A DNA stretch of 64,000 bases, taken from contig DATKWU010000009.1 of NCBI GenBank assembly GCA_035529375.1, forward strand, positions 93,848 through 157,847, in the 5' to 3' direction. The notes below the pieces were generated by a model that ran no database searches, was not told where the DNA came from, and saw only the letters and a list, made by a program, of their open reading frames with translations. Every line of letters starts with the position of its first letter. Position 1 is the stretch's first letter. The position numbers were made by a program, and so were the translations under genes. This document shows positions 1 through 64,000 of the stretch, piece by piece. This stretch comes from Patescibacteria group bacterium. Lineage in GTDB: Bacteria > Patescibacteriota > Microgenomatia > PFEM01 > JAHIFH01.

Positions 1-1044
1 GTGAATCGCCCAAGTATCACCATAACCTTGATTAAATTTAATTGGTGAATTAATCGGCCAAGTCCAGCTACCAGAAGGATTGAAAGGATCACCATCACCA
101 CTATTACATTCTGAACCAGAACAATTCTCATAACTAATACTATTATTTAGGTATTTAAAGGGATTATGAGTATTGCCATTTTCGGCGACCATAAAATGAA
201 GGTGCGCGCCCGAGGAATTACATGAACTACTGTCATCTTCACCCCATTTAAGAATGGTGGCGATTTTTTGCCCCTCAGAAACATGACCCGCTTCTATCTC
301 CTTACCTTGACCGGCAAGAATTCCCTGAATAGCAATTAACTCTGCTCTGGCGCTCGAAATCAACTGCTGATAAAGTTTTTCGTCATTTTGAGTGGCCGCC
401 AGGAGTCTTTGTCTGTCCGCTTTTTGTTGAGCTAAAATATTTTTCTGGGATTCAAGTTTTTCTTTAGCGGCTTCTAACTCTGCCTGTTTTTCTTCCTTAA
501 CTGTTTTTTGATCAGCGTAATTAGTCCTTACCGTCTCCATCTGAAGCATTAACTTCCGATCATGAAGTTGGATGACTCGAAGATATTTATAACGGCCAAC
601 AAAATCAGAAAAGTTCCTGGAAGAAAGAAGTAAAGCAAAGGAATCAATCTTGCCTTTTTTGTAAGTTTCGGCAATCCGTTTGACTAGGATTTGAGAAAGT
701 TGATCAAGAGAAACGTCTAAATAGCCAATCTTGGTGGAAAGAGCCCCAACTTCTTCTTCTATCTTCTCTATTTCAGCGACAGTGGTGTAAATTTGGGCGG
801 TGGCCAAAGCAATACTGGCATCAAATCTGCTTAGCTCGGTCTTAAGGGTCGTAATCGCTTCCGCTTTTTGACTTGAAAGCTTATTCCAAACATCAATACA
901 TTCTTCCAAATGTTTCCGCCCGGTTTCCAGATCTCGCTGACATTCTTCATCCGTAATCTTGGCGTTAACAACAGGAGTTGAAAGAAAAAGGGAAACAATT
1001 AAGGCAATTAAAAGAAAAAAATATTTTTTTGGGATAGACAACAT
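1..1044 (-). CDS. EnvC-like murein hydrolase activator / M23 family peptidase. The C-terminus is truncated by the window edge.
   Basis: Minus-strand ORF with start ATG (reverse complement) at 1042-1044 that runs off the window start. The translation has a long N-terminal coiled-coil (QQLISSARAELIAIQG...) followed by an M23/LytM-type domain (GHVSEGQKIATI...SSGAHLHFMV). It lies directly downstream of ftsE-ftsX, as in the ftsEX-envC arrangement. Confidence 0.75.
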   Translation of the reverse strand, partial: MLSIPKKYFFLLIALIVSLFLSTPVVNAKITDEECQRDLETGRKHLEECIDVWNKLSSQKAEAITTLKTELSRFDASIALATAQIYTTVAEIEKIEEEVGALSTKIGYLDVSLDQLSQILVKRIAETYKKGKIDSFALLLSSRNFSDFVGRYKYLRVIQLHDRKLMLQMETVRTNYADQKTVKEEKQAELEAAKEKLESQKNILAQQKADRQRLLAATQNDEKLYQQLISSARAELIAIQGILAGQGKEIEAGHVSEGQKIATILKWGEDDSSSCNSSGAHLHFMVAENGNTHNPFKYLNNSISYENCSGSECNSGDGDPFNPSGSWTWPINSPIKFNQGYGDTWAIH

Positions 1045-1045
1045 C

Positions 1046-1915
1046 TTACTTCAGATATCTTCTAACCGCAATGAAGCTACCTAAGGTTCCGATGATTGCA
1101 CCCAAAAGAAGTTCTCCTCCTAGAACCGCCAGCATAAAGAAGATGGGCACTGGCAAGATAGGAATACCTGCCAAGAAATCAATCAAAAATGGTGTGGCGT
1201 AAAGTAAGAGAAGATAGGCAACGCCCCAGGCAATCAGAGCACCGATAGTTCCATAGAAAATACCCTCAAGAAGAAAAGGAACGCCAATAAAACCCTTGGA
1301 AGCCCCAATCAACTCCATAATTTCCACTTCCTCCTTACGCAGGGCGACTTTCATCCCAATAATCACCAGAATGGTCAGTAAACCGGCTAAGCTAAAGGCA
1401 ATTGCCAAACCAAGACCAACGAGACGAATATTGGTTGTCCATTTATTAAGGGCTTCAACCACATCTTGCTGGAAAATGACTTCCTCCACCCCTGGCTCCT
1501 GGCGCAGAATTTCCGCGATTTCCCCCAGATAATTAATATTGATTGTTGAGACTTCTAAAGAAGCGGGCAGAATATTGGCGGTGACCATTTCCAAAAGTAA
1601 AGGGTCGTCTCTATTCTGTTCTCGATAAATGGCTAAGGCTTCTTCTTTAGAAATATATTTCATTTCCTTAACCTTGTCCGTTTCGGCTAGCTTGGCCTTG
1701 AGTAAATCAATTTCTCCAAGAGTGACTTGATCTTCAAAAAAAGCCGTGACTTGAGGCCGAGTCTCAAAAAAATTAAGAATTGCCTGGGAACCAGCCCCCA
1801 GTAGGGTAAAAACAGAAATAATGAAGAAAGTTAAAATCATAATCGACAAGGCCGCCAATGATTGATAAGGCGAACGGCGAATATGAGTCCAAGTGGTTCT
1901 AAAAATTTGTTTCAT
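1046..1915 (-). CDS. ftsX: Cell division ABC transporter permease-like protein FtsX
   Basis: 289 aa. One N-terminal TM segment, a periplasmic domain and three C-terminal TM segments. It is immediately downstream of ftsE with an 8-bp gap. Confidence 0.85.
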   Translation of the reverse strand: MKQIFRTTWTHIRRSPYQSLAALSIMILTFFIISVFTLLGAGSQAILNFFETRPQVTAFFEDQVTLGEIDLLKAKLAETDKVKEMKYISKEEALAIYREQNRDDPLLLEMVTANILPASLEVSTININYLGEIAEILRQEPGVEEVIFQQDVVEALNKWTTNIRLVGLGLAIAFSLAGLLTILVIIGMKVALRKEEVEIMELIGASKGFIGVPFLLEGIFYGTIGALIAWGVAYLLLLYATPFLIDFLAGIPILPVPIFFMLAVLGGELLLGAIIGTLGSFIAVRRYLK

Positions 1916-1923
1916 CTTTTTAC

Positions 1924-2604
1924 TTATTTTATCTTATATTTGCCTTGCTTTTTATCAGAAACTAATTTACCTTTATCTAATTCAATCACTCTTTCTTTCA
2001 TCGAATTAACAATTTCAAAATTATGAGTGGCCATAATCACGGTTTTACCGGTTTGATTAATTTTCTGCAAGAGCCTGACAATCTGCCAGGCCGTGGCGAC
2101 ATCGAGATTACCGGTCGGCTCATCGGCAACCACAATCTCTGGCTGGCCAACGACTGCTCGGGCTAAACCAACTCGCTGAAGTTCGCCGCCGGCTAATTGG
2201 GAAGGAAAAAGATTAGCCCTTTCTTTTAAGCCCACCAGTTTGAGAATTTTAGGAATTTCTTTTTCAATTTCTTTTTCATCCTTACCCAGGACCCTTAAGG
2301 CCAAAGCGACATTTTCCCAAACCGTTCTGTCAGTCAATAATTTAAAGTCCTGAAAAACCACCCCAATTCTTCTTCGCAATTGAGGGATATCATTTTTCTT
2401 CATTTCTATTAAGTTAAAACCGTCTACTTTAATCTTGCCTGAAGTAGGCAGATAGTCCCTTAACATTAAACGAATAATGGTTGTCTTGCCAGCGCCTGAT
2501 GGTCCGGTCACAAAAACAAACTCTCCGGGTTCAATCTCAAAAGAAACATCCTCCAGAGCCACAATTTCACCAAACTTCTTGGTAACTTTTTTAAACTTGA
2601 CCAT
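1924..2604 (-). CDS. ftsE: Cell division ATP-binding protein FtsE
   Basis: 226 aa. Walker A GPSGAGKTT, ABC signature LAGGELQRVGLARA, Walker B IVVADEPTGNLD. Confidence 0.9.
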   Translation of the reverse strand: MVKFKKVTKKFGEIVALEDVSFEIEPGEFVFVTGPSGAGKTTIIRLMLRDYLPTSGKIKVDGFNLIEMKKNDIPQLRRRIGVVFQDFKLLTDRTVWENVALALRVLGKDEKEIEKEIPKILKLVGLKERANLFPSQLAGGELQRVGLARAVVGQPEIVVADEPTGNLDVATAWQIVRLLQKINQTGKTVIMATHNFEIVNSMKERVIELDKGKLVSDKKQGKYKIK

Positions 2605-2606
2605 CT

Positions 2607-3134
2607 TTAAACACCATCAGGACAAGAACTAAGAACTTTAACCCGACCGACATCCATCAACCAACCTGCCTCTTGACCAGCAAACGTCTCTCCCCAAACC
2701 TGAACACATTTATCGACGAATTGATTCAAATCCAAAACTGAACTGGTTAGATAAGCCGTCTGACTTTCGCCACCCGGCCGGATTAAGATATGGGAACCAT
2801 CAAGCACTTTCTCGTTATCGTTAACCTTGATTCGTCCTTGGGCAGTGTCCCGAAAAACCTCTTCATCTTTAATGCCCACCTCATCTGGTCCTTGAATAGC
2901 CTTGCCCCCTCCTATTAACTCAGTTTCGGTGGTTGGCCCGGTTGATTTTCGGTTGGCAAGAACATAGCCACTACCTATCCCCGCTAAAATAATGACAACA
3001 ATGGCCACCGCCGGAATCAAGTTCTTTTTTAAATCAAATGATCTTACTGAAGTAGGCATTTTTTTTAACAAACCTCCTCTCTCTGGAGTAGCACTAGTAA
3101 TATTAATTTTTTGTAATGACTCTTCCATAATCAC
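2607..3134 (-). CDS. Hypothetical membrane-anchored protein
   Basis: 175 aa. Single predicted TM segment (LIPAVAIVVIILAGIGSGYVLA). No recognised motif. Tightly packed between prfB and ftsE. Confidence 0.5.
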   Translation of the reverse strand: MIMEESLQKINITSATPERGGLLKKMPTSVRSFDLKKNLIPAVAIVVIILAGIGSGYVLANRKSTGPTTETELIGGGKAIQGPDEVGIKDEEVFRDTAQGRIKVNDNEKVLDGSHILIRPGGESQTAYLTSSVLDLNQFVDKCVQVWGETFAGQEAGWLMDVGRVKVLSSCPDGV

Positions 3135-3190
3135 CTCCTTCGCTGAATTAGGTATATCTCTTAATTGAGCTCCTAATCAAACAACATTCA

Positions 3191-4210
3191 CTATACCACA
3201 ATTTTAATAGCCGCCTCAACAAAACCATCCAGATTGCCATCAAGAACGGAATCAACATCACCGGTTTCGTAGTCGGTTCTCAAGTCTTTGACCATTTTGT
3301 AAGGGTGAAGGACATAGGAGCGAATCTGGGTTCCCCAGGCAGCCTTGGTCCGGCCACCCTTGAGTTTGTTTTCTTCCTCTCGGCGTTTTTTTTCTTCCTT
3401 TTCCCAAAGCTTGGCTCTTAAAATTTCCATGGCCATTTGCCGATTTTGTTCTTGATAACGCTGAGCTTGAGATTCGACCACAATCCCGGTAGGTTTATGC
3501 TTTAAGCGAACCGCGGTTGAAACCTTGTTGACATTCTGACCGCCATGACCTGAAGACCGGAAAGCTTCAAATTCAATTTCATCAGAATTAATCTCAACTT
3601 CTGTCTCTGGTAAAATTGGTAAAACTTCAACCAAGGCAAAAGAAGTCTGACGAAGATTGTCAGCATTAAAAGGAGACCGACGAACTAGTCGGTGAGTTCC
3701 GGCCTCATGTTTAAGATAACCATAAACCAAACTGTCTTTAACTCTCACTGTTACCCGCTTGACACCGGCCTCTTCACCTAAAACCTCATCCAGAATTTCG
3801 TACTGCCAACCTTTTTTTTCAAAATATTTTAAATACATCCGCTTCATCATTTCCGCCCAATCCATGGCTTCAGTTCCCCCTTGGCCAGCGTGAATCGAAA
3901 AAACAACATTAGAGCTATCATATTTACCAGCCAAAAAAGTTTTAGTTTCTAATTGATCAAGTCTCTTTTCAGCCTCTTTTTCCTTACCCTCTTTTAAAAG
4001 CTTGTCCAAGGCTTCTATCCCTTCAATTTCTTTTTGCAAATCAGTCATTCTCTTCATCTTGGCTGAAGCTTTTTCCTGATCCTGCCAAAAATTAGGTTGG
4101 GCTGATTCTTTTTCAATCACCTCAATCTCTTTCTGAAGCTGATCAGGATTAAGTTTTTGTTTTAATGTTTCAAGACGTTGTTTTAAATCTGCCATTTTAT
4201 TCCTCCTCAC
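3191..4210 (-). CDS. prfB: Peptide chain release factor 2
   Basis: 339 aa. GGQ motif (SGHGGQNVNKVSTAVRL) and the RF2-specific SPF tripeptide (VRRSPF). The reading frame is uninterrupted, so no +1 frameshift site. Confidence 0.9.
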   Translation of the reverse strand: MRRNKMADLKQRLETLKQKLNPDQLQKEIEVIEKESAQPNFWQDQEKASAKMKRMTDLQKEIEGIEALDKLLKEGKEKEAEKRLDQLETKTFLAGKYDSSNVVFSIHAGQGGTEAMDWAEMMKRMYLKYFEKKGWQYEILDEVLGEEAGVKRVTVRVKDSLVYGYLKHEAGTHRLVRRSPFNADNLRQTSFALVEVLPILPETEVEINSDEIEFEAFRSSGHGGQNVNKVSTAVRLKHKPTGIVVESQAQRYQEQNRQMAMEILRAKLWEKEEKKRREEENKLKGGRTKAAWGTQIRSYVLHPYKMVKDLRTDYETGDVDSVLDGNLDGFVEAAIKIVV

Positions 4211-4589
4211 CTAAAACGCCTTCACAAAATTCTTTGCGAATTTGTTTTTTGGTAGCTTCTAACTGGTCTTCAGGTAATTTTTTAATCGCCTTAATCAAAT
4301 TGTCTGTTTGTTCTTGGATATTAGTCATTGGTTCTTTAATTGGTTCAATATCCTCTCCCTCTTGAATTTCTATTTCCAATTGAGGTGCGCCTGGAAGAAT
4401 CTTAATGGCTTGACCTAAAATCTTACCACCTAAATCTTCCAGTTTTCTCTGTAAGGATAGATTAGGTAAGCTAATAGAAGCGCCAGCCACATTTGCCTGA
4501 TTCTGCCAATCAGCCAAAGACTTAGCTAAAGCCACAACCACCAAAGCCAAAAAAACAATAATAAAAACCCTAATTAATCTTTCTCTCAT
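4197..4589 (-). CDS. Hypothetical protein with an N-terminal TM anchor
   Basis: 130 aa. N-terminal hydrophobic segment followed by a charged, Glu-rich tail. Overlaps the prfB start by 14 nt. Confidence 0.45.
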   Translation of the reverse strand: MRERLIRVFIIVFLALVVVALAKSLADWQNQANVAGASISLPNLSLQRKLEDLGGKILGQAIKILPGAPQLEIEIQEGEDIEPIKEPMTNIQEQTDNLIKAIKKLPEDQLEATKKQIRKEFCEGVLGEEE

Positions 4590-4594
4590 TTTGA

Positions 4595-5407
4595 TTACTT
4601 ACCTATTAATTGTTGAGAATATTTACCCAAAATTAACTTTTTTCTCTTTAATAATTCTTTTTTCTTATTTATATCACCCCAAGTATATAAACCAATTTGA
4701 GGCCAAGCTTGCCTTCTTCCTCTCCCTTTTTCCCATTTTCGCTCGCCATGAACTGGTTCTCGCTCAATTATTCTTAGCAAATGCTTATCAGCATCTTGCC
4801 AAATAAGATTGCCATCATGATTATGAATCTTTCCAAACCAACTAAAGTAGTTATACATAAAGGCTACTTCGACTAAAGGAATACCCCATTTAAGATAAAA
4901 GTAATCCTTAAATTTATCAACAAACTTTTCGTAATCCAAAGGAAAAACTTTTGCCTTCTGATTCCACTCCAAATCAACAATAAAAAAATCTGTTGCTAAA
5001 GTATGGGGTTTTTCTGGAAATTTAGCAAACCAAGCACAAGTAGCAATATACTTCTCTTCTTTATTCATTCTTTTTATCAAATTCTCTAAAAATTTAAGGT
5101 TAATCATCCAAGTATCAGCGGCAGTGACTAAGCAGTATTTAATCCCTAGTTTCTGACTTTTTTGAGAAATTGCCTTGATACCGGCATCAATCATATTAGC
5201 GGCGCCTAGAAAATGGCCCGGGTTGTCCATTTGGATCAATTCATCTTCAAGATATTTTTTGTAGTTATATTTTGGTCCACCATTGTAGCAATGCACCAAA
5301 TAGGTGCTACCCAAAACCTTGCTTTTGGAATAAAGATTTTTGGAAATTTCTTGATTAATATAGGCGTCCGTTATTTTATTGTGAGTATAAATTAAATGGC
5401 CAATCAT
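4595..5407 (-). CDS. Hypothetical protein
   Basis: 270 aa ORF with good coding character. No motif that I can name. Confidence 0.5.
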   Translation of the reverse strand: MIGHLIYTHNKITDAYINQEISKNLYSKSKVLGSTYLVHCYNGGPKYNYKKYLEDELIQMDNPGHFLGAANMIDAGIKAISQKSQKLGIKYCLVTAADTWMINLKFLENLIKRMNKEEKYIATCAWFAKFPEKPHTLATDFFIVDLEWNQKAKVFPLDYEKFVDKFKDYFYLKWGIPLVEVAFMYNYFSWFGKIHNHDGNLIWQDADKHLLRIIEREPVHGERKWEKGRGRRQAWPQIGLYTWGDINKKKELLKRKKLILGKYSQQLIGK

Positions 5408-5426
5408 AATTTATTTTTATTATAGT

Positions 5427-8093
5427 TTATTCGTATTTCGGATAGCAGCATTTTTTATATTTTTTGTTCGAACCGCAAGGACAGGGGTCATTCCGACCAA
5501 CTTTCTTTTTCCGGGGAATCGCTTGTTTTGCCTGTTGAGGTTGGGCCGTTAAACCCATATTGTCTTTGGTATCAATATTAGTTTGGATTGGTTGTCTTTG
5601 GGGTTGAGGCTGGCCAATCTGAACTCTAAAGATTTGTCTAATCAGATCGTGATCAATTGAATCTAGTAATCTTTCAAAAGAAGTAAAAGCTTCCTTTTTG
5701 TATTCCACCAAAGGATCCTTTTGGCCATAACCTCTTAAACCAACGCCCTCCCTTAAATCATCCATGGCATCTAGATGATCAACCCAAAGGCGATCAATCG
5801 TTCGCAGATAAACAAACCTCTCAAGCTGGCGCATCATTTCTGAACCAATTTGCTTTTCTCTGGATTCATAAGCATCTTTTGCTAATTTTTTGAGGAGGTC
5901 TTTGATTTTTTCTGGGTCTTTAAGATCCTTTAATTGAACTTTTAATTTTCCTTGAGAATTGGTATCAAAAGGCAAAATCTCACAAAAACCGGTAACTATT
6001 TGTTCGTATTCAATCTCGACAATGCCTTCAGGAGTATAGAGAGCCACTAAGTTATCCAAATTGCTAATCATTTTCTCCTGAATCTCTTTTTTCAATTCTC
6101 CATTACTCTTATCAGCGGCCTTCAGAATCTCTTGTCTTTTCTTGTAAATAATCTCTCTTTGGCGGTTCATGACGTCATCGTATTCAACCACTCTCTTTCG
6201 CATATCAAAGTTAAAACCCTCAACTTTTGTTTGAGCCTGTTCAATTGCCTTAGAAACCATAGAGTGCTCAATCGGTTGGTCTTCAGGCAGTTTGAGGGTG
6301 GTCATCAAACCGGCAATTCTTTCACCACCAAAAAGCCTCATAATGTCATCCTCTAAAGAAACAAAGAATCTTGAAGAACCAGGATCACCCTGACGGCCGG
6401 AACGACCTCGTAATTGATTGTCGATTCTTCTTGACTCATGGCGTTCAGTCCCAATGACATGAAGACCGCCTGATTTAATCACTTGATCATGGGCTTGCTG
6501 CCATTCTTCCATAGCCTTCTTGGTTTGTTTTTCGGGTTTCGAACCGCCCAAAACAATATCCACTCCTCGACCGGCCATATTAGTCGCCACCGTGATTGCT
6601 TTTGGTCGACCAGCTTCGGTAATAATCTTGGCTTCTCTTTCGTGCTGCTTAGCATTTAAAACATTATGAGTAATACCCTTTTTGTCCAGAAACTTGGAAA
6701 CAATTTCGTTTTTTTCAATTGAGGTGGTCCCGACTAAAACGGGTTGACCTTTTTGATAACATTCCTCAATTTCTCGAACCACGGCCGCATATTTTGCCCG
6801 AACCGTTTTGTAAACAAGATCAGGATTATCTTCTCGAATCATGGGTTTGTTAGTCGGAATAACGATTGTGTCCAGGTTGTAGATTTTGATGAACTCTTCA
6901 GCTTCAGTGGCCGCCGTACCGGTCATACCCGCTAATTTTTGGTACATCCGGAAATAATTTTGGAAAGAAATGGTCGCCATCGTCACCGATTCTTGTTGAA
7001 TTTTGACATTCTCTTTGGCTTCAACCGCTTGATGCAAACCCTCTGACCAGCGGCGACCGTGCATTAATCGTCCCGTAAATTCATCAACAATAATCACCTG
7101 ATCATCCTTAACCACGTAATCACGGTCACGGAGATAATGGACTCTGGATTTAAGGGCGTTCTCAATATGATGAATCGTATCAAAGTCTTTTTCGTAAAGA
7201 TTATCAATCCCCAACCGGTTCTCAATTTTCTTAATCCCGTGTTCGGTTAAATTAGCGGTTTTAGTTTTCTCATCAGTCAAGTAATCAGTGTCTGGTGATA
7301 AACCATTAATTAACTCCGCGAATTGATAATATTTCTGGGTTGGTTCGGTGTCTGGAGCCGAAATAATCAAAGGCGTCCGAGCTTCATCAACTAAGATTGA
7401 ATCAACTTCATCAACAATGGCAAAATGATGACCGCGTTGAACCTGGTCTTCGACTCGAAGAGCCATATTATTTCGAAGATAATCAAAACCAAATTCATTA
7501 TTAGTTCCATAAGTAATATCCGCCTGATAAGCCTCTCGACGACTGATCGGCTTTAAATGTCTTAATCTTTCTTCTTGTTGTTGTTTTTCGGTGTATTGAG
7601 GATCTAAAAGAAAGGCTTGGTCATGAATAATACAACCCAAAGAAAGACCGGCGAATTGAAGAGCCTGACCGTACCAACCCGTGTCTCGACGGGCTAAGTA
7701 GTCATTAACGGTGACAATGTGAACCCCTCTCTCGGTTAGACCGTTAAGATAAGCCGCAATTGTAGATGATAAGGTTTTACCTTCTCCGGTTCGCTGTTCC
7801 GCAATCCGACCCTGATGAAGAGTAATGGCGGCCATTAACTGAACATCAAAAGCCCGCTCACCAACAGTTCGTCTAATCGCTTCCCGAGCCAAAGCAAAAG
7901 CCTCGGGGAGTAAATCATCAGCGGTTTCACCATCAGCCAATCTTTTCTTAAAAGCCGCGGTCATGCCTGAAAATTCATCATCCTTGAGCTTTTTCATTTT
8001 TGGCTCAAGCTCATTAATCTTCCCGACCATCGGTGTTAGTTTCCTAAGCTGCTTCTCGTTAGAATCAAGGAGGTGGTCAAAAAATTTAATCAT
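5427..8093 (-). CDS. secA: Preprotein translocase ATPase SecA
   Basis: 888 aa. DEAD-like motor motifs and a C-terminal zinc-binding tail (CPCGSNKKYKKCC). Confidence 0.95.
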   Translation of the reverse strand: MIKFFDHLLDSNEKQLRKLTPMVGKINELEPKMKKLKDDEFSGMTAAFKKRLADGETADDLLPEAFALAREAIRRTVGERAFDVQLMAAITLHQGRIAEQRTGEGKTLSSTIAAYLNGLTERGVHIVTVNDYLARRDTGWYGQALQFAGLSLGCIIHDQAFLLDPQYTEKQQQEERLRHLKPISRREAYQADITYGTNNEFGFDYLRNNMALRVEDQVQRGHHFAIVDEVDSILVDEARTPLIISAPDTEPTQKYYQFAELINGLSPDTDYLTDEKTKTANLTEHGIKKIENRLGIDNLYEKDFDTIHHIENALKSRVHYLRDRDYVVKDDQVIIVDEFTGRLMHGRRWSEGLHQAVEAKENVKIQQESVTMATISFQNYFRMYQKLAGMTGTAATEAEEFIKIYNLDTIVIPTNKPMIREDNPDLVYKTVRAKYAAVVREIEECYQKGQPVLVGTTSIEKNEIVSKFLDKKGITHNVLNAKQHEREAKIITEAGRPKAITVATNMAGRGVDIVLGGSKPEKQTKKAMEEWQQAHDQVIKSGGLHVIGTERHESRRIDNQLRGRSGRQGDPGSSRFFVSLEDDIMRLFGGERIAGLMTTLKLPEDQPIEHSMVSKAIEQAQTKVEGFNFDMRKRVVEYDDVMNRQREIIYKKRQEILKAADKSNGELKKEIQEKMISNLDNLVALYTPEGIVEIEYEQIVTGFCEILPFDTNSQGKLKVQLKDLKDPEKIKDLLKKLAKDAYESREKQIGSEMMRQLERFVYLRTIDRLWVDHLDAMDDLREGVGLRGYGQKDPLVEYKKEAFTSFERLLDSIDHDLIRQIFRVQIGQPQPQRQPIQTNIDTKDNMGLTAQPQQAKQAIPRKKKVGRNDPCPCGSNKKYKKCCYPKYE

Positions 8094-8125
8094 TTTTACT
8101 TTGATTATTATAACTCAAATGAAGC

Positions 8126-8755
8126 TCAGCTTCTAGCGATGAAGAAGAGATTAGTCGGGGTTTTGATGGTTTCAACTTGAGAAAAATGTCGATCTAATTT
8201 TTCCTCAAACCCAGTTAAATCCTCACCTGGCAAACGAAGTCGATTAAAAACAACCAAGGCTTTTTTAGAAAGAATTTTTTTAAGACTCTCTAAAAACTTA
8301 TCAGTCTCCGCTTGTTGGGAAAACTTAGAACCTAAATAAAAATCAACTAAAACCAAATCAAACTTTTTACCTTGGTACTTAGCTAACCATTGAAAAGCAT
8401 CTTTGTTAATGATTTCTAAATTTTCAACCCTATCTAAGCCAAAAAACTGCTTACCAATCTTAATAATCTCTGGATCAATTTCAATCCCTAGAATTTTTGC
8501 TTCTGGCCAAGGTGATTTAATTAATTGAACTACGGTGCCTCCGCCTAAACCTAGAATTAAACAGTTTTCGACGTTTAATTCTTTCTCTAATTTTTTAAAT
8601 GGCTTTTTCCAAATTCCTTTAATTATTCCCCCTGACTGAATCAGACCCTGAACATGAAGGGTATAGCGCCCAAAATGTTCTTTGACAATAATCTCACCGC
8701 TTATCTTTGATTTTGTTTTAAAAATTGTTCGCGGAATAAAGGAAAAAGACATCAT
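8126..8755 (-). CDS. Spermidine-synthase-like class I SAM-dependent methyltransferase
   Basis: 209 aa. Gly-rich SAM motif ILGLGGGTVVQ and acidic D-x-D (VLVDF), typical of the spermidine synthase / PABS-like fold. Confidence 0.6.
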   Translation of the reverse strand: MMSFSFIPRTIFKTKSKISGEIIVKEHFGRYTLHVQGLIQSGGIIKGIWKKPFKKLEKELNVENCLILGLGGGTVVQLIKSPWPEAKILGIEIDPEIIKIGKQFFGLDRVENLEIINKDAFQWLAKYQGKKFDLVLVDFYLGSKFSQQAETDKFLESLKKILSKKALVVFNRLRLPGEDLTGFEEKLDRHFSQVETIKTPTNLFFIARS

Positions 8756-10585
8756 TTACCGATAACCCTTTGCTTGAAGTTCAAAGAGTTGGGCATATCT
8801 CCCACCTAATTTTATTAACTCATCGTGATTCCCGCTTTCTATTATCTTTCCATTATCTATCACGTAGATCTTATCCGCTCTTCTGACAGTTGAGAATCGA
8901 TGAGAAATGAGAAAAAGAATTTTCTCTTTCGAGTAATTAATAATCTCTTCAAAAATCTCTTCTTCTGCCTTTGGATCGACATGAGAAGTTGGCTCATCCA
9001 AAATAACTACTCGGGCATCTTTCAAAAAGATTCTGGCTAAACCAATCCGTTGCCATTGCCCCATAGATGGTCGGATTCCTTTTTCAAACTGAGGATCTAG
9101 AGGATTTTGATATTTCAATCTCAAAGATTCAATGTAGTCATCAATTTTTGCTCTTTTGGCTGCCTTTTTAATCAAATTACTTTTATTAATCTTAGTAATA
9201 TCGCCATAACCAATACTCTCTTTGGCTGAAAAAGGATAAACTTCAAAATCCTGAAAAAGAACTGACAAATTTTTCCAAAAATCTTCAACCGAATACTTTT
9301 CAAGTTCAACTCCATTTAAAAGTATTTTTCCTTTCTGAGGATCATAAAAGCGGCAAATAAGTTTAACTATCGTCGACTTGCCTGCCCCATTTTCTCCAAC
9401 AATCGCCACGTTTTCTTGAGGATTAATTCCCAAATTAACATTTTTTAAAACCCAAGGGCTATTATTGCTGTAGCGAAACCAAACATTCCTAAATTCAATC
9501 CCCTGGCTAATTTCTCGAGGAAATTTTTTTCCTTTCCTGTCCAACGCCAATTTTGGCTTAAGAGAGAGTAGCCAAACAAGATCAGTAACGTACAAATAAT
9601 TTTCATAAAGTTCAAAAAAGTTCTTTACCAACCCAGTAAGATTTTGTCGAAAAGTATTAATTGCCCGAAGAATCATTTCGGCTGAACCCACAGTTAACTT
9701 CTTGGCAAAAACAAAAAAGGCGACGTAGATACTAAAAATCAAAAGAAATATATTTTGAGGAATTGAGGCAGTAATCTTCCAAAAGGTCTTTCTTTTCTCA
9801 AGATTAAGTCTGCCAGAAAAAATTTGATTATAAATTTTCATCATTCTTTTAGAAAAAGGCCTGGCTAATTTTAGAAGTTTAATTTCAAGAATATTTCTTG
9901 GTACTAAAAGATAATGTTCAAGCCAGGAACTAATACGATAGAGTGGCATTATCTTATTTCTAAATCGATAATCCTCTTTAACAAACTTGGCATCAATCCA
10001 AAAAACAGGCACTGAAAGAAAAAGAATGATTAAAGTTACCAATGGATTAAAAGAAAAAATAATTACGATAGTTGAAAGAAGTCCCGCTAAAACCATCGGT
10101 GTACTCGCAATTGGCCAAATCATTCCCCAGGCCCGTGTCGAGCTTTCTCGTCTAATCTTCGAGATTTTGTCTTGAAATTCGGGATCATCAATTAAAGAAA
10201 CATCAAGCTCAACGTGTTTTTTGGCAATCAGAGAAAGTAAATAAACTGATAAAATTTCCGACATCATTCTTCGGAGGAACTCTCCTGTTCTGTAGAAAAT
10301 ATCCTGGCCAATTCCTACAATAAATCTCAAAAACAAAATTAGAATTACTATTTTGCCTGATGTTCCCCAAAAATCGGTACCAATACTATTGATTAGGCCA
10401 TCAATGAAAGCCTTTTCTAATCTCAAAGTTGGATAAGTCAAAATACCAACAACAGTATTGGTAAGAAGGGTTAATAACAGAAGTCTAGGACTGATTTGCC
10501 AAGATAATTTTATAACCTGAGAAAAAACAAAAAAAACTTGACCAAGACGACTCTCTTGAAGTTTAGGTAAAGAAACTCTTCTCAT
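8756..10585 (-). CDS. ABC exporter with fused permease and ATP-binding domains
   Basis: 609 aa. An N-terminal domain with six TM helices followed by an NBD with Walker A GENGAGKST and Walker B VVILDEPTSHVD. The signature motif is degenerate (PSMGQWQRIGLAR). Confidence 0.8.
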   Translation of the reverse strand: MRRVSLPKLQESRLGQVFFVFSQVIKLSWQISPRLLLLTLLTNTVVGILTYPTLRLEKAFIDGLINSIGTDFWGTSGKIVILILFLRFIVGIGQDIFYRTGEFLRRMMSEILSVYLLSLIAKKHVELDVSLIDDPEFQDKISKIRRESSTRAWGMIWPIASTPMVLAGLLSTIVIIFSFNPLVTLIILFLSVPVFWIDAKFVKEDYRFRNKIMPLYRISSWLEHYLLVPRNILEIKLLKLARPFSKRMMKIYNQIFSGRLNLEKRKTFWKITASIPQNIFLLIFSIYVAFFVFAKKLTVGSAEMILRAINTFRQNLTGLVKNFFELYENYLYVTDLVWLLSLKPKLALDRKGKKFPREISQGIEFRNVWFRYSNNSPWVLKNVNLGINPQENVAIVGENGAGKSTIVKLICRFYDPQKGKILLNGVELEKYSVEDFWKNLSVLFQDFEVYPFSAKESIGYGDITKINKSNLIKKAAKRAKIDDYIESLRLKYQNPLDPQFEKGIRPSMGQWQRIGLARIFLKDARVVILDEPTSHVDPKAEEEIFEEIINYSKEKILFLISHRFSTVRRADKIYVIDNGKIIESGNHDELIKLGGRYAQLFELQAKGYR

Positions 10586-11826
10586 TTATTTTTAGGAGAA
10601 ATTTTCTTAAAGCCAGTATATTTCTGAAGAACCTTAGGAATTATTACTGAACCATCTCTTTGCTGATAGTTTTCGAGAATCGCTAAAATCATTCTGCCAA
10701 TCGCAAAAGCGGTCCCATTAAGAGTGTGAACAAAGTCTGTTTTACTTCCTTCTCGATATCTAATATTCAATCTTTTGGCTTGGTAGTCGGTACAAGTCGA
10801 AGTTGAGTGGGTTTCTCGATATCTTTTCTCGGCCGGAAACCAACAGTTAACATCATACTTTCTCACTTGGGGATGAGCCAAATCACCAGCGCACATTTTG
10901 GTAATTTGGTAAGGAATTTCTAAAGCCCGAACCAGTTTTTCTTCTAAAGATAATAAATAATCATTTTCTTTTTTGTCGCCATCTTTTTGGGGTTTAATAA
11001 AAGAAAACATCTCCATTTTGTCAAATTGATGAACCCGAAAAATGCCTTTGGTATCCTTTCCATAAGTGCCGGCCTCTCTTCGCAAACAAGTCGAAAAACC
11101 AAGATAACGAAGAGGGAGATTTTTAGCCTCAAGAATTTCATTGGCATGGATTGGTCCGAGTGACTGTTCGGCCGTACCAATCAGATAAAGTTTGTCTTCT
11201 TTAAGATGATAGGTTTGATCTTCACCCCCATGCTCCAGATAACCCATTCCTTTCATCATTTCGTCCTTAATCATGATTGGCGGAACAACAGGAATAAAAC
11301 CTTCCTTAACTAAAACTTCTAAGGCCAATTGAACCAAAGCAAATTCTAGTTGAACCGCTTCATTCTTCAAATAACCAAACCTTGTGCCGGAAACCTTACT
11401 GGCGGTTTTAATGTCAATCAGATCTAATTGTCCACCTAATTGCTGATAGTCTTTGGGTTTAAAACTAAATTTCTTTAGCTTTCCCCATTTTCTGACTTCA
11501 ACATTTTCTGACTCGTCCTTACCTTCAGGAACATCATCGGCCGGCAGATTAGGAATTTCCATGAGAAGATTCTTAAATTCTTCTTCAACCGCCCGAAGAT
11601 CAGGTTCTAACCTTCGGAGCATCTCCTTAATTCTCTTGCCTTTTTCTTTTTCACTCTTTTTCAACTTATTTCTGGCTTGGCGCCACTTGTCGACTTCGGC
11701 CATTAATTGCCTTCGGGTTTCATCTACCTTTAAAACCCGATCAATAATTTTCGCGTCATAGCCTTTTTTCTTGATTCCTTGTTTAACTTTTTCTGGATTT
11801 TCTTTAATGAAATTAATATCTAGCAT
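10582..11826 (-). CDS. serS: Seryl-tRNA synthetase
   Basis: 414 aa. N-terminal coiled-coil arm and a class II core (FRVHQFDKME, GRMILAILENYQ). Confidence 0.9.
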   Translation of the reverse strand: MLDINFIKENPEKVKQGIKKKGYDAKIIDRVLKVDETRRQLMAEVDKWRQARNKLKKSEKEKGKRIKEMLRRLEPDLRAVEEEFKNLLMEIPNLPADDVPEGKDESENVEVRKWGKLKKFSFKPKDYQQLGGQLDLIDIKTASKVSGTRFGYLKNEAVQLEFALVQLALEVLVKEGFIPVVPPIMIKDEMMKGMGYLEHGGEDQTYHLKEDKLYLIGTAEQSLGPIHANEILEAKNLPLRYLGFSTCLRREAGTYGKDTKGIFRVHQFDKMEMFSFIKPQKDGDKKENDYLLSLEEKLVRALEIPYQITKMCAGDLAHPQVRKYDVNCWFPAEKRYRETHSTSTCTDYQAKRLNIRYREGSKTDFVHTLNGTAFAIGRMILAILENYQQRDGSVIIPKVLQKYTGFKKISPKNK

Positions 11827-11827
11827 T

Positions 11828-12394
11828 TTAGAGTCCTAAGTCTTGGTTAATCCCTTGCATCGCTCCTAAAGCAATTTTAACAAATTCTTCTAAGGAAATG
11901 TTGAGTTTTTCCTGACACAGCTTGATTTGTTCTCGGTCAACGGCCGCCGCAAAAGATTTGTCTTTCATCTTTTTTAAAACTGATTCCGGTTTGACGCTAG
12001 TAATTTTTTTATCCGGCATCATCAAAGTCGTAGCCACAATCAAACCGGTTAATTCATCACAACAATAAAGAGCCCATTCCATTTTAGTCTGGGGTTTATT
12101 CTTGCCGGTCATCTCGGCATTATGAGACAAAATCGCCTGCAGGATTTCTTCATCAGTTTCACCGGCCTCTTGAAGCCATTGAAACATTAAAAGAGTGTGT
12201 TCTTTTGGTTGGTCCTTGGTTTTTTCGTAATCACCATCATGAAGGAGACCAACCAAACCCCATTTTTCTTGATCGCCATCAAGTTTTTTGGCTAAGGCCC
12301 TCATAACCGCTTCAACGGCATAGCAATGACGCCGCAGATTTTGATTCTCCATGTTTTGCTGAAGAATTTTTAGGGCGGCTTCTCTAATTATCAT
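11828..12394 (-). CDS. HD-domain phosphohydrolase
   Basis: 188 aa. H..HD metal-binding pattern (HCYAVE...GLLHDGDYE). Confidence 0.7.
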   Translation of the reverse strand: MIIREAALKILQQNMENQNLRRHCYAVEAVMRALAKKLDGDQEKWGLVGLLHDGDYEKTKDQPKEHTLLMFQWLQEAGETDEEILQAILSHNAEMTGKNKPQTKMEWALYCCDELTGLIVATTLMMPDKKITSVKPESVLKKMKDKSFAAAVDREQIKLCQEKLNISLEEFVKIALGAMQGINQDLGL

Positions 12395-13872
12395 TGTTTC
12401 TTTCTTTCTGGACGAAGGGTGGGAAATAAAATGACGTCACGAATATTTTGATTATTAGTCATCAACATCACCATCCGGTCAATTCCTAAACCCAAACCGC
12501 CGGTCGGTGGCATCCCATACTCCATGGCCTCAATATAGGGTTGGTCCATGGGATGGGCTTCTTTGTCTCCAGATTTAGCCGCTTTAACCTGTTCTTCAAA
12601 AAACTCTTTTTGGATTAAGGGATTATTCAATTCACTGTAAGCATTGCCTAACTCGAAACCGGCGGTGTAAGGTTCAAATCTCTCAATGATAGTTGGCTCA
12701 TCTTCTTTTTGCTTACTCAGAGCTGAAGTTTCCCTGGGAAAATCATAAACAAAAGTGGGCTGGATGAGATAAGGTTCCACTAATTCAAAAAGAGTAGCAA
12801 TCGCCACCCCGCGATTAAAACCAGCTGCTACACCGCTTAGAGTTGGTTTTTCTTCTACTTCCAGATTATGCTTTTCTAGTAATTTTTTTATCTCTTGATC
12901 AGACAGTTTGTCGACATCAATCTTGGCATATTCTTTTAAGCCTTCTTTCATTGTCATTCTTTTCCAGGGCGTTTTAAAATCGATGAGGTTCTCACCAAAT
13001 TTGACTTTAGTGGTCCCCAAAACTTTGCGGGCCACAAAAGCATAAAGCTCTTCTGTTAATTTCATGATGTCATGGTAATCAGCATAGGCCCAATAACATT
13101 CCATTTGGGTAAACTCGGGATTATGGATCCGGTCAATGCCTTCGTTTCTAAAATCCTTATCAATTTCATAAACTTTTTCAAAACCGCTAACAATCAAGCG
13201 CTTGAGATAAAGCTCATCTGAAATCTTCAGATAAAAATCATGATCTAGAGTATGATGACGAGTTTTAAAGGGTCGAGCCGTAGCTCCACCATAAATCGGT
13301 TGAAGGGTTGGGGTCTCGACCTCAACAAAACCTTCTTTGTCTAAAAATTCTCTGACCGCCGTCGTAATCTTGGCCCTCATCTCAAAAGTTTTCTTGACCT
13401 GAGGATTCATGATTAAATCCAGATACCTTTTTCGATATCTTTCCTCAACATCTTTTAAACCATGCCATTTTGAAGGTAACGAACGAATTGATTTGGTTAA
13501 TAAATGAAAATCCTCTACAGCAACAGAAGTTTCGCCAGCATCAGTCTTAAAAACCTTTCCTTGAACATCAATAAAATCACCAATATCTAAAAGACTTAAA
13601 AGTTCTGCTTTTTTCCCTTTTATCTTTTCTGATTTAAAAACTAATTGGATTTTGGCTGATTCATCTTGAAGATCAAAAAACTGAATACCACCATGACCCC
13701 GAACAGACATCACTCTCCCGGCCACGGCTACTTTTTTGCTCATCATCTTTAAAGACTGGGCAACTGTTTGTTCTCTTTGACAACGAGCCGGATAAGGGTT
13801 GATTCCTAATTTTTTAATTGCTTCTAATTTTTGGAGACGAATTTTTCTTAATTCTTCAAGAGGTTTAGCCAT
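12391..13872 (-). CDS. lysS: Lysyl-tRNA synthetase, class II
   Basis: 493 aa. N-terminal OB anticodon-binding domain plus class II motifs (FRNEGID, GGLGLGIDRMVM). Confidence 0.9.
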   Translation of the reverse strand: MAKPLEELRKIRLQKLEAIKKLGINPYPARCQREQTVAQSLKMMSKKVAVAGRVMSVRGHGGIQFFDLQDESAKIQLVFKSEKIKGKKAELLSLLDIGDFIDVQGKVFKTDAGETSVAVEDFHLLTKSIRSLPSKWHGLKDVEERYRKRYLDLIMNPQVKKTFEMRAKITTAVREFLDKEGFVEVETPTLQPIYGGATARPFKTRHHTLDHDFYLKISDELYLKRLIVSGFEKVYEIDKDFRNEGIDRIHNPEFTQMECYWAYADYHDIMKLTEELYAFVARKVLGTTKVKFGENLIDFKTPWKRMTMKEGLKEYAKIDVDKLSDQEIKKLLEKHNLEVEEKPTLSGVAAGFNRGVAIATLFELVEPYLIQPTFVYDFPRETSALSKQKEDEPTIIERFEPYTAGFELGNAYSELNNPLIQKEFFEEQVKAAKSGDKEAHPMDQPYIEAMEYGMPPTGGLGLGIDRMVMLMTNNQNIRDVILFPTLRPERKKQ

Positions 13873-13907
13873 CTTGGCTTAGAGTGTATCATAAAAGAAG
13901 ATGAGGC

Positions 13908-14381
13908 TCAATTAATTCCTTTGATCGTGTAAATAATCTTTCCAGCCGGAGCTTCAACTTCTATCTTGTCGCCGACTTGTCTACCTAGGAGTGACTGACC
14001 TAGAGGTGACTTATGAGAGATTCTCATTGAAGCCGGATCAGCTTCCCATTCACCCACTAGATGAAAAGATTGATTCTTGCCATTAAACTCAACGGTTACC
14101 TTACAACCCAAATTAACTTTATCTGACCCTCCGTCTTTTTGATTAATAATTTGGGCATTATTAATTACCTCTCCCAGCTCACTGATTTTTCCATCAATAA
14201 AAGCCAGGTTCTGTTTGGCCTGAATATGTTCATTATCTTCAGTCAGATCACCAATCGTTCTGGTCTCGGCCACTCTTTGAACCGCTTCCAGTCTCTTGGT
14301 ATTAACCAATTCACCGTATTCTTTTTTAATTCCCTCTAGACCTTCTTTGGTGATGGGAATTTTATTTTGATTATTGTCCAT
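13908..14381 (-). CDS. greA: Transcription elongation factor GreA
   Basis: 157 aa. Coiled-coil N-terminal domain and FKBP-like C-terminal domain, typical GreA length. Confidence 0.9.
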   Translation of the reverse strand: MDNNQNKIPITKEGLEGIKKEYGELVNTKRLEAVQRVAETRTIGDLTEDNEHIQAKQNLAFIDGKISELGEVINNAQIINQKDGGSDKVNLGCKVTVEFNGKNQSFHLVGEWEADPASMRISHKSPLGQSLLGRQVGDKIEVEAPAGKIIYTIKGIN

Positions 14382-14510
14382 ATAATTCAGAAACTTCCTT
14401 ATTTTTAATTAATTTAGGGCACCGGCAGTTGGAGATTCAACGTCTCTGATAATAAAGTATTTTAGCATTATCTGTCAACAGGCCTATAGAGAAGAGATGA
14501 GGCAATTTCG

Positions 14511-14585
14511 GTGACCCCATGGGGATTTGAACCCCAGTTTCCAGGATGAGAACCTGATGTCCTAGGCCACTAGACGATGGGGCCA
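14511..14585 (-). tRNA. tRNA-Glu (anticodon CUC)
   Basis: Reverse complement reads GGCCCCATCGTCTAGTGGCCTAGGACATCAGGTTCTCATCCTGGAAACTGGGGTTCAAATCCCCATGGGGTCACC. Cloverleaf: 7-bp acceptor stem, D arm, anticodon stem TCAGG/CCTGG with loop TTCTCAT, T arm TGGGG-TTCAAAT-CCCCA. CCA is not fully encoded. Confidence 0.8.
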
Positions 14586-14640
14586 GACAAACCTAATTTT
14601 AGCTTAAAATAAGAAGAAAAACAAGAAATTCAAAACAACA

Positions 14641-14668
14641 AAAAACCCACCTTTTCGGTGAGTTCTTT
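14641..14668 (-). terminator. Rho-independent terminator (minus-strand transcript)
   Basis: The minus strand reads CACCGAAAAGGTG followed by GGTTTTTTGTTGTTTTG: a short GC stem plus a U-run. It sits between the GC-rich island and tRNA-Glu. Confidence 0.45.
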
Positions 14669-14714
14669 GTTAGTAAGGAAACGCAACGTCTGAATGAGAA
14701 ATAAGATAGATGGG

Positions 14715-14738
14715 GAGAGACTCCGGAGAGTCTCTCCT
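14715..14738. other. Perfect 10-bp inverted repeat (stem-loop)
   Basis: GGAGAGACTC-CGGA-GAGTCTCTCC. 10-bp stem, 4-nt loop, no adjacent U-run. Confidence 0.6.
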
Positions 14739-14799
14739 TCCGACGAAAGTATCACACAGCACTACAAAGTGAGGAGGTATTCTTTTTTTTCTAGATCGT

Positions 14800-15070
14800 C
14801 TTAGGTGAAAATCTCCTCCTTTCTCACTGCGAAAGATCTTCCGGAAACAACCAGTCCTACTTCACTCGTCCGTTGCCAGGGCCAGGCGCCGCCTATGGCT
14901 CGTTGTGCGGCGTGTGCCCGGGGACGGAGGCGTCCACGTCCACGATGCTGCGGCTTGATGTTACAGCAATCAACGTCGTCACGACACAGGGAGATCCACG
15001 ACACATACTCATCTTGCTTCTCCTACCTCTTCTCTGTTCTGTGCCAGTGAGAGATCTGACAAAAAATACC
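14800..15070 (-). ncRNA. Candidate structured ncRNA of unknown class (GC-rich island)
   Basis: About 65% GC over 14870-15000, in a genome of about 38% GC. Multiple local hairpins (GGACG-GAGG-CGTCC, GTCGT-C-ACGAC, TTGAT...ATCAA). The overlapping ORFs on both strands give Arg/Gly/Pro-rich nonsense. It sits between lon and a terminator plus tRNA-Glu on the minus strand. The strand assignment is tentative. Confidence 0.3.
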
Positions 15071-15290
15071 CTTTCTTCCTCCTTTCTTCTCTCATTAATA
15101 GCGAACGGCAAGCTGGATACAACCTTGATTATACCCAATCTGCCACTCACTATTCTTTTGAGAAAGAAAGTTAGAACGTCACGTTTCCTTTTTTAAAGTA
15201 CTGCCTTTTATCTTTTTTTTCTGCTTTTTTAGAAAAAGGATTATAGGCTGTTTCTAGTATAAAATATTTGTTTCTGTTTGTCAAGAAATT

Positions 15291-17729
15291 TCAAGAAGCA
15301 AGAGAAACCGTTCGAGAAGGGATGTTTCTGGTAATTTTTTTAGGTCTTTTTCTGGTTGTTTTGGTCTTTAAAACAATTCCCAAAACCTCATCCATATGTT
15401 CAGCAAATTTAAACTTAATATCTTTCTTGACTTTAGTAGGAATTTCTTCTAAATCCTTTTTATTGTCTTTGGGAAGAACGACTGTCTTTAAACCAGCTCG
15501 ATGAGCGGCAATGACTTTTTCTTTAATACCGCCGACTTCTAAAACCCGACCTCTTAAAGTAATCTCACCGGTCATCCCTACATCTCGCCTTACCGGAATC
15601 TTAGTAAAGGCGGAAACTAAGGCCGCCGTAATCGCCACCCCGGCTGAAGGTCCATCTTTAGGCACCGCCCCTTCGGGAATATGAACATGGGTATCAATTT
15701 CTTTGTAAAAATCTTCTCTTAACTGCAAAGGCTGCCAGCGACTCCTGACATAAGAAAGAGCGGCCTTACCAGATTCTTTCATTACCTTGCCTAGTTTTCC
15801 AGTCAAGAGCAATCTGCCTTTACCCGGCATCAGGGCCACTTCAATTAAAATAATATCGCCGCCTGCTTGGGTATAAGCCAAACCAGTGGCCATTCCAATT
15901 TGATCTTCTTTTTCAATCATTGTTTCTGAATATTTTCTGGGTCCAAGATGTTTGACTACATCCGCTTTAATGACTGTTCCTTTAACTCTTTTCTTTTCCG
16001 CTTCTTTGCGAGCAATTTTCCGGCAAATGGTGGCCAGGTTTCGCTCTAATTCTCGGACACCCGCTTCCCGAGTATAACGATTAATCACTTCACTAAGGGC
16101 GCTATCAGCAAGCTTGATTTTCTTTTTATCCAGACCATTAGCTCTTAATTGTTTTTGCCAAAGGAATTTTTTGGCAATATTGAATTTTTCCTCTTCGGTA
16201 TAACCTGGAAAGCGAATAATTTCCATTCTGTCTCTAAGAGCTGGTGGAATCGTGTCTAAAATATTACCGGTAGTAATAAACATTACTTTGGAAAGATCAA
16301 AGGGCACTTCCAAATAATTGTCCGAGAATTCATAGTTCTGCTCTGGATCAAGAGCTTCTAACAAAGCGGCTGAAGGATCGCCCCGAAAGTCAATCCCGAC
16401 TTTATCAATTTCATCTAACATGAAGACAGGATTATTGGTGCTCGCGTTCTTAATACCTTGAATAATCCGTCCGGGCATGGCCCCAACATAAGTCCGGCGA
16501 TGACCCCGAATTTCGGCCTCATCCCGAGTCCCACCCAAAGACATTCGAACAAACTTTCTTCCTAAGGATCGAGCAATTGATCTACCGATTGAAGTTTTGC
16601 CGACTCCAGGTGGCCCAATGAAACAAAGAATCGTTGGTCCCCCAATCTCTTCTTCCTTTTTTCTGCCTTTTTTGGGATGTTTTTTATTCTTTTCCTTTAA
16701 CTTCATCACCGCCAAATATTCGACTACCCTCTCTTTAGCTTTTTTCAAACCATAATGATCTTCTTCCAAAACTTTAGCCGCTTTGGTAATCGAGTGTTTA
16801 TTAGGCGAAGATTTGGCCCAAGGCATTTCCGTTAACCAATCGAGATAAGTTCGGATATAGCCAACCTCTGGGTGATTAGGATTAAGTTTGCTTAAACGCT
16901 TCAGTTCTTGCTTGGCTTTTTCTTTGACCTCTTTAGGCATTTTCGCTTTTTTAATTTTCACTTCGTATTCCTTCATCTCCGTGTCTTCTTCACTAATCTC
17001 ACCTAATTCTTCTTCAATCGTTTTCTTCCTTTCCCTTAAAATCGCTTCCCGCATGGTTTTGTCAAACTTTTTCTGGGTTTTGGAAGCAATGGCTTTTTCC
17101 AAATCTAAAACTTTAATTTCGTGAGAAAGATATTCAGTCACCTTTTCCAAACGAAGCCGGACATCCGTCAACTCCAAAAGTTTTTGCTTTTTATCAGTTT
17201 CCAGATCAAGAACATAGGCCACTTGATCCGCCAATTCAGCCGGATTAACCCCGCTCATTAAGCGAATAATTACCCGGGCATCAACGGACTTACCCAGATT
17301 AATAGCTCTTTGAAAATCATTAAGAAGATTTTTATAGAGGGCTTTAACTTCACTAGAATCCTCCGCAATATCATTAACTTCAGAAACACTCCCAATCAAA
17401 AAAGGTTCTTTAGTTTGCAAAGACTCTAAACGTACCTTAACCAAGCCTCGGATTAAAGCATGCTTTAGTTTCTTGTCTTCAAGAACGTCTTCAATCCTAG
17501 CCACGGTCCCGATGCGATAAAGATCATCAATATCGGGATCATGGACTCGGGAATCTTTTTGAGTAAAAAGACAAATCAAGCGATTACTCTTAAAAGCGGC
17601 TTTGATCGCCGCTAATGATTTGGACCGGCCAAAAGTTAAAGTCATTTCGGCATGAGGAAAAATGACGCCTTGGCGAATGGCCACAACTGGAATAATTTTT
17701 TCTTGATTGTTATTAAATAAAACCGTCAT
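15291..17729 (-). CDS. lon: ATP-dependent Lon protease
   Basis: 812 aa. LON N-domain, AAA+ Walker A GPPGVGKTS, and a C-terminal Ser-Lys protease domain (PKDGPSAG). Confidence 0.95.
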   Translation of the reverse strand: MTVLFNNNQEKIIPVVAIRQGVIFPHAEMTLTFGRSKSLAAIKAAFKSNRLICLFTQKDSRVHDPDIDDLYRIGTVARIEDVLEDKKLKHALIRGLVKVRLESLQTKEPFLIGSVSEVNDIAEDSSEVKALYKNLLNDFQRAINLGKSVDARVIIRLMSGVNPAELADQVAYVLDLETDKKQKLLELTDVRLRLEKVTEYLSHEIKVLDLEKAIASKTQKKFDKTMREAILRERKKTIEEELGEISEEDTEMKEYEVKIKKAKMPKEVKEKAKQELKRLSKLNPNHPEVGYIRTYLDWLTEMPWAKSSPNKHSITKAAKVLEEDHYGLKKAKERVVEYLAVMKLKEKNKKHPKKGRKKEEEIGGPTILCFIGPPGVGKTSIGRSIARSLGRKFVRMSLGGTRDEAEIRGHRRTYVGAMPGRIIQGIKNASTNNPVFMLDEIDKVGIDFRGDPSAALLEALDPEQNYEFSDNYLEVPFDLSKVMFITTGNILDTIPPALRDRMEIIRFPGYTEEEKFNIAKKFLWQKQLRANGLDKKKIKLADSALSEVINRYTREAGVRELERNLATICRKIARKEAEKKRVKGTVIKADVVKHLGPRKYSETMIEKEDQIGMATGLAYTQAGGDIILIEVALMPGKGRLLLTGKLGKVMKESGKAALSYVRSRWQPLQLREDFYKEIDTHVHIPEGAVPKDGPSAGVAITAALVSAFTKIPVRRDVGMTGEITLRGRVLEVGGIKEKVIAAHRAGLKTVVLPKDNKKDLEEIPTKVKKDIKFKFAEHMDEVLGIVLKTKTTRKRPKKITRNIPSRTVSLAS

Positions 17730-17794
17730 CTTTAAAATTTACCTTTATCTTTAGCAATCTAACAAAAGGTCTGCTAAATGTCAACCCCTAAATT

Positions 17795-18499
17795 CTATTG
17801 GTGAATGACAACCTTGGTTCCGGGGTTGCCTTTAGAAGGATAAACCACATTCACCCCCTGGGGAACTGAAGGTGAAGTCCAATAAAAGAGTTTTTCGGCA
17901 TCAGGCGTCGCCATGTTAACACAACCATGACTCATCGGATGACCAAAATTATTGTGCCAATAAGTTCCGTGGAGACCAAAACCCTTGTAGAAGTATTGAG
18001 TATAAGGGACATTCGGCAGGTAATAATAAGTGCCGGTTCCCCTAACGCCTCCAGACATCTTGGTGTATCTCAACTTAATCCAAACCCTAAATTCACCAGT
18101 GGGTGTTGGCGCCCATTTACCAGTGGAAACCAAAAACTCATAAACAATCTTATCACCTTCATGGGCATAAAGTTTTTGATCAGAAAGATCAATCTCAATC
18201 CAACGATAATCATCCGTCGCCCCTAAAACCACTCCTTCTTGTTGTTTTAAAGCTTCGGGATTAGGAATTAACTTAGCCATTTTAGTTTCCACTGGCTGAC
18301 CATTAAAAATAGCAACCTCATCTATTTCTTCATATTCACCGTTTGCCTCAGCCGAAGGCAAGCCACAACCACAAGATCGTTCAAGAATAAATTGTCTTGC
18401 CGAAAAAAACAGAACTCCCCCAGCAATAACAGCCGCAATCGGAAGACCAAACAAAAACAGTTTATTAATTTTAGAAATTTTTAATAAAAGCTTCATCAA
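17795..18499 (-). CDS. L,D-transpeptidase (YkuD family)
   Basis: 234 aa. N-terminal TM/signal segment and catalytic motif HGTYWHNNFGHPMSHGCVNM. Confidence 0.8.
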   Translation of the reverse strand: MMKLLLKISKINKLFLFGLPIAAVIAGGVLFFSARQFILERSCGCGLPSAEANGEYEEIDEVAIFNGQPVETKMAKLIPNPEALKQQEGVVLGATDDYRWIEIDLSDQKLYAHEGDKIVYEFLVSTGKWAPTPTGEFRVWIKLRYTKMSGGVRGTGTYYYLPNVPYTQYFYKGFGLHGTYWHNNFGHPMSHGCVNMATPDAEKLFYWTSPSVPQGVNVVYPSKGNPGTKVVIHQ

Positions 18500-18562
18500 A
18501 AAAATAGTAACATAAAATATTTTTTGTTTCTAGGTTTAAAAAATGATAAAATTGAAACATAT

Positions 18563-18636
18563 TGCGGGGTGGTGTAATGGTAGCACTGATGGCCCTGGAC
18601 CATCCGATCTAGGTTCGAATCCTAGCCCCGCAGCCA
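18563..18636 (+). tRNA. tRNA-Gln (anticodon CUG)
   Basis: TGCGGGGTGGTGTAATGGTAGCACTGATGGCCCTGGACCATCCGATCTAGGTTCGAATCCTAGCCCCGCAGCCA. U1-A72 pair typical of tRNA-Gln. Anticodon stem GATGG/CCATC with loop CCCTGGA, T arm CTAGG-TTCGAAT-CCTAG. CCA is encoded. Confidence 0.8.
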
Positions 18637-18672
18637 AGATGGGCAACCTTGTGATGGAGCTCTCTTTCTAAA

Positions 18673-19821
18673 ATGAAAATATTATTAATAGACTGCGATA
18701 CTAAAATCGAAAAGGCGCTATCAGCTATGGGAGCTCGGGTATCTGTTGGAACCCTAGGTTTCGAGAGTGGTGAAAGATATATACCAGTCGCATTATATGA
18801 ACAAGACATTATCGTCTTTAATCCATCTAGTGTCTCATTTATTGAAGATGAAATTGTTGAGGAAAAAGAGGGAAAACTATACTTTCCATCAATCAAGATG
18901 ACAGGCCCTCTAGTAACGCGAGACGACATGAATGATTTTTTCGACAAAGGAGGGGTGTTTATTGTTTTCTATAATCCTTTAGTAGCCGACATTAAAAAGG
19001 AGATGGCTATTTATGAATGGCTTACTAATCAGATCATTGCAGAACCCAGCAATGATAGGGATTTAACAAAAGTAATGTTTCCCGACGATGATGAATATAT
19101 TCCATTCAAGTCATTGTTGAGAGATTTTACACCCAAAATTCCGGTTGAAAGAAAATTGTATTATATTGATGAAAAATTATATCCTAGGGTTCTCATTAAA
19201 AATATTCGAAATGATAAGATTGCCATTTTTGCTAAGAAATCGGATGGGCTTATTATTGCACTGCCTACATACGAAAAAAATAACGATGTAATTAAGCACA
19301 TAGTGAGTTATGTATATCCTCAGTTATATGAAATTGAACCAAAACTACCTAAAATATTGGATGTTAAGAAATCTCAATTACAGTTGGAATTGGAGGATGA
19401 GAGAAATAAAAAACAACAAATCATAGACAATACCCAAAAAAAGATTGAGGACATTAATAGCAAAATAATAAATGAAACCTTGAGAATAGAGAAACTTACG
19501 ACAACCGACCCTACAGCAGTTGTAATATTGGGATATCTAAACGACATTCTTGATGATCCGAAAGATAGTTTCCATGCAGCTTATAAAATAACTGAAAAGT
19601 TATCAGAAATTTACGGAGGTGATAACGCTGCGAAAACTAAACTGAATATAAACAGAGGGTTTAATTTTATACGTAGAATATCGAATGAGGCATTTAGAGA
19701 CACTCGGCATACTCCAAAACAAAATGAAGTGATAAAACCGCCCACGCCTGAAGAAAATAAAAAGCTTGTGGAGAATTCTATTGTTATTGTAAGAAAGTAT
19801 ATAGAAGAGCTGACTCAATAA
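18673..19821 (+). CDS. Hypothetical protein. First gene of the accessory segment.
   Basis: 382 aa ORF starting 37 bp after tRNA-Gln. It has an acidic central region and a coiled-coil stretch (LQLELEDERNKKQQIIDNTQKKIEDINSKI). No recognised catalytic motif. Confidence 0.5.
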   Translation: MKILLIDCDTKIEKALSAMGARVSVGTLGFESGERYIPVALYEQDIIVFNPSSVSFIEDEIVEEKEGKLYFPSIKMTGPLVTRDDMNDFFDKGGVFIVFYNPLVADIKKEMAIYEWLTNQIIAEPSNDRDLTKVMFPDDDEYIPFKSLLRDFTPKIPVERKLYYIDEKLYPRVLIKNIRNDKIAIFAKKSDGLIIALPTYEKNNDVIKHIVSYVYPQLYEIEPKLPKILDVKKSQLQLELEDERNKKQQIIDNTQKKIEDINSKIINETLRIEKLTTTDPTAVVILGYLNDILDDPKDSFHAAYKITEKLSEIYGGDNAAKTKLNINRGFNFIRRISNEAFRDTRHTPKQNEVIKPPTPEENKKLVENSIVIVRKYIEELTQ

Positions 19822-19852
19822 AGGCTTTGAAATATAGATCAACATGGTGAGA

Positions 19853-19891
19853 GTTATAAGGTCTAGACGGGGGCAGACCGGTATGCTCAGC
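19853..19891 (+). repeat. R-repeat copy A (GTTATAAGG + TCTAGAC-GGGGGCAGACC-GGTATGCTCAGC, with an internal partial duplication)
   Basis: Matches the 23-bp family consensus GGTTCTAGACCGAYCYGCTCAGC, with an 11-bp insertion that duplicates AGACC. It lies 32 bp after the stop of the 382-aa gene. Confidence 0.7.
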
Positions 19892-19982
19892 AAAATTTAT
19901 AGAAGTTCCGATCGACCGAGGGTTCTCTTTTAAAAATTAATCAACTGAGAAAATTTCGGAATGAAAAAAGAATAATAATTCT

Positions 19983-21896
19983 ATGAAAAACCAACTAGTG
20001 ACCCTTGCAGCAATAAAAAGCTTTTATGAATCTGGTTGCGATTTCATTGACGTATTCTCTAACCTTGTATTACAAGAAATACCTACCAAGCCGATAATAA
20101 TAATAAATATACAACAAAAAGTTATTGATGAGTGGAATATTAATATTCCACTTGATGTAATAAGAACAATAGTTAAAAGACTAAAAAGAAAGTCACTTAT
20201 AGATTATAAAAATAGAGAGGAATCAATTTGGACGACGAGTGATGGTGAAACAGAGAAAATAAAGATCAAAAGCACAATAGACAGTACAAAAAGAGAAAGT
20301 CTCGCCCTAATTAAAAAATTAAAAATCTTCATTGAGAAAAAAAGTCGTAAAAAAATCAATTCCTCTAATGTTTCTCGAGCACTCGATGCATTTATTCATA
20401 AAAATTACTACAGTGTGGCATCAATATTAGCAAAAGAACAACAACCAACCTATCCACAACTCCAAATCGAAAAAATGATTATGGATTTTTTTATTAAGAC
20501 AGAGGAATCCGATCCTGAAAATTTTGAAAGACTAAAAGCCATAGTATATGGGAAAATTATTTCTTCTGTATTAGTAAGCCAAAGGAAAAATTTTGTGAAA
20601 GAGGCAAAATTTGAACCCCTTGATATTTATCTAGATACAAACATTTTATTTAGTGTTATGGGATTACATGAAGAATCTTTTAATAAACCCGCTAGAGAGT
20701 TGATAAAAATTCTAAAAAAATTAGGTTTTAATCTATTCATTTTTGGTTTTACACGAGATGAGGTTGTAGCCAAACTAAAAGATTTTATACGTGAGTATGA
20801 TAATTATTCTGAACAAATACCAGTAGACTCAATATACTACCAACTAAAACGATTAGGTTTCTCAAAACAAGACATTATTTTGAAGATTCAAAAAATTGAG
20901 GAAGAACTTAAAGCTCTTGGTATAGAAATAGATTACCAATGGGACATTGATAAATTGCTTGACGAGAGAGAAGAAAAATTACAAAAACTAGAAGAGAAAA
21001 AGTTAAAATCAGGTTACTCTATAAAACATGATATAGCAGCTATTGAGGCAATCAGACAAATACGGGGAAAGCGGGTATATTTGATTGAAAAATCTAAGGC
21101 AATATTTTTAACAGCGGATAGTAGGCTTTCTATTTTTAGCTTTAAAAACTATGATCATAAGTTAAATAGTTCTCTACCGGAGGTAATTTTTAGAACTGAA
21201 TTGACTAGCATCTTGTGGTTAAAAAATCCCGGCATAAATCCTAGTATGCCCATTCATGATCTTATAGCAGGCTATGCTAAGAATTTTCTTTTAAAAGTCT
21301 CTCTTTGGGAAAAGTTTATTGCCGAAATTAAAAGACAAAAAAAACAAGGAAAAATAAATGATGAAGACATTTCAATATTAATCTCTAGCAACGAAACAGA
21401 AAAAATTCTTTTTGATATTCAGTCTGGCGCTCAAAAAGAAAACTACATTCCATTATTAATTGATGAACAAATAAGAAAAAGAAAAAAAGAAAAAAAACTC
21501 AAAGAAAAAGAAATAGAACACCTGAAAAAGAAAGAACAAGGGATAAGACAAGAATTAAATAGCTTGAGGAAACAAATAGAAAAATATGAAAATATCAAGA
21601 AGTCAATTAGGAGTCATTGTGAAAAAAAATGGAATTTTATTCTAAATTTCCTAATTTGCTTGATTGCAATAGTAATTTCTAGATTATTGATCTTGTTTAT
21701 TTTAAAAGTTGGCTTGGGTTTATTTGAGAGCTTAACGTCTCTAACAGTATTTTTAGTCATTTTGTGGTCTACTATTTCTCTCATATCGGAAAAAGATTTC
21801 AAATTTTTAAGCTTTATGGTCTCTTTTAAAAAAAAATTAAAACAAAAACTGATTAAAAATTCTATCGATAAAAATTATAAAAAGTTTGGCTTGTAA
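19983..21896 (+). CDS. Large hypothetical protein with a PIN-like nuclease signature and a C-terminal membrane anchor
   Basis: 637 aa. The central segment LDIYLDTNILFSVMGLHEESF...FTRDEV...FLTADSRL resembles the PIN-domain acidic quartet (D, E, D, TxD). There are long Lys/Glu coiled-coils and two C-terminal TM helices (FILNFLICLIAIVISRLLILFIL, LTVFLVILWSTISLI). Confidence 0.5.
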   Translation: MKNQLVTLAAIKSFYESGCDFIDVFSNLVLQEIPTKPIIIINIQQKVIDEWNINIPLDVIRTIVKRLKRKSLIDYKNREESIWTTSDGETEKIKIKSTIDSTKRESLALIKKLKIFIEKKSRKKINSSNVSRALDAFIHKNYYSVASILAKEQQPTYPQLQIEKMIMDFFIKTEESDPENFERLKAIVYGKIISSVLVSQRKNFVKEAKFEPLDIYLDTNILFSVMGLHEESFNKPARELIKILKKLGFNLFIFGFTRDEVVAKLKDFIREYDNYSEQIPVDSIYYQLKRLGFSKQDIILKIQKIEEELKALGIEIDYQWDIDKLLDEREEKLQKLEEKKLKSGYSIKHDIAAIEAIRQIRGKRVYLIEKSKAIFLTADSRLSIFSFKNYDHKLNSSLPEVIFRTELTSILWLKNPGINPSMPIHDLIAGYAKNFLLKVSLWEKFIAEIKRQKKQGKINDEDISILISSNETEKILFDIQSGAQKENYIPLLIDEQIRKRKKEKKLKEKEIEHLKKKEQGIRQELNSLRKQIEKYENIKKSIRSHCEKKWNFILNFLICLIAIVISRLLILFILKVGLGLFESLTSLTVFLVILWSTISLISEKDFKFLSFMVSFKKKLKQKLIKNSIDKNYKKFGL

Positions 21897-21913
21897 TTTA
21901 AAAATACAGAAGC

Positions 21914-21936
21914 GGTTCTAGACCGACCTGCTCAGC
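21914..21936 (+). repeat. R-repeat copy B (GGTTCTAGACCGACCTGCTCAGC)
   Basis: Exact match to the family consensus, 18 bp after the stop of the 637-aa gene. Confidence 0.8.
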
Positions 21937-22032
21937 TAGGAAAAGCTCGATTTAACAAACTTTTCCGATTTGTAGTAGAACTTTTGACATGAGAACTAGG
22001 TCCCAAATTTTTAGTTTTTTAGAAAGGCATTG

Positions 22033-22061
22033 TTGACAAATTAAAAAGATAATGTTATAAA
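22033..22061 (+). promoter_or_regulatory. Sigma70-like promoter (TTGACA-N17-TATAAA)
   Basis: Near-consensus -35 and -10 hexamers with a 17-bp spacer, 45 bp upstream of the ORF starting at 22106. Confidence 0.45.
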
Positions 22062-22105
22062 AGTTTTACTGCTCCAAAGGCAGTTATTTTTTTAAGAGAA
22101 ATATC

Positions 22106-22537
22106 ATGTCTGAAACACTGAAACCACCCTCTCAAGAATTCAGTCTACCTAGTACAGAAGAGGTAATAGACTTAATCCATAAACTACGGGATCTAATACT
22201 AACTGACTGTAGCGTTCATTATAAACATATACGTGGTTATGGTGACGGTCAGGCTCTAGACGTTGATTTTCCTGACGGTAGCCAAAGAGAATTAGTCTGG
22301 ATAGACCGTGGAGACGAGGAGGGAATATTAGCGTGGAACGATAGGAAAAAACCTTCTGTTTTTAGTGAAAGAGATAATTATAATTTGATTCATGTTGATC
22401 CTGATAAACCTGCCGTTCAAATTGCGGGAATTAGGCCTAATAAAAGTAATCCAATTGGTTTTGCTTGGGTTAAATTTGTAGACTGGGGTGATTTTTGCAA
22501 TCTTCTTTCCCTAGCACAAAAAATTGAAGAGGCTTAA
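22106..22537 (+). CDS. Hypothetical protein
   Basis: 143 aa ORF preceded by a consensus promoter. No recognised motif. Confidence 0.5.
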   Translation: MSETLKPPSQEFSLPSTEEVIDLIHKLRDLILTDCSVHYKHIRGYGDGQALDVDFPDGSQRELVWIDRGDEEGILAWNDRKKPSVFSERDNYNLIHVDPDKPAVQIAGIRPNKSNPIGFAWVKFVDWGDFCNLLSLAQKIEEA

Positions 22538-22668
22538 CTTTTTCTTTCATTAAATATTATTATTGTTCAAAAAGTTTTTATAATTTCAGTTAAATTAACC
22601 TCAGAATAAGAAAACAAGCCTCAGAAGGTCCTTAGGAAGTACAAAAGTGTAAAAACTTCATCGATTTT

Positions 22669-22729
22669 TGATAAACTATTCTTGGAAAGATAAATTTATA
22701 AGTTCGGAAATCATCAACAAGTGCCAGCC
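22669..22729 (+). repeat. S-repeat copy 1 (TGATAAACTATTCTTGGAAAGATAAATTTATAAGTTCGGAAATCATCAACAAGTGCCAGCC)
   Basis: About 60 bp and nearly identical to the copy at 38895-38954. It ends 17 bp before the likely HIT start codon. The ORF track's TTG start at 22668 translates this repeat. Confidence 0.75.
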
Positions 22730-22745
22730 AAGAACCAGAATATTT

Positions 22746-23207
22746 ATGAAACACACAAAGAAAGATCGACCAAATTTTCTATTTGAAACTAAACATTGGA
22801 AAGTCTATTTAAATCCAGATCAGTATTATTTAGGCAGGTCTGTCGTGGTAGCAAAAAGAGATGTAGGCAGCCTTTCTGACTTAACCAAAGATGAATGGTT
22901 AGATTTTACGGAACTTATTAAAAAAATTGAAGCTACCTATAAAAAATCATTTGGCGCAACAATGTTTAACTGGACTTGTCTCATGAACAATGCATATAAG
23001 AACGATCCTCCCAACCCCCATGTTCACTGGCATCTTCTCCCCAGATATAAAAAAGCCGTAACGTTTAAAGGAATTGATTTTGGAGACAATGAATTCGGCA
23101 GTCATTATGCTCGAAAAATTGACCGGGCTGTACCAGATGAGGTTTTCAGTGAAATTGTCAAAGTAATAAAAAAATTCTCAAGACAATATAGGACCAAAAA
23201 GGCCTAG
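22746..23207 (+). CDS. HIT family hydrolase
   Basis: Histidine triad HVHWHLLPRY near the C-terminus. Start re-assigned to the ATG at 22746, because the upstream part of the listed ORF translates the S repeat. The TAG stop at 23205-23207 lies inside R-repeat copy C. Confidence 0.7.
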   Translation: MKHTKKDRPNFLFETKHWKVYLNPDQYYLGRSVVVAKRDVGSLSDLTKDEWLDFTELIKKIEATYKKSFGATMFNWTCLMNNAYKNDPPNPHVHWHLLPRYKKAVTFKGIDFGDNEFGSHYARKIDRAVPDEVFSEIVKVIKKFSRQYRTKKA

Positions 23208-23223
23208 ACCGACCTACTCAGCC
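23201..23223 (+). repeat. R-repeat copy C (GGCCTAGACCGACCTACTCAGCC)
   Basis: Family match that overlaps the HIT gene's stop codon (ccTAGacc). Confidence 0.75.
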
Positions 23224-23257
23224 AACCCCAACCACCCGTCACTTCAATAATCTTCTC

Positions 23258-23920
23258 TTAATCACAATTCTTTGACTTTTTAAAACCAGCCTTCAAAGCT
23301 TCTTTTTCAGTGCAAAACCATTGTTCCCCTAAACTTTTTTCAACAATTGTCTGTTCATATTGACGACAACCCGGGAAATGATAAATTTTATCACCTGAGT
23401 TTTTGTCAATGTTTCCTTTGATTTGGCAATCTGGGTCTTCAGGATTTTCCTTTTGGTAGCATCGGGGGCTAAAAACACCCTTCTCCTCTTCCTGGGCCAA
23501 ATGAGCGGTTGTTTTTAAAACTTCTCTTTGGGAATTTTTATCACTGGTGTAATAACCCCAGCCTTCCTTTAAAACCTCTTCATTTATAAATTGATTGCCT
23601 ACATAAACCAAGGCGATGATTCGACCCCAATTATCAACAACAGGTTCTCGAAGAATAACTCTTTTTTCCATTACTAAAGACTCAAGTTTTTCCTTAGCTT
23701 CCTGCCCACCACAAAAATCGACCTCTGGGGCGTTAAGGCCAGCCAATCTTACTCGCTGGCTCGTTTCCAAAACAAAAGTGTCTCCGTCAAGAACATTAAC
23801 CACCAATGATCCCGATTCTGATCCGGCTGTTTTTTGCCACAAGTAATAATTCAATAATAAGGAAGGAATTAAGATCAAAAAACCAAGCCAAACTCGCCAA
23901 TTCTTCACCATCTTTCTCAT
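23258..23920 (-). CDS. Thermonuclease (staphylococcal-nuclease-like), secreted
   Basis: 220 aa. N-terminal TM/signal segment, SNase motifs (DGDTF...RVRLAGLNAPE), and a C-terminal Cys-containing extension (YHFPGCRQYE...WFCTEKEALKAGF). Confidence 0.8.
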   Translation of the reverse strand: MRKMVKNWRVWLGFLILIPSLLLNYYLWQKTAGSESGSLVVNVLDGDTFVLETSQRVRLAGLNAPEVDFCGGQEAKEKLESLVMEKRVILREPVVDNWGRIIALVYVGNQFINEEVLKEGWGYYTSDKNSQREVLKTTAHLAQEEEKGVFSPRCYQKENPEDPDCQIKGNIDKNSGDKIYHFPGCRQYEQTIVEKSLGEQWFCTEKEALKAGFKKSKNCD

Positions 23921-23977
23921 AGATATCTATCTTACGTTAAAACAAAATTACTCACAATCTAGAAGACATGTTTTTAC

Positions 23978-24066
23978 TGTCTCATTTGTCTCATCTAGCT
24001 TTGAGATGGTAAACTAGGAAAGACTAAGTTATAAGGACTGAAAGATCCCAGACCAGCATTCACAAC
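23978..24066 (+). repeat. Composite T-R element, copy D (tandem TGTCTCAT-TTGTCTCAT, then GTTATAAGG, then a degenerate R: CCCAGACCAGCATTCACAAC)
   Basis: T motif at 23978-23994, GTTATAAGG at 24028-24036 and a degenerate R at 24046-24066. It lies between the 5' end of the nuclease gene and the methyltransferase start. Confidence 0.6.
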
Positions 24067-24088
24067 AAATTTAGAATTTTTCTAGAAT

Positions 24089-24718
24089 ATGACCATGAAC
24101 TACTCTAATTGGGAAAAATATTATCAGAAAACTCCTTTAGAAAAGATTCCTTGGCAAAAAACTCAAGCTAGTTTTTTCACTGAAGTAATAGAATCAGGCA
24201 AAATTAATCCCTGTTCAACCTTGGATTTAGGCTGTGGCACCGGAGCAAAATCAATTTACCTTGCCAAAAAAGGCTTTAAGGTCACCGGAGTTGATATTTC
24301 TAAAACAGCTATCGAGCATGCAAAAGCAAATGCCGAAAAGGCAAAAGTCAAAGTCGAATTTATAGTCGCCGACGTGACTGATTTGAGTTTTCTTGATGAT
24401 AAAAAATTTGACTTTGTTTTGGATTGGGCTAATCTTCACGGTATTCCTAAAAACAAACGAAAGAAGTATGTTGATGGAATTATTAGACACACCAAAAAAG
24501 GAAGTAAATTACTTTTAAGATGTTTTAGCAAGCGCGGGATTGAAAAAGAATTTACTCACCGTCCCATGGGGACAATCTATCTGTTTTCTAAGAAAGATAT
24601 TGAAGAGCTTTTCGAAAAGCATTTTAGAATTTTAGAAACTCATAAAAGCAAACCATTTGTGAGAAAAGAAAAAGAACCTCCGGCAAAGTGGCTTGATGAA
24701 TATTTAATGGAGAAATAG
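24089..24718 (+). CDS. Class I SAM-dependent methyltransferase (TPMT/TehB-like)
   Basis: 209 aa. SAM motif I LDLGCGTGAKSIYLA and post-I acidic VDIS. Confidence 0.75.
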   Translation: MTMNYSNWEKYYQKTPLEKIPWQKTQASFFTEVIESGKINPCSTLDLGCGTGAKSIYLAKKGFKVTGVDISKTAIEHAKANAEKAKVKVEFIVADVTDLSFLDDKKFDFVLDWANLHGIPKNKRKKYVDGIIRHTKKGSKLLLRCFSKRGIEKEFTHRPMGTIYLFSKKDIEELFEKHFRILETHKSKPFVRKEKEPPAKWLDEYLMEK

Positions 24719-24752
24719 AAAATTTTTAAACTTCTTTTGGTATAATTCAATT

Positions 24753-25220
24753 ATGATAACTATTCGGAAAGCAACAATTAACGATTTACCAGCTATAAAA
24801 GAATTGAATAAACAAATCTTCATAAATAATCCTAAATATGACAATGATGCTGTTGAAGACTTTGCTCATACTCCACAGGGAGAAAAGTATTTTAAAGAAG
24901 CAATCAGAAGTAAAAAAGGGTGTTTTTTAATCGCTGAAGAAAATGAACAGATGATCGGATATGCAAACGGTGAAGAAAAAGAAGCTTCATATCGCAAAAG
25001 CAAGTATTTTGAAATTGATAACTTAGGAGTGATACTTGAAAAAAAGAAACAAGGAATAGGTAAAAAGATATTAAATGCCATAACAAACTGGGCAAAGAAA
25101 AAAGGTTTTCAAAAAATATACCTCAATTGTTATGTGAAGAACGAAAAGGCTTTGAATTTTTATCGTAGTAATGGGTATTCAGAAATAGACATTTGTCTAG
25201 AAAAGAAAATTAGTGAGTGA
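24753..25220 (+). CDS. GNAT family N-acetyltransferase
   Basis: 155 aa. Acetyl-CoA-binding motif A (KKKQGIGKKILNAI...KKKGF). Confidence 0.8.
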   Translation: MITIRKATINDLPAIKELNKQIFINNPKYDNDAVEDFAHTPQGEKYFKEAIRSKKGCFLIAEENEQMIGYANGEEKEASYRKSKYFEIDNLGVILEKKKQGIGKKILNAITNWAKKKGFQKIYLNCYVKNEKALNFYRSNGYSEIDICLEKKISE

Positions 25221-25277
25221 ACCCTAACCTCCTCCACGAGGTAAGGAAGGAATTTATTTATTCTGTAATATTTCCTA

Positions 25278-25622
25278 TTATTTACCTGTTATACAACTCT
25301 CGTCAATTTCAGAAGTGCGGCAAATCAACAACTCACCATCTTCTTCAATAATGTTTCCAATAAGATCACTGCCGCATTTGCACATTTCAATATCTCTTCC
25401 TCCATGTCCATCATCACAAAATTCCTTTCTAACCTTGCCTGGTTTAAAGACGGTATCACAACCAATACAAACCCGTCGGTATCCTTGATCGAAAGCCTCT
25501 CTTAAAGTTAAACCATTTCCATCTGCTGAATTGTCTTCAAACTTGGAATCTTTTTCGCTCATTTTTAGGTAATTAAAAACTGCCCCTTCGGACAGTGAAT
25601 GTATTATAACACCTTTCTTCAA
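25278..25622 (-). CDS. Hypothetical Cys-rich small protein
   Basis: 114 aa. Several CxxC-like pairs (CIGCD, CKCGSD). Confidence 0.4.
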   Translation of the reverse strand: MKKGVIIHSLSEGAVFNYLKMSEKDSKFEDNSADGNGLTLREAFDQGYRRVCIGCDTVFKPGKVRKEFCDDGHGGRDIEMCKCGSDLIGNIIEEDGELLICRTSEIDESCITGK

Positions 25623-25652
25623 ATAAATAAATAAAATAGCTCAAGTGATTTT

Positions 25653-25725
25653 TGATAAACTAACTCGGGAATAAGATATAATATCAACTAATTTTGAGGT
25701 TCGGAAATCATCCACGAGTCCCAGC
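25653..25725 (+). repeat. S-repeat copy 2 (TGATAAAC...TATAAT...GGTTCGGAAATCATCCACGAGTCCCAGC)
   Basis: Shares the TGATAAAC head and the 27-nt GTTCGGAAATCATC-N-ACGA-N-TCCCAGC tail with the other S copies. Lies 235 bp upstream of the GH130 gene. Confidence 0.6.
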
Positions 25726-25961
25726 AAGATTGGACACAAAGCGACCGTAAACTCTCAAATAGGTCGATAACACTTGCTAAACCTCTACTTTGTTTTTAGG
25801 AGTTTCGGACCGTATCCTTGTTATTTAGGAGATTTTGTTTTTGTTATAATTTCCTTTCTAACCATAAACCGAGGCTCAACAGATTGTATTGGTCTTTTTT
25901 GATACAATGTCAGTGTCCTCATGCTCCTTTTGAAATAACGTAAGTTTAAAAGAGTTTAATA

Positions 25962-26987
25962 ATGTTAAAAATTAAAGACGAGGGAATAATTTTAGAGAAA
26001 ACAAATCTGGAATTTGAAAATAAGGCCGTTTTGAACCCGGCCTGCATCCAAGTGGATGACATTACCCATATGTTCTATCGGGCAGTTAACCATAATGATA
26101 TTTCTTCCATAGGTTACTGCCAGCTGAAAGATAATAAAGTTGTAAAAAGACTTAAGGAGCCAGTTCTTTTCCCAGAATATGATTACGAGAAAAAGGGCGT
26201 AGAAGATCCAAAGATTACTTTTTTAGAGGGAACATACTATCTTTTCTACACTGCCTATAATGGTAAAAATGCTCTCATTGCCTACGCCACAAGCAAGGAT
26301 CTTGTTCATTTCACCAAACAAGGCCTTATCTCGCCGAAAATCTCCTACGATGAAGCGGAGGACATTTTTCGCGAGTCAAAAGTCAGAGAGAGATACACTA
26401 TGTTTGAGATGTTCTACAAAGAAAGAGGAGGGAAGGACATTTTGCTATGGGAAAAAGACGCCTCTCTTTTTTCCCAAAAATTCAACCATAAATTTGCTCT
26501 TCTCCACCGCATTCTGCCGGGAATCCAAATAATTTACTTTAACAATTTCTCCGAACTTACTGCTGTTCGCTGGCACCATCATCTTAAGAACTTAGGTGAT
26601 TTTATCGTGCTTGATCCTCTTTTTTGGTTTGAAAACCGCAATGTAGGCGGCGGTTGTCCCCCAATTGAAACAGAAGACGGATGGCTTATTATCTATCATG
26701 CGGTGGAGGATACCCCTTTTGGGAAAATCTATCATGCTGCTGCTGCCCTTCTTGATCTCAAAAACCCTCTAAAAGTTTTGGGGCGATTAATAGAACCCTT
26801 GTTTTCCCCAAAGGCTCCCTGGGAAAAAAGTGGCGTTACGAATAATGTCGTCTTTCCTACCGGAGCAATAGTAAGAGATAAAAGGCTTTATATTTATTAT
26901 GGGGCTGCCGATAAGTTAATCGCCGCGAAATCTATTAACCTCACAGAGTTATTGACTAAACTCAAGAAAAGTCCCCTAAAGCTATGA
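25962..26987 (+). CDS. GH130-family glycoside hydrolase / beta-mannoside phosphorylase-like
   Basis: 341 aa. Conserved N-terminal signature of the family (NPACIQ..., EDPKI) and a beta-propeller-like repeat pattern. The stop overlaps the start of the downstream glycosyltransferase (ATGA). Confidence 0.6.
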   Translation: MLKIKDEGIILEKTNLEFENKAVLNPACIQVDDITHMFYRAVNHNDISSIGYCQLKDNKVVKRLKEPVLFPEYDYEKKGVEDPKITFLEGTYYLFYTAYNGKNALIAYATSKDLVHFTKQGLISPKISYDEAEDIFRESKVRERYTMFEMFYKERGGKDILLWEKDASLFSQKFNHKFALLHRILPGIQIIYFNNFSELTAVRWHHHLKNLGDFIVLDPLFWFENRNVGGGCPPIETEDGWLIIYHAVEDTPFGKIYHAAAALLDLKNPLKVLGRLIEPLFSPKAPWEKSGVTNNVVFPTGAIVRDKRLYIYYGAADKLIAAKSINLTELLTKLKKSPLKL

Positions 26988-29200
26988 GCACTAACCAGCA
27001 AAGTAAATCTTGGATAGTCTGTCTTTCCACCTTCCCGCCACGACAATGCGGTATAGCCACCTTTACTGCTGACCTTACTAATGCTATTGACCAAATATTT
27101 GGATCGTCGGTTAAGTCAAAGATTGTCGCGATGAATCTTACTGAAATAAGTCATTTACCCTATTCTGACAAAGTAATTTTCCAGATAAGCCAGCCTCGTG
27201 AAGAGGACTATGTTAACGCTGCCTACAAACTCAACCATCTCGAAAAGGTAAGACTTGTCAACATTCAACATGAATTCGGTATTTTCGGAGGGAAATATGG
27301 TTCACACCTGCTTCTACTTCTGAAAAAACTTCAGAAACCGGTTGTTACCACATTTCACACCGTTCTTCCCGCTCCAGACGAAAAAATGCGCAACGTTGTT
27401 CAAACTATAATGAAATATTCTAAAGGGATAATCGTTATGACTAATTATTCAAAGGAACTTCTCAAGAAGGATTACGGATTAGATCCTGACCGCATCCAAG
27501 TCATTCCTCACGGAATTCATCGCGTTTCCTATAGAACCAGTGAACATGCCAAGTCTGTTTTCGGCTTTTCTGGCAAACTAATCCTTTCAACCTTTGGGTT
27601 ACTTAATCCCAGCAAGGGAATCGAGTATGTAATCGAGGCCCTACCACCGGTAGTAGAAAAGTTCCCTAATGTTCGATTCCTTGTCGCCGGGGTCACTCAT
27701 CCTAATATTCTGGAACAGGAAGGAGAAAACTACCGTAATTTTCTTATTAAAAAAGTTTATGAACTTGGCCTAAACGACTACGTTCTATTTTATAATACCT
27801 ATTTTAATATAAATAAACTCCTTAGATTTTTAGAGTCTACCGATGTCTATCTTTCCCCCTCCTTAAACCCAAAACAAACTGTCTCCGGCACTTTGTCTTA
27901 TGCCCTTGGCAGCGGTCGTCCGATCATATCCACAGCCTTTGCCCAAGCCAAACAAGACATCACGAGTGAGGTCGGCATATTGATTGACTTCAAAAACCCG
28001 CAGGCTTTTACCAATGCCATCATTAAATTAATAAGTAATAATGAATTATGTTTACAGATGGGTAAAAACGCTTATTTCCGCACCAGGCATATGACCTGGG
28101 AAAATGTTGCCCATTCCTACATGAAATATTTCTCGCAATTTGTGCCGGAGCTAACCCTGGGACAAAGAAAAATTCCATCCATAAAACTTGAACATTTGGC
28201 TAAATTGACTGATAATTTTGGCATTATTCAGTTTGCCAAGCTGACCGAACCAGATCTTTCTTCCGGATATACCTTAGATGATAATGCCCGAGCCTTAATC
28301 GCGGCCGCTCTTCATTATAAAAAATTTAGGACTCACTCTGCGCTAAAACTTGCCTCCATATATCTCAACTTTCTTTATCGGGTAGCTAAACCTGATGGTT
28401 ATTTTGATAATTATGTCAATTCAAACCGCGCTATTGATAAGCAAAGAAATGTCCAGGAAAATTCAGAAGATCCCAGTGCCAGGGCCCTATATGCTCTTGC
28501 CTTAGTTTCAACTACCAAACAAATCCCCAAACGCTTTAGAAAACAAGCCCATTCTCTTTTTGAACAAAGTTTCCAGAAAAACATTGCTTTCTCCTCGCCT
28601 CGCGCTATCGCTTTTTACATTAAGGCTCTCAATTGTTTGCTCTCAAAATGGAAAGAACCCAAGACTCTCGCTGTATTAAGGTCTTACTGTGAACAACTCA
28701 TGACTCTATATGAAAAAAGTCACCGGCCGGACTGGGAGTGGTTTGAGCATTATTTAACATATTCAAATGCCATCCTGCCAGAAGCACTCATCCTCGGTTA
28801 CAAAATAACCGGAGAGAGAAGATATCTCGAAGTGTCTGAAAAAACCCTTAACTTCTTAATTAAACATACCTTTAAGGACAGTATCTACATTCCTGTCGGC
28901 CAAAGTGGCTGGTTTCCCAAGGAAGGGATAAGACAGTATTTTGACCAACAGCCCGAAGATGTTGCTGCCACCGTAGAAGTTCTTAACATAATGTTTCAGG
29001 TAACAAACAGGAAGCATTACAAGGAATTAGCGAACATCGCATTTAACTGGTTTCTAGGGGATAATGTTCTTGGGCAGGTTGTATATGATCGGACCACTGG
29101 AGGATGCCATGATGGGATTGGGGAAAAATTTATTAATCTTAACCAGGGTGCCGAATCTACAATCTCTTACCTCTTAGCTCGCCTTTCTTTCGGGGGCTAA
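26984..29200 (+). CDS. GT4-family glycosyltransferase fused to a C-terminal domain of about 350 aa of unknown function
   Basis: 738 aa. The N-terminal 380 aa have GT-B/GT4 features (E-x7-E region, PSLNPKQTVSGTLSYALGSGRPIIST). The C-terminal half is alpha-helical, with a possible six-hairpin glycosidase-like fold. Confidence 0.7.
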   Translation: MSTNQQSKSWIVCLSTFPPRQCGIATFTADLTNAIDQIFGSSVKSKIVAMNLTEISHLPYSDKVIFQISQPREEDYVNAAYKLNHLEKVRLVNIQHEFGIFGGKYGSHLLLLLKKLQKPVVTTFHTVLPAPDEKMRNVVQTIMKYSKGIIVMTNYSKELLKKDYGLDPDRIQVIPHGIHRVSYRTSEHAKSVFGFSGKLILSTFGLLNPSKGIEYVIEALPPVVEKFPNVRFLVAGVTHPNILEQEGENYRNFLIKKVYELGLNDYVLFYNTYFNINKLLRFLESTDVYLSPSLNPKQTVSGTLSYALGSGRPIISTAFAQAKQDITSEVGILIDFKNPQAFTNAIIKLISNNELCLQMGKNAYFRTRHMTWENVAHSYMKYFSQFVPELTLGQRKIPSIKLEHLAKLTDNFGIIQFAKLTEPDLSSGYTLDDNARALIAAALHYKKFRTHSALKLASIYLNFLYRVAKPDGYFDNYVNSNRAIDKQRNVQENSEDPSARALYALALVSTTKQIPKRFRKQAHSLFEQSFQKNIAFSSPRAIAFYIKALNCLLSKWKEPKTLAVLRSYCEQLMTLYEKSHRPDWEWFEHYLTYSNAILPEALILGYKITGERRYLEVSEKTLNFLIKHTFKDSIYIPVGQSGWFPKEGIRQYFDQQPEDVAATVEVLNIMFQVTNRKHYKELANIAFNWFLGDNVLGQVVYDRTTGGCHDGIGEKFINLNQGAESTISYLLARLSFGG

Positions 29201-29240
29201 AACCAGCACTTGGGTGTCGAACGAAGCCCTTTTTTTATAC

Positions 29241-29313
29241 TGTCTCATTTGTCTCATTTTTTCTAAAATTAGGTTGAGTTATAAGGATAGAAAATTGCTA
29301 GACCGAGCTGCCC
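29241..29313 (+). repeat. Composite T-R element, copy E
   Basis: T at 29241-29257 (TGTCTCATTTGTCTCAT), GTTATAAGG at 29278-29286, and a degenerate R (GCTAGACCGAGCTGCCC) at 29297-29313. It lies 41 bp after the glycosyltransferase stop. Confidence 0.7.
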
Positions 29314-29370
29314 AAACACATTAAACAAATCTCAAAATTTTATACCATGTGTTTTTGATATACTCTACAT

Positions 29371-29730
29371 ATGGAAGGTTGTATTTTTTGTAAAATTGTG
29401 AATAAACAGGCTCCCGCAAAAATAGTTTTTGAGGATGAGTTTGTTTTAGCGCTTGTTCCCAAAGGTGAAGTATCAAAGGGTCATACTCTTCTAATTCCCA
29501 AATTACATTTTGAAAATATTTTTGATGTTGATGAAAAATTATTTGCTCATTTTGCCAAGATAATGAAAAATTTATCAAAGAAACTGGTAAGAGAAAATAA
29601 CGCGACTGGAATAAATATCCTTAATGCTAATGGAAGAGACGCACAACAATCAGTCCTTCATTTACACTTCCATTTAGTTCCTCGTTATCCCAATGATGGA
29701 CTAGATATGTGGATTAAGCAGAAACTATAA
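29371..29730 (+). CDS. HIT family protein (HINT-like)
   Basis: 119 aa. Histidine triad HLHFHLVPRY, N-terminal CIFCKI. Confidence 0.8.
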   Translation: MEGCIFCKIVNKQAPAKIVFEDEFVLALVPKGEVSKGHTLLIPKLHFENIFDVDEKLFAHFAKIMKNLSKKLVRENNATGINILNANGRDAQQSVLHLHFHLVPRYPNDGLDMWIKQKL

Positions 29731-29822
29731 TATTATCAAAAGCAAGAATAATTATTTGATCAGAAGCTAATATAGTAAGTCCAAATTCAGTTCACGGTTC
29801 GCTGCCAAGCACTTTTTTACAT

Positions 29823-29888
29823 TATCTCATTCGTCTCATTTACCCTTGAGTTATAATGACATGAAGGTTCTAGACCAACCGGCTCAGC
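29823..29888 (+). repeat. Composite T-R element, copy F
   Basis: T-like TATCTCATTCGTCTCAT at 29823-29839, GTTATAATG at 29850-29858, and R (GGTTCTAGACCAACCGGCTCAGC) at 29866-29888. Confidence 0.7.
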
Positions 29889-29901
29889 GAGTCACCCGCT
29901 T

Positions 29902-30633
29902 TCATGTTTGCTTCTCAATTCTCTCAAAGAATTTATCTATATCTGCATCAACATCTTTCCATATTCTTAGACATTTCTTATAATAATCTTTATGTTCTGG
30001 ATAGGGGTTTGTTTTGATAGAAAAAAGCTTTTGATATTCTTCTGAGTTTAAGAGAATGACATCATGAACTTCTGATAAATCCCAAAGGGGGACTTTGAAT
30101 TTATTATGTAATTTCTTATTCATTTCCTTTTCTATGGTTCTTTTAAATTTAGGTAAGTATTTTCTTCTAACATATTCAAAGAAAATAAAATGAATCATCT
30201 CGTGGGCTGTAATAACTTTCCAATGATCATCATTTCCTAAATCGACCTGAAAAATTTTTTTGTCTAAAAATCTTGGATAAGGAAGAGAGACTGAAAGGAT
30301 AGCCTTGTATTCCCCTTCAGGCCAGGGAGTATCTCTAAAAATATTATTTGTAATCTTAAAAAAACTTCCACTAATCTTGTCCCAATCTTTTTGCATTCTT
30401 TTACTTTTTTTAATTAAGGCATTGCCAAACGAATCATAAAGTTTATTTATATATTTAGTAATTTCTTTTTCTCTTTCCTCCTTTGAAAGATTAATAACAA
30501 TCTTTAAATCAGGATGCACCCCGAAAATCTTTTTTCTGAAATAATCTTGTTGCCATTCTTTATTTAAAAACTCGTTTATTTTCCAAATATCAAATTCACG
30601 ATCAACATGGAAGGTAACTTTAGGATTTCCCAT
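29902..30633 (-). CDS. Hypothetical protein with an HExxH motif (putative zinc metallopeptidase)
   Basis: 243 aa. Contains AHEMIHFIF (H-E-x-x-H). Confidence 0.45.
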   Translation of the reverse strand: MGNPKVTFHVDREFDIWKINEFLNKEWQQDYFRKKIFGVHPDLKIVINLSKEEREKEITKYINKLYDSFGNALIKKSKRMQKDWDKISGSFFKITNNIFRDTPWPEGEYKAILSVSLPYPRFLDKKIFQVDLGNDDHWKVITAHEMIHFIFFEYVRRKYLPKFKRTIEKEMNKKLHNKFKVPLWDLSEVHDVILLNSEEYQKLFSIKTNPYPEHKDYYKKCLRIWKDVDADIDKFFERIEKQT

Positions 30634-30671
30634 ATCTTCTTATTATAATGATTAGAAGTATTGAATTACAG

Positions 30672-30708
30672 GTTATAATAAAAAAGGCTCTAGACCAGCC
30701 CGCTTAGC
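30672..30708 (+). repeat. R-repeat copy G (GTTATAATA + GGCTCTAGACCAGCCCGCTTAGC)
   Basis: Family match (CTTAGC variant) lying between the divergent HExxH gene and the HDAC-like gene. Confidence 0.7.
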
Positions 30709-30710
30709 AA

Positions 30711-31547
30711 ATGAATATTTTATTTAATAGGAAATTCCTAAATTATAATCAAAGCAGTAATTATGAAGGTGCATATAGAGTAAGGGGTTTTGAGAACCAA
30801 TACCCGGACATAACCGTAGATTTTGATCCTGTTTCATACATTATAGAAACCCATTCTAAAAGATACTTTGAAAAGATAAAAAAATCTTGCGAGAAGGAGA
30901 TTGAACTGGTTGGGCTACATCTTACTAAAGAATGCTTTGAAGCAGCAATATTAGCGGTTGGGCTCACTATTAAAGCTTCAGAAAAGGGAGACTTTGCCGT
31001 TGTTAGACCTCCAGGACATCATGCCGGTAGAGAGAAGGCATCAGGCTTTTGTTTATTTAATAACATTGCAATCTCAGCCAATAAACTTCTGGGCGAAGGG
31101 AAAAGAATAGGTCTATTAGATATAGATGGTCATCACGGAGACGGCACACAAGCACTATTGGAAAACCAAGAAAATGTTTTCTTTTATTCAATCCATGAAT
31201 CAGGGGTTTTTCCTGGAACGGGAATAGATTCCAAGAACAACTACTATAATATTCCTCTCCAGCCACCCATTTCCGAGGAGGTATATCTAGAGGCTTTGGA
31301 AGATTGTATTCAAAAATTAACGATATTCAACCCAGATATTTTAGGAGTTTCAGTGGGTTTCGATACTTTTGAAAAAGACAAACTTCTTGATTTTAAGCTC
31401 AGTTGCAACACATATAGGCAAATCGGATATGAATTAAAACTAAATTTCACAAACATCTATGCAGTGCTAGAAGGAGGTTACCACGATAAAATCAAAGATT
31501 GCGCCGAAAGTTTTGTGGTTGGAGTAAATTCTGCTATTAACCAATAG
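30711..31547 (+). CDS. Histone deacetylase / acetoin-utilisation AcuC family hydrolase
   Basis: 278 aa. HDAC motifs PPGHHA, GFCLFNNIA, DIDGHHGDGTQ. Confidence 0.8.
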   Translation: MNILFNRKFLNYNQSSNYEGAYRVRGFENQYPDITVDFDPVSYIIETHSKRYFEKIKKSCEKEIELVGLHLTKECFEAAILAVGLTIKASEKGDFAVVRPPGHHAGREKASGFCLFNNIAISANKLLGEGKRIGLLDIDGHHGDGTQALLENQENVFFYSIHESGVFPGTGIDSKNNYYNIPLQPPISEEVYLEALEDCIQKLTIFNPDILGVSVGFDTFEKDKLLDFKLSCNTYRQIGYELKLNFTNIYAVLEGGYHDKIKDCAESFVVGVNSAINQ

Positions 31548-31586
31548 GTTTGAACTCTATCCACGGTTCGCAGTAGAATTGAAATT

Positions 31587-32165
31587 ATGAAAACTAAAAA
31601 AGTCAACTGTATTATTATTCATGGATGTCCTTGGGATATTAAAAAGGCAATGGATGCCAAAACTAGAACTTATGATAAACGTTGGATTCCTTGGCTAAAA
31701 AAAGAATTAACTTCTCGAGGAATAAAAACCAAAGCTCCCCTAATGCCTAAACCCTGGTATCCAGACTACCAAGCCTTTAAAAAGAAATTCGAAAGATATG
31801 AAGTCACCAATAACTCTATTCTAATTGGTCATAGCTGTAGTTGTGCCTTCTTAGTTCGCTGGTTAGGAGAAACAAAAAGGAAAGTAAAAAAACTTATCTT
31901 GGTTGCTCCTTGGAAAATTCCGGATAAGAATAATCAATTAGAAAAATTACTCTATGAATACCCTATTGATAAAAAGATTAAGGCAAGAGTAAAAGAAATT
32001 GTCATGTTTACCGCCGATAACGAGGAAAAAGATGGTAAAAAGAGTTTAAAAATTTTCCACAAAGTCTTAGGAGGAAAAATAATTGAACTTAAAGGAAGAG
32101 GTCATTACACCCTAGAATATATGAAAAATCAAGAATTTCCTGAATTATTAAAGGAAATAGTTTAA
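31587..32165 (+). CDS. Alpha/beta hydrolase (YdeN/RBBP9-like serine hydrolase)
   Basis: 192 aa. Nucleophile elbow G-H-S-C-S and an IIHG start typical of the family. Confidence 0.55.
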   Translation: MKTKKVNCIIIHGCPWDIKKAMDAKTRTYDKRWIPWLKKELTSRGIKTKAPLMPKPWYPDYQAFKKKFERYEVTNNSILIGHSCSCAFLVRWLGETKRKVKKLILVAPWKIPDKNNQLEKLLYEYPIDKKIKARVKEIVMFTADNEEKDGKKSLKIFHKVLGGKIIELKGRGHYTLEYMKNQEFPELLKEIV

Positions 32166-32203
32166 GTTATAAGGATAAAAAGAGCCTAGACTGGCCTGCT
32201 CAG
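32166..32203 (+). repeat. R-repeat copy H (GTTATAAGG + GAGCCTAGACTGGCCTGCTCAG)
   Basis: Begins 1 bp after the hydrolase stop codon. Sits between the hydrolase and the 3' end of obg. Confidence 0.7.
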
Positions 32204-32230
32204 TAACGAACCACTCGCTATCGCTCGGGT

Positions 32231-33244
32231 TCATCTCTTCGCCGAGGCAAAAGATTTTAAAATAAGGGTTCTTAGTTTTCCCAAACTATCCCGATCATGA
32301 ATAGAAACGGGTAATATTTGTTTTTTCAGTTTTTTTAATGCCTTAAACTTTTGTTTTACTTCTTTCTCTGATTTTAAATCTGTTTTGGTAAGAAGAATAA
32401 TTTCCGGTATCTTTAATAATTTTGGATTATAACTTTTTAGTTCGTTCCTGATTTGTTGATAGTTTTTTTCGGGCTCTTTAAGTTCACAAGAAAGACAATG
32501 AAATAAGAGTGAAACTTTTTCAATATGTTTTAAAAATTTGATCCCTAAACCTTTTCCTTTAGAAGCTCCTTCTATAAGTCCTGGAATATCAGCAATAATT
32601 TTACCATCCAATTCTCCCAAGTTAGGCTCAAGAGTAGTAAAAGGGTAATCGCCGATTTTTGGATTAGCGTTTGTTATCTCTTTAAGCAAACTGCTTTTAC
32701 CGGCATTAGGAAAGCCAATAAGCCCATAATCAGCTACAAGCTTAAGATTAATATATAAATCTCTTTCCTGACCTTTAAAACCACTTTGGGCATACATTGG
32801 CGTCACATTTCTAGAAGAACGATATTCCCAGTTGCCTTTACCTCCCCAGCCTCCCTGACACAAAAGAAGACGACAGTCTTTGTCAGTCACTTCAAAAACT
32901 TCTTTAGAATTCTTATCAGTAATAATAGTCCCAATTGGAAGTTTAACTTCTAAATCCTCAGCAAACTTGCCGTCTTTTTTATTTAACATCCCATGCTGAC
33001 CATTTTTTGCTTCGATTTTGACGCTTTTTGAAAGATTAGAAAGAGCGTAAATATCTGAAGTAGAGGTAATAAAAATACTGCCACCCTTTCCCCCATTGCC
33101 TCCATCTGGACCTCTTCTTCCTTTATAAAAAGAAACTTTTCCATTTCCGCCATCCCCCGCCTTAAACTTAATATTTATTTCTGTAATTAACATTGTTTTC
33201 TTCATTATATCAGGCAGGTTGAAATCTGTGAATTCAACCTTCAA
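32231..33244 (-). CDS. obg: GTPase Obg/CgtA (no TGS extension)
   Basis: 337 aa. Obg fold with Gly-rich repeats (GDGGNGKVSF, GGNGGKGGSIF) and a G domain (GLIGFPNAGKSSLL, DIPGLIEGA, TKTD). Confidence 0.85.
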   Translation of the reverse strand: MKVEFTDFNLPDIMKKTMLITEINIKFKAGDGGNGKVSFYKGRRGPDGGNGGKGGSIFITSTSDIYALSNLSKSVKIEAKNGQHGMLNKKDGKFAEDLEVKLPIGTIITDKNSKEVFEVTDKDCRLLLCQGGWGGKGNWEYRSSRNVTPMYAQSGFKGQERDLYINLKLVADYGLIGFPNAGKSSLLKEITNANPKIGDYPFTTLEPNLGELDGKIIADIPGLIEGASKGKGLGIKFLKHIEKVSLLFHCLSCELKEPEKNYQQIRNELKSYNPKLLKIPEIILLTKTDLKSEKEVKQKFKALKKLKKQILPVSIHDRDSLGKLRTLILKSFASAKR

Positions 33245-33316
33245 AGTGCTTTAGTTATTACACCTTGAAAGTGCTAGAAAAAGGCTGGGTAGATTTAGTG
33301 GGAGATAAAGTAGGGT

Positions 33317-33523
33317 GTGCGAGGTTTTACTCAAGCTCTTACTAAAGAGTATCCGAATCTTAAAGTTTATAATTTTGTTTCTGGTGGTGTAGCCACACGG
33401 ATGAAAAATTTTAAAGACATCGCATCTGATAAAATTGCCCAATTAATCTTAGATTTTGCTAAAGAAAAGGACACTTTGAAATCAGGTTCAGACATCAACG
33501 CGAGAGACTTCATTAAATATTAA
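33317..33523 (+). pseudogene. Remnant of a short-chain dehydrogenase/reductase (C-terminal fragment)
   Basis: The 68-aa ORF reads RGFTQALTKEYPNLKVYNFVSGGVATRM, which resembles the C-terminal third of SDR enzymes. There is no upstream Rossmann/catalytic part. Confidence 0.35.
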
Positions 33524-33605
33524 TACAAAAGCCACACCCAATGACTTTCCTTCTTCAAAATTAGAACTTCAAATAACTTATGAAAATGTTAAAATGGCCT
33601 AAATC

Positions 33606-33935
33606 ATGAATATTATAATTAAGAAGAAGGTAACAAAGAAGCAACTCCACGAATTAGGCAGACATTTTGATGGATATATAAAAGTTGTTGTTGACGTTGA
33701 AAGAGAAATTCTTGCCGGCGGAGCAGGTAGACATTTCGAAGAAGAGAAAATACTACTAACAAATGGATCAAAGCAGAAAGATTTATGGGGAGGCGGTTTT
33801 GATGCTAAAACTAAAGAGATTGATTATAATTCAGTTATAAATTTAAGACCCAATCAGGAAAATCCCAGTAGAGACATTCTTTCTTTAGATATAAGAAAAA
33901 AGTTTGATGATATCATTAAAAAACTTTTTCTTTAA
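33606..33935 (+). CDS. Hypothetical protein
   Basis: 109 aa ORF. No recognised motif. Confidence 0.4.
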   Translation: MNIIIKKKVTKKQLHELGRHFDGYIKVVVDVEREILAGGAGRHFEEEKILLTNGSKQKDLWGGGFDAKTKEIDYNSVINLRPNQENPSRDILSLDIRKKFDDIIKKLFL

Positions 33936-33940
33936 TATAT

Positions 33941-34246
33941 ATGGATAATCGAGCTAAAGTATTAGATATTGCCATGAACTTGAACCGTATAGGTAATTGG
34001 GCCGCCGATGATTATTCCGGTAAAAAAGAAAGAATAAAGACTTTTTTGAGAAATACTTCTTCTTATATTCAAGATTTAGACAAAAATTCCTTACCTAGTG
34101 CCTTTATGAGTACTTTTAATAATTTTGTGAAGGAATATCACTCTCTTGAAAAAGAGGGTATCAAAAAACCCAAGAATCCGGTTTTTTGGGCAGAGGATAT
34201 GATGACTTGGGGAAATATTCTCACCCACCGCTCCAAACTTATTTAA
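33941..34246 (+). CDS. Hypothetical protein
   Basis: 101 aa ORF, 5 bp after the previous one. No motif. Confidence 0.4.
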   Translation: MDNRAKVLDIAMNLNRIGNWAADDYSGKKERIKTFLRNTSSYIQDLDKNSLPSAFMSTFNNFVKEYHSLEKEGIKKPKNPVFWAEDMMTWGNILTHRSKLI

Positions 34247-34290
34247 AATAAAATCTAGACTTTTTGGACTCGAATATAGGGCTAGAATGG

Positions 34291-34311
34291 GGCTAGACCG
34301 GCCTGCTCAAC
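34291..34311 (+). repeat. R-repeat copy I (GGCTAGACCGGCCTGCTCAAC, preceded by the partial duplicate GGGCTAGAATGG)
   Basis: Family match with an adjacent truncated duplicate. Sits between the small hypothetical genes and the 3' end of typA. Confidence 0.65.
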
Positions 34312-34353
34312 ATAAGAATTTTAACTTTAGAATAAATTTTAAAAAAGGCAGAT

Positions 34354-36152
34354 CTATTTAAGACCTTTTGCTTGGCGTTTGGCTTCATTTAAATCCAAAA
34401 TTATTTTTCTGATTCTTACTGCCTTGGGAGTAACGTCAACCAGCTCCGTATTATCAATATAATCCAGGGCGGCATCCAAATCCATAATTTTTGGTGTATT
34501 TAAATGTCTGGTAACCCCCTCACCTTTGGAACGCATATTGGATAATTGTTTTTCTTTGCAGACATTAACAGACAAATCACCCAGCCGGGAGTTTTGACCA
34601 ACTACCTGGCCTTTATAAACTTCCACATTTTGACCGATAAATAATTCTCCCTGATCCTGAACATTAGTTAAACCATAAATCCTGGTCAGACTTGACTCAT
34701 GGGCAACCAAGGAGCCATGCTCTCTTTCTTTCAAGGTGCCTTTTTGGGGTATATATTTATAAAACACGGTATTTAAAATACCTAAGCCATGGGTGTCGAT
34801 CATAAATTTAGTCCGGTAACCGAATAGTCCCTGAGTAGGAATAATAAATTCAAGATAAACGATATTGTTATTGGTTTGCATTTGTCTTATTTCGCCAAAA
34901 CGGCTGTTTAATTTTTGGATAACCGCACCAGAATATTCTTCCGGTACTTCGATAAAAACCTCATCACAAGGAATCATTTTTTGGCCGCCAATATTTTTCA
35001 CAATAACTTGCGGTTGGGAAACTTGCAAAGAAAAACCTTCACGGCGAAGGCGTTCGATAAAAATCGCCAGATGTAGTTCGCCTCTGCCGGAAACAATCCA
35101 GCCGCCTTGTGGGCTATCTTCAATACGCAAGGCCACATCATTATCCAGTTCTTTATATAATCTTTCCCTGATTTGACGGGAGGTCGTGTATAAACCTTCC
35201 CTGCCGCCAAATGGTGAAGAGTTAACTTCGAAAGTCATCTTTACTGTCGGTTCTTCTATTTGTAAAAGAGGCAGTGCTTGAGGTTTTAGAACGTCAGTAA
35301 TTGTCTCGCCGATAGTGATATCAGGAATCCCGGCAATGGCGACAATTTCTCCGGCTTGAGCCTGGGGTGTTTCCACTTGTTCCAAACCCTGAAATGTCAT
35401 TAAAGAAGTTAAACAATATTTTTTCATTATCCCTATGCGATTAATATGCATCACTTCCTGGTTAGCTTTTAGACTGCCATTATAAATTCTACCCCGGGCC
35501 ACTCGGCCTTTAAAATTATCCCGGCTAATAGAAGTAACCAGCATTTGTAAGGGTTTGCTCAAGTCAGCTTTCGGAGCAGGCACCTGTTTAATAATTTCTT
35601 CAAACAAAATCGAAATATCAGTCATTTTACTAAGATCCGGGTCCAGTCCGGCTTTACCAAATTTTGCCGATGCATAAACAATGGGAAACTCAGCCGTTTG
35701 CTCATCAACCCCTAAGTTAATAAACAAATCAAAAGTTTTGTTTAAAGCTTTACTGATATTGACATTAGATTGATCAATTTTATTGATGACCACAATAATT
35801 TTATGTTTTAACTCCAAAGCTTTTTTCAAAACAAATCTGGTTTGAGGCATGGGGCCGTCATGAGCATCAATTAACAAAAGCGAGCCGTCAGCCATTTGCA
35901 AAACCCGTTCGACTTCACCCCCGAAGTCGGCGTGTCCCGGCGTATCAATAATATTAATTTTGACACCACGCCACATAATCGAGGCATTTTTAGAAAAAAT
36001 AGTGATGCCTCGTTCGCGCTCCAATTCGTTACTGTCCATAATACAGACGGTATCGGTCATTTCTTTGCCAAGATGGGTGGCAGATTGGCGAAGTAAAGCA
36101 TCCACTAAAGTGGTTTTACCGTGATCTACATGAGCGATAATGGCTATATTGC
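34354..36152 (-). CDS. typA: Translational GTPase TypA/BipA
   Basis: The listed ORF has an implausible 58-aa N-terminal extension. The real start is likely the ATG at 36150-36152, which has a GGAG Shine-Dalgarno. 599 aa, beginning MEIRNIAIIAHVDHGKTTLVD. Confidence 0.9.
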
Positions 36153-36441
36153 GAATTTCCATAAAATTAACTCCTATTAATAAAAAATACCTATTTCTAG
36201 GCATTTCAACCCGACGCCTATTATACTTCATTTCCGTGTCAAAATAAATTATCTGGATATTTGGCAAACTGTGGAAGGGATTGCTCTTATTTTTATCGAC
36301 CAAAATTCTGCGAGGACGAATCAAAATTAGAATCACCTATCCCTAGGCTCTAATAAGATGTATAATTAAGAGTATTAACCACATAAAAATATTTCTTCTC
36401 CCTTAAGATTTATTTTGTGCTTTATTAGTAAAAACTTTTTT

Positions 36442-37602
36442 ATGAACCAAATTACCACCTTTGACGTTTTGATTGTCTACTCTAAAAGACTCGCCATCAG
36501 TGCCAATTCTGTATCCGAAGACGTTACTGCCCCATTTGCCAAAGGGTCTGATAGTGAAAGCTACAACCTAGTTTATGGCTACTTTTTGAAAACCTGCCGA
36601 AAAAACAATTTAAAAGCGGCTTTTACAACATCTGCTGATATTGTGGGTGCAGGAAAATGTCGAAGTTATTGGCTCTTCGAAAATGAAACTTGGATAAAGA
36701 TCCGAAAAACAGGCTTTTCAAAACTGATTTTTGACAAATTCTCTCCGACGAGTAAAAGCATAAAAATAAATCGTAATTTACTTTTTTCTTCAGGAAGAAT
36801 CAGACCTTTTAATAATCCCTGCCTTTTTAATCTTTGTTTTGACAAACAAAAAACTTACAACAAGCTCCATAAATTTTCTATTCCCACAGTAACTATTGAT
36901 GATCGTACCAGAAAAGGAGTTGATAAAGAGTGTAAGGCGCTAAAAGAGAAAATAGCCAGACATCCGTACAAAGACGATTTTTCCGAGGAAATTATAATGA
37001 AAAACAGATTCGGAGCTGGCGGGAGAAATGTCTACAAATTTAAAGCCAATCAATCCAATATGATGATGGCATCAATGAAAAAGCATAAAAAAATATCATT
37101 TGTTATTCAACCATTTGTAAAATTTGATAAAGGCTTCAGTTATCAAAACTCTTCAGTTTCAACCGATATCAGGTTAATATACCTCGGAAAAAAGATTGTT
37201 CAAACATACATAAGAATGGCTAAGAAAGGAGACTTTAGATGTAATGAGCACAAAGGTGGATTACTAAAATATATACCAAAGAATGAAGTGCCTTCGAAAG
37301 TAGTAGCAGTTTCTAGAAATATTGCTAAGATTTTAGATAAAAGATCTTCTCTATTTGCTCTTGACTTTATTATTAGCAATAACGGTAATGTCTATCTTCT
37401 CGAAGCGAATACCGGACCAGGATTGGATTGGAATTTATCAATCAAGGAAAACGAAATTGAAGCCAAGAAACTAATAAGGATTATTATAAAAGAAATAGTT
37501 AGACGGATTAGCTCACCAAAAAATACTTCTAAAAGAAAAGCTGTAGTCGCTACAGTAAAGACTCCAATGATTAGCAAGCACCCAGTATCTCCAATAACCT
37601 GA
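36442..37602 (+). CDS. ATP-grasp family protein (RimK/GSH-synthetase-like)
   Basis: The C-terminal region (FALDFIISNNGNVYLLEANTGPG) matches the ATP-grasp large-domain signature. Start taken at the internal ATG (MNQITTF). Confidence 0.55.
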   Translation: MNQITTFDVLIVYSKRLAISANSVSEDVTAPFAKGSDSESYNLVYGYFLKTCRKNNLKAAFTTSADIVGAGKCRSYWLFENETWIKIRKTGFSKLIFDKFSPTSKSIKINRNLLFSSGRIRPFNNPCLFNLCFDKQKTYNKLHKFSIPTVTIDDRTRKGVDKECKALKEKIARHPYKDDFSEEIIMKNRFGAGGRNVYKFKANQSNMMMASMKKHKKISFVIQPFVKFDKGFSYQNSSVSTDIRLIYLGKKIVQTYIRMAKKGDFRCNEHKGGLLKYIPKNEVPSKVVAVSRNIAKILDKRSSLFALDFIISNNGNVYLLEANTGPGLDWNLSIKENEIEAKKLIRIIIKEIVRRISSPKNTSKRKAVVATVKTPMISKHPVSPIT

Positions 37603-37647
37603 ATTATTTAATTTTTTTAGTAATTTAAAATTTCCCCTTTTTCATTC

Positions 37648-37735
37648 TGTTTCATTTGTCTCATTTAGCCTCGGAATGATACAATTAGAGTGTTTAGTTA
37701 TAAGGATAGAAAGGTTCTAGACCGATCCGCTCAGC
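37648..37735 (+). repeat. Composite T-R element, copy J
   Basis: T at 37648-37664 (TGTTTCATTTGTCTCAT), GTTATAAGG at 37697-37705, and R (GGTTCTAGACCGATCCGCTCAGC) at 37713-37735. Confidence 0.75.
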
Positions 37736-37768
37736 TTGAAAACTTAATGTGTAATTATAAGGTTTGAT

Positions 37769-38314
37769 ATGTCAAAAATTCTAATTAAAGTTGATAAGGA
37801 TTTATATCTTAAGACATGGAGTTTAAAAAACTCTGCCGAGTTATTTGCGCTTACTGATAAAAACAGGGCATATTTACAGCCTTGGTTACCATGGGTTCCA
37901 AATGTTAAAACTGAAGCAGATTCAAAAAAGTTTATTCGTGAATCACTTCAAGAAATGAAAGACGATAAGGGAATAGAAATGGGAATTTGGTTAGCAGATA
38001 AGTTAGTTGGATGTATCGGCTTACACGGATTAAGTAAACCAAATCGTAGGGCAAGCCTGGGATATTGGTTAAGTAAGAATCAACAAAAGAAAGGAATAAT
38101 GACACGGTCGGTCAAGGCATTGGTTGATTATTCCTTTAAGATACTTAATCTTAATCGTATTGGCTTAGAAGCTTCCACTGAAAATGTTTCAAGTTGTGCT
38201 ATCGCCAAAAAATTGGGCTTTGTTAAAGAAGGCGTTGTTCGACAATTCGAGTTTGTTGACGGGAGATTTTTGGATTGCCAAGTGTGCAGTGTGTTAAAGT
38301 CTGAATGGAAATAA
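37769..38314 (+). CDS. GNAT acetyltransferase (RimJ/RimL-like)
   Basis: 181 aa. Motif A QQKKGIMTRSVKALVDY and an N-terminal arrangement typical of ribosomal-protein acetyltransferases. Confidence 0.75.
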   Translation: MSKILIKVDKDLYLKTWSLKNSAELFALTDKNRAYLQPWLPWVPNVKTEADSKKFIRESLQEMKDDKGIEMGIWLADKLVGCIGLHGLSKPNRRASLGYWLSKNQQKKGIMTRSVKALVDYSFKILNLNRIGLEASTENVSSCAIAKKLGFVKEGVVRQFEFVDGRFLDCQVCSVLKSEWK

Positions 38315-38334
38315 AACTTAACACTGTACTAGTA

Positions 38335-38372
38335 GTTATAGGATCGGAAGGTCCTAGACCACACTGCTCAGC
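38335..38372 (+). repeat. R-repeat copy K (GTTATAGGA + GGTCCTAGACCACACTGCTCAGC)
   Basis: Family match, 21 bp after the GNAT stop. Confidence 0.7.
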
Positions 38373-38422
38373 TTAAAATTTTAAATCATTGAAATTTTGT
38401 TTGAAAAAAGAGAATTAGTTTT

Positions 38423-38806
38423 TTATTTTGGATTGATTATCGATTTAGTTCCTATTTTCTCTCTTAAAAGTTCTTCAAGATCTTCCACAGTAATTGGTTT
38501 ATCAATATAAAAATCAACCAAACCTTCAAGTATCGGATGAACTATATTAGTTTCTAAACCTATTTTTATTTCTGGGTTTCCAGCTCTAATTTCTTGTAAT
38601 AAACCTTTTAAGCCAGCCATAGGTCTTAAAGTTCCACTATGAATGATTACTGCATTTTTTCCTTCGCAGTTTTTTAAAATCTCTTCGTCTTCAATTGAAT
38701 CTAATTTGGTAATTTGAAATTTTCCACTTTGTTCAAGACATTTAAAATGGTCTCCCCACACACTTATATGATCTTGATCTGCCCAAAGCAATTCCATTTC
38801 TTTCAT
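38423..38806 (-). CDS. Hypothetical protein
   Basis: 127 aa ORF. No motif. Confidence 0.4.
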   Translation of the reverse strand: MKEMELLWADQDHISVWGDHFKCLEQSGKFQITKLDSIEDEEILKNCEGKNAVIIHSGTLRPMAGLKGLLQEIRAGNPEIKIGLETNIVHPILEGLVDFYIDKPITVEDLEELLREKIGTKSIINPK

Positions 38807-38894
38807 ACTTGAAATTTTAATATATTATGCCCTATAAGGCAAACTAAACTTTATATTTTAAAAAATTGTAAATTATAGAAATTTAGCTGTCATT

Positions 38895-38954
38895 TGATAA
38901 ACTATTCTTGGAAAGATAAATTTATAAGTTCGGAAATCATCAACGACTCCCAGC
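38895..38954 (+). repeat. S-repeat copy 3
   Basis: Near-identical to copy 1 (TGATAAACTATTCTTGGAAAGATAAATTTATAAGTTCGGAAATCATCAACGACTCCCAGC). Lies 74 bp upstream of the gene at 39028. Confidence 0.75.
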
Positions 38955-39027
38955 TAGAAAAAGACCTATTTGTTGGGCTTTTTTGTTTGTGGTTTTGTTA
39001 AAAGGCGTGTTTTGGTAAAATAAAAAC

Positions 39028-39657
39028 ATGGATGAAATCAGCAAAGACGAATTTCGGGTAAAGCAGATAGATGTAAAAGCCAAAGAAGCAGGCAGGGGAA
39101 GATTAGTTTCTACATATAGACCAGTGGAGATAATGTTTGCTGCGACAGGGAAAGAGCCTACAGACTTAAGAGGAAAAGAGATTCTAAACCTAGGGGCAGG
39201 AAGAACTCATTGGGGTTTTGAGTTAACGAGTAAGTATAAAGTGGTTGCCAAAAAATTTGAAAATTTTGATATTAGTTATGCCGAGCAATCTGGCCCAAGG
39301 AGGTTAGCGGGAAAGATATTTATGGCAGAGTCTATTGGTGATATAAAAAACGAACTACCTTATAGAGATAACTCCTTTGATGTTCTCTGGTGTTCATACG
39401 CTCCTACAAATTGGCAAGAATTTGTAAGGATAACTAAGCCAGGAGGAGAAATTTTTGTTTTAGGAGGAAATTATGACGAAGAATTTACAGAAAGATTAAG
39501 TCATCAGCTTGGCATTCCAGTAACTTGCCAGAAGATAGACGAAAGGAAAATAGATAAATGGGCAAGCCTAGCTGGGCGTCATAGAAACGCCGTGTCGTCT
39601 TTATTAGGTAAAAATGTTCTGGTAGTTAAAAAACCCAAAGAAGAGATTAGAGAGTAG
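39028..39657 (+). CDS. Hypothetical protein, possibly a class I methyltransferase
   Basis: 209 aa. Weak SAM-binding-like segment ILNLGAGRTHWGFE and an acidic D/E after the beta2 strand. Confidence 0.4.
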   Translation: MDEISKDEFRVKQIDVKAKEAGRGRLVSTYRPVEIMFAATGKEPTDLRGKEILNLGAGRTHWGFELTSKYKVVAKKFENFDISYAEQSGPRRLAGKIFMAESIGDIKNELPYRDNSFDVLWCSYAPTNWQEFVRITKPGGEIFVLGGNYDEEFTERLSHQLGIPVTCQKIDERKIDKWASLAGRHRNAVSSLLGKNVLVVKKPKEEIRE

Positions 39658-39723
39658 AAATTTAAACTAGTTATAACTTCGTCCACAAGGAAAACCTAAA
39701 TCTGTAGAAATTTGATTGACTTC

Positions 39724-39784
39724 TGATAAACTAAGGCAGGATGGTCCAAGTTGATGGTTCGGAAATCATCAACGACTCCCAGCC
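39724..39784 (+). repeat. S-repeat copy 4 (TGATAAACTAAGG...GTTGATGGTTCGGAAATCATCAACGACTCCCAGCC)
   Basis: Contains a 7-bp stem GTTGATG/CATCAAC around GTTCGGAAAT. Ends 11 bp before the likely GNAT start. Confidence 0.7.
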
Positions 39785-39795
39785 AAAAAGGTTTT

Positions 39796-40293
39796 ATGTT
39801 ACAAATTAGAACAAGTCAATCTAAAGATATAATTTTTAGCTCTGAAATTTCTAATATAACCAAATCTGACCAGCACCTTTCATTTAGATCAGTTAAGCAA
39901 ATTGATAAATCAATTAGAGAAGGTAACTTCTTATTTGCTCTTAGGGGAAAAGAGCTTGCTGGTTTTGCAGAAGTCGTAAGAATTTGGCGGAATTGGTATG
40001 CAATTTTTTCTTTCTTTGTAAGACCTAAATATCGTCGTCAAGGAATTTCTAAACTTCTTCTTCATAAAATTATTACATCCAACCAAGACGATTACTTGTA
40101 CGCCGCTACTTCTAATAAAATTATGTTAAACATTTTAGAGATAAATAGATTTGAGCGATATAAATTTAAATGTTTACCCGTTCTTTTCCTAACTGATTAC
40201 TTCATTAAAAGATTTCTAAATTTACAATTATTTGGTAATATAGGTCTTCTAGACCAATATTGGTACTACCTAGTTCGATCACCTAATAATTAA
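39796..40293 (+). CDS. GNAT family N-acetyltransferase
   Basis: Motif A FFVRPKYRRQGISKLLLHKII. Start re-assigned to 39796 (MLQIRT...), because the listed upstream portion translates the S repeat. Confidence 0.6.
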   Translation: MLQIRTSQSKDIIFSSEISNITKSDQHLSFRSVKQIDKSIREGNFLFALRGKELAGFAEVVRIWRNWYAIFSFFVRPKYRRQGISKLLLHKIITSNQDDYLYAATSNKIMLNILEINRFERYKFKCLPVLFLTDYFIKRFLNLQLFGNIGLLDQYWYYLVRSPNN

Positions 40294-40328
40294 GTTATTA
40301 GTTCCAGTTATTATTTGTATTTAAAACG

Positions 40329-40368
40329 GTTATAAGGATAGAAAGGTTCTAGACCGATCCGCTTAGCC
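40329..40368 (+). repeat. R-repeat copy L (GTTATAAGG + GGTTCTAGACCGATCCGCTTAGCC)
   Basis: Family match, 36 bp after the GNAT stop. Confidence 0.75.
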
Positions 40369-40466
40369 AAGCTTTCGCTAAAGCTACAAAATGGCAAGTA
40401 AAATTATCAAAACCGAGATTAAAAGAAAACAGTCCCCTTAACGCAAAGCGTTAGGAGTAATGAAAT

Positions 40467-41387
40467 ATGAAAGAGGTTTATATATTCCCAGGCCAAGGAA
40501 GTCAGAGACTTGGAATGGCAAAAGAACTTCTAGAGCAAAGTGAAGTTGCCAAGGATGTTTTTAGCCAAGCCGAAGTAGTTCTTTCTAAATTAGGTTGGAA
40601 GCAAAATTTACAAAGTCTTTGTCTTGAAGGGCCCGTAGATATTTTAAATGAAACTGAAATAGCTCAACCAGCAATCTTAACTGTAAGTATTGCTGGCTTT
40701 AAGGATAGAATAATTAAAGGTAGTAAATTATGTGGATTAGTTACAGGTCATAGTTTGGGTGAATACTCAGCACTGACAGCCGCAGGAGCTTTCACTTTTG
40801 AGGATGCTGTAGAATTGGTGGCAGAAAGAGGAAGATTGATGAAGGAAGCTGGTAAGCAAAGACCTGGGAAAATGGCTGCAGTTATTGGGTTAGGAGTGGA
40901 AACAGTAGAAATGCTTTGTGAAAGACTCTCTAGCGAATATGGTAATGCTCATGTAACCATTGCCAACATTAACTCTCCAGACCAGATAGTTATTTCTGGC
41001 GACCAAAAAGCCATAGAAAATGCGGGAGAATTTGCCAAAGAGCTTGGAGCTAAAATGACAAAAGTTTTACCGATAAGTATTGCCGCTCATAGTGGTTTAA
41101 TGGAAAGTATTCGGCAAGGAATGGCAATTGCTTTAAAATCAACAACCATAAAAAAACCTGAGATTAATTTTATTTCTCCTACTACAAGAAAATATGAAAA
41201 CGATCCTCAGGTAATTAGAGAGTTGCTTATAGCTCAACTGACTGGGAGAGTGTTATGGCTAGATACTGTAAAACGAATGGTTGAAGACGGGTATGATTTG
41301 TTTTTGGAAGTAGGGCCGGGAGAAGCGCTGACAAGACTATTTAAAAGAATTGATAAAAATGTTGAAGCTAGTTCTTTGAATCTTTGA
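40467..41387 (+). CDS. fabD: Malonyl-CoA:ACP transacylase
   Basis: 306 aa. FPGQGSQ start region and active-site GHSLGEYSAL. Confidence 0.85.
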   Translation: MKEVYIFPGQGSQRLGMAKELLEQSEVAKDVFSQAEVVLSKLGWKQNLQSLCLEGPVDILNETEIAQPAILTVSIAGFKDRIIKGSKLCGLVTGHSLGEYSALTAAGAFTFEDAVELVAERGRLMKEAGKQRPGKMAAVIGLGVETVEMLCERLSSEYGNAHVTIANINSPDQIVISGDQKAIENAGEFAKELGAKMTKVLPISIAAHSGLMESIRQGMAIALKSTTIKKPEINFISPTTRKYENDPQVIRELLIAQLTGRVLWLDTVKRMVEDGYDLFLEVGPGEALTRLFKRIDKNVEASSLNL

Positions 41388-41437
41388 CTTTATGGAAAGA
41401 TTACCAAAACGACTGGCCTATGTCTCTTTTTTAATAC

Positions 41438-41537
41438 TGTTTCGTTTGTCTCACTTCGACTGCGCTCAGTGTAAACTTTTTTGGTAAAATATATTCAGTT
41501 ATAAGGATAGTAAGGGCCTAGACCGGCCTGCTCAGCC
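41438..41537 (+). repeat. Composite T-R element, copy M
   Basis: T-like TGTTTCGTTTGTCTCAC at 41438-41454, GTTATAAGG at 41498-41506, and R (GGGCCTAGACCGGCCTGCTCAGCC) at 41514-41537. Confidence 0.7.
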
Positions 41538-41559
41538 AAACCCAATATAATTTCAAAAC

Positions 41560-42351
41560 TCACGCTTCTTGACTCACGATACCCCATTTTTCTAGAGTAA
41601 TCGCTTCTATTTTTTTGAAAACAATCGTTTCTATCGTTAGCCCAATGATTGCGATTAATAAAATACCAACTAAAACTTTGTCGAAGCTATATGTCCATTG
41701 AGCTGTCCAGATAAATTTTCCTAACCCTCCAGCACCGATCACAAGCATCTCCGCACCGATCACAGATCTCCAAATCGAACCAAAACCAATTCTCATAGCT
41801 GTTATGATGTTTGGGAAGGCACCTGGAATAATTACCTTAAAAATAGTTTGCCATCTATTTAGGCCCAAATTCTTAGCAACTAGTATCCAAATGGTATTAA
41901 TATTGCGTACTCCTGCTATCATGTTGTAAATCATCTTTAAGAAACTGGAGATAAATAACAAGACCCATACTGACAGCCTGGTAAAACCGAATATGATGAT
42001 GATAAATGGCAACCAAGCCAATGAAGGAATGGGATAAAGAGTAGATATAAGCGGAAAGAATATTTTTCTTATAGTCGCATTAGTTCCAATTAATATTCCA
42101 AATACAATTGAAACAACGACTGCAACTAAATAAGGGGGAACAAGATTTGACACTGTATCAATAATAATTTTTACTATCGTACCGTCTTTTATCAATTCTC
42201 TAAACGTTAGTATTACCTTCAAAGGAGATGGTAAAAACCAATTAGGCATCCAATTAAAATAAACAACAAGATTCCACAAAAAAAGTATAAAAAGGAATGG
42301 AATGGATGCTAGAAGTATTTCTTTAATTTGTCGCGGAGCTATAGATCTCAT
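41560..42351 (-). CDS. ABC transporter permease (NitT/TauT/SsuC family)
   Basis: 263 aa with six TM segments and an EAA-like loop. Confidence 0.8.
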   Translation of the reverse strand: MRSIAPRQIKEILLASIPFLFILFLWNLVVYFNWMPNWFLPSPLKVILTFRELIKDGTIVKIIIDTVSNLVPPYLVAVVVSIVFGILIGTNATIRKIFFPLISTLYPIPSLAWLPFIIIIFGFTRLSVWVLLFISSFLKMIYNMIAGVRNINTIWILVAKNLGLNRWQTIFKVIIPGAFPNIITAMRIGFGSIWRSVIGAEMLVIGAGGLGKFIWTAQWTYSFDKVLVGILLIAIIGLTIETIVFKKIEAITLEKWGIVSQEA

Positions 42352-43384
42352 TTTGAGCTGATTCTAGCAATTCTTTGAATCTCAAGTCATATAAATCATC
42401 TAGAGATAGAACACGCTCTGAGAAACCCAAGTCATAATTAATTCGCGCCATTTCTACTATAGAACTCGGGTCTTGCCAAAGGATATATCTTACTGCTTCA
42501 TCGTTTACTTGCCTCACAAACTCCTCTGGTTTTATATCCATTGCTCCGCTAGTGTTTTCTCTAATATAGTCAGTGATAATAATTGAGGAATCGTTAAGAT
42601 TATCTCTAAGATAACGATGAGCCTGAATCATTGCTCTATAGAACTTATTAACATTTTCTACATTGTTCTTTAAGAAATCGGTATTGATTGACACTGAAGA
42701 ACCAGTTGGCACTTTTTGCAGATCTTTCTCATACCAATATGGCAAAACAACAGCGCCTTGTTCCTTAGCTTTATCGACGTAAGCAGGCTCATCAATTAAG
42801 GCAGCATCTATCGCCTTCTTGTCCATGAGAGCCATGGGTAAATAGAGTTTTTCAATATCTATAAATTCAATTTTATTAATATCTACTCCTTCAAGCTCTA
42901 AAACATATATTATTCTTAATTTTTGGGAGCCAGCGGGGCCAACTGAAATCTTCTTTCCCTCTAAATCCTTAATAGTTACGATATCTGAGTCAGGACGAAC
43001 AAATAAGTGTGATGGCATATCACTCATTATAGATAATAACTTTACTGGTGCTCCTTTCTCTATTGGACCAAAAAGTCGTCGTGCTCCAGTGATAGTAATA
43101 TCTACTTGACCAGTACCAACTGCTAAGGCTCCTTCTGAAGATTGTAAATGCACTAAACTGACATCAATTCCCTGCTCACGAAAAAAACCTTTTTGATAAG
43201 CTAATATTATCGGGGTTGCATCGAGAGATTGAATGGGAAAGCCAACTATTACTTTTGGTAAAGACGCAGTTTTTTCGTCTATTTTAGGTTTGGAATAATA
43301 CCTTACCATAAACATAGTTGCTGCAATAGCAACTACCAAAATTACACTCACTGCGATTAAAATCCTTTTAAACTTTTTTGTCAT
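42323..43384 (-). CDS. ABC transporter substrate-binding protein (NMT1/SsuA-like)
   Basis: 353 aa. N-terminal TM/signal segment and a periplasmic binding fold. Confidence 0.7.
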   Translation of the reverse strand: MTKKFKRILIAVSVILVVAIAATMFMVRYYSKPKIDEKTASLPKVIVGFPIQSLDATPIILAYQKGFFREQGIDVSLVHLQSSEGALAVGTGQVDITITGARRLFGPIEKGAPVKLLSIMSDMPSHLFVRPDSDIVTIKDLEGKKISVGPAGSQKLRIIYVLELEGVDINKIEFIDIEKLYLPMALMDKKAIDAALIDEPAYVDKAKEQGAVVLPYWYEKDLQKVPTGSSVSINTDFLKNNVENVNKFYRAMIQAHRYLRDNLNDSSIIITDYIRENTSGAMDIKPEEFVRQVNDEAVRYILWQDPSSIVEMARINYDLGFSERVLSLDDLYDLRFKELLESAQNEIYSSATN

Positions 43385-43388
43385 TGGC

Positions 43389-44204
43389 TCACCTATTGCC
43401 TGCTATTATATCATTAATGTCCACTTGTGGTTCCATACGGTTTCTATCGAGGTCAAATTCCATCTGAACATCGTCTTCCACTCTCCTGAGTAATTTAGTA
43501 AACCTGGGATTAGACATATCGCGTGGACGAAGAAATTTAATCGAACAAGACTTTTTGATAGTTGTGGGTCTGGAACTCATAACATAAATTGTATCGGCCA
43601 TATATATCGCTTCATTTATACTGTGAGTAACAAATAATATAGTTTTTTGTGTCTTCTGCCATATTTTAATTAGGCTCTTTCTTAAATGTCTTCTAGTGAT
43701 AGAGTCTAAGGATGAAAATGGTTCGTCCATAAGTAATATCTCGGGATCGGTTACTAATGCTCTTGCAAAAGCTACTCGCTGTTTCATTCCCCCAGATAAC
43801 TTATGAATCGGCCAATCTTTGAATTTCAAAAGATCAACAAGATCCAAATATTTTTCAGCCAAAGCAAGTTTTTCATGTTTGTCCAAATTACTGTTAGATA
43901 AACCGAATAAGACATTTCCCAATACCGTTTTCCACGGAAAAAGCATGTGATCTTGAAACACCATAATACGATCTAGCCCAACAGAATTAACTTCTAGTCC
44001 CTTCGCTAAAATTTTACCGGATGAAGGGGATAAAAACCCTGCAATCGTGTAAAGAAGAACTGTTTTTCCACAACCGGAGGGACCGATAAAGCAAACAAAC
44101 TCTCCCTTTTTAACCTTTAAATTTATATCTTTAATAACCTTAAAGTTATTATCAAAGGTTTTACTTAAATTTCTTAATTCTAAAATGCAATCACCTGATT
44201 CCAT
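43389..44204 (-). CDS. ABC transporter ATP-binding protein (SsuB/TauB-like)
   Basis: 271 aa. Walker A GPSGCGKT, signature LSGGMKQRVAFARAL, Walker B LLMDEPFSSLD. Confidence 0.85.
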   Translation of the reverse strand: MESGDCILELRNLSKTFDNNFKVIKDINLKVKKGEFVCFIGPSGCGKTVLLYTIAGFLSPSSGKILAKGLEVNSVGLDRIMVFQDHMLFPWKTVLGNVLFGLSNSNLDKHEKLALAEKYLDLVDLLKFKDWPIHKLSGGMKQRVAFARALVTDPEILLMDEPFSSLDSITRRHLRKSLIKIWQKTQKTILFVTHSINEAIYMADTIYVMSSRPTTIKKSCSIKFLRPRDMSNPRFTKLLRRVEDDVQMEFDLDRNRMEPQVDINDIIAGNR

Positions 44205-44647
44205 AAACTGTTTGTTCCTTTCTTTAGAACTCGATTCATTTATTAATCTATACTAACAGTTACTGCTATTGTCTCATTTTCATCCTAAAGAATAAAGTTT
44301 GATGTAAAACCCCATGTCCATTCGAAGGTACTCCTTGCTTTAATGCATTAGACTAAGCAAACAGTTCGAACTTGTTTCTTTTTATGGCCAGTCATTTTTC
44401 GACCAGTTTGGAAAGATTAAAATAATACAATAGAAGCAAAACCAGAAAATACAACTGAATCACTGCTACAACAAATTAAAACATTTTAATAACCCCTTTT
44501 CCGCGCGCGATTTTAACGAAATCTATCAAGAAGATGCATTTAACATCTTTTTAGGTTAAATAGTTAGCTGGTTAAATTTTGCAACTAAACTAAAGCCTTT
44601 TACCTAAATAATTACTAGTTTAGACGCGTTTTGAAGATCCCTTTCTA

Positions 44648-46237
44648 CTAGAATTGCTTTAAGGTAAAAGTCTCTGGAAGATTGCCCCAGTTTTCAATTA
44701 TAAAAAGTATTGCTCTTGTTGACCATTGATAAGTTTTCAAAAGAAAAACGGCAACAAAGGTAAACCATAAAAAACTTAAAGCTTTCGAAAGATAAACAGG
44801 TTTTGTTAGCAACTTAATTCTGTTTTTGGCAATTTTAAAAACAAAATCTGAGATTTTAACTCTCTGTCTATAAATTCCAAAAATAATAACAAACAGGGCG
44901 ATACAAAACCGATAAAGAGCGATCTGATTTTTTTCTGGGTTAAGACTAAAGTATCCCCAATAAAGTGCCGTGGAGAATGGCAAGGTAAAAAAGACAATCA
45001 AGGAAATAATGGTTGGTGATTTTATAAATTTATATAATTCATAACCAGCCGCAATTGAAAAAAACGGAATAAAGGGAAGATAGTACCAAGGATAATTTGC
45101 TCCTCCAAAAAACAAAAGGGTTAAAAGATAACTACCGGCGGCCACAAAAACATAATTTAATTTAATTCTTTTCTTTAATTTAATAAAAGCAGTTGAGATA
45201 ATTCCCCAAAGCCAAAAACCATCCACGGGGAAGTTATTGAAATTTAATCCTTTAGTTATAACCAAAAGGTTCAGCGGTCCAAAAAACTCTCTTGAAGTCT
45301 GGCTAAAAAACAAATCATTGAAAAGCGTCGGCGAAAGCCAGAAAGCATAAACATAAAAAGAAGACCCAAGAATAACTGTCGGTGTCAGGAAATAAATAAT
45401 CTTTTTTATTTTTGCCCTGGAAGAAACCAGGATATAAAGATTAGCAATTAGCAAAAATATTCCCAGTTCCTTAACCATTAAGGCCAGGCCGCTAAAAACC
45501 CCGGCAAGAATAATAAATGCTTCCTGTTGCCTTTTTGATCTCACTTTTTGAGACAAAAATAGAAAAATTAAATTGGCCAAAGATATTGGAATTAGAATGT
45601 TTTCTAATAAAGCGAATCTTGAGGAGAGGATAAAACTAGGAGCAATTGAATAGATAATAAAAGCAAAGAAAGAAGGTAAGACTTCATTGGTTAAAAGAAA
45701 TGTTAGGATAAATATTAAAAATCCGCTTACTAATGAGATTGTTAAAGCGACAGCCCTGTAGTCTTCTGATTTAAATTGCTCAAAACTTTCATATTTTTCT
45801 TTGATTCCTAGAGAATAGATTAAACTTCCCAAAATGGGGTGATCTAAAAACGGCTGGACAAAGAGAATGTGCTCTTGCCCTTTACCCCTGTCAATTTCTT
45901 TAACAACCGAAAAAGGATAATTATATTTTTTGGCATTGATTATATTAGGGACTTGGCCGTTGACTCTTATATTGATTCCATCAAAACCAAATATTTGTTT
46001 GGTTTTTCCTGGGCTTTTTAGATAACAACCAAGATTAGACCAAGCAGTTGGAATGCCTGTTTGTCTAAATGAATAACCAGCGTGAATATAATTGAGTTCG
46101 TCATAGATATCAGTAGTTGAAGGAATGCTTTCGTAACCAATATATCTGTTAAATTTCAAATCAGACTTGGTAAAAAATATAAAAAGAAGTGCCGTTAAAA
46201 GGAAAATTTTTATAACCGCTGTTTTCTTTATAAACAT
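44648..46237 (-). CDS. GT-C superfamily membrane glycosyltransferase (PMT/ArnT-like), putative
   Basis: 529 aa with about 12 TM helices and an N-terminal loop with acidic residues. Confidence 0.5.
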   Translation of the reverse strand: MFIKKTAVIKIFLLTALLFIFFTKSDLKFNRYIGYESIPSTTDIYDELNYIHAGYSFRQTGIPTAWSNLGCYLKSPGKTKQIFGFDGINIRVNGQVPNIINAKKYNYPFSVVKEIDRGKGQEHILFVQPFLDHPILGSLIYSLGIKEKYESFEQFKSEDYRAVALTISLVSGFLIFILTFLLTNEVLPSFFAFIIYSIAPSFILSSRFALLENILIPISLANLIFLFLSQKVRSKRQQEAFIILAGVFSGLALMVKELGIFLLIANLYILVSSRAKIKKIIYFLTPTVILGSSFYVYAFWLSPTLFNDLFFSQTSREFFGPLNLLVITKGLNFNNFPVDGFWLWGIISTAFIKLKKRIKLNYVFVAAGSYLLTLLFFGGANYPWYYLPFIPFFSIAAGYELYKFIKSPTIISLIVFFTLPFSTALYWGYFSLNPEKNQIALYRFCIALFVIIFGIYRQRVKISDFVFKIAKNRIKLLTKPVYLSKALSFLWFTFVAVFLLKTYQWSTRAILFIIENWGNLPETFTLKQF

Positions 46238-46371
46238 GACAGATAATTAAACATGACAGGTAATTTTATTAATTTTCCGTGCCTTCGCCAGCTGCTAGTC
46301 CTACTTGGTGATTTCCAAACTTATGAATTTACCAATCCTGTATAATTATAACAAATTTATCAGTTCTATTT

Positions 46372-46704
46372 ATGATAAACAAATGTTCTCAGTGTGGCCT
46401 TTGCTGTTATTTATTCTTAGTGAATTTAACCGAAGAAGAATACCAGTCAGGCAAATACAAAACTCAGTTTGAGGAGTTTGGCTTGATTGATGACTTTCAC
46501 CAGGCAGCCGCGTGTGGAGCAAACATTCTCAAGCAAAAAGAAGATGGCAATTGCCTCTATCTTCAGGGAAACAAATGTTCTATTCATAGAATCAGACCCC
46601 AAGTTTGCAGAGAGTTTTTCTGTACCTCGAAGTTGAAAAAGTTCAAAAAAATGGTTAAGCAGATTGAAAAGAAACGAGCTAATCTGGAAAAGAGAAAGAA
46701 GTAA
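46372..46704 (+). CDS. YkgJ-family Fe-S/zinc-binding protein (CxxCxxCC)
   Basis: 110 aa. CSQCGLCC motif plus downstream C...C. Confidence 0.6.
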   Translation: MINKCSQCGLCCYLFLVNLTEEEYQSGKYKTQFEEFGLIDDFHQAAACGANILKQKEDGNCLYLQGNKCSIHRIRPQVCREFFCTSKLKKFKKMVKQIEKKRANLEKRKK

Positions 46705-46706
46705 AA

Positions 46707-46729
46707 GGCTCTAGACCAGCCTACTTAGC
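46707..46729 (+). repeat. R-repeat copy N (GGCTCTAGACCAGCCTACTTAGC)
   Basis: Begins 3 bp after the YkgJ TAA stop. Confidence 0.7.
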
Positions 46730-46755
46730 AGTTTTAGAATTTCGGTCTCAGATAC

Positions 46756-46953
46756 ATGTGCTATAATGAATTTATCAATAATAACAAAGAGACAATCGAC
46801 AATTTAATAGTTATTTTCTTCGAAGAAGGTGGTCGTATTGACAAATTCTACCTCCAAAAGAGAAAAAGAAACCCCTCGCTGGTTTACTTGAATGGTTGGT
46901 TTCGCGGTCGCAATATCCGTGAAGCAATATTAAGAGCGCTTGCGGACCAGTAA
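46756..46953 (+). CDS. Small hypothetical ORF
   Basis: 65 aa. Weak support. No motif. Confidence 0.25.
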   Translation: MCYNEFINNNKETIDNLIVIFFEEGGRIDKFYLQKRKRNPSLVYLNGWFRGRNIREAILRALADQ

Positions 46954-47052
46954 ACAATTTTATTCCACGCAAAATATAACTACCTTTCTAATACTTTCCA
47001 GGTAAAATTTGGCCTTTTATGGTTTTCTTTCTATAAGAAATTAGACCAGGAG

Positions 47053-47376
47053 TTAACGATAACCTCCCCCTCTTGGTCCTCGACTGTCTCTTGGACCTTC
47101 CCTTCTGTTGTCAAAACTCGGTCTTTCTTCTCTTGGTTTTGCAACATTGACAGCAATCTTTCTTCCTCCCATCTCAGTGTCATTTAACTTCTTAATAGCT
47201 TCATCTGCTTCCTCGTCGTTTTCCATATCAACAAAAGCAAATCCCTTGCTTTGACCACTATATCTGTCAGTGATTAGATCACAAGAAACAATCTTGCCAA
47301 ATTTGGAGAATATTTCTTCTATTTGGGAGCTCGTTACAGTATAAGGAAGCCCTCCAACGAATAGTTTTTTGGACAT
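47053..47376 (-). CDS. RRM-type RNA-binding protein with a Gly/Arg-rich tail
   Basis: 107 aa. RNP-2 LFVGGL, RNP-1 KGFAFVDM, and a C-terminal RGG-like tail. Confidence 0.8.
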   Translation of the reverse strand: MSKKLFVGGLPYTVTSSQIEEIFSKFGKIVSCDLITDRYSGQSKGFAFVDMENDEEADEAIKKLNDTEMGGRKIAVNVAKPREERPSFDNRREGPRDSRGPRGGGYR

Positions 47377-47562
47377 TTATTTTTCACCACCCTTCTGTTT
47401 TAAAATACTGTCTCTATCTGGCGACCAGAAAAAACCTTTGGAGGATATCTTCTTATCTGACTAGAAGAAACAGGTGTTAATATATCCCTCCTTAAGGGAT
47501 ACGTTTGTATTATAACACATTATCTTTTCAACTGCATCATTTTCTCAAATATAAGGTAATTA

Positions 47563-47596
47563 GGTTCTAGACCGACCTGTATGGTTAATTATAAGG
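47563..47596 (+). repeat. R-repeat copy O, the last one (GGTTCTAGACCGACCTG, then TTATAAGG downstream)
   Basis: Truncated R (the CTCAGC tail is replaced) with ATAAGG elements on both flanks. Lies in the intergenic region before pyrF. Confidence 0.6.
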
Positions 47597-47760
47597 CAAG
47601 AAAATTTTTAGAATAATTCACTCAGCCATTTCAAAATTACTAACTAAGGTAAAATTCTCTATATTGTTTTTTTACCTCTTGACTTTTTGTGAAAAAGATT
47701 TTATTGTCAATTCAATATTCAGTCTGCCCCCTAAAAGTTTAATACGATAAACTAAATAAG

Positions 47761-48627
47761 ATGCCAAGAGAAATTCCTCAATCTGAAACTCTAAAAACCC
47801 CTAAATCTGAATTTGTTGCCAAATTAGAAAATCGTTGGCAACAAGGCAATTTTGTTTGTGTTGGCCTTGACTCAGATTTTTCTAAAATTCCCCTGGGAAT
47901 AAGAACCGACTCCATAGAACGTACAATGACTGTTTTTAATAGAGCAATTATTGAGGCGACTTATGATTTAGTTTGTGCTTATAAACCTAATATTGCTTTT
48001 TACGAAGCTCAAGGTGAACAAGGAATGAGAGCTTTAGCGAGAACCATAAATTTTATTAAAGATTTTCATCCTGATATTCCTGTTATTCTTGATGCTAAAC
48101 GAGGTGATATTGGTAACACTAACCTTGGTTATATCAAGGCCGCTTTTGATGAATTAAGAGCAGATGCAGTCACTGTTCATCCCTATCTTGGTAGAGAAGC
48201 CTTAAAACCATTCTTAGACCGTCAAGATAAAGGTATTATAGTTTTAGCCAGAACTTCCAATCCTGGTGCCGGTGAATTTCAAGATCTCCTAGTTGGCGAA
48301 AACCCACTCTATCAGATTGTGGCTAGAAATATAGCTGAATCTTGGAATGAAAATGGTAATTGTGCTATCGTTGCTGGTGCCACTTATCCTCAAGAACTAG
48401 CTGGAATCAGAGCTGTTGTTGGCGACTTACCAATTCTCATTCCTGGTATCGGCGCCCAAAAAGGTGATGTTGAAGCCAGTATTAAAGCAGGCAAAGATAG
48501 CCGCAATTTGGGAATGATTGTCAATTCTTCACGAGGGATTATCTTTGCTTCAGGCGGAGCAGATTTTGCTGAGGCAGCCAGACAAGAGACTGAAAAATTA
48601 AGAGAAGAAATTAATAGATATAGATAA
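47761..48627 (+). CDS. pyrF: Orotidine 5'-phosphate decarboxylase (type 2)
   Basis: 288 aa. DAKRGDIGNT active-site region. Confidence 0.85.
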   Translation: MPREIPQSETLKTPKSEFVAKLENRWQQGNFVCVGLDSDFSKIPLGIRTDSIERTMTVFNRAIIEATYDLVCAYKPNIAFYEAQGEQGMRALARTINFIKDFHPDIPVILDAKRGDIGNTNLGYIKAAFDELRADAVTVHPYLGREALKPFLDRQDKGIIVLARTSNPGAGEFQDLLVGENPLYQIVARNIAESWNENGNCAIVAGATYPQELAGIRAVVGDLPILIPGIGAQKGDVEASIKAGKDSRNLGMIVNSSRGIIFASGGADFAEAARQETEKLREEINRYR

Positions 48628-48636
48628 GCTACGGAT

Positions 48637-49317
48637 ATGGAAAGAAGAGGAAATCAACCTTTAAATCCAGAAAATTTAACAGCAGAGTCACAGTTATGTC
48701 TTCAACTATTTGTTATTGGTGCAATTAAATTCGGCGATTTTAGATTAAAAGTACATGATAAACATCCAGAAGCACCCCCGTCACCTGTTTACATTGACCT
48801 CAGACTTCTTCGAAGAGAACCTGAAGCTAAAGTTGCAGCAGTTGATGTTTATCAAGAGCTACTCAAACCCCTAAAATTTGACTTATTAGCTGATGTACCT
48901 ACAGCCGCAACACCGTTAGTCTCTTCTCTTTCAGACAGATTAGGTGTTGGTATGATTACACCCCGAACTGATATAAAAACTCATGGTGCAGGAGTAAAAA
49001 TAGATGGAATGAGAACGTTTGATAAAGGTAAGACTGTAGTTTTAGTTGACGATCTAATCACCCATGCAGATTCTAAATTAGAAGCGGTCAGGATTCTTAG
49101 AGACGAAGGGTTAAGAGTAAGAGACGTTGTTGTCTTAGTTGATAGAAAACAAGGAGGCGAAGAACAACTTGCTGCCGAAGGAATTAAACTTCATGCCGCT
49201 CTAACAATGGATAAAATGTTAGCTTTTTATAACGGAATGGGAATGATTACTAATCCAGAATATGTAAGAATAAACCAAGGATTAGCAGATTTAAATGACT
49301 TCCTAGCAGGCCTCTAA
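48637..49317 (+). CDS. pyrE: Orotate phosphoribosyltransferase
   Basis: 226 aa. PRPP-binding motif VVLVDDLITHADSKL. Confidence 0.85.
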   Translation: MERRGNQPLNPENLTAESQLCLQLFVIGAIKFGDFRLKVHDKHPEAPPSPVYIDLRLLRREPEAKVAAVDVYQELLKPLKFDLLADVPTAATPLVSSLSDRLGVGMITPRTDIKTHGAGVKIDGMRTFDKGKTVVLVDDLITHADSKLEAVRILRDEGLRVRDVVVLVDRKQGGEEQLAAEGIKLHAALTMDKMLAFYNGMGMITNPEYVRINQGLADLNDFLAGL

Positions 49318-49346
49318 TTTTCTCTTTTCTAAAACTTCTTAAAAAA

Positions 49347-50564
49347 TTACAAAATGATGGCATTTTCCTTGCAAATTTTTGCGTAAGCATAAGCACTCTT
49401 TCTTATTTTTCTTTCTTGGTTTTTATAATTAATTTCAATTAAGCCAAATCGGGGTTTAAAACCAAAAGACCATTCAAAATTATCTATTAAAGACCAATAA
49501 AGGTAACCACGAACATCCACTCCTTCCTGGATTGCCTGATGAACCCATTGAAGATGATTGATAATAAATTTTTCTCTGTATTTGTCTTTGGCATCAGCCA
49601 CACCATTTTCAGTGATATAGATTGGGAGATTATATTTCTTTAAACTCGTCAAAACTTCGTAAATCCCTTGGGGGTAAAATTGCCAACCCAAGTCCGAACT
49701 TTCGAGGAGAATGGTTTTTTCAAGTTTCTTTTTGTTGACTTTCGTTTTCAAATCCTGAAAGCGAAGTTGGTGAAAAAGGTAGTAGTTTAAACCTAAAAAA
49801 TCATGGGTTTTTCCGGTCAAACGATAAAAAGAATGATTCAGGAATATTTTGATGAATGAAGGCACCGCTCGGCTTAAAAAATGGTTACCATAATAATGTA
49901 AAGCCGGCATATTAATCACGGCCCCCACTTGAGCATTGGGAAATTCATTTTTTATGGCTTGGTAAACTTCTTTGTGGGCTAAAGCAAGATTGCGGTAAAC
50001 TCGAAGGGCTAGCAACCTATTTTTCTTTTGTGGTGGCCAAAATCCTTGTAGGTAACCGGCGGCCACGATGGTTTTAGGTTCGTTAATGGTGACCCAAAAG
50101 TCGACCTTATCAGCCAAGGCCTTAACCGCAAACAGACAAAAGCGTTTGAAATATTCAATGTTCTCTTTTTTTTCAAAACCACCTTTTTTGGCAAACCATA
50201 AAGGCAAAGTAACATGATATAAAGAAACAAAAGTCTTTAGCTTTTCCTCTTTAAGAGTTTGAAGGACATTTTGATAGTGTTTTACTGCTTCATCATTCCA
50301 TTTACCCTCCTCTGGCTCAATTCTTGACCATTCGATGGAAAAGCGATGAGCATTGTGATTGAGTTTTTTTGCCAAGGCAAAATCTTCTTTGAAGCGACGA
50401 TAGTGATCACAGGCAATCCCTGAAGCCTTGATGTCTTTTCTTTTCTCCCATTCCCACCAATCATTACCTTTATTATTACCTTCAACTTGATGAGCAGCGG
50501 TGGCGGCTCCCCAAAGAAAATCTTTTGGAAAGACTAGCTTTTGGCTCTGATTGTCTCTTCTCAT
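49347..50564 (-). CDS. GH1 family beta-glucosidase
   Basis: 405 aa. Acid/base TINEP and nucleophile ITENG motifs. Confidence 0.85.
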   Translation of the reverse strand: MRRDNQSQKLVFPKDFLWGAATAAHQVEGNNKGNDWWEWEKRKDIKASGIACDHYRRFKEDFALAKKLNHNAHRFSIEWSRIEPEEGKWNDEAVKHYQNVLQTLKEEKLKTFVSLYHVTLPLWFAKKGGFEKKENIEYFKRFCLFAVKALADKVDFWVTINEPKTIVAAGYLQGFWPPQKKNRLLALRVYRNLALAHKEVYQAIKNEFPNAQVGAVINMPALHYYGNHFLSRAVPSFIKIFLNHSFYRLTGKTHDFLGLNYYLFHQLRFQDLKTKVNKKKLEKTILLESSDLGWQFYPQGIYEVLTSLKKYNLPIYITENGVADAKDKYREKFIINHLQWVHQAIQEGVDVRGYLYWSLIDNFEWSFGFKPRFGLIEINYKNQERKIRKSAYAYAKICKENAIIL

Positions 50565-51862
50565 ATTTGTTTTAATCTCTTAAGGGTCTTCTCTTTACCG
50601 ATCAGGGCCATAGTTTCAAAGAGAGGCGGAGTGGCGGTTTTACCAGTAAGGGTAATTCTGGTCGCCATAAAATATTTGCCGGTATGCCAATTGTTTTTTC
50701 TGACTAAGTCTCTGAACAATTTTTCTAATCTTTTTGCCTCCCAAACTTTGTTTTTTTCTAATTCAATGATTGATTTTTCGAATTGTTCTTTGAGTAATTT
50801 TTCTCCCTGACTTTTTTTAATGAGTAATTTTCTATCAACTTTTGGTTCTTTAATAAAAAAATCAATTAAATCAGGATAATCAGAGAGTTTAATCAATCTG
50901 TCTTTAATCAAAGGAACAGTTTGTTTGATTAAAGTATCACTCATTCCCTTAGGTGCATATTGTTTAATTAATTGAAGTAGTTCTTTATCTGTCTTTTCCC
51001 TAAGGTAAACACCATTCAACCAATCCAATTTTCTTAAATCAAAAACTGGTGCCGAAGTTGAAACTCGCTTAAAAGAAAAGTATTTAATAAATTCATCTAA
51101 ACTAAAAACCGTTTTGTCTTTGGGATGAGACCAGCCCATTAAACCAAAAAAGTTAACCATTGCCTCAGGTAAATAACCTTGTTTCTGATACCAAGAAAGG
51201 GCGACAAGATTTTTCCTTTTTGAAATTTTTGACTGGTCAGGATTTCTTAAAAGAGGCAGATGAGCGAATTCTGGCACCTTAGCCCCCAAAACCTGGTAAA
51301 GCATTATTTGCCTAGGCGTATTAGAAATATGATCTTCACCTCGAATCACATGGGAAATTTTCATTAACCAATCATCAATCACCACGGCAAAATTGTAAAC
51401 AGGATAGCCATTTGACCTTAAGATAACAAAATCTTCGATTTGCCCATTATCGAAACTTATTTCTCCACGAATAAGGTCTTGCCAAGAGGTTTTTCCTTGA
51501 GGAACTTTGAATCGAATTGCCCCTTCGTCTTGGTAAGCGAGTTTTTTTTCTAGCAATTCTTGGGCATATTTTTGATAAAGATTAGTTCTTTCTGATTGCC
51601 GATAAGGCCCAAACTTACCCCCAACGTCCGGACCCTCATCGTAATTTAAACCCAGCCAGTGCAAACCAGCAAAAATTGCTTTTTCCGCTTTAGGTACATG
51701 TCGTTTTATGTCTGTATCTTCGATTCGAAGAATAAATTTGCCTTTGTTTTTTTTGGCAAAAGCATAATTAAAAAGAGAGATGTAGGCGGTGCCAACATGG
51801 GCAAAGCCGGTTGACGAAGGCGAAATTCTGACTCGGATACTCATTTGCCTTGATTTTAGCAT
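50561..51862 (-). CDS. gltX: Glutamyl-tRNA synthetase (short form)
   Basis: 433 aa. HIGH-type motif (FAHVGT) and KISKR (KMSKS variant). Confidence 0.85.
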   Translation of the reverse strand: MLKSRQMSIRVRISPSSTGFAHVGTAYISLFNYAFAKKNKGKFILRIEDTDIKRHVPKAEKAIFAGLHWLGLNYDEGPDVGGKFGPYRQSERTNLYQKYAQELLEKKLAYQDEGAIRFKVPQGKTSWQDLIRGEISFDNGQIEDFVILRSNGYPVYNFAVVIDDWLMKISHVIRGEDHISNTPRQIMLYQVLGAKVPEFAHLPLLRNPDQSKISKRKNLVALSWYQKQGYLPEAMVNFFGLMGWSHPKDKTVFSLDEFIKYFSFKRVSTSAPVFDLRKLDWLNGVYLREKTDKELLQLIKQYAPKGMSDTLIKQTVPLIKDRLIKLSDYPDLIDFFIKEPKVDRKLLIKKSQGEKLLKEQFEKSIIELEKNKVWEAKRLEKLFRDLVRKNNWHTGKYFMATRITLTGKTATPPLFETMALIGKEKTLKRLKQI

Positions 51863-51895
51863 AGCATCACTTTATACTCAAAATAGATTTTCCAG

Positions 51896-52948
51896 ATGGC
51901 AACCCTAACTCAAACTGCCCAAACGACTCGGAAAGCGCTTAAATACGGCGTCATTGCCCTAGTCGCTATCTTTGTTCTGAAAATTGCCTGGGGGGTTGGA
52001 ACTGATATCTGGAAAAAAATTCACCCACCCCCGCCACCACCACCAACCATGGCTTTTGGTCCTTTACCAAAATTAAAATTTCCAGAAAAACAAACGCCTG
52101 AATTATCTTACCGTTTAGAAACTATCCAGGGAGCTCTACCCCAATTTGATAATATTGGTCGAGTTTACCTTTCACCTCAAAACCCGCCCAATCTCTTGGC
52201 TTTGGATAGGGCTAAACAAAAGGTTCGCAAGATGGGTTTCACTGGCCAACCGGAAAAAGTTAATGAAAATACTTATCGCTGGACAACCACGACAACTCCA
52301 GCAACTACTTTAGAAATGAATATCAATACTGGCAATCTTTATCTTCGTTATCAATTTGAAAATGATCAAGAACTTTTAGTTCAAAAAAACCTGCCAACTA
52401 ATGAACAGGCCGCCCAGGAAGCCAAAAGTTTCCTTCAAAACAATGGCCTGTTGACCGAAGATTTAGCCACTGGTAGTGCCGAGTTTAATTATCTAAAATA
52501 TATTCCCCCCAATTTGATTCCCGCCATTTCTCTTTCCGAGGCTGATTTTGTCCGAGTTAATTTCTTTAGAGCTGACCTTAATGACTTGAGAATTTATCCA
52601 CCTAACCCTAAAGAAGCCCTTGTTTCCTTTCTCTTCTCTGGTAGTCGGCTAATGGGTAAACGGATTATTGAAATTAAATATATTTACTACCCGATTGACC
52701 GCAATACTTCAGCCACCTATCCTCTTAAACCAATTAATAATGCCTGGCAAGAACTCCAATCAAAACAAGGTTACATTGCTAATTTAGGTCAAAATGATGA
52801 CAAACAAATTACCATTAGGAAAATTTATTTAGCCTATTATGACTCTGAAGAACCCCAAACTTTTGTCCAGCCAATTTATGTTTTTGAAGGCGATCAAAAC
52901 TTCTTCGCTTACGTTCCGGCGATTGACCCTAGTTGGACGGAGAAATAG
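51896..52948 (+). CDS. Hypothetical membrane-anchored protein with a poly-Pro linker
   Basis: 350 aa. N-terminal TM segment, then PPPPPPPT, then a large extracytoplasmic domain. Confidence 0.5.
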   Translation: MATLTQTAQTTRKALKYGVIALVAIFVLKIAWGVGTDIWKKIHPPPPPPPTMAFGPLPKLKFPEKQTPELSYRLETIQGALPQFDNIGRVYLSPQNPPNLLALDRAKQKVRKMGFTGQPEKVNENTYRWTTTTTPATTLEMNINTGNLYLRYQFENDQELLVQKNLPTNEQAAQEAKSFLQNNGLLTEDLATGSAEFNYLKYIPPNLIPAISLSEADFVRVNFFRADLNDLRIYPPNPKEALVSFLFSGSRLMGKRIIEIKYIYYPIDRNTSATYPLKPINNAWQELQSKQGYIANLGQNDDKQITIRKIYLAYYDSEEPQTFVQPIYVFEGDQNFFAYVPAIDPSWTEK

Positions 52949-53915
52949 TTGGAGCGATATTCTCCCAACGATAATTGCTAAAAGCCCAATCAACTAATCT
53001 AGCGGTTTCGCCAAAACGATCTTGACTGCCTAAAATAACCGTAATTATTCCCCGACCATCTCGTTCAACATACCCTACTAAACATTCACCCGCTTCCTCA
53101 GTCCAACCAGTCTTAACCCCTTTCATCCCTGGCAGCCAAGAAAGTAATTCATTAATATTGTAAAGAACATGTTCAAATTGACCGGTCGTATTAGTGACCA
53201 CGATTTTTGGAGTGGCCACCATTTCACCTAAAAGTGGCTCTTTAATCACCAAGCTCGCTAATCTCGCTAAATCTAAAGCAGTTGAATAAGAATAACCAAC
53301 TAATAAATTACCTTTCTCATCAATATCCAAACCCGTAGGGTTAACAAAATAAGTGTCGTTCAGGTTTAATTCCTTAGCTTTCTCATTCATCGCCTCAACA
53401 AACCCTTTTTCTCCACCTGGGTAGTTTTGGGCTAACAAAGTAGCTGCGTCATTAGCTGAAGCGACTAACACCCCAAATAATAGACTCTTAACCGTCATCA
53501 CTTCTCCTCCTTTTAATCTCATATCCTGACCTTGATTATTGATGCCAATAACTGTCAAAGTACTTTCCAAATCATAGTAGTCAAGGACTACTAAAGCCGT
53601 CATCAATTTCACAGTCGAAGCCGGTAAAAGTTGAACTCTCTCGTCCTTGGCAAACATCACGACAGCTGAATCACGATCAACAACAATGATTGACTTAGCC
53701 GTCAAAGATGGTGCCGGTATCTCAGTAAAATTAACGGGATAATCAGCCACTCTAGGCAACTCTAATTCGATTGGCTGGATTTTAGGTGGTTGGTAAGTAG
53801 CTTGAACAATTGAATACCAATTGTTGCTGGGAAAAAGAAAAAAAATTAGCCCAAATAAAAAAAGAAAAGCTCTCTTTATCTTAATAGTAGTCAAATTGGG
53901 ATTTTTTGGCTTCAC
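52929..53915 (-). CDS. D-alanyl-D-alanine carboxypeptidase (PBP5/DacA-like)
   Basis: 328 aa. SxxK (ASTVKLMT), SxN (SANDAA) and KTG (KTGWT) motifs. Confidence 0.8.
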   Translation of the reverse strand: MKPKNPNLTTIKIKRAFLFLFGLIFFLFPSNNWYSIVQATYQPPKIQPIELELPRVADYPVNFTEIPAPSLTAKSIIVVDRDSAVVMFAKDERVQLLPASTVKLMTALVVLDYYDLESTLTVIGINNQGQDMRLKGGEVMTVKSLLFGVLVASANDAATLLAQNYPGGEKGFVEAMNEKAKELNLNDTYFVNPTGLDIDEKGNLLVGYSYSTALDLARLASLVIKEPLLGEMVATPKIVVTNTTGQFEHVLYNINELLSWLPGMKGVKTGWTEEAGECLVGYVERDGRGIITVILGSQDRFGETARLVDWAFSNYRWENIAPTISPSN

Positions 53916-55276
53916 TTTTTCATTACTTTGATTTTGAGTTCTTTTAATTGAGCTTCATCAACTTCACCGGGAGCATCCATCACTGATGTTTGACCACCGG
54001 CCGTCATCGGAAAAGCGATTAATTCTCGTACCGAACGTTCTCCTAGAGCCGCTAGCAAAAATCTATCAATGCCCGGAGCAATACCACCATGAGGCGGAAC
54101 TCCATATTCAAACGCTTTAAGAAGGTGACCAAATTTCTTCTCTATCTCTTTTTCCGAAAGGCCTAGAATTTTAAAAATTTTTCGCTGGATCTTGGGATCA
54201 GTAATCCTAATACTCCCTCCACCCACCTCCAAGCCGTTACAAACTAAGTCATGCTGCCAAGAACGCGCTTTCATTGGGTCTTTATCTAACAAAGGAAGAT
54301 CTTCATCTTTGGGAGCAGTAAAAGGATGGTGAGAGGGACTTAATTCTCTTTCTTTTGTCTTTTCAAATAAAGGAAAATCAATCACCCAAGCAAAAGCCAC
54401 TACCTTAGGATCTTTTTTCTTACGCAGATCAAATTTATCACTGCCAAATTTTTTCATTGCCTCGGCATGACTAAAACGAGGAAAAGGCTTTTTAAAAACT
54501 TTCTTTTTTAAAACTTTCTCCGTTATCTCAGTAAAAAGAGCTTCAGTAAGATTAAGAATCTCCTCCTGGGTTGTAAAAGACATTTCCAAATCAAGTTGAG
54601 TAAACTCTCCATAAGCCCGATCAATCCGAGGATCTTCATCACGAAAACAGCGGGCAATTTGGTAATACTTTTCAAATCCAGCTACCATTAATAATTGTTT
54701 GTATTGCTGAGGCGCCTGGGGTAAGGCGTAAAACTTGCCCGGCTGAAGTCGTGAGGGAACAAGAAAATCACGAGCGCCTTCTGGTGTAGCCTTGGAAAGA
54801 ATTGGTGTTTCGATTTCAATAAAACCTTTTTCATCAAGCCAATTACGAATGAATCTGATTACCCGATGTCTAATTTCAAGATTTTTTACTAATCGGGGTC
54901 GGCGCAGATCAAGATAGCGATACTTTAACCGAGTCTCTTCACCAATTTGATAACCATCACCTCGAATATCAAAAGGTAAATCTTCTGATCGAGCTAGAAT
55001 CTCAATCTTTTCTAATTCGACTTCTATTTCACCAGTGGGAATTTTAGGATTAATTAAATCCTTAGGTCTTTTTTTAACTTTGCCTTCTATTGTCACTACA
55101 TCCGAAATTCTTAATTCCCCTAGTTTTTCTTTACCGACAATCTGAACCAGGCCAGTTCTATCTTTCAAGTCAATAAAAACCAATTTACCATGGTCGCGCC
55201 GCCGATCAATCCAACCATTAAGTCTAACTTTTTTACCTATCTTTTTAGGTATTTCTTTAATAAGGGTTCTTTCCAT
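53912..55276 (-). CDS. aspS: Aspartyl-tRNA synthetase (archaeal/short type)
   Basis: 454 aa. OB-fold N-terminus plus class II motifs (FRDED, GGGSIRI, GIDR). Confidence 0.9.
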   Translation of the reverse strand: MERTLIKEIPKKIGKKVRLNGWIDRRRDHGKLVFIDLKDRTGLVQIVGKEKLGELRISDVVTIEGKVKKRPKDLINPKIPTGEIEVELEKIEILARSEDLPFDIRGDGYQIGEETRLKYRYLDLRRPRLVKNLEIRHRVIRFIRNWLDEKGFIEIETPILSKATPEGARDFLVPSRLQPGKFYALPQAPQQYKQLLMVAGFEKYYQIARCFRDEDPRIDRAYGEFTQLDLEMSFTTQEEILNLTEALFTEITEKVLKKKVFKKPFPRFSHAEAMKKFGSDKFDLRKKKDPKVVAFAWVIDFPLFEKTKERELSPSHHPFTAPKDEDLPLLDKDPMKARSWQHDLVCNGLEVGGGSIRITDPKIQRKIFKILGLSEKEIEKKFGHLLKAFEYGVPPHGGIAPGIDRFLLAALGERSVRELIAFPMTAGGQTSVMDAPGEVDEAQLKELKIKVMKK

Positions 55277-55314
55277 ATTTTAGATTCTATCCTCTAAAAG
55301 GATTTTTTGCAATT

Positions 55315-56958
55315 TTATTCTGGAATTTTAATGTCTTTAATTCTTAACTCTAACTGCTGGCGGCCATTCCATTGATTAAGAAAAAGATTATAGGCAAGGT
55401 CAACTGGTTGTTTGGTTGAAAGTTGAGGTAATAATTCTCCCTGACCAAAAGCAATCACCTCAAAGCCATTAACTCTAAATTTAAAATGTTGATTATCAGC
55501 CCCGACTCTTTTAAGATTAGCAATTCTTACTTGCCGGCTGGAAAAAACTGGTTGAGAATTATTCATCCCAAAAGGGGCAAATTTATTAATTTCTTGATAA
55601 AGAGCTAAGTTTAAATCAGTTAACTCAACCTCTATTTCAATTTCTATTCTCGGTCCTGATTTTTTCTTGCCTAAATCTTTTTCCGCCTTTTCTATTAATC
55701 TCTGTTTAGCTTCTTCTAATTTCTCCTGGCTGACATCAAAACCAGCCGCCAAACGATGACCACCATGGTCACCAATAATATCTTTCAATTCCCGAATGGC
55801 CTCAATAATATTAAACTCTTCAATTGACCGGCCCGAACCTACCCAACGATCTTTTCTGGGCGCTAAAATAATGGCTGGTCGATAAAATTCGTCTTTTAAT
55901 TTGCTCGCTACCAAACCAACAACACCATGCTCATAAGACTGATGGTAAATAAAGATCAAAGGACTTTCGCCATCTTCTTTTAACCAAAGTTCTCGAGCAT
56001 GAAGAGTGGTTTGTTTCATTAATTCCTGACGCTCACGATTTTTTTGGTCAATTTTCTGGGCTAAACTGATCGCTCGATTTTCATCATTAGTACAAATTAA
56101 GCGAAGCGCTTCCATCGGATCGTCCATCCTGCCACTGGCATTGATTCTTGGGCCAATAATAAAACCGACTTCATAGGTATCAATCTCTTTTTTATCAAGA
56201 CCAGCGAATTGATAAAGAGCTAACAAACCAGCTCGCTTAGTTTTGTTAACCTGGCTCAATCCGAATTTCACAATCGAGCGGTTAAGACCAACCAGAGGGA
56301 CCATATCGGTGATTGTTCCAATGGTAACTAAATCTAAATCAGGAGGTCTGGCTTTAACTTTAATTTTTTTAACCAGCCACTTGGCCAAAAACCAAGCCAC
56401 ACCACAACCAGCTAATTGGGTGGTATGGATAATGGCTCTTGCCTTAGGTCTCTTTTTTCCAGGCTGATGGTGATCAGTAATAATGACATCAATCCCTGTT
56501 TTTTTGGCATGAGCTACTTGACGATAAGTCACGATTCCTTGATCGACAGTAATAATTAATTTGACTCCCTCCTTAACCATTTGATCAATCACCTCAACCT
56601 TCAAACCATAGCCTTCTTCTCTTCGAGGGATAAAGGGCAGGACATTCAAACCTAATTTATTTAGAGTTTCCCACATAATCGCCGTCGCGCAAACACCATC
56701 AGTATCATAATCACCATAAACAATGACTTTTTCTTTTTTCTTAATTGCTTGTTTAATTCTTTTAAGCGCTTTATTTAATTGAACCAAGGAAATGCCAACA
56801 TCTTGAGGCGTCAATTGGCAGGGATCTTTGGGATTAAGAAATTCTTTTTGTTGTTTTTTTGTCTTCAAATCACGGTTCTTAAAAAGAGCTTTAACTATTT
56901 CTTCTCTTCTTCCTTGGGATTTAGTAGATTTAATTCTTGCTAAAACTTTCCATCTCAT
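55315..56958 (-). CDS. recJ: Single-stranded-DNA-specific exonuclease RecJ (DHH family)
   Basis: 547 aa. DHH motifs (VYGDYDTDG, ITDHH) plus a DHHA1 domain. Confidence 0.85.
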   Translation of the reverse strand: MRWKVLARIKSTKSQGRREEIVKALFKNRDLKTKKQQKEFLNPKDPCQLTPQDVGISLVQLNKALKRIKQAIKKKEKVIVYGDYDTDGVCATAIMWETLNKLGLNVLPFIPRREEGYGLKVEVIDQMVKEGVKLIITVDQGIVTYRQVAHAKKTGIDVIITDHHQPGKKRPKARAIIHTTQLAGCGVAWFLAKWLVKKIKVKARPPDLDLVTIGTITDMVPLVGLNRSIVKFGLSQVNKTKRAGLLALYQFAGLDKKEIDTYEVGFIIGPRINASGRMDDPMEALRLICTNDENRAISLAQKIDQKNRERQELMKQTTLHARELWLKEDGESPLIFIYHQSYEHGVVGLVASKLKDEFYRPAIILAPRKDRWVGSGRSIEEFNIIEAIRELKDIIGDHGGHRLAAGFDVSQEKLEEAKQRLIEKAEKDLGKKKSGPRIEIEIEVELTDLNLALYQEINKFAPFGMNNSQPVFSSRQVRIANLKRVGADNQHFKFRVNGFEVIAFGQGELLPQLSTKQPVDLAYNLFLNQWNGRQQLELRIKDIKIPE

Positions 56959-56981
56959 TGTGCTATCATAATAACATAGAA

Positions 56982-58391
56982 ATGAGCCAAAAACTCCCAG
57001 AAAAATTTAGTAAAAAAATTCCTAAAGAAATTTTGAGTGTCTTTAAAAAATTTACAGACCAAGGCCATGAAATCTATTTGGTCGGTGCTGGTGTGAGAAG
57101 TCTACTTCAAAATAAAGTTCCAATTGACTGTGATTTCACAACCAAGGCTACCCCTAAAATTATCCAGGCTTTATTCGATGATTCTTTTTACGATAATGCT
57201 TTTGGCACGGTCGGAATTCCTTTTAAAACTAAAAGAGGTGAAGAGGTTTATGAAATTACCACTTATCGAAAAGAATGGGGCTATTCTGATAAAAGAAGAC
57301 CAGATGAAGTTAAGTGGGGTAAAAAATTAGAAGAAGACTTAAGAAGAAGGGATTTCACTTTTAATGCCATTGTCATTGGACCAATCTTAAAAAATGGCCA
57401 GTGGGATCAAAAATCTTTGGAGCTGATTGACCTTTTTGATGGCCAAAAAGATTTTAAAAATAAAATTGTCAAGGCCGTAGGTGATCCGGATAAAAGATTT
57501 TCTGAGGACGCTCTAAGAATGATGCGAGCGATCCGTTTTGCTGCCCAACAAGGTTTTACCATCGAGAAAAAGACTTTTCAAGCGATCAAGAAAAACAACC
57601 AGTTAATCGATCAAATCAGTAAGGAAAGAGTTAGAGATGAACTGTTTAAGATTCTTACCAGCGATCATGCGGCTGATGGTTATTCAATCCTAAGAAACTC
57701 TGGCTTAGCCGAAATAATTCTGCCTGAAGTCAAAAAAATGTTTGGGGTTGAGCAAAAAAGCCCGGGTCGGCATCATCTTGACGACGTTGGCACTCATGCC
57801 ATTAAATCTCTTAAGGCTAGTAATTCCAGAGATCCAGTTGTTAACCTGGCGATTCTTATTCATGATGTTGGCAAGCCACTAGTGGCTGACAAAGATAAAA
57901 AAGGAACTATTACTTTCTACAATCATGAAATGGTTGGGACCCATTTAGCCCGAAACATTGCCCGAAGACTAAAATTTTCTAAAAAGGATGAGAATAGATT
58001 GATTACCCTAGTCCGTTGGCACCAATTCAGTGTTGATGAAAGACAAACCGATAAAGCTATCAGGCGTTTTATTAAAAATATTGGCAAGGAAAACTTAACC
58101 GATATGCTTGAATTAAGACGAGCAGACCGAGTTGGCGGTGGCGCCAGAGAAACCTCCTGGCGGTTTGAAAGATTTAAGAAAAAATTAGTCGAGGTTCAAA
58201 AACAACCTTTCTCTATTACTGATCTCAAGGTCAATGGTCAAGATGTTATGAAAATTCTGGGAATTCGTCCTGGACCAGTTGTGGGCAGGATTTTAAGCCA
58301 ACTATTTGAAGAGATTGAGGAAGATAAAAGTAAAAATAAACGCGCTTATCTTCTCAAAAGAATCAAACAGCTTGGAAAAAAACTAGCTTGA
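56982..58391 (+). CDS. cca: CCA-adding tRNA nucleotidyltransferase with HD domain
   Basis: Pol-beta NTase head (GAGVRSLL...DCDF) and an HD domain (HDVGK). The alternative upstream start at 56937 overlaps the 5' end of recJ; 56982 is preferred. Confidence 0.8.
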   Translation: MSQKLPEKFSKKIPKEILSVFKKFTDQGHEIYLVGAGVRSLLQNKVPIDCDFTTKATPKIIQALFDDSFYDNAFGTVGIPFKTKRGEEVYEITTYRKEWGYSDKRRPDEVKWGKKLEEDLRRRDFTFNAIVIGPILKNGQWDQKSLELIDLFDGQKDFKNKIVKAVGDPDKRFSEDALRMMRAIRFAAQQGFTIEKKTFQAIKKNNQLIDQISKERVRDELFKILTSDHAADGYSILRNSGLAEIILPEVKKMFGVEQKSPGRHHLDDVGTHAIKSLKASNSRDPVVNLAILIHDVGKPLVADKDKKGTITFYNHEMVGTHLARNIARRLKFSKKDENRLITLVRWHQFSVDERQTDKAIRRFIKNIGKENLTDMLELRRADRVGGGARETSWRFERFKKKLVEVQKQPFSITDLKVNGQDVMKILGIRPGPVVGRILSQLFEEIEEDKSKNKRAYLLKRIKQLGKKLA

Positions 58392-58717
58392 ACAACTCCA
58401 AAATGCTCCCAAAGAAAAAATTTATTAAAAAGGTTGAAGATTTTATCTGTGATGTTTGTGGTTTCAAAATAAAAGGTGCTGGTTACACTGATCATTGTCC
58501 TCATTGTCTTTTCAGCAAACATGTTGATATTAACCCTGGAGACAGGCAAGCAACTTGCCATGGTTTAATGGAACCAATTGGTATTACTCAAAGAAAAGGC
58601 AAACAGCAAATTCTCTATCGCTGTCAAAAGTGTGGCTATCAAAGGTTCAATAAGGTCTCACTAGAAGATAATCAAGAAAAACTTCTTGAAATTTCCTCAC
58701 TCCCTATTAAAGAATAA
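58388..58717 (+). CDS. Small zinc-ribbon protein (RNHCP-like)
   Basis: 109 aa. CDVCG...HCPHC...CQKCG cysteine pairs. Confidence 0.4.
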   Translation: MNNSKMLPKKKFIKKVEDFICDVCGFKIKGAGYTDHCPHCLFSKHVDINPGDRQATCHGLMEPIGITQRKGKQQILYRCQKCGYQRFNKVSLEDNQEKLLEISSLPIKE

Positions 58718-58719
58718 AT

Positions 58720-59592
58720 TCACTTTCTTTTGGCAAACTTTTCCCAAATAATTAATAGTGGTGCGGCCGTAAAAGTGGAAGAATAAGTTCCAGAAATTGT
58801 ACCAATCAACAAAGCGGCAACAAACCACCTAATCGTCGTGCCACCTAATAAAAGCAAAGCAATTAACATAAAGATAATGGTCATCGAGTTATTAACTGAT
58901 CGATTCAGGGTTTCGGTCACTGCCTTATTAACTATTTCTCTAAAAGGCGTTCTTGGTAATAATTTTTGTGATTCTCGAATTCGGTCATAAACAACAATCG
59001 TGTCGTGAACCGAAAAAGAAAGAATCGTTAACAGGGCGGTTACAAACAAAGTGTCAATTTCAACTCCTAAGAAATGGCCTAATAAAGAAAAACTACCAAG
59101 GAGAATAAAAGTGTCGTGGAACATCGCTAAAATAGCACAAACCCCAAATTTGACATCCTTAAACCGCCAAGCCACATAAGCGAGAATAAAACCAGCCGCT
59201 AAAATTATGGCCCAAATCGTTTTCCTAACCAACTCTTTGCCTAAAGTTGGCCCAACCGTTTCAAAACGAATCTCTTCTGTTTTTTGGCTAAAGCTTTCAT
59301 TGATAGCTGATTGAATTTCTCCAGCTTGGTTTTTTTCAATTGGCTGAAGACGAATTAAAATTTGATTTTCACCTGATTTTTGAATCGCTGAAACCTCAAA
59401 GTTTTTCTCAATCAGTAATTGATCGATCTCTTTAGGATTCAATTCTTGTTGGGCTTTCAATTCCAATAAACTGCCACCAGTAAAATCAATCGCCGGTCTT
59501 AAACCAAACAAAATCAGAGAAACAACCCCTGGGACTAAAACCAAGGCCGATAAGGCAAAGTAAAGCCATTTATATTTCATCCAATCAATCAT
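58720..59592 (-). CDS. secF: Protein translocase subunit SecF
   Basis: 290 aa with six TM helices. Co-oriented downstream of secD with a 4-bp overlap. Confidence 0.9.
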   Translation of the reverse strand: MIDWMKYKWLYFALSALVLVPGVVSLILFGLRPAIDFTGGSLLELKAQQELNPKEIDQLLIEKNFEVSAIQKSGENQILIRLQPIEKNQAGEIQSAINESFSQKTEEIRFETVGPTLGKELVRKTIWAIILAAGFILAYVAWRFKDVKFGVCAILAMFHDTFILLGSFSLLGHFLGVEIDTLFVTALLTILSFSVHDTIVVYDRIRESQKLLPRTPFREIVNKAVTETLNRSVNNSMTIIFMLIALLLLGGTTIRWFVAALLIGTISGTYSSTFTAAPLLIIWEKFAKRK

Positions 59593-60935
59593 TGTGTCTC
59601 CTTCCCGGAAAAGGTTCTTAAAATTGTTCGAGTAACCACCACCCCAGTAAACAAACTTAATAAAACTCCCAAACCAAGAGTTAAAGCAAAACCACGCACC
59701 ATACCCGAGGTATTAAGAAAAGACCAACTAAAAGGATTAAAAAGAATAAAACAGGTAATCAAGGTAGCCACATTGGCATCCCGAATCGAATCCCAAGCCC
59801 GGCCAAAACCTAATTCCATGGCCAGTGATTTTGATTTACCGTCTCTAATCTCTTCTTTCATCCTCTCAAAAATCAAGATATTAGCATCAACCGCCATCCC
59901 CACAGAAAGAATGAAACCCGCAATTCCCGGTAAAGTCAAAGTCACGGGAATTAATTTATAAAGCATTAAGGTAATCAAACCATAAATAATCAAACCAATA
60001 TCAGCTAAAATGCCTAAGCGGCCATAATAGGCCGCCATAAACAAAATCACCATTAATAAGCCAATTAAGCCTGCCTGAACACTCTTTTTGACTGACTCAG
60101 CGCCCAAAGTTGCCCCTACATTCCTTTGCTCAACGATTTTAATGGGGATGGGTAAAGCCCCAGCATTAAGTTGGGTTGCCAGTAATTTAGCTTCTTCGGT
60201 GGTAAATTCACCACTAATCACCGCTTTACCGGTAGTAATTTTTTCCCTAACTAGCGGTATCGTTACCGGCATTTCATCAAGAAAGATGGCCACTGGCTTA
60301 CCCACATTCCTAGCTGTTATCTCCCCGAACTTTCTTGCCCCCTCATCACTAAATTCCAAACCAACCACTGGTTCGCCTGTATTAGGATCAAACTGAACTT
60401 GGCTTTCATTCAAATCCGCCCCGGTTAAATCTGTTTTTTGATAATCTTCAAGGGTGGCCGCGGCCGTGGCTTCAGGGCTTAATTCCCGAAAATCAAGTTG
60501 AGCTGTCTGGCCGATTAAATCAACGGCTTGGTCAACATCAGTCACCCCAGGCAGTTCAACAATTAAACGATAGTTATCTCCCAATTTTGAAGTCTGAACT
60601 AAAGCTTCAGCTAAACCAAACAAATTAATTCTTCTTTCAATATTCTCTCTAGCCGCCTCCAAAGCTGCCTCTCGATTATCTTCGCCGATGCCACTCATCT
60701 CCGCTTGAAAAACTAAATGGCTGCCGCCAGCCAAATCAATGCCTTGTTTAACTTCTAAATCACGAAAAAATCTGAATTTACCAATCTGAAAATTTAAAAT
60801 TGGTCTGGTAAGTTCTTGATCTATTTTAAAACCATTAAAACTAAACTTTAGGGGAATTCTCGTGGGTAAATCAACAAAAATCGCCACCACGGTCAGAAGA
60901 ATAATCAGCCAGAGCAGATAACGGCGATCTCTCAT
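59589..60935 (-). CDS. secD: Protein translocase subunit SecD
   Basis: 448 aa. N-terminal TM segment, a large periplasmic domain, and C-terminal TM helices of the SecD/SecF family. Confidence 0.9.
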   Translation of the reverse strand: MRDRRYLLWLIILLTVVAIFVDLPTRIPLKFSFNGFKIDQELTRPILNFQIGKFRFFRDLEVKQGIDLAGGSHLVFQAEMSGIGEDNREAALEAARENIERRINLFGLAEALVQTSKLGDNYRLIVELPGVTDVDQAVDLIGQTAQLDFRELSPEATAAATLEDYQKTDLTGADLNESQVQFDPNTGEPVVGLEFSDEGARKFGEITARNVGKPVAIFLDEMPVTIPLVREKITTGKAVISGEFTTEEAKLLATQLNAGALPIPIKIVEQRNVGATLGAESVKKSVQAGLIGLLMVILFMAAYYGRLGILADIGLIIYGLITLMLYKLIPVTLTLPGIAGFILSVGMAVDANILIFERMKEEIRDGKSKSLAMELGFGRAWDSIRDANVATLITCFILFNPFSWSFLNTSGMVRGFALTLGLGVLLSLFTGVVVTRTILRTFSGKETQ

Positions 60936-61135
60936 TTCTTAACTTTTCTCCTCTTAGTCAAAGAAACTAAAGGTAGTTGGCGAGTGCCGCTAAAAGAATA
61001 AGTCACCTTGCCGGTTTCTGGTTCAACTTTAACCTGAACCGTCTGGCCAGCTTTAACCCCCACATTTCTAACAAAATCTGAAGGAATGGTTACCGCCAAA
61101 CTATTACCAGTTTTAATGATTTTTTGTTTTCCCAC
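60932..61135 (-). CDS. AbrB/MazE-type (SpoVT-AbrB) small DNA-binding protein
   Basis: 67 aa. Swapped-hairpin motif KIIKTGNSLAVTIPSDF. Its start overlaps the stop of the upstream gene (ATGA). Confidence 0.55.
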   Translation of the reverse strand: MGKQKIIKTGNSLAVTIPSDFVRNVGVKAGQTVQVKVEPETGKVTYSFSGTRQLPLVSLTKRRKVKK

Positions 61136-61725
61136 TATCCTTCTCCGTATTTGGCTACTAAGTCTTCTTGGTCACCAATAATCATCACTCTTGAACCCAA
61201 AAGGATACTCTGTAAAAAGGGGTCGCGCCTTTTCTTGCGAAAATTAAATTCATCCTTAGTCATCACCGTGTAATTAATTTCTCTGTTCAATTTCGCTTCT
61301 TCAGCTCGAACCAATTTAACCAAAGCCTGCATATCAATTTCACCGACAATTAAAAGATCAACTCCGCCTTCTTCGATAGGTAAACGACGGGCAAAACGAC
61401 CAGAGAACATAACTAATTTAATTCTGCCTAACTTTGATTTATTCTTGATTATTTCTTTGCCTAAACCAGTGGTTTTATTAACCATCGTCAGCAATTCTTC
61501 ATAAAGAGGATATTCGCGGTTAAAAAAGTAATAAAGGCGGTTACCCCGAGATTCTTTCTTGGCCATACCGGCTTTTTCCATTCGGGCCAATTCTCGCCGA
61601 ACGGCGTTAATTTCCTCATTAATCTTTCTTACTAACTGGCGAACATAGAAAATCTCATCAGGTTGATAAAGAAAGGTCTGAAGAAGCTTGACCCGGACTT
61701 TGGAAACCATTAAATCTTTAAGCAT
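61135..61725 (-). CDS. Winged-HTH plus minimal nucleotidyltransferase-fold protein
   Basis: 196 aa. The N-terminus is wHTH-like. The centre, LVMFSGRFARRLPIEEGGVDLLIVGE, matches the minimal NTase G[SG]...D.D signature. Confidence 0.45.
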   Translation of the reverse strand: MLKDLMVSKVRVKLLQTFLYQPDEIFYVRQLVRKINEEINAVRRELARMEKAGMAKKESRGNRLYYFFNREYPLYEELLTMVNKTTGLGKEIIKNKSKLGRIKLVMFSGRFARRLPIEEGGVDLLIVGEIDMQALVKLVRAEEAKLNREINYTVMTKDEFNFRKKRRDPFLQSILLGSRVMIIGDQEDLVAKYGEG

Positions 61726-61745
61726 GGTGCCTCCGGGCAGGTTTT

Positions 61746-62906
61746 TTAATAACTAACTTCGTTGCCAACTGGAAGAGTCTCAATCCAGATAGGACCACGA
61801 TTGAACTTAATCTCTTCTCCCTTAGCATCTTTGAAAATCGTTCTTGTCTTACGATTGGCTTTGTTCCAGGTCGCCTGGATTACCTGCCCATCTTGAAAAA
61901 CCAAGGCCTTACCTGTACCGGTGGTCGTATAGAGTAAATGCTTCAACTCATCAATCGGACCTTTTTCAATCATAAACTGAGCCACGACCACCTTAGCAAT
62001 TAACTGCTTATCATAGTCCAAGTCCTTATGTTCCTGACCACCATTAAAACGCAGATATTGATTATTCCCTTGATCATATTGCCAATCCACTCCATACTCT
62101 TGCTGGCCACTCCAAAAACTAAACTCAATCTTATCAACATCACCTTTATCCTGAGCGTCGTCTTTAAATTCCCAAGACTGCCAATCTTTGTCCCATTGAT
62201 TACCCTCATCATCTTTGGCATCAAGACCCCGATCATGAGCGATTGCGTAGAGTTTATCGGCGGTGGAATACATTGTGTGTTCGGTCGCCACCGGTCGTCC
62301 TAAGCGCTCATAATCACGCCAAAAAGTAGGAAAACCAAGAGAAAATTGATTCATGTCATTACCCTTAGCTAGCCAGCCATAATCAGCAATCTGGCCTAAA
62401 GCATTGGCTAGACCTGGTTTGTTAGCCCCACCAACATGAGTATAAAGAGGATAGTCGCCATACTCTGAAGTAAAATCCATAAAGTAAGTCCGGGCCGAGC
62501 GAACTGGACCAATGATAAAATCTTCAGCTACTGCCCCACAATAGTAAACGGCTAAGAAGCGGGTAATCCCTCCCTCGGCTACGGCTTCGTAAACAACATC
62601 AGCTTTAGAAAGACCGGATTGAGGCCGAGAATCAGCATGATTCTCAATCATAATGGTTAAAGGTCGTCGACCCTCCCAAATTCCCTTTTCTCCTTTAGTG
62701 AATAGTTGACCATTAAGAGGACAAGCTTCTGTCTTAGGCGCGGTTAAGTCAACCCTTGATCTGGCTTCATCGACAGCCAAAGGTGAAATCATACTAGGAG
62801 CAGGACTGACAATAAAATGAAAGGCAGCGTAAGAAACTCCTGTTGAAGCTAAATATAAAAGAAGACCACCAATGATCATCGTTAATTTCTTTTTATTTAA
62901 ACTCAT
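61746..62906 (-). CDS. Secreted hypothetical protein (DUF3048-like)
   Basis: 386 aa with an N-terminal signal/TM segment. Its size and adjacency to a DUF4446-like gene resemble a conserved Firmicutes/CPR pair. Confidence 0.45.
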   Translation of the reverse strand: MSLNKKKLTMIIGGLLLYLASTGVSYAAFHFIVSPAPSMISPLAVDEARSRVDLTAPKTEACPLNGQLFTKGEKGIWEGRRPLTIMIENHADSRPQSGLSKADVVYEAVAEGGITRFLAVYYCGAVAEDFIIGPVRSARTYFMDFTSEYGDYPLYTHVGGANKPGLANALGQIADYGWLAKGNDMNQFSLGFPTFWRDYERLGRPVATEHTMYSTADKLYAIAHDRGLDAKDDEGNQWDKDWQSWEFKDDAQDKGDVDKIEFSFWSGQQEYGVDWQYDQGNNQYLRFNGGQEHKDLDYDKQLIAKVVVAQFMIEKGPIDELKHLLYTTTGTGKALVFQDGQVIQATWNKANRKTRTIFKDAKGEEIKFNRGPIWIETLPVGNEVSY

Positions 62907-63376
62907 CTTATTCTTTTTGCTTTTTTAATTGCTTGTTTTTCCTCGGCCGATAAGTCATAACCAGCGGCTTTACTCTTTTTGACTGGCTTGGCATAAATCC
63001 TGGTAGTATCTCGACTGTGCAAACTTGAAATAACCAAGCCATTGCCTCTTCCATCTAATAATGATAAACAAAAACTTTGATCTCCGCCAGTCTCTGCAAA
63101 AGGATTATAGCGCACTAAACCAACTTTTTGAATATTATACAAATTATTCTTTTCTAATTCTTCTGCAATCCTAACTAGTTTATCAATTTCTTTGGTTTGT
63201 TTGTCAAAATCTTTAAATAATTTCTCTAAAACGCTCTTCAAATCTTTCTTAGTTATTCCTTTGGTCAACTTCCATAAAGGTGATAAAAATTTGTAAAAAA
63301 GAAAGCTCAAGGCAATCAGCCAAACAAAAATGATACCTATTAAAACAATAAGAAGTTGATCAAAATTGAGTAACAT
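62903..63376 (-). CDS. Membrane-anchored hypothetical protein (DUF4446-like)
   Basis: 157 aa. N-terminal TM segment and a coiled-coil middle. Overlaps the downstream gene by 4 bp. Confidence 0.45.
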   Translation of the reverse strand: MLLNFDQLLIVLIGIIFVWLIALSFLFYKFLSPLWKLTKGITKKDLKSVLEKLFKDFDKQTKEIDKLVRIAEELEKNNLYNIQKVGLVRYNPFAETGGDQSFCLSLLDGRGNGLVISSLHSRDTTRIYAKPVKKSKAAGYDLSAEEKQAIKKAKRIR

Positions 63377-63433
63377 TCTTACCTTATCAACTTGATTTTA
63401 AACAGGTTCAATGTTATTGTCAATCTAGGAAAA

Positions 63434-63724
63434 ATGGCAAAAAAACGGAAAACCAGACAGGAAAAGATTATTCTCCAGCTAAAAAGAGAGTTAGCTAAAA
63501 AGAGTCAAGTCCCAGCTTCAAAAAACACAGAATCCGAACCTAGTCAAGAGGCAATTTCCCAGCCCAAAAAAATCAAGGCTGAAAAAAAGCTTTCCCTGAA
63601 AAAGACCGATATTTCTATCCTTTCTTTTGAACCAAGCCTAATCAGGCACGACCTAGTTAAAACCCTGATTTTAAGTCTAGCTGTTATTAGCCTTGAATTT
63701 ATGTTATACTTAGCCTTAAGGTAG
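63434..63724 (+). CDS. Hypothetical Lys-rich protein with a C-terminal TM segment
   Basis: Start taken at the internal ATG (MAKKRKTRQEK). Basic N-terminus, hydrophobic C-terminus. Confidence 0.3.
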   Translation: MAKKRKTRQEKIILQLKRELAKKSQVPASKNTESEPSQEAISQPKKIKAEKKLSLKKTDISILSFEPSLIRHDLVKTLILSLAVISLEFMLYLALR

Positions 63725-63792
63725 GCTTGAAAATTTCTCCTGCCCGAAAATAAAAAATATTTAACTTAATTGAGAGGAGGTGAAAAGAATCT

Positions 63793-63933
63793 ATGGCAGA
63801 CTTTTATTGTGTAAAGTGTCGCGCTAAAAGAAACGGCAAGGACGTTCAGAAAGTTACTATGAAGAACGGCAAACCAGCCAGAAAGGCAGTTTGTGAGGTA
63901 TGCGGCACAACTATGTTCAGAATCGGAGGCTAA
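63793..63933 (+). CDS. Small zinc-ribbon protein (46 aa)
   Basis: Not in the ORF track. ATG at 63793 with a strong RBS (GAGAGGAGGTGAAAAGAATCT). Translation MADFYCVKCRAKRNGKDVQKVTMKNGKPARKAVCEVCGTTMFRIGG, with CxxC...CxxC. Followed by a terminator. Confidence 0.5.
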   Translation: MADFYCVKCRAKRNGKDVQKVTMKNGKPARKAVCEVCGTTMFRIGG

Positions 63934-63954
63934 GCCTTCTCTCTGAAAAGTTGT

Positions 63955-63995
63955 AACTTTTAAAACCCAGCTCTTCTTGGGGTTGGGTTTTTTTA
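63955..63995 (+). terminator. Rho-independent terminator
   Basis: AACCCAGCTCTTCTTGGGGTTGGGTTTTTTTAG: a GC stem plus a T-run after the small zinc-ribbon ORF. Confidence 0.45.
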
Positions 63996-64000
63996 GTTAA

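Follow-up and report, generated by a model that had tools for sequence, protein, structure and literature searches.

The window analyzed here, a stretch of 64,000 nucleotides of a Patescibacteria group bacterium, contains a gene array whose head, or anchor, is tRNA-Gln(CUG) (18563–18636, + strand; found by both ARAGORN and Rfam). The units of the array begin right after the tRNA; they hold a single gene or a few genes, of either orientation, and each is closed at its right end by an unstructured element of fixed strand and conserved sequence. In most units this element is the repeat R, and in a minority it is a second kind of junction element, S, which ends in ...CCCAGC; the following unit starts at the first base after ...CAGC. 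Judged from the sequences compared, the array recurs across Patescibacteria at a conserved position, anchored to tRNA-Gln, and is not peculiar to one genome. The interpretation proposed here, which we regard as having about even chances of being correct, is that of an integron-like cassette array without integrase and without attC sites, which accumulates at tRNA-Gln and would be moved by an unidentified enzyme in trans. A search of the literature, the motif itself included, gave no description of this array; hypervariable islands are mentioned only as a binning criterion (PMC7739484).

The R element is about 40 nt long and has a core of about 25 nt, AAGGnnCTAGACCrnnCyGCTCAGC. It was located by a search with a 19-nt pattern, which was compared with shuffled sequences, and by an nhmmer profile, which was also applied at E ≤ 10. 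The pattern gave 11 matches against 0.00 expected from the shuffles, and the profile gave 15 matches, with none elsewhere in the window even at the relaxed threshold. In same-species DNA, the 20 kb lying past the window ends also contain no R. The information profile of R falls off abruptly on the 3′ side, after GCTCAGC, with no sequence conservation past the junction, and less distinctly on the 5′ side; the conservation of the core across the phylum amounts to 1.5–2 bits per position. Certain R copies are extended on the 5′ side by D6, which lies 60–70 nt upstream of R and probably corresponds to the repeat called T in the initial annotation. The window contains 15 copies of R, four of S and five of D6, all of them in + orientation and confined to 19.8–47.6 kb, in agreement with the earlier statement that all the R, S and T repeats lie inside the segment.

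From left to right, R1 (19847–19893) ends the unit of unk382, R2 (21894–21937) that of unk637, and R3 (23187–23223) a unit consisting of unk143, S1 and HIT179. R4 (24023–24066, with D6 before it at 23964–23996) ends the unit of a minus-strand SNase gene, R5 (29271–29316; D6 at 29227–29259) a long unit of MT, GNAT, unk114 (minus strand), S2, GH130 and GT, and R6 (29847–29888; D6 at 29809–29841) the HIT119 unit. The unit of the minus-strand unk243 ends with R7 (30672–30709), and that of HDAC and Ser_hydrolase with R8 (32158–32204). R9 (34268–34312) ends the obg unit, R10 (37692–37735; D6 at 37634–37666) the unit of typA and an ATP-grasp gene, and R11 (38328–38372) the GNAT181 unit. R12 (40325–40369) follows a unit of unk127 (minus strand), S3, MT, S4 and GNAT180, and R13 (41490–41538; D6 at 41424–41456) follows FabD. 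The last two copies are a short form, R14 (46700–46730), which overlaps the stop codon of the CxxC gene and ends the unit of SsuCAB (minus strand), PMT (minus strand) and CxxC, and R15 (47543–47585), whose 3′ end is degenerate and which ends the unit of unk65 and RRM (minus strand). Eleven of these copies were found by both the pattern and nhmmer, R4 and R5 by nhmmer, and R1 and R15 by nhmmer and alignment. The last unit, pyrF and pyrE (47586–49346), has no terminal R. The S copies are located at 22644–22728 (S1; 3′ core 22693–22728; ending ...GCCAGC), 25621–25725 (S2; 25690–25725; ending ...TCCCAGC), 38870–38954 (S3; 38919–38954) and 39699–39783 (S4; 39748–39783), and S1 has a promoter-like TTGATA-17-TAAATT. 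In seven units of the window the first gene is on the minus strand with R still on the + strand to its right, and six of the 15 R copies lie between convergent genes with their orientation unchanged. The orientation of R is thus independent of that of the genes, which argues against R as an expression signal for either neighbor.

The initial annotation had placed the start of the segment 37 bp behind the tRNA and the right boundary in the pyrF promoter region, at 47760. The former agrees with the first ORF start at 18673, 37 nt past the tRNA end at 18636, and the latter could not be maintained. Synteny with the relatives picks up again only from the GH1 gene (49347), and pyrF and pyrE are compositionally atypical (GC3 of 0.21 and 0.20, respectively). 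On the basis of this synteny and composition, the right border of the array is at 49347, so that pyrF and pyrE belong to a variable segment of 16 units (18637–49346). Its conserved flanks, YkuD/tRNA-Gln and the GH1 gene, were identified by synteny with L042, L051, L046 and L076, and in L042 the interval between these flanks is only 6.4 kb. The GC content is low, 29–34%, at the tRNA-proximal end. The previously reported lack of a direct repeat of the tRNA-Gln 3′ end at the far boundary was reproduced, as no second copy was found within the window at up to three mismatches in 18 nt; genuine pieces of this 3′ end occur in the L042, L072 and L083 arrays. A GGTTC start and a CAGC finish are common to R, S and the tRNA-Gln 3′ end, which is merely suggestive of the missing tRNA repeat being represented by diverged look-alikes, R and S. 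Between GGTTC and CAGC, R and the tRNA end have an equal span of 23 nt with 15 identical positions, which is the chance level genome-wide, and five non-R 23-mers of the window, namely the tRNA-Gln 3′ end and four others, reach an equally high score in the comparison.

The cargo identified by Pfam consists of three GNATs, two methyltransferases (one weak), two HIT proteins, an SNase, an HDAC-like enzyme, a Ser_hydrolase, a lone FabD and an NMT1/ABC transporter, in addition to Obg and TypA. This reproduces the gene content listed in the initial annotation except for its SDR pseudogene; the SDR-like fragment (33317–33523) was labeled by eye resemblance only and has no Pfam match at E ≤ 0.01. PADLOC gave no match for the eight unannotated ORFs. 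The gene obg (32231–33193, or 33244, depending on the start codon) is the first gene of its unit (32205–34311), which further contains the SDR-like fragment, DUF5674, unk101 and R9. The gene typA (34354–36162) forms a unit with the ATP-grasp gene (34312–37735), and its orientation is inverted relative to L046, L056 and L072. Both genes are on the minus strand, as had been noted, and the earlier end of typA, 36152, is corrected to 36162.

The R core was found in Woese-, Ames-, Shapiro- and Saccharibacteria and other Patescibacteria (36 genome stretches). In all, 121 R copies were counted over 48 loci, with a median spacing of 999 nt. In these genomes the layout is gene-R-gene-R, and most array genes are oriented like R. 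None of the 23 loci with at least two R copies is mixed in strand. Among the 36 loci that were found via R alone, the sole tRNA genes are those for tRNA-Gln (11 of 36), and the 15 loci with both R and tRNA-Gln all have the tRNA ahead of the first R and on the R strand. The cargo resembles that of integron cassettes, with GNATs, methyltransferases, an AadA-like nucleotidyltransferase, a beta-lactamase fold, NUDIX, Fic, alpha/beta hydrolases and many unknowns. In collections of viruses, phages and plasmids there was no exact match to R, and BLAST gave no match in PLSDB or INPHARED; one looser match, in a 62%-GC contig, was dismissed as a chance match.

Between strains and between related lineages, whole units bounded by R are gained, lost or reordered, and most junctions between relatives are located directly after ...CAGC. 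The CxxCxxCC cassette (46369–46729, + strand) starts at the position corresponding to 46369 in seven relatives, in differing contexts, immediately 3′ of ...GCTCAGC of various R copies or of ...CCCAGC of S. The left junction of obg, ...CAGC|AACGAAyCACTCGC, is found again in six different contexts, and in L044 a block of CxxC, R and unk65 is inserted between R8 and obg. The position of the crossover was assessed from two comparisons. In L040, both halves of R5 are preserved and the obg flank comes next, so the 2.9-kb block from HIT119 to R8 present in the window sits exactly at the 3′ edge of R5. L042 and L076 share a downstream unit that is 95% identical, and in the R before it three of the rightmost 12 nt differ. 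A crossover at the R 3′ edge is favored by these aligned sequences and by the constant cassette starts, but rests on these two natural experiments only; over 67 informative R pairs, the right 12 nt showed no linkage to the gene on either side of R. Not all breakpoints are at R: L051 and L079 fuse obg directly to the ATP-grasp gene, L083 departs at position 25872, and L040 lacks DUF5674; furthermore, one indel in L040 has both ends within D6, with the crossover inside 19 nt of identity. All comparisons are from metagenome assemblies, and no circular intermediate was seen. The unit-by-unit variation among the relatives rules out a single insertion event, in line with the earlier preference for repeated cassette insertion or a long-resident array, and the invariant order of genes and repeats that would have refuted that view was not seen.

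Exchange between lineages was measured by the identity at four-fold degenerate sites of array genes versus core genes in the same genome pairs. The identity to relatives is 0.77–0.87 for obg, 0.87 for CxxC, 0.79 for DUF5674 and 0.90 for unk101, as against 0.29–0.48, that is, saturation, for Lon, YkuD, LysRS, GreA, GH1, GluRS and typA. As a control, the obg value is 0.43–0.49 in the more distant L068 and L074, which indicates that obg is not intrinsically slow-evolving. By this measure, obg belongs to the exchangeable pool, having undergone recent inter-lineage exchange, and behaves like the cassettes, whereas typA, with 0.37–0.38, diverges like the core genes and is, by the same measure, a resident core-like gene caught inside the array. 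The description of both genes as embedded core genes holds for typA and is too simple for obg.

The architecture of R was compared with those of known recombination sites. Folding of eight R-containing spacers in the manner of attC gave DNA z-scores of −1.8 to +1.3, mostly near 0, and RNAalifold gave no consensus structure over 76 distinct R copies. The only candidate stem, GGnn/nnCC with a 7-nt loop, shows no covariation and a pairing of 0.823 versus 0.824 in shuffled sequences. Rfam 15, at the gathering threshold and at E ≤ 5, returned only two tRNAs and sub-threshold chance matches, none of them for R. Neither the consensus nor the information profile of R has convincing dyad symmetry or a dyad of the ATAA...TTAT type. 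With no hairpin and no convincing dyad, R fits no well-understood recombination-site architecture. A Xer/dif-type module (flanked by oppositely oriented 28-bp sites with 11-bp inverted arms and a 6-bp spacer) does not fit, as there is no dyad and all copies are direct; nor can the left half of R be taken for a dif-like site, in view of its architecture and of the junction being located elsewhere. A crossover inside CTAGACC, as at the T-loop-type sites of tyrosine integrases, is disfavored by R5 of L040 being intact on both halves. Mobilization of the IS200/IS605 type or by another HUH enzyme (PATE/REP), for which hairpins at both ends, a conserved left end and copies scattered in both orientations are expected, does not fit either, in view of the absence of hairpins and of conservation past the junction and of the clustered, co-oriented copies. 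Sites resembling sigma-70 promoters or intrinsic terminators are not more numerous than in shuffles; a consistent promoter-like motif, TTGATA-17-TAAATT, occurs only in S, and reverse-complemented R has a weak terminator score in three copies only.

No recombinase, transposase or HUH protein was found in the 64-kb window by Pfam searches of every ORF of at least 90 aa, or in the gene tables for 10 kb beyond each window end, and among the 25 most frequent families listed for 150 ORFs of the other R-bearing loci there was no recombinase. The only recurrent DNA enzymes are GIY-YIG genes of about 90 aa (15 genes in 12 of 48 R-bearing loci), which are always co-oriented with R and often first after tRNA-Gln. 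One is present in the same-species strain L083 and none in the window. Their enrichment in R-bearing over R-less loci is only about two-fold, and the proteins have no DNA-binding domain.

In the proposed mechanism, site-specific recombination would insert and excise units with a single site, either where a resident R has its 3′ edge or at the tRNA-Gln 3′ end, which likewise ends in ...GCAGC. The mobilizing enzyme is inferred to act in trans, since none was found within the arrays. The logic would be that of attC × attI/attC recombination in integrons, or of integrase-less element accretion at a tRNA gene, with a linear sequence serving as the site in place of a folded attC. A bolder form of this interpretation, offered tentatively and with less than even confidence, is that Patescibacteria own an equivalent of the integron: a phylum-wide gene-capture platform at tRNA-Gln whose linear site (...CTAGACC...GCTCAGC) measures about 25 nt. 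Its recombinase or nuclease would be of a type that has not so far been connected with the movement of cassettes, and might be found among the small GIY-YIG proteins; the platform would circulate accessory genes and the essential obg between lineages.

The units might instead be exchanged by natural transformation and RecA-dependent homologous recombination, as in the minimal mobile elements of Neisseria, where R, S and D6 would be intergenic elements (insulator, terminator, promoter) serving only as portable patches of homology. This explanation is unlikely but has to be taken seriously. Saccharibacteria are reported to be naturally competent (PMC10187176/PMC10633639). No recombinase was found, several breakpoints are away from R, one crossover occurred within D6, the right half of R is linked to neither neighboring gene, and the terminator-like copies of R and the promoter-like motif of S can be read in the same sense. 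However, a conserved core of only about 25 nt with mismatches is a poor substrate for RecA; the phylum-wide conservation, the strict co-orientation and the anchoring at tRNA-Gln remain unexplained; and R is indifferent to gene orientation, with promoter- and terminator-like sites not enriched. A homing-like spread, in which stand-alone GIY-YIG nucleases cut C-N-N-N-G at R, S or the tRNA-Gln end and repair from a donor copy imports the adjacent units, is considered improbable. In its favor are the recurrent, co-oriented and often tRNA-proximal GIY-YIG genes. Moreover, R (CTCAG), S (CCCAG) and tRNA-Gln (CGCAG) all finish with CNNNG followed by C, and CNNNG is the motif cut by the GIY-YIG domain of I-TevI. 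Against homing, the gene is missing from the window, its enrichment is weak, the proteins lack a DNA-binding domain, and homing normally destroys its target site, yet R persists.

If R were an RNA-level or expression element (a leader, processing site or small RNA), its clustering would follow merely from similarly regulated accessory genes. R often abuts start codons, as R7, which ends 2 nt before the HDAC ATG, and most array genes in other genomes are oriented like R; the absence of an Rfam match, a consensus structure and pairing above the shuffled level, together with the copies kept in orientation between convergent genes, makes this explanation very improbable. An ordinary tRNA-integrated island, that is, a prophage or ICE remnant, or a canonical integron deserves even less credence. 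Such an island is suggested by the location at a tRNA gene 3′ end, the low tRNA-proximal GC content and the true tRNA-Gln fragments in three relatives, and it is contradicted by the lack of integrase, phage and conjugation genes, of a tRNA 3′ direct repeat in the window and of matches in the viral, phage and plasmid collections; a canonical integron should have IntI and attC-type hairpins, and neither was found. Misjoining of contigs at repeats could also produce apparent shuffling and mosaic identity, since R is repetitive and every relative is represented by a metagenome contig. This is hardly credible, as the gene order of the window is reproduced at 98.6–100% identity in independent samples (ERZ27256827, ERZ27256828, ERZ27256834, JGI 3300031566 and SRR8554511/12), the R copies are mutually different and shorter than assembler k-mers, and the mosaic pattern is repeated in at least five contigs from different projects.

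The integron-like interpretation can be compared with known systems. Clusters of attC sites lacking an integrase are known as CALINs. As in integrons and CALINs, the R sites are co-oriented and about 1 kb apart, each behind a compact, mostly promoterless ORF; the site seems to stay with the upstream ORF and the next unit starts from its 3′ edge; reversed ORFs are occasional, the content varies between strains, and the cargo is rich in GNATs, nucleotidyltransferases, methyltransferases and unknowns. In contrast to them, no IntI is in view, the head of the array is a tRNA gene and not attI/Pc, R is a linear site conserved in sequence across the phylum whereas attC is an imperfect hairpin conserved in structure, and the units may hold several genes, obg included. 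Integrase-less accretion of the CIME type and multi-event islands at tRNA 3′ ends are known from the ICE/CIME of Streptococcus thermophilus and from Prochlorococcus islands with repeated tRNA 3′ ends. Like these, the R array extends from the 3′ side of a tRNA gene with the same orientation as the tRNA, has direct repeats between integrase-less units and, in some relatives, contains true tRNA-Gln 3′ fragments, but the likeness of R to the tRNA end does not exceed chance, the units can be as small as a single gene, and one repeat family and one tRNA are used phylum-wide. The minimal mobile elements of Neisseria are cassettes exchanged by transformation, for which the flanking genes supply the homology. 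Alternative units between conserved sequences, natural competence and the lack of a recombinase of their own are common to both, whereas the R array has a dedicated, oriented element of 25–40 nt between every unit. The sfx/Rci sites of shufflons, which are asymmetric sites of a tyrosine recombinase, act in inverted pairs with only one arm conserved, and dif sites have an 11-6-11 dyad; these and pdif (Xer) modules also delimit gene modules by short conserved sites, but R copies are all direct and without dyad architecture.

Patescibacteria (candidate phyla radiation, CPR) represent a large share of bacterial diversity and have tiny genomes with few recognized mobile elements. The R motif is a simple probe for such arrays in metagenomes, and the defined 25-nt site would provide a handle for finding a new recombination enzyme; Saccharibacteria are genetically tractable. 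The apparent sweeping of the essential GTPase gene obg between lineages on such units is unusual, and it has consequences for studies of these organisms that rely on obg as a phylogenetic or single-copy marker. If the proposed interpretation is true, the array would be a second, mechanistically distinct case of the integron principle, and the platform would be a main route by which Patescibacteria acquire and trade accessory functions.

The repeat R, an element of about 40 nt that closes most of the units of one to a few genes, has the consensus AGTTATAAGGATAGAAAGGTnCTAGACCGnCCTGCTCAGC and occurs 15 times in the window, always on the + strand and between 19847 and 47579. No further copy was found elsewhere in the window at E ≤ 10 or in 20 kb of adjoining same-species DNA, in agreement with the initial annotation, which had confined the repeats to the segment behind tRNA-Gln; a 19-nt R pattern gave 11 matches in the window and none in shuffled sequences. 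R lies downstream of the end of a + strand gene in 12 of the 15 copies, between convergent genes in six and between divergent genes in three, and its strand remained constant even where the neighboring genes switch strand. Five copies carry a 5′ extension, D6, with the sequence TTTTTATACTGTCTCATTTGTCTC... (23964–23996, 29227–29259, 29809–29841, 37634–37666 and 41424–41456), and the four copies of a second junction element, S, have the 3′ end GGTTCGGAAATCATCAACGACTCCCAGC. D6 consists of up to four heptamers TGTCTCA/TGAGACA, arranged as TGAGACA-N12-TGTCTCA-TT-TGTCTCG-N17-TGAGACA, and its long form is found in four other loci (L009, L013, L028 and L031; L numbers denote the loci and contigs compared with the window). 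One indel between the window and L040 has both ends within D6, which could thus be another type of site or a cluster for protein binding. One more motif, of the form TTCGACnnGCTCAGGGC(TATAGCCC), recurs downstream of tRNA-Gln or R in L007, L011, L013, L024, L037, L042, L046 and L068, and is also contained in a single variant of the 5′ extension of R (window 41450–41475).

The window has a GC content of about 37%. The gene inventory previously proposed for 18.6–47.8 kb was borne out by Pfam: two HIT proteins, an SNase, two methyltransferases, three GNATs, GH130, a glycosyltransferase, an HDAC-like enzyme, a Ser_hydrolase, Obg (32231–33193, −), TypA (34354–36162, −), DUF5674, an ATP-grasp protein, a lone FabD, an NMT1/ABC transporter, a PMT-like membrane protein, a CxxCxxCC protein and an RRM protein. 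The 68-aa "SDR fragment" (33317–33523) has no Pfam match, is deleted in L040 and is annotated as a gene only in some same-species contigs (L002, L083 and L084). Housekeeping genes flank the segment, with FtsEX, RF2, SecA, SerRS, LysRS-type, GreA, Lon and YkuD on the left and GH1, GluRS, PBP5-type, Asp/AsnRS-type, RecJ, the CCA-adding enzyme and SecDF on the right; tRNA-Glu lies at 14510–14584 (−). The flanking core genes (1–18500 and 49347–64000) are nearly all on the minus strand, where the GC skew of the + strand is negative, and the + strand holds tRNA-Gln, all R copies and most cassette genes (18637–49346); the array therefore appears, on gene orientation and skew, to run opposite to the way in which replication presumably proceeds. 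The ORFs of 382 and 637 aa adjoining the tRNA (18673–21896) are the lowest in GC of the whole window (0.34 and 0.29) and matched nothing in Pfam or PADLOC. On visual inspection, the 637-aa protein shows a PIN-like D-T-N motif and membrane helices at its C terminus, and the two ORFs could represent a defence-type pair that was acquired recently.

When the pattern AAGGNNCTAGACCNNNCNGCTYAGC was scanned over one-genome-per-species contigs, 36 matching stretches were obtained, nearly all in Patescibacteria (Woese-, Ames- and Shapirobacteria, Microgenomates, WWE3 and Saccharibacteria). The matches also included several MAGs with a Gammaproteobacteria label, whose genes are of patescibacterial type. 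The MAGs titled "uncultured Gammaproteobacteria" or "Pseudomonadales" (L004, L006, L012, L019, L021–L023, L027, L029, L038 and L039) have R arrays headed by tRNA-Gln and close homologues of window genes (e.g., RRM 81%, PBP5 66%), one of them with a 615-kb chromosome; they look like mislabelled Patescibacteria. A profile search gave 121 R copies in 48 loci, in the layout gene-R-gene-R with a median spacing of 999 nt, and none of the 23 loci with at least two copies was of mixed strand. The information profile of R peaks at 1.5–2.0 bits across AAGGnnCTAGACC...C.GCTCAGC, fades slowly on the 5′ side and stops abruptly past GCTCAGC. Since landmark genes of the window (YkuD, obg, typA, the ATP-grasp gene, RRM, GluRS and PBP5) are found near R in unrelated genomes, the chromosomal position of the array is conserved. 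Among the genes carried elsewhere are a beta-lactamase fold, an AadA-like nucleotidyltransferase, GNATs, methyltransferases, HhH-GPD, TspO, NUDIX, Fic and alpha/beta hydrolases, alongside many unknowns. Stand-alone GIY-YIG genes of about 90 aa are present in L011, L016, L021, L024, L025, L031, L046, L051, L072 and L083 (e.g., L046 2446–2685 and L083 2279–2536), and several directly adjoin tRNA-Gln.

The array is tied to tRNA-Gln(CUG), which lies at 18563–18636 (+) in the window. Among 36 loci retrieved by R alone, tRNA-Gln was the sole tRNA type present (11 loci), and in all 15 loci holding both, the tRNA precedes all R copies and shares their strand. R (GGTTCTAGACCGACCTGCTCAGC), S and the tRNA-Gln 3′ end (GGTTCGAATCCTAGCCCCGCAGC) share the start GGTTC and the end CAGC, and R and the tRNA end have an equal 23-nt span with 15 of 23 positions identical. 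However, five non-R 23-mers in the window score at least 15/23, namely the tRNA end and four others, so that the resemblance is only suggestive. The tRNA trailer CAAGAYGGGCA is shared by 8 of 115 R copies, and the arrays of L042, L072 and L083 contain true tRNA-Gln 3′ fragments, of which the window has none. The tRNA-Gln of the window has the anticodon loop CCCUGGA, with C at position 33, and L046 has the identical loop; other patescibacterial tRNA-Gln genes have CUCUGAA, and U33 is almost universal in tRNA.

R is a linear sequence motif and neither an attC-type hairpin nor a structured RNA, as indicated by a series of null results. Modelled as single-stranded DNA, spacers containing R folded no better than shuffles; Rfam gave no match to R, and RNAalifold applied to 76 distinct copies yielded no structure. 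The sole candidate stem (GGnn / 7-nt loop / nnCC) had a pairing value of 0.823 against 0.824 after column shuffling, and neither promoter-like nor terminator-like sites were enriched at R.

Relatives were retrieved via Obg and compared with the window by blastp and blastn. They differ in unit content and order over the interval, as the proposal of a dynamic cassette segment had anticipated. In L040, a strain 93–97% identical to the window at the nucleotide level, a single junction element links the SNase unit directly to the obg unit; its left flank is that of R4/D6 in the window, its body is R5 in both halves, and on the right it has the obg flank found after R8, which places the 2.9-kb block HIT119-R6-unk243-R7-HDAC-SerHyd-R8 exactly at the 3′ edge of R5 (SerHyd and unk followed by a number label array genes, the latter of unknown function). 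The order is SerHyd-R-[CxxC-R-unk65]-obg in L044, unk101-R-CxxC in L041 and L072, and CxxC-R-obg in L042 and L076. In L046, obg lies 36 nt past tRNA-Gln, and R, a GIY-YIG gene and typA in inverted orientation come next; DUF5674, unk101 and typA are missing between the obg and ATP-grasp genes of L051, and the same-species contig L083 has SNase...unk114 swapped for other units. The CxxC cassette starts at the same base, window position 46369, in seven relatives, preceded by ...GCTCAGC of differing R copies or by ...CCCAGC of S, and the obg unit starts as ...CAGC|AACGAAyCACTCGC in six contexts. Between L042 and L076, a unit 3′ of an R is 95% identical, and the right-hand 12 nt of the same R contain three mismatches. 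As far as alignments can tell, the junction in these cases falls at the last bases of R, and R goes with the left-hand unit, as attC does. When all R copies were tested in pairs, the right half of R was assigned to neither neighbor. Several breakpoints between relatives are not at R, so other processes also act.

Core and cargo are separated by their identity at four-fold degenerate sites when the window is compared with L042, L046, L051, L072 and L076. The flanking core genes (Lon, YkuD, LysRS-type, GreA, GH1, GluRS, w51 and PBP5) are saturated at 0.29–0.48, and the values are 0.77–0.87 for obg, 0.87–0.88 for CxxC, 0.79 for DUF5674 and 0.90 for unk101. The value for obg falls to 0.43–0.49 in the more distant L068 and L074, which shows, at the level of these sites, that obg is not intrinsically slow-evolving. 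From this control and the saturation of the core, obg and the small cassettes are inferred to have been exchanged between lineages long after the core genomes diverged. GC3 agrees with this split (core genes about 0.33–0.40, typA 0.365, obg 0.24 and most cassettes 0.17–0.31). The initial annotation had regarded both obg and typA as embedded core genes; this holds for typA, which has a core-like identity of 0.37–0.38, is inverted relative to L046, L056 and L072 and is judged to be a resident gene, but not for the exchanged obg. Since tRNA-Gln and obg are linked even in relatives without R (L045, L050, L055, L060, L062 and L068), obg was probably an ancestral neighbor of the tRNA that was later drawn into the exchangeable region. 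The right border, formerly drawn at the pyrF promoter (47760), must be moved to 49346, because pyrF and pyrE (47761–49317) have GC3 values of 0.21 and 0.20 and are absent from the corresponding position in L042 and L051; they are probably the last unit of the variable segment, without a terminal R.

The comparisons demonstrate the anatomy of the array, its anchoring at tRNA-Gln, its strict polarity, its modular variation and recent exchange between lineages. The mechanism is inferred: single-R units would be inserted and excised by an enzyme supplied in trans, at the 3′ edge of either a resident R or the tRNA end, a proposal on which our confidence is evenly balanced. No recombinase or transposase family was matched by Pfam among ORFs of at least 90 aa in the 64-kb window, none is present in the gene tables of same-species contigs for 10 kb past each window end, and recombinase families are absent from the 25 most frequent families among 150 ORFs of other arrays. 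R was also not found in IMG/VR, INPHARED phages or PLSDB plasmids. The missing recombinase and the off-site breakpoints would both be accounted for by the main rival, homologous recombination on transformed DNA with R, S and D6 as homology patches; it is nevertheless considered rather unlikely, and it leaves the sequence conservation of R, its polarity and the tRNA anchor unexplained.

An involvement of the 90-aa GIY-YIG nucleases in array turnover is thought improbable. These are the only recurrent DNA enzymes in R loci (15 genes in 12 of the 48 loci), all are co-oriented with R, and a CNNNG motif stands at the end of R, S and tRNA-Gln alike, but the window contains no such nuclease gene.

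The array, for which trans-acting insertion of single-R units remains the preferred reading, works in a manner like that of an integron or CALIN and is similar to the accretion of integrase-less elements at a tRNA gene. However, it fails the defining tests of an integron, having neither IntI nor attC structure, and its repeats are not recognizable as copies of the tRNA. A literature search that included the motif itself found no description of such an array, and there is a substantial chance that it represents a distinct recombination system.

Follow-up and report, generated by a model that had tools for sequence, protein, structure and literature searches.

PIN toxins are classic addiction modules. 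In the Patescibacteria, which are ultra-small and episymbiotic, we know of very few defense systems, and phage resistance in this group is, to our knowledge, almost unexplored. PIN-like nucleases have been found transcriptionally coupled to subunits of type I restriction-modification systems, in a survey where type II systems had no PIN gene beside them (Matelska et al. 2017, PMC5499597). PrrC and RloC, latent RNA-cutting proteins encoded in or beside type I hsd operons, offer a second point of reference; the linked restriction enzyme keeps PrrC silent until a phage anti-restriction factor sets it free (PMC2610378). Finally, functional metagenomic selections have yielded the anti-phage genes LdgA and DdgA, which reportedly occur almost only in Patescibacteria and have no recognizable homology (PMC12366544, 2025).

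How does the present locus compare? We consider it somewhat probable that a small variable region lies here, 3′ of a tRNA-Gln gene, and that it holds two independent single-gene candidate defense genes, A and B, rather than a conserved two-gene system. The window, meaning the whole 64-kb stretch of DNA that was analyzed, encodes the tRNA-Gln (anticodon CTG) at positions 18563 to 18636 of the + strand, as recognized by ARAGORN and by the Rfam tRNA model (57.9 bits). Gene A (18673 to 19821, + strand) starts 37 nt downstream of it and encodes 382 amino acids beginning with MKILLIDCD. Gene B (19983 to 21896) follows after 161 nt, also on the + strand, and its 637-amino-acid product holds the stretches LDIYLDTNILF, HEESF, FTRDEV, and FLTADSRL; no terminator is predicted between the two genes. 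An earlier note had described two large unknown reading frames 3′ of the tRNA, each followed by a copy of a repeat, R, and all of its statements at the sequence level are correct. Of the marks of a tRNA-integrated island, deviant composition is seen in B only; the 3′ end of the tRNA-Gln is not repeated anywhere in the window, and no integrase lies close by. The GC content of B, 0.286 (z −2.15), is the lowest of the 63 window reading frames of at least 100 amino acids, while that of A, 0.337, is not unusual. The surrounding genes encode ordinary enzymes and housekeeping functions.

Architecture and neighborhoods of B

B begins with a PadR-like winged helix-turn-helix followed by a long helix (residues 1 to 121; 19983 to 20345, + strand). 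In a profile search of PDB sequences, this region matches the PadR family with E values of 0.005 to 0.04 over profile positions 22 to 111, and Foldseek retrieves PadR/MarR structures with a probability of 1.0 and target TM-scores of 0.6 to 0.72; one family member additionally has an HTH_45 match. Residues 214 to 415 (20622 to 21227, + strand) make up a PIN-like nuclease domain interrupted by a helical insertion, as indicated by alignment and Foldseek and weakly by Pfam. It is followed by a Lys/Glu-rich coiled coil (residues 486 to 548; 21438 to 21626, + strand) and by two hydrophobic helices that would form a membrane hairpin (residues 549 to 602; 21627 to 21788, + strand; Kyte-Doolittle windows above 1.6). 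The coiled coil and the two C-terminal transmembrane helices had been proposed before, and both are borne out by the Kyte-Doolittle segments, at about 549 to 573 and 585 to 602, and by a helix that runs continuously from 486 to 576 in the AlphaFold model (pLDDT 85.5). Further model helices at 578 to 601 and 608 to 634 complete the hairpin and add a basic, amphipathic C-terminal helix. The hydrophobic columns are kept across the family and in distant plasmid homologs, and the coiled-coil region gives weak DUF2207_C-type matches in 15 members.

To what family does this protein belong? B has no match at threshold in Pfam, NCBIfam, or PADLOC, and in PADLOC-DB v2 no model matches A, B, or the neighboring 143-amino-acid protein. 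Over 85 members of the A and B families, PADLOC gives only scattered weak matches of the coiled-coil type, such as LeoBC in 4, and neither gene has a match in phage and viral collections. The search for relatives returned about 40 proteins among billions: 41 are listed at E ≤ 1e-3, a count that includes the window B and one 358-amino-acid fragment, and 39 sequences make up the alignment. Most are 560 to 710 amino acids long and most come from Patescibacteria. Distant full-length homologs with the same length and architecture are found on plasmids of Pantoea, Hymenobacter, and Enterococcus faecium, and B relatives on plasmids are flanked by IS elements.

The earlier note had also seen a PIN-like nuclease in the central segment of B. 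This proposal stands at the level of motifs and fold; the sequence-level score falls below threshold (Pfam PIN, residues 215 to 293, 15.6 bits where 23.6 are required, E 0.025). Like the VapC-type PIN RNases, B has an hhhDTN motif at the end of strand 1 and a Glu some 42 residues later, after strand 2, and its “D-x-x-I-A-A” helix and “hhhT-x-[DN]” strand resemble the “DxxIAGHA ... VTNN” of VapC. Foldseek matches the domain to 1w8i (AF1683; probability 0.99, target TM-score 0.58) and to the VapC structures 7vwo (0.98 and 0.53) and 3zvk, VapC2 (0.8 and 0.56); whole-chain E values are only about 0.1, so that the support lies at the domain level. Of 39 family members, 6 give weak Pfam PIN, PIN_3, or PIN_8 matches, and no PIN protein turns up when PDB sequences are searched with the B profile. 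By the domain matches, the model agrees with the three-layer alpha/beta/alpha fold and parallel sheet of VapC and of FEN-type PIN cores. B is unlike VapC in being five times larger, with a PIN core that has a helical insertion and lies between the winged helix on one side and the coiled coil and membrane hairpin on the other. A VapBC-type pair was considered for B and rejected, as the upstream gene differs by locus and there is no conserved adjacent antitoxin.

The conserved residues of the PIN region are D218 (in YLDTN), E260 (in FTxDE), H349-D350, R361, E369, D379 (in FLTAD), E400, and W412. D218 and D350 are invariant in the 39 sequences, and at least 90% of these keep E260, D379, and E400. 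An hhalign comparison with a 7-sequence VapC alignment is not significant (probability 1%, E 0.05); it pairs D218 and E260 with D6 and E41 of VapC. On our own reading of the two alignments, D350 and D379 may correspond to VapC D97 and N115, and D379 is indeed replaced by Asn, as in VapC, in the distant plasmid homologs. These homologs keep D218 and D350 invariant and retain E260, and they have lost E400. The substitution of D379 and the loss of E400 leave the exact catalytic set uncertain, and the retention of D218, E260, and D350 across such distances argues for a protein that is catalytic.

What surrounds the relatives of B? By raw count, restriction-modification genes of type I, II, or III lie within 5 kb at 12 of the 14 other loci. 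In two loci (L011 and L014), B sits between hsdM and hsdS with reading frames that abut or overlap, and in two more (L005 and L017) it follows type I hsdMSR and a YgjP-like gene and is nearly embedded in the operon; in the window, it is not. At L016, B comes after type III Mod, Res, and a 266-amino-acid gene. Directly upstream of a B relative are a type II CfrBI system (L019) and, with a 4-nt gap, type II Tsp45I and its methylase (L021). Other neighbors are methylases on either side (L003), a C5 methylase/HinP1I together with an OLD-family ATPase (L006), an Eco47II-like system (L015), an HsdR-like gene (L013), and an adjoining Shedu (L012). The gene upstream of B accordingly ranges over hsdM, a YgjP-like gene, a methylase, the OLD ATPase, an ABC-F protein, and gene A. 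The window lacks any restriction-modification gene over its whole 64 kb, as do the flanks covered at L020 and L022, so B cannot strictly need one.

These neighborhoods extend the earlier picture in two respects. Unlike the PIN genes of the 2017 survey, B relatives do adjoin type II systems (L019 and L021). In genomic logic, B resembles PrrC and RloC, a predicted nuclease being lodged between hsdM and hsdS where they are latent RNA-cutting proteins in or beside an hsd operon. PrrC and RloC, however, have an ABC-ATPase N-terminal domain and a different nuclease domain, with no sequence or domain relationship to B; no ABC-ATPase or anticodon-nuclease match is found in Pfam or NCBIfam for B or for 39 relatives. 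Since relatives of B accompany type II and type III systems too, and some stand without any system, a specific physical partnership of the PrrC kind is unlikely.

Fold and context of A

The AlphaFold model of A (pLDDT 91.9) consists of an alpha/beta domain (residues 1 to 220; 18673 to 19332, + strand), a single long helix that resembles a coiled-coil linker (by DSSP, residues 235 to 278; 19375 to 19506, + strand), and a helical C-terminal domain with the family consensus ANxSYxDxRHAP (residues 280 to 381; 19510 to 19815, + strand). In Foldseek searches of the PDB, the first domain has a class-I-glutamine-amidotransferase-like fold of the STM3548/IFT52-GIFT type. Its best match is 2gk3 (STM3548; E 2.4e-6), others are 3soz and 5fmr, and PabA- and GuaA-type amidotransferase subunits are matched as well; the amidotransferase-like matches span E values of 2.4e-6 to 1e-3, with modest TM-scores of 0.3 to 0.55. 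A differs from STM3548/STM1381 and the IFT52 GIFT domain, its best structural matches, in its extra coiled coil and C-terminal domain. The start of A had earlier struck a reader as receiver-like, a likeness that does not hold up given this fold: there is no Response_reg match in Pfam, and no CheY-type structure appears among the top 50 Foldseek matches. Like B, A has no match at threshold in the collections searched (Pfam, NCBIfam, PHROG, and PADLOC). The search for its family returned a few dozen 50%-identity clusters among billions of proteins; at E < 1e-30, 36 representative clusters are full length.

Could A be a working amidotransferase? The conserved pocket residues are D7, C8, G26, G29, Y42, E43, D128, N177, P198, and N203. 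At the presumed nucleophile elbow, read from the alignment and secondary structure, strand 95 to 99 leads to helix 107 to 115 with a conserved F99-x-N101, and the 41 aligned sequences show neither a conserved Cys nor a conserved His at this point. Asn101 thus apparently takes the position of the nucleophile, leaving A without a catalytic Cys, and the N-terminal domain probably binds a ligand rather than hydrolyzing glutamine.

The C-terminal domain has the nearly invariant residues K305, N338, D343, R345, H346, and P348, and it also ends proteins of about 220 amino acids that have a different N terminus. No Pfam match was found for 10 fragments of this domain and 10 related proteins. A HEPN identity was rejected: D343-x-R345-H346 places the Arg next to the His, unlike the R-x(4-6)-H of HEPN, and with a cut-off as loose as E ≤ 10, the HEPN models of Pfam match none of the 10 fragments. 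In the scan of 85 members of the A and B families, one protein has a weak HEPN match (E 0.0012).

Relatives of A are also met near defense genes. One lies near an Eco47II restriction-modification system, a reverse transcriptase, and an AAA_15 ATPase (L002), another 4 kb from a type I restriction-modification system (L009), and a third adjoins a C5 methylase (L010). At L001, the relative is found 46 nt after a tRNA-Asn, with MazG and an SLFN-type helicase, and at L008 it accompanies a serine recombinase and a PLD nuclease. The defense-type context that had been suspected therefore holds for both families, each of which is found in defense-island or mobile neighborhoods. The window and L008 share a neighborhood of A that includes a 493-amino-acid gene and greA. 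A itself is 44% identical between the two, and the shared neighbors 41 to 47%; this synteny, with its housekeeping-like divergence, points to vertical descent more than to mobile cargo.

Roles of A and B

Do A and B work together? The earlier note had read them as a two-gene module, and one could imagine a two-component defense or abortive-infection system in which A senses infection and B acts as a membrane-anchored nuclease effector. Their adjacency on one strand without an intervening terminator would suit such a system, as would the defense-type neighborhoods of both families, yet partner conservation fails. In an hmmsearch with both family profiles over all reading frames of the fetched loci, A and B occur together only in the window: A is absent from all 14 other B loci (13 examined by profile search and 1 from its gene table), and B from all 5 other A loci. 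All-against-all BLAST of the neighbors yields no conserved partner for either; each family stands alone among changing neighbors. The two genes also differ in GC content, and the R copy between them is placed as others are between unrelated genes further along. The pair hypothesis is close to refuted and we hold it to be very improbable. Adjacency beside a tRNA is evidently insufficient for calling a multigene system, a simple co-occurrence test having split the supposed module into two unrelated genes.

Among single-gene explanations, we think it unlikely that B is a selfish, toxin-like addiction module or a membrane-tethered PadR-type regulator of restriction-modification operons, with a regulatory or degenerate PIN-like domain. 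The winged helix does have the fold of a transcription factor family, B shares tightly knit operons with methylase and specificity genes, PIN toxins are prominent in addiction as mentioned, and D379 has become Asn in distant homologs. PIN toxins coupled to type I systems without antitoxins have already been seen (PMC5499597). The preservation of D218, E260, and D350 in those same homologs speaks against a degenerate domain, and the presence of B with three mechanistically different types of system, and with none, would be surprising in a dedicated regulator. The size of B, about 640 amino acids, and its membrane anchor also set it apart from known controller proteins. Marginally less likely again is an ordinary cellular role for one or both genes, such as membrane-associated RNA processing for B and a metabolic or structural function for A, with their neighbors being coincidental in the tightly packed, small genomes of Patescibacteria. 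The synteny of A with greA, the ordinary genes around the locus, and the lack of matches in phage and viral collections would agree with it. Against it are the patchy distribution of both families, neighbors that differ at every locus, the restriction-modification genes near 12 of 14 B loci, the plasmid-borne relatives between IS elements, and the exceptionally low GC content of B.

We therefore return to two independent candidate defense genes, a role that, with its substrates and triggers, we infer for both. B would be a nuclease tethered by its hairpin so that the whole soluble part remains in the cytoplasm, with the winged helix serving in DNA binding and/or dimerization and the PIN-like domain, given its conserved acidic residues, acting as an Mg-dependent nuclease. 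Because the family travels with type I, II, and III operons, B may be an accessory or second-line nuclease, similar to abortive infection. As long as the cell is uninfected, it would stay silent; when a phage evades or disables restriction, it would cut RNA, or the invading nucleic acid at the membrane, independently of any one restriction enzyme. B would also be a possible sensor of anti-restriction. A, in turn, would be a separate cytoplasmic protein and a candidate for single-gene defense with sensor and effector in one, the coiled coil linking its amidotransferase-like domain to the D-x-R-H helical domain.

A wider proposal can be made only tentatively, and it is more probably wrong than right. 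B would represent an unrecognized family of PIN nucleases, anchored in the membrane and joined to a PadR-like winged helix, common in Patescibacteria and diverged on the plasmids named above, that forms a general second layer for all three main types of restriction-modification, an analog of PrrC not bound to one enzyme. A would be a second new single-gene defense, its D-x-R-H domain being a new effector or sensor module, and either gene might be one of the Patescibacteria defense genes reported in 2025. The description of LdgA and DdgA would fit A or B, and this comparison by description is a lead; unlike them, B has recognizable folds. A nuclease family found so consistently with restriction-modification operons offers a concrete candidate for a second line of immunity that can be put to the test, and because clinical Enterococcus plasmids carry distant relatives, this could be done in a tractable host.

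The R repeats

The R copy after A (about 19851 to 19892, + strand) is degenerate and partly duplicated, GAGTTATAAGGTCTAGACGGGGGCAGACCGGTATGCTCAGC, and that after B (21914 to 21943, + strand) has a perfect core, CTAGACCGACCTGCTCAG, at 21918 to 21935. Neither forms a significant hairpin (z −1.7 and −0.55), and the 6 copies folded do no better than shuffles (z −1.7 to +1.5). Integron attC sites in a cassette array were considered and rejected on this account, together with the lack of any integrase-type Pfam match among 24 reading frames scanned from 18.7 to 43.4 kb. R also flanks housekeeping genes, among them obg, typA/bipA, and fabD, which disposes of the idea that it marks a cassette system peculiar to the A-B unit and weighs against attC sites as well. 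Across the window, we count 19 instances of the core pattern, as against 6.5 ± 2.7 in shuffles, and the 14 copies between 19.87 and 46.7 kb all lie on the + strand.

Two independent genes beside tRNA-Gln

Two large plus-strand genes lie directly 3' of tRNA-Gln(CTG) (18563-18636, plus strand; identified by ARAGORN and Rfam). In the ORF list, gene A (18673-19821) encodes a 382-aa protein that starts MKILLIDCD, and gene B (19983-21896) encodes a 637-aa protein. The description in the earlier note holds for the tRNA, both ORFs, the hydrophobic segments of B, and the copies of the repeat R that follow the genes, and every peptide it quoted is present in B. The proteins differ in that B has two hydrophobic segments and A none. 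The genes differ in base composition as well: the GC content of B (0.286; z -2.15) is the lowest among the window's 63 ORFs of at least 100 aa, whereas that of A (0.337; z -0.86) is unremarkable. No att-type repeat, a signature of tRNA islands, was found. B is followed by a 143-aa ORF (22106-22537) with no match in Pfam, NCBIfam, PHROGs, or PADLOC and no counterpart beside the other B loci.

Do A and B form a single system? The earlier note regarded them as a two-gene, possibly antiphage, module and named partner conservation among the points on which that idea could fall. Relatives of B listed at E<=1e-3 number 41, counting the window protein and one 358-aa fragment; they are mostly 560-710 aa long and come mostly from Patescibacteria metagenome-assembled genomes. 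A has 9 close relatives by word-indexed searches and 36 full-length representative clusters at E<1e-30 in an exhaustive profile search. Besides the window, 14 further distinct B loci and 5 further A loci were compared, by running profile HMMs of both families against their ORFs or, for the B locus L021, by reading its gene table; the two families occurred together only in the window. All-against-all BLAST of the neighboring genes likewise found no conserved partner of A or of B. The two-gene hypothesis therefore fails on the earlier note's own terms, and A and B are adjacent yet independent uncharacterized accessory genes.

B, a predicted membrane-anchored protein often found beside restriction systems

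The AlphaFold2 model of B, built from a 39-sequence alignment, is confident (pLDDT 85.5, pTM 0.72). Residues 1-121 comprise a PadR-like winged helix and the long helix after it. The B family profile matches PadR regulators among PDB sequences (E 0.005-0.04) and nothing else in that search, and Foldseek places the winged helix with PadR/MarR structures at probability 1.0 and a target TM of 0.6-0.72. Residues ~214-415 form the PIN-like domain. In it, strand 214-217 ends at the invariant D218 (YLDTN), E260 (FTxDE) comes after strand 250-254, a helical insertion precedes the invariant H349-D350 and then R361 and E369, and strand 373-377 ends in FLTAD379. Finally, residues 486-576 are modeled as one long helix, a coiled coil that continues as the first membrane helix; beyond residue 576 come a second hydrophobic helix and then a basic amphipathic helix. 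The hydrophobic segments span ~549-573 and 585-602, with a Lys/Glu-rich stretch before them, and weak DUF2207_C matches in 15 members reflect this C-terminal tail.

Is the central domain truly of the PIN type? Foldseek matches it to the AF1683 PIN protein (1w8i; probability 0.99, target TM 0.58) and to VapC toxins (probability 0.98 for 7vwo and 0.8 for 3zvk). By eye, B H-D350-x-A-A-I-x-A-I...F-L-T-A-D379 resembles VapC D97-x-x-I-A-G-H-A...V-T-N-N. Against these matches, Pfam PIN is subthreshold in the window protein (E 0.025), and PIN, PIN_3, or PIN_8 appears, again below threshold, in 6 of 39 members. Proof by sequence profile was dropped: hhalign against a VapC alignment assembled from pSLT and six other plasmids set the right residues together, D218/E260 on D6/E41, without significance (probability 1%, E 0.05). 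The predicted PIN fold and conserved acidic site are thus backed by structure and motifs rather than by sequence statistics. The portrayal of B in the earlier note as a PIN-like, membrane-anchored, coiled-coil protein is supported by the model, Foldseek, the motifs, and the hydrophobic segments.

The strongest evidence on B comes from its neighborhoods, where a restriction-modification component lies within 5 kb in 12 of 14 loci. In two (L011 and L014) the order is hsdM-B-hsdS, with frames abutting or overlapping, and in two more (L005 and L017) type I hsdM/S/R and a YgjP-like gene are followed by B. Elsewhere, B comes after type III EcoP15I-like Mod and Res and a 266-aa gene (L016), after an N4/N6 methylase and a CfrBI-like enzyme (L019), 4 nt after a Tsp45I-like enzyme and methylase (L021), or after a C5 methylase/HinP1I and an OLD-family ATPase (L006). 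In L003 it has a D12-class methylase on one side and an N4/N6 methylase on the other; it lies upstream of a C5 methylase and an Eco47II-like enzyme in L015, and 223 nt upstream of an HsdR-like gene in L013. In L012, the order is S24 peptidase, B, a 225-aa gene, and Shedu, and a methylase lies 1.6 kb away. L020 has an OLD-like ATPase and an integrase near B, and L022 nothing recognizable. Large serine recombinases recur near B loci. The YgjP-like gene, encoding a metallopeptidase, occupies 6136-6804 of L005 and 8982-9746 of L017, in both cases between the type I hsdR and the relative of B. A tblastn search of the 64-kb window with 13 restriction-modification proteins from the B loci gave no match, so B can exist without such a system.

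B also reaches beyond the Patescibacteria. In cultivable bacteria, a tblastn search of plasmids uncovered distant homologues that match B in length and architecture at 21-26% identity: on a Pantoea plasmid (L023, 5419-7356), a Hymenobacter plasmid (L024, 5482-7575), and the Enterococcus faecium plasmid pNY2032-2 (L025, 3900-5858; WP_010706231.1). These proteins, of 645-697 aa, share the winged-helix/PIN-like/membrane-tail layout. D218, D350, R361, W412, and W442 are invariant in the plasmid homologues and E260 is retained; Asn takes the place of D379, a residue that VapC has there too, and E400 is lost. The Hymenobacter gene adjoins methylase, DEAD-box helicase, and CHAT proteins, and in E. 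faecium the homologue lies between IS elements on six plasmids, all clinical. Neither viral contigs (IMG/VR, by pattern search) nor GenBank phage genomes yielded relatives, and a phage or viral origin was rejected on this ground.

How might such a protein act? The domain layouts, the conserved residues, the independence of A and B, and the link of B with restriction-modification are shown; its action is inferred. B would be a cytoplasm-facing, membrane-tethered, Mg-dependent nuclease. Its winged helix could bind nucleic acid or serve in dimerization and autoregulation, and the membrane anchor may hold the nuclease at the site of phage DNA entry or tie its activation to events at the membrane. 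In chemistry B would be most like the VapC-type PIN toxins, and in genomic logic most like PrrC/RloC, the restriction-linked anticodon nucleases, yet at the levels tested it falls outside both families. A specific protein partnership of the kind known for PrrC and EcoprrI is unlikely, since B accompanies three mechanistically different types of restriction-modification system and sometimes none. The more economical reading is that B would be a self-contained second-line or abortive-infection nuclease, cotransferred and often cotranscribed with restriction systems. Matelska et al. (PMC5499597) described PIN-like nucleases that appear to be cotranscribed with subunits of type I restriction-modification systems, in some cases lacking antitoxins, and found none adjoining type II systems. 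B is this restriction-linked PIN nuclease theme in a well-defined new form.

Could either gene belong to a defense system already cataloged? No PADLOC model fits A or B; PADLOC, Pfam, NCBIfam, and PHROGs returned nothing at threshold for the window proteins, nor for 85 family members. Functional metagenomics in 2025 identified LdgA and DdgA as defense genes restricted to Patescibacteria and without recognizable homology (PMC12366544). The A/B region is a good experimental candidate, yet one among many unvalidated defense-island families.

A, a putative ligand-sensing protein

The model of A, a confident one (41 sequences, pLDDT 91.9), begins with an alpha/beta domain (residues 1-220). Its best Foldseek matches in the PDB are the class-I-glutamine-amidotransferase-like STM3548 (2gk3, E 2.4e-6) and STM1381, of unknown function, followed by amidotransferase subunits, some glycosidase middle domains, and the IFT52 GIFT domain. 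The receiver-like character that the earlier note saw in A was not borne out by this fold, and a receiver domain was rejected by Pfam scan and Foldseek. The presumed nucleophile elbow, at a strand-helix junction, carries a conserved F-x-N and no Cys; the residues conserved at strand ends (D7, C8, G26, G29, Y42, E43, D128, N177, P198, and N203) are placed in the model as in a binding pocket. A single long helix (235-278) leads to a helical domain (280-381) in which K305, N338, D343, R345, H346, and P348 are nearly invariant. Judging by its D-x-R-H motif, this C-terminal module may be catalytic or bind phosphate. The N-terminal domain may sense a ligand, with the coiled coil relaying control to the C-terminal module.

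The C-terminal domain also closes many ~220-aa proteins with an unrelated N terminus, and the first 55 residues of A occur in other architectures too. Pfam gave no match to the C-terminal domain in 10 domain fragments and no domain in 10 proteins sharing just the N- or C-terminal region of A. A HEPN assignment was unsupported in the 10 fragments scanned, and the R-H pair breaks the R-x(4-6)-H rule. A profile search of PDB sequences with A returned nothing, and comparison of its fold with viral structures, nothing relevant.

The neighborhoods of A are likewise of the accessory type. In L002, A has an Eco47II-type system on one side and a reverse transcriptase with an AAA_15 ATPase on the other. 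In L009 a type I system lies 4 kb away, and in L010 a C5 methylase is adjacent; A stands upstream of serine recombinase and PLD nuclease genes in L008, and near MazG-like and SLFN-type helicase genes in L001. The MazG-like genes of two unrelated loci, L001 (8495-8830) and L009 (2726-3157), are mutually homologous, and each is less than 1.5 kb away from the relative of A. Is A purely mobile? L008 and the window have the same upstream 493-aa gene and greA, at 47% and 41% identity against 44% for A itself, and this A-like divergence counts against it. A relatives can begin shortly 3' of a same-strand tRNA: 46 nt after tRNA-Asn in L001 (tRNA, 6156-6230; A relative, 6276-7442) and, in the window, 37 nt after tRNA-Gln, the same arrangement with different tRNAs.

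Repeat R and other elements of the window

R has the consensus aGTTATAAGGATAGAAAGG-nn-CTAGACC-n5-GCTCAGC, and its core is overrepresented (19 matches versus 6.5 +/- 2.7 in shuffles). A copy is ~40 nt long (aGTTATAAGGATAGAAAGGnnCTAGACCnnnnnGCTCAGC), and CTGTCTCATTTGTCTCATTT lies ~40 nt upstream of several copies. As the earlier note had observed, a copy stands 3' of each gene, degenerate after A (~19851-19892) and with a perfect core after B (21918-21935). R is no mark particular to these genes, however: its 14 copies, all on the plus strand, extend from 19.87 to 46.7 kb (19851-46728), with cores starting at 19873, 21918, 23204, 24047, 29298, 29870, 30690, 32186, 34293, 37717, 38354, 40349, 41518, and 46711, and also border obg, typA/bipA, and fabD. 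Twelve of the 14 are just 3' of a plus-strand gene, and two single minus-strand genes have copies on both sides. The copies folded gave no hairpin and R matched no Rfam family, for which reasons an attC site, a terminator, and a known RNA were rejected.

A second repeat family (…TGATAAACTA…GGTTCGGAAATCATCAACGAnTCCCAGC), at 22637-22732, 25621-25729, 38870-38958, and 39692-39787, coincides with the starts of small enzyme genes (HIT, methyltransferase, and GNAT) or with sequence upstream of them, and these genes could have in it a common leader, promoter, or N-terminal coding segment. Between lon and tRNA-Glu, on the minus strand, lies a GC-rich noncoding stretch of ~440 nt (14640-15080). This stretch folds better than each of 100 shuffled versions (z -2.9) and has a hairpin and U run at its end. 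As no Rfam family matches at gathering score, the stretch may encode a structured RNA that is still unclassified.

Follow-up and report, generated by a model that had tools for sequence, protein, structure and literature searches.

What are the short repeats that punctuate a variable chromosomal island of a Microgenomates-like Patescibacteria (CPR) bacterium, and do they mark the joints between exchangeable gene cassettes? The window analyzed here, a stretch of 64,000 nucleotides, contains such an island, and an earlier note on this DNA had listed fifteen copies of a 23-bp motif in it. The motif or a recognizable remnant was present at every listed position, although the consensus then written was judged too strict, as only five copies matched it with at most three mismatches. 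A PWM trained on 86 copies, all from other genomes and none from the window, detected 13 strong cores (22–47 bits) and two weak ones (24043 at approximately 11 bits and 47562 at 12.5 bits), and a repeat search recovered an 11-copy family. The copy at 29294–29316 scored below 8 bits, yet conserved upstream modules are present there. All 15 copies occupy the plus strand across an array spanning 19868–47562 (Table 1), so the strict orientation claimed previously also holds for a matrix built from foreign copies; five rounds of mononucleotide shuffling of this sequence left 0, 0, 0, 0, and 1 weak match at ≥8 bits. One further plus-strand match (9.4 bits at 35484, within the TypA/BipA gene) was rejected as a real copy and treated as chance because neither a GTTATAAGG box nor a TGTCTCA doublet precedes it. 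The 23-bp repeat is a lineage-wide, cassette-bounding element of single orientation, and a chance pattern is discounted.

Table 1. Coordinates of the repeat copies, related variants, and island edge in the window.
Feature	Position	Strand	Evidence
tRNA-Gln(CTG), left edge of island	18563..18636	+	ARAGORN, Rfam
c01: GTTATAAGG box and variant core (GGGGGCAGACCGGTATGCTCAGC), then downstream hairpin module	19853..19891	+	PWM 22.5 bits
c02: core	21914..21936	+	exact match to earlier consensus; PWM 43 bits
D8 variant core (…GTTCGGAAATCATCAAC…CCAGC), upstream of HIT179	22693..22732	+	repeat families D5, D8
c03: core; internal TAG is stop of HIT gene 22668–23207	23200..23222	+	35 bits
c04: TGTCTCA doublet, GTTATAAGG box, decayed core	23978..24066	+	PWM 11.3 bits
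D8 variant core and ~140 nt "right extension", upstream of GH130	25690..25871	+	
c05: full upstream module, decayed core, after GT738 gene	29241..29316	+	
c06: short-type full element, TATAAT in box position	29823..29888	+	30 bits
c07: core	30686..30708	+	repeat family; 30.5 bits
c08: box and core after serine hydrolase gene	32166..32204	+	29.7 bits
c09: core	34289..34311	+	35 bits
c10: full element (TTGTCT-18-TACAAT promoter, box, core) after ATP-grasp gene	37648..37735	+	40.6 bits
c11: core	38350..38372	+	29.4 bits
D8 variant core, upstream of MT209b	38919..38958	+	repeat search
D8 variant core at GNAT180 start	39748..39787	+	repeat search
c12: box and core	40329..40367	+	34 bits
c13: full element with inserted CTTCGACTGCGCTCAG module, after FabD	41438..41536	+	47 bits
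c14: core, left boundary of RRM cassette common to L017	46707..46729	+	26 bits
c15: split core, last copy of array	47563..47626	+	L017 alignment; 12.5 bits

The aligned copies show the 23-mer (GG-YY-CTAGACC-N5-GCTCAGC) to be the core within a larger, modular element. In some copies it is preceded by a T-run, a TGTCTCA doublet, a promoter, and the GTTATAAGG box, and some have a downstream extension. The box had been counted before about ten copies; eight are exact or have one mismatch, and two more are looser. In full copies, the T-run is followed by a TTGTCT-17/19-TGnTAnAAT promoter, predicted from sequence to be directed through the core and overlapped by a TGTCTCA-N13-TGAGACA dyad, while a reverse-strand extended −10 (TGATATA) at the left end of the element faces divergent genes. 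Among the D8 variants, the right extension at 25690..25871 is homologous to sequence following main-type cores in L015, L032, and L034 (L-numbers denote loci from other genomes), and a promoter-like TTGATA-17-TAAATT lies at 38894–38922 by the D8 core of MT209b. In c15, the left half (47563–47578) is separated from ACTCAGC (47620–47626) by a 41-nt insert that is absent from L017. As c15 and one L036 copy are the only clear cases without the right half among 75 perfect left halves, support for a fixed crossover point is thin.

The conserved promoter and TGTCTCA repeats point to a regulatory cause for at least some of the conservation. Because full copies combine a terminator-like T-run with a promoter, a regulatory role accompanied by homologous shuffling is a live rival, albeit one we consider rather unlikely. 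The element would then be an intergenic cassette of terminator, promoter, and regulator site without a dedicated recombinase; with one unit repeated beside many genes, these would be shuffled by ordinary homologous recombination, perhaps following DNA uptake. The outward promoter, the divergent −10, and the dyad all favor this explanation, as do genes for LexA-like regulators (recognized by eye in translated ORFs) and ArsR-type regulators (from precomputed Pfam annotation) adjoining some copies. However, many cores are solitary and devoid of the promoter module, sitting in intergenic gaps of approximately 46 nt, where some abut or overlap the upstream stop codon or have the next start codon 2–7 nt on; moreover, 24% of cores face a convergent gene.

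The same copies show little sign of folding. RNAalifold over 30 full elements returned −0.24 kcal/mol with no conserved hairpin, bottom-strand DNA folds had z-scores of −1.4 to +0.9, and shuffled controls did as well as a small GGYY/RRCC stem. The element lacks R''/R' boxes, matches no family in an Rfam search, and suggests a site read as duplex rather than folded DNA. With attC defined as previously described (PMC4889954; PMC5027507), a canonical attC was rejected, as the earlier note had anticipated, on these grounds and on the lack of a tyrosine recombinase near the arrays by phmmer with XerD. An RNA-level role, with the core acting as a transcribed leader, processing site, or terminator that punctuates polycistronic island transcripts, appears highly improbable. 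The core does lie downstream of promoters in full copies, its orientation agrees with that of approximately 78% of neighboring genes, and a downstream hairpin in a subset of copies shows compensatory changes (GGCA...TGCC vs GATA...TATC) and UUCG-type loops. Yet the missing Rfam match and consensus fold and the unexceptional GGYY/RRCC stem speak against it, no U-tract follows the core on the plus strand (terminator-like matches overlapping a core occur on the minus strand only), and 20–24% of cores have a neighbor wrongly oriented for a 3' or 5' RNA role.

One ORF per unit is typical of the array loci, the core often lying 2–30 nt past a stop codon and 2–60 nt ahead of the next start codon; in at least five cases, the TAG within the core is itself the stop codon of a gene. 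Both contacts with stop codons noticed earlier in the window were borne out: the TAG at 23205–23207 inside the motif ends ORF 22668–23207, and the TAA at 46702–46704 is followed after 2 nt by the core at 46707. Most copies had been placed after the 3' ends of plus-strand genes; three come after the 5' end of a gene on the minus strand, and six are followed by a convergent minus-strand gene. Likewise, the accessory cargo described before is present, but Obg, TypA/BipA, FabD, and an ABC transporter are also encoded between copies. The housekeeping genes among these (Obg, TypA, and FabD) are a point against a cassette system.

Beyond the window, the element was found in approximately 45 Patescibacteria MAGs. 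Scanning 185,579 species genomes for the exact pattern yielded 52 loci against a chance expectation of approximately 17 by our own estimate; most matches fall in Woesebacteria, Shapirobacteria, Curtissbacteria, Levybacteria, WWE3, and Saccharibacteria, and most matching loci also share approximately 60 nt upstream of the core. Among the genomes scanned, the distribution across CPR classes is patchy, and this patchiness together with cross-class conservation suits a mobile site better than the host operator of the regulatory explanation. Arrays of the same kind, which the earlier note had proposed to seek in related genomes, do occur: L013 has eight copies in 8 kb, and L034, L036, and L055 have five each. 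All 20 other loci with at least two cores keep to a single strand, and cores in multi-copy loci are spaced 72–6774 bp apart (median approximately 0.9 kb). The IMG/VR viral contigs, a phage collection, and a plasmid collection gave no element match.

We regard it as improbable that the element is a non-autonomous, selfish repeat resembling REP/BIME or MITE sequences. Such a repeat would insert at gene ends and depend for its movement on a transposase or nuclease acting in trans from another locus; the small GIY-YIG nucleases, which are abundant, would be one example. The modular build of the element, with optional modules, recalls BOX or Correia elements, gene-less units occur in tandem at intervals of 60–72 nt, and GIY-YIG genes are the sole recurrent neighbor family (14 ORFs in 12 of the 52 loci, often abutting the core). 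Nevertheless, the element has no terminal inverted repeats, hairpin, or evident target-site duplication, arrays hold strictly to one orientation, and copies cluster in islands, with none in the remaining 36 kb of the window. Flanking genes move together with the core, and Pfam identified no transposase among the ORFs scanned, which numbered 40 in the window and a few in other loci. The terminator, REP-like element, and MITE entertained by the earlier note all fail when tested: a hairpin followed by a U-tract is absent, inverted terminal repeats are missing, and orientations are never mixed.

Comparison with other genomes bears directly on whether the core is a junction. The ATP-grasp gene and its element align with L039 and L049 to the last base of the core, after which the sequences are unrelated. 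Similarly, the GT738 gene and c05 share 81% identity with L024 until homology stops at 29314, near the 3' end of the core; the GT738–core pairing is kept across genomes, as is the SerHyd–core pairing in L054, with a different gene downstream in each case. The RRM unit between c14 and c15 is common to L017, and cores bound the shared stretch at both ends. Within the array, c10 and c12 are 97% identical over 39 nt with unrelated flanks, and L033 lacks a core at the position orthologous to c09. The relative L042 retains Lon and YkuD in the same order, while its tRNA-Gln adjoins a different island. In these alignments, the core travels with its upstream gene while the downstream gene differs between genomes, and core-bounded units have different neighbors from one genome to another. 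For the regulatory explanation, this is awkward: a stretch of 23 bp is close to the shortest that homologous recombination can use, and still the homology between genomes stops at the core.

Two co-occurring haplotypes (99.3% identity) tell a different story. They keep the same array order over 20 kb, and their sole structural difference is a break at 25872, inside a GIY-YIG gene and not at a core, which favors the regulatory explanation. When four array proteins encoded to the right of this break were looked up (TypA/BipA, the RRM protein, and the products of two single-gene cassettes), no alternative gene order came to light there. Precise presence or absence at cores, which the earlier note had proposed to look for, did not emerge, and no excision or circle was seen. 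The unchanged haplotype order with its off-core break, like the lack of a recombinase in the window, counts against cassette exchange.

Consistent with the earlier impression that no integrase is visible, no recombinase was found in the window by Pfam on 40 ORFs, phmmer with XerD, or tblastn with serine recombinases; the array is therefore read as an orphan. Most arrays have no recombinase nearby, which again favors the regulatory explanation, and a serine recombinase was found within only one (L009) of 48 motif-bearing loci. In L009, L075, and L077, however, a Resolvase + Recombinase protein of 435–441 aa, with a Zn-ribbon domain in the two that were scanned for it (L009 and L075), is encoded approximately 165 nt from a full element and transcribed divergently from it; in L087, the element diverges from an operon of Phd, PIN, and recombinase genes. 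The recombinase-adjacent copies in L075, L077, and L087 belong to the same "GTAT-GCTCAGC" variant class as c01. Among 80 loci around relatives of this recombinase, only approximately 11% show the element, a raw share that weighs against the link. In these loci, the element is directed away from the recombinase gene for 19 of 20 features. Seventeen of them, in nine loci, are upstream and on the opposite strand; of the three on the strand of the recombinase gene, two lie downstream and one upstream, and the combination of downstream and opposite strand does not occur. The regulatory explanation leaves this orientation unaccounted for. We infer that a large serine recombinase is the most likely enzyme, a lead drawn from other loci only. 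A point against this assignment is that the attP and attB sites normally joined by large serine recombinases differ from each other, and these enzymes are not known to act on arrays of like sites.

Several known systems share parts of this layout. Integrons and CALIN likewise have arrays of co-oriented sites, each usually after one small ORF, cargo of GNATs, methyltransferases, toxin–antitoxin genes, and proteins of unknown function, sites overlapping stop codons, orphan arrays without a recombinase, and a recombinase divergent from the array head by an outward promoter (here in some related loci). Their attC is a folded imperfect palindrome with R''/R', whereas a conserved 23-bp duplex is found here; in place of the IntI tyrosine recombinase, the candidate is a large serine recombinase; and many units here have their own promoter, with housekeeping genes inside the array. 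In SCCmec composites, short direct repeats of the att core also delimit tandem units; their Ccr enzymes are large serine recombinases, the class that is linked to the present arrays in other loci. Some units of SCC, psi-SCC, and ACME composites lack recombinase genes. SCCmec units, however, measure 20–60 kb and occupy the 3' end of rlmH, whereas those here measure 0.5–5 kb in an island by tRNA-Gln, and the window array has no recombinase. The PeSL promoter/stem-loop cassettes of T4-type phages, for which Arbiol et al. in 2010 reportedly proposed shuffling by homologous recombination, similarly place a repeated intergenic terminator and promoter unit around small variable ORFs in a hyperplastic region; in contrast, the present DNA is chromosomal CPR DNA without phage matches, its best-conserved part is a 23-bp core without a stem-loop, and many copies are promoterless. 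Tycheposon-like, tRNA-targeting arrays also abut a tRNA gene with a variable island whose cargo is punctuated by short direct repeats, but the repeat here is not a copy of the tRNA-Gln 3' end, and no tyrosine recombinase is present.

Taken at their most plausible, though still tentatively, these observations point to a cassette-junction recombination site with an integron-like layout that is not an integron. Of the undescribed cassette system proposed earlier, the array and its boundaries stand, while excision, circles, and precise cassette gain or loss at cores were not observed. Recombination within or at the core would have built up the units and reshuffled them, in rough analogy to the exchange of integron cassettes at attC/attI, with the core read as duplex DNA by an enzyme other than that of integrons. 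The candidate is the family of CPR large serine recombinases whose gene heads such arrays elsewhere, facing away from them; the orphan array of the window may be serviced in trans or may now be frozen. Since full copies carry a T-run and an outward promoter, each unit could drive expression of whichever unit is inserted downstream.

The 23-bp repeat is a real finding, and no annotated family tested explains it. A position weight matrix (PWM) of 25 columns was built from 86 copies of other genomes, with the window sequence left out of training. Under this independent matrix, 13 window copies scored 22-47 bits and two more 11-12.5 bits, all of them lying on the + strand at 19868-47562; mononucleotide shuffles of the window (n = 5) gave 0-1 match of at least 8 bits each. 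The motif or a recognisable remnant is present at every one of the 15 positions listed in the earlier note (15/15), and the single orientation claimed there holds. The consensus written there was too strict, with only five sites at three or fewer mismatches (0 expected by chance). Repeat finding within the window recovered an 11-copy family, and the copy at 29294 has a decayed core and has kept its upstream modules. An extra + strand match at 35484 (9.4 bits), inside the TypA/BipA gene, was treated as chance; neither the GTTATAAGG box nor the TGTCTCA doublet is found 5' of it. Window ORF coordinates bear out the observation that two copies overlap or abut a stop codon. The cargo, described as dominated by GNATs, methyltransferases, HIT proteins and small unknown proteins, must be amended, for genes between copies also encode Obg, TypA/BipA, FabD, an ABC transporter and a PMT-family glycosyltransferase. 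A convergent gene follows six window copies, and three copies follow the 5' end of a minus-strand gene.

The 23-mer is merely the best-conserved part of a larger modular element, whose modules are collected in the table together with a second repeat family.

Modules of the full element, from 5' to 3', and window copies of the second repeat family
Feature	Window coordinates	Strand	Content
Full element, module 1 (5'-most)			T-run (CTTTTTTATA)
Full element, module 2			Direct doublet TGTCTCATTTGTCTCA
Full element, module 3			TTTAGCC
Full element, module 4			Variable stretch with extended -10 (TGAGACAAT, TGATACAAT or TGGTAAAAT)
Full element, module 5			Box, GTTATAAGG or GCTATGGGC
Full element, module 6			About 7 A-rich bases between box and core
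Full element, module 7 (3'-most)			Core GG-YY-CTAGACC-N5-GCTCAGC
D5/D8/D9, second repeat family	22637-22732, 25621-25729, 38870-38958, 39692-39787	+	

The stretch carrying the extended -10 often makes a dyad with the doublet. A promoter scan returned TTGTCT-18-TACAAT, with TG ahead of the -10, at 37656-37685, and in some copies an extended -10 on the reverse strand sits at the left end, toward the divergent gene. In five full window copies and about 27 copies elsewhere, a terminator + promoter unit flanks variable ORFs. Such full copies resemble a PeSL-type cassette; lone cores, which lack this unit, do not, and many copies consist of a bare core wedged between the stop codon of one gene and the start codon of the following one. 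The main rival explanation takes the element to be a regulatory terminator/promoter/operator unit, the repetition of which lets homologous recombination shuffle genes. The D5/D8/D9 family has the look of a diverged sister of the main element, whose layout it shares. Its copies carry a promoter-like TTGATA-17-TAAATT and a variant core with CCCAGC at its end; each of the four in the window lies just upstream of a + strand gene.

A right extension, roughly 115-140 nt after GCTCAGC, is conserved in a subset of copies, and its hairpin shows compensatory changes. It occurs at window 25730-25871 and in L015, L032, L034 and L035 (L numbers denote loci fetched from other genomes and metagenomes), with the hairpin around GTGACCGAG and, further on, a TTCGGACCG box; in L032, it stands 5' of a LexA-like gene. 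The extension has no Rfam match. Gene-free tandem units of box and core recur every 60-72 nt in L013 (554/626, 1147/1206), L035 (5765/5838) and L087 (3294-3414), with a small hairpin (TATCTGGG...CCCTAGATA) between some of them.

The most fitting reading of the site is duplex DNA recognised by a protein. RNAalifold yielded no consensus structure for the 15 window copies or for 30 full elements (-0.24 kcal/mol for the 30), and bottom-strand DNA folds of eight window sites had z-scores of -1.4 to +0.9. The attC of integrons folds as a single-stranded imperfect inverted repeat with R''/R' boxes, whereas the core does not. Here, the earlier view that the motif departs from canonical attC architecture is upheld: R'' RYYYAAC and R' GTTRRRY boxes are absent, the GTTATAAGG box 5' of the core has no complementary partner, and the folds suggested as a check (RNAalifold; bottom strands of the eight sites) contained no attC-like hairpin. 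Rfam 15 at gathering score matched tRNAs only, and a permissive Rfam scan of one full element gave only sub-threshold noise. An attC-like hairpin or structured RNA was accordingly rejected, the GGYY/RRCC stem around CTAGACC being no better than shuffled partners, RNAalifold and Rfam being empty and the DNA folds unremarkable.

Other identities fared similarly. A terminator scan found no + strand terminator at any core (two core-overlapping matches were both on the - strand), nor is there a U-tract 3' of the core on the gene strand; an intrinsic terminator was rejected because cores lack a GC-rich hairpin with U-tract on that strand. REP/BIME elements and MITEs were dismissed for want of a palindromic hairpin and of terminal inverted repeats at the element, and because only one orientation occurs. 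Modules of the pdif/Xer type are 28-bp dyad sites (11-6-11) in alternating orientation; the core is asymmetric (dyad judged by eye) and every copy is direct. A remnant of a tRNA 3' end was considered on the strength of a loose T-arm and acceptor likeness, but there is no 5' acceptor partner and the T-loop is non-canonical. Moreover, the repeats of tycheposon-like tRNA-island arrays are partial tRNA copies, whereas the core is not a copy of tRNA-Gln, whose 3' end (…TAGGTTCGAATCCTAGCCCCGCAGCCA) differs from it. Reverse-strand protein-coding conservation was discarded, as the invariant columns include third codon positions.

The exact IUPAC core pattern, scanned over one genome per species for 185,579 species, matched 52 loci, against about 17 chance matches estimated from base composition; the GC-rich matches L004, L008 and L031 look like chance. 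The remaining loci are Patescibacteria MAGs assigned to Woesebacteria, Shapirobacteria, Curtissbacteria, Levybacteria, Microgenomates, WWE3 and Saccharibacteria, and the upstream modules are common to most Patescibacteria core loci. The element is therefore patchy, though not confined to a single CPR class. None of 2.9 million viral contigs carries it, nor does a phage or a plasmid collection, and an origin in phages or plasmids was rejected on these zero matches. Eleven MAGs with the CPR element are titled 'uncultured Gammaproteobacteria' (L007, L010, L012, L016, L021, L034, L035, L039, L040, L049 and L055); since four of them (L007, L016, L039 and L049) share CPR-type gltX-block synteny or gene homology with the window, these bins are probably mislabelled CPR.

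Arrays also occur outside the window, with at least eight cores in 8 kb in L013 and five each in L034, L036 and L055. The motif loci, that is, the fetched loci carrying the core, hold 90 cores of at least 14 bits, spaced 72-6774 bp apart (median about 0.9 kb), and in all 20 loci with two or more cores these lie on a single strand (20/20). For the 91 cores that have a gene on either side, co-orientation holds for 80% of upstream and 76% of downstream genes (++ 56, +- 17, -+ 13 and -- 5). Such figures are accounted for neither by a pure 3' signal nor by a pure 5' signal, but they are by a boundary element tolerating both gene orientations.

Comparison with relatives, which the earlier note had proposed as a check, revealed core-bounded units with different neighbours in other genomes. 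Genus-level relatives have 75-85% DNA identity to parts of the island. In the window, L039 and L049, homology covers an ATP-grasp gene, its intergenic module and the core and stops with the final base of GCTCAGC, the sequences beyond it being unrelated. The unit between the fourteenth and fifteenth window copies, c14 and c15, comprises an RRM protein and a small ORF and is found again in L017, where homology runs from one core into the next and the flanks differ. Likewise, the window gene GT738 recurs with its core in L024 and L043, followed by a different gene each time, and SerHyd recurs with its core in L054, followed by another gene. Cores stand on either side of the ATP-grasp gene in the sister haplotype of the window, in L030 and in L039; the DUF5674/101-aa pair in L033 lacks the core. 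The 39 nt from box to core are near-identical in c10 and c12, whose flanks are unrelated. At c15, a 41-nt insert absent from L017 lies exactly between ...GACCT and ACTCAGC, a weak sign that a breakpoint may lie between core positions 16 and 17. Perfect left halves without a right half gave only two clear cases among 75 (c15 and one L036 copy), so that half-sites offer little ground for a fixed crossover point. Direct repeats of the core at unit boundaries resemble the att-core repeats of SCC-like islands. We infer recombination at the core from these comparative breakpoints rather than from direct observation.

Two haplotypes share the same metagenomes. The sister contig (L056/L066) has 99.3% identity and the same gene order from 25872 to beyond 46162; left of 25872, it instead carries ArsR, a core, a second ATP-grasp gene, a core and a 3'-truncated GIY-YIG gene. 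The break (window 25872; L056 2501) falls inside that GIY-YIG gene, not at a core. Contig look-ups of five window proteins found no further gene arrangement. The sister-haplotype ArsR gene led to no identical protein elsewhere, and the 94% relative, L157, has no cores. Given the same order from 25872 in both haplotypes and no further arrangement among the five look-ups, the array is not visibly dynamic at strain level.

Genes beside the island (window 1-18500) are nearly all on the - strand, with a GC skew of -0.1 to -0.2; the island itself (19800-47600) is mostly + strand, with a skew near 0. This contrast fits an insertion of opposite polarity. Between tRNA-Gln and c01 lies a 382-aa ORF (18673-19821) whose C-terminal half is predicted to form a long helix. 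Considered as a possible hidden recombinase, it has no match in Pfam, NCBIfam, PHROGs or PDB sequences and an unusable AF2 model (pLDDT 41), and it stays unassigned. In a relative, L042 (4160-5176), a 298-aa ORF lies between a tRNA-like 5' fragment by YkuD and an intact tRNA-Gln, a layout that suggests insertion at a tRNA gene.

The window array is an orphan without a recombinase. The earlier statement that no integrase is visible there is borne out by Pfam on 40 window ORFs, by phmmer with XerD and by a serine-recombinase search, all negative. Tyrosine recombinases were found by phmmer with XerD neither in the window nor in 48 motif loci, and no serine recombinase gene, intact or remnant, is present in the window; 47 of the 48 motif loci also lack one. 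The exception is L009, with two genes for large serine recombinases (1355-2605 and 3873-5195). In this locus, a 440-aa large serine recombinase (Resolvase, Recombinase, Zn-ribbon) lies about 165 nt from a full element, in divergent orientation; the contig stops 80 nt past the core, an example of short-read contigs breaking at array heads. Homologues with 64-66% identity in L075/L076 and L077 have the same arrangement; of other homologue loci, L074 is truncated at the T-run and the element is gone from L071. L087 has a full element with three tandem cores and, divergent from it, a Phd-PIN-recombinase operon. The element-adjacent subfamily has a conserved convergent partner ORF of 165-169 aa without a Pfam match (L075 8291-8788).

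Around recombinase relatives of 38-64% identity, 80 metagenome loci were fetched and element features scored as a core of at least 14 bits or a TGTCTCA doublet. Seventeen features, in nine loci, lie upstream of the recombinase on the opposite strand, two downstream on the same strand, one upstream on the same strand and none downstream on the opposite strand; 19 of the 20 point away from the recombinase gene. The gene faces away from the element in L009, L075, L077, L087 and further loci within 5 kb, and one to five co-oriented genes separate it from the first recognised element in L153 and L156. A CPR large serine recombinase is the leading candidate enzyme for the core, although the link is incomplete. 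A small GIY-YIG nuclease, often abutting the core and not encoded in the window, forms the only recurrent neighbour family of the element, with 14 ORFs across 12 of the 52 loci. These nucleases, of 82-115 aa, occur by cores in L013, L017, L024, L030, L036, L037, L044-L046, L056 and L075, and some of their genes stop 9 nt short of a core or begin 2 nt beyond one.

The best-supported reading of the element is a duplex recombination or junction site bounding gene cassettes, integron-like in layout and probably integron-like in effect, but the defining marks of an integron are all absent from it. To our knowledge, no well-established platform other than the integron stockpiles single-gene cassettes at dedicated sites; integrons are defined by one tyrosine recombinase family and folded attC sites. 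The likeness lies in co-oriented sites that each follow mostly a single ORF and, in related loci, in a recombinase divergent from the array head; the enzyme differs, and no IntI-type tyrosine recombinase stands beside the array. With respect to SCC-like islands, a recombinase beside the array is likewise absent from the window and 47 of 48 motif loci and present in L009, L075, L077 and L087. A more specific proposal, which we regard as possible if rather doubtful, would make the system the serine-recombinase counterpart of the integron. Cassettes would be captured, stockpiled and reshuffled at the 23-bp duplex site by a large serine recombinase specific to CPR, each would bring in its own outward promoter, and the window would be an orphan array of this type. 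Literature searches brought up no account of arrays like these in CPR, nor of serine-recombinase cassette arrays.

Even if the regulatory unit with homologous recombination were the correct explanation, the element would mark variable islands across CPR classes, a marker not annotated before and findable with a simple PWM. If the serine-recombinase proposal is true, a compact serine recombinase whose duplex site is defined and 23-40 bp long might come of it, and the acquisition of accessory genes by these reduced genomes would become easier to approach. Cassette platforms would then have evolved more than once, with a mechanistically unrelated solution in the ultra-small, host-dependent Patescibacteria.
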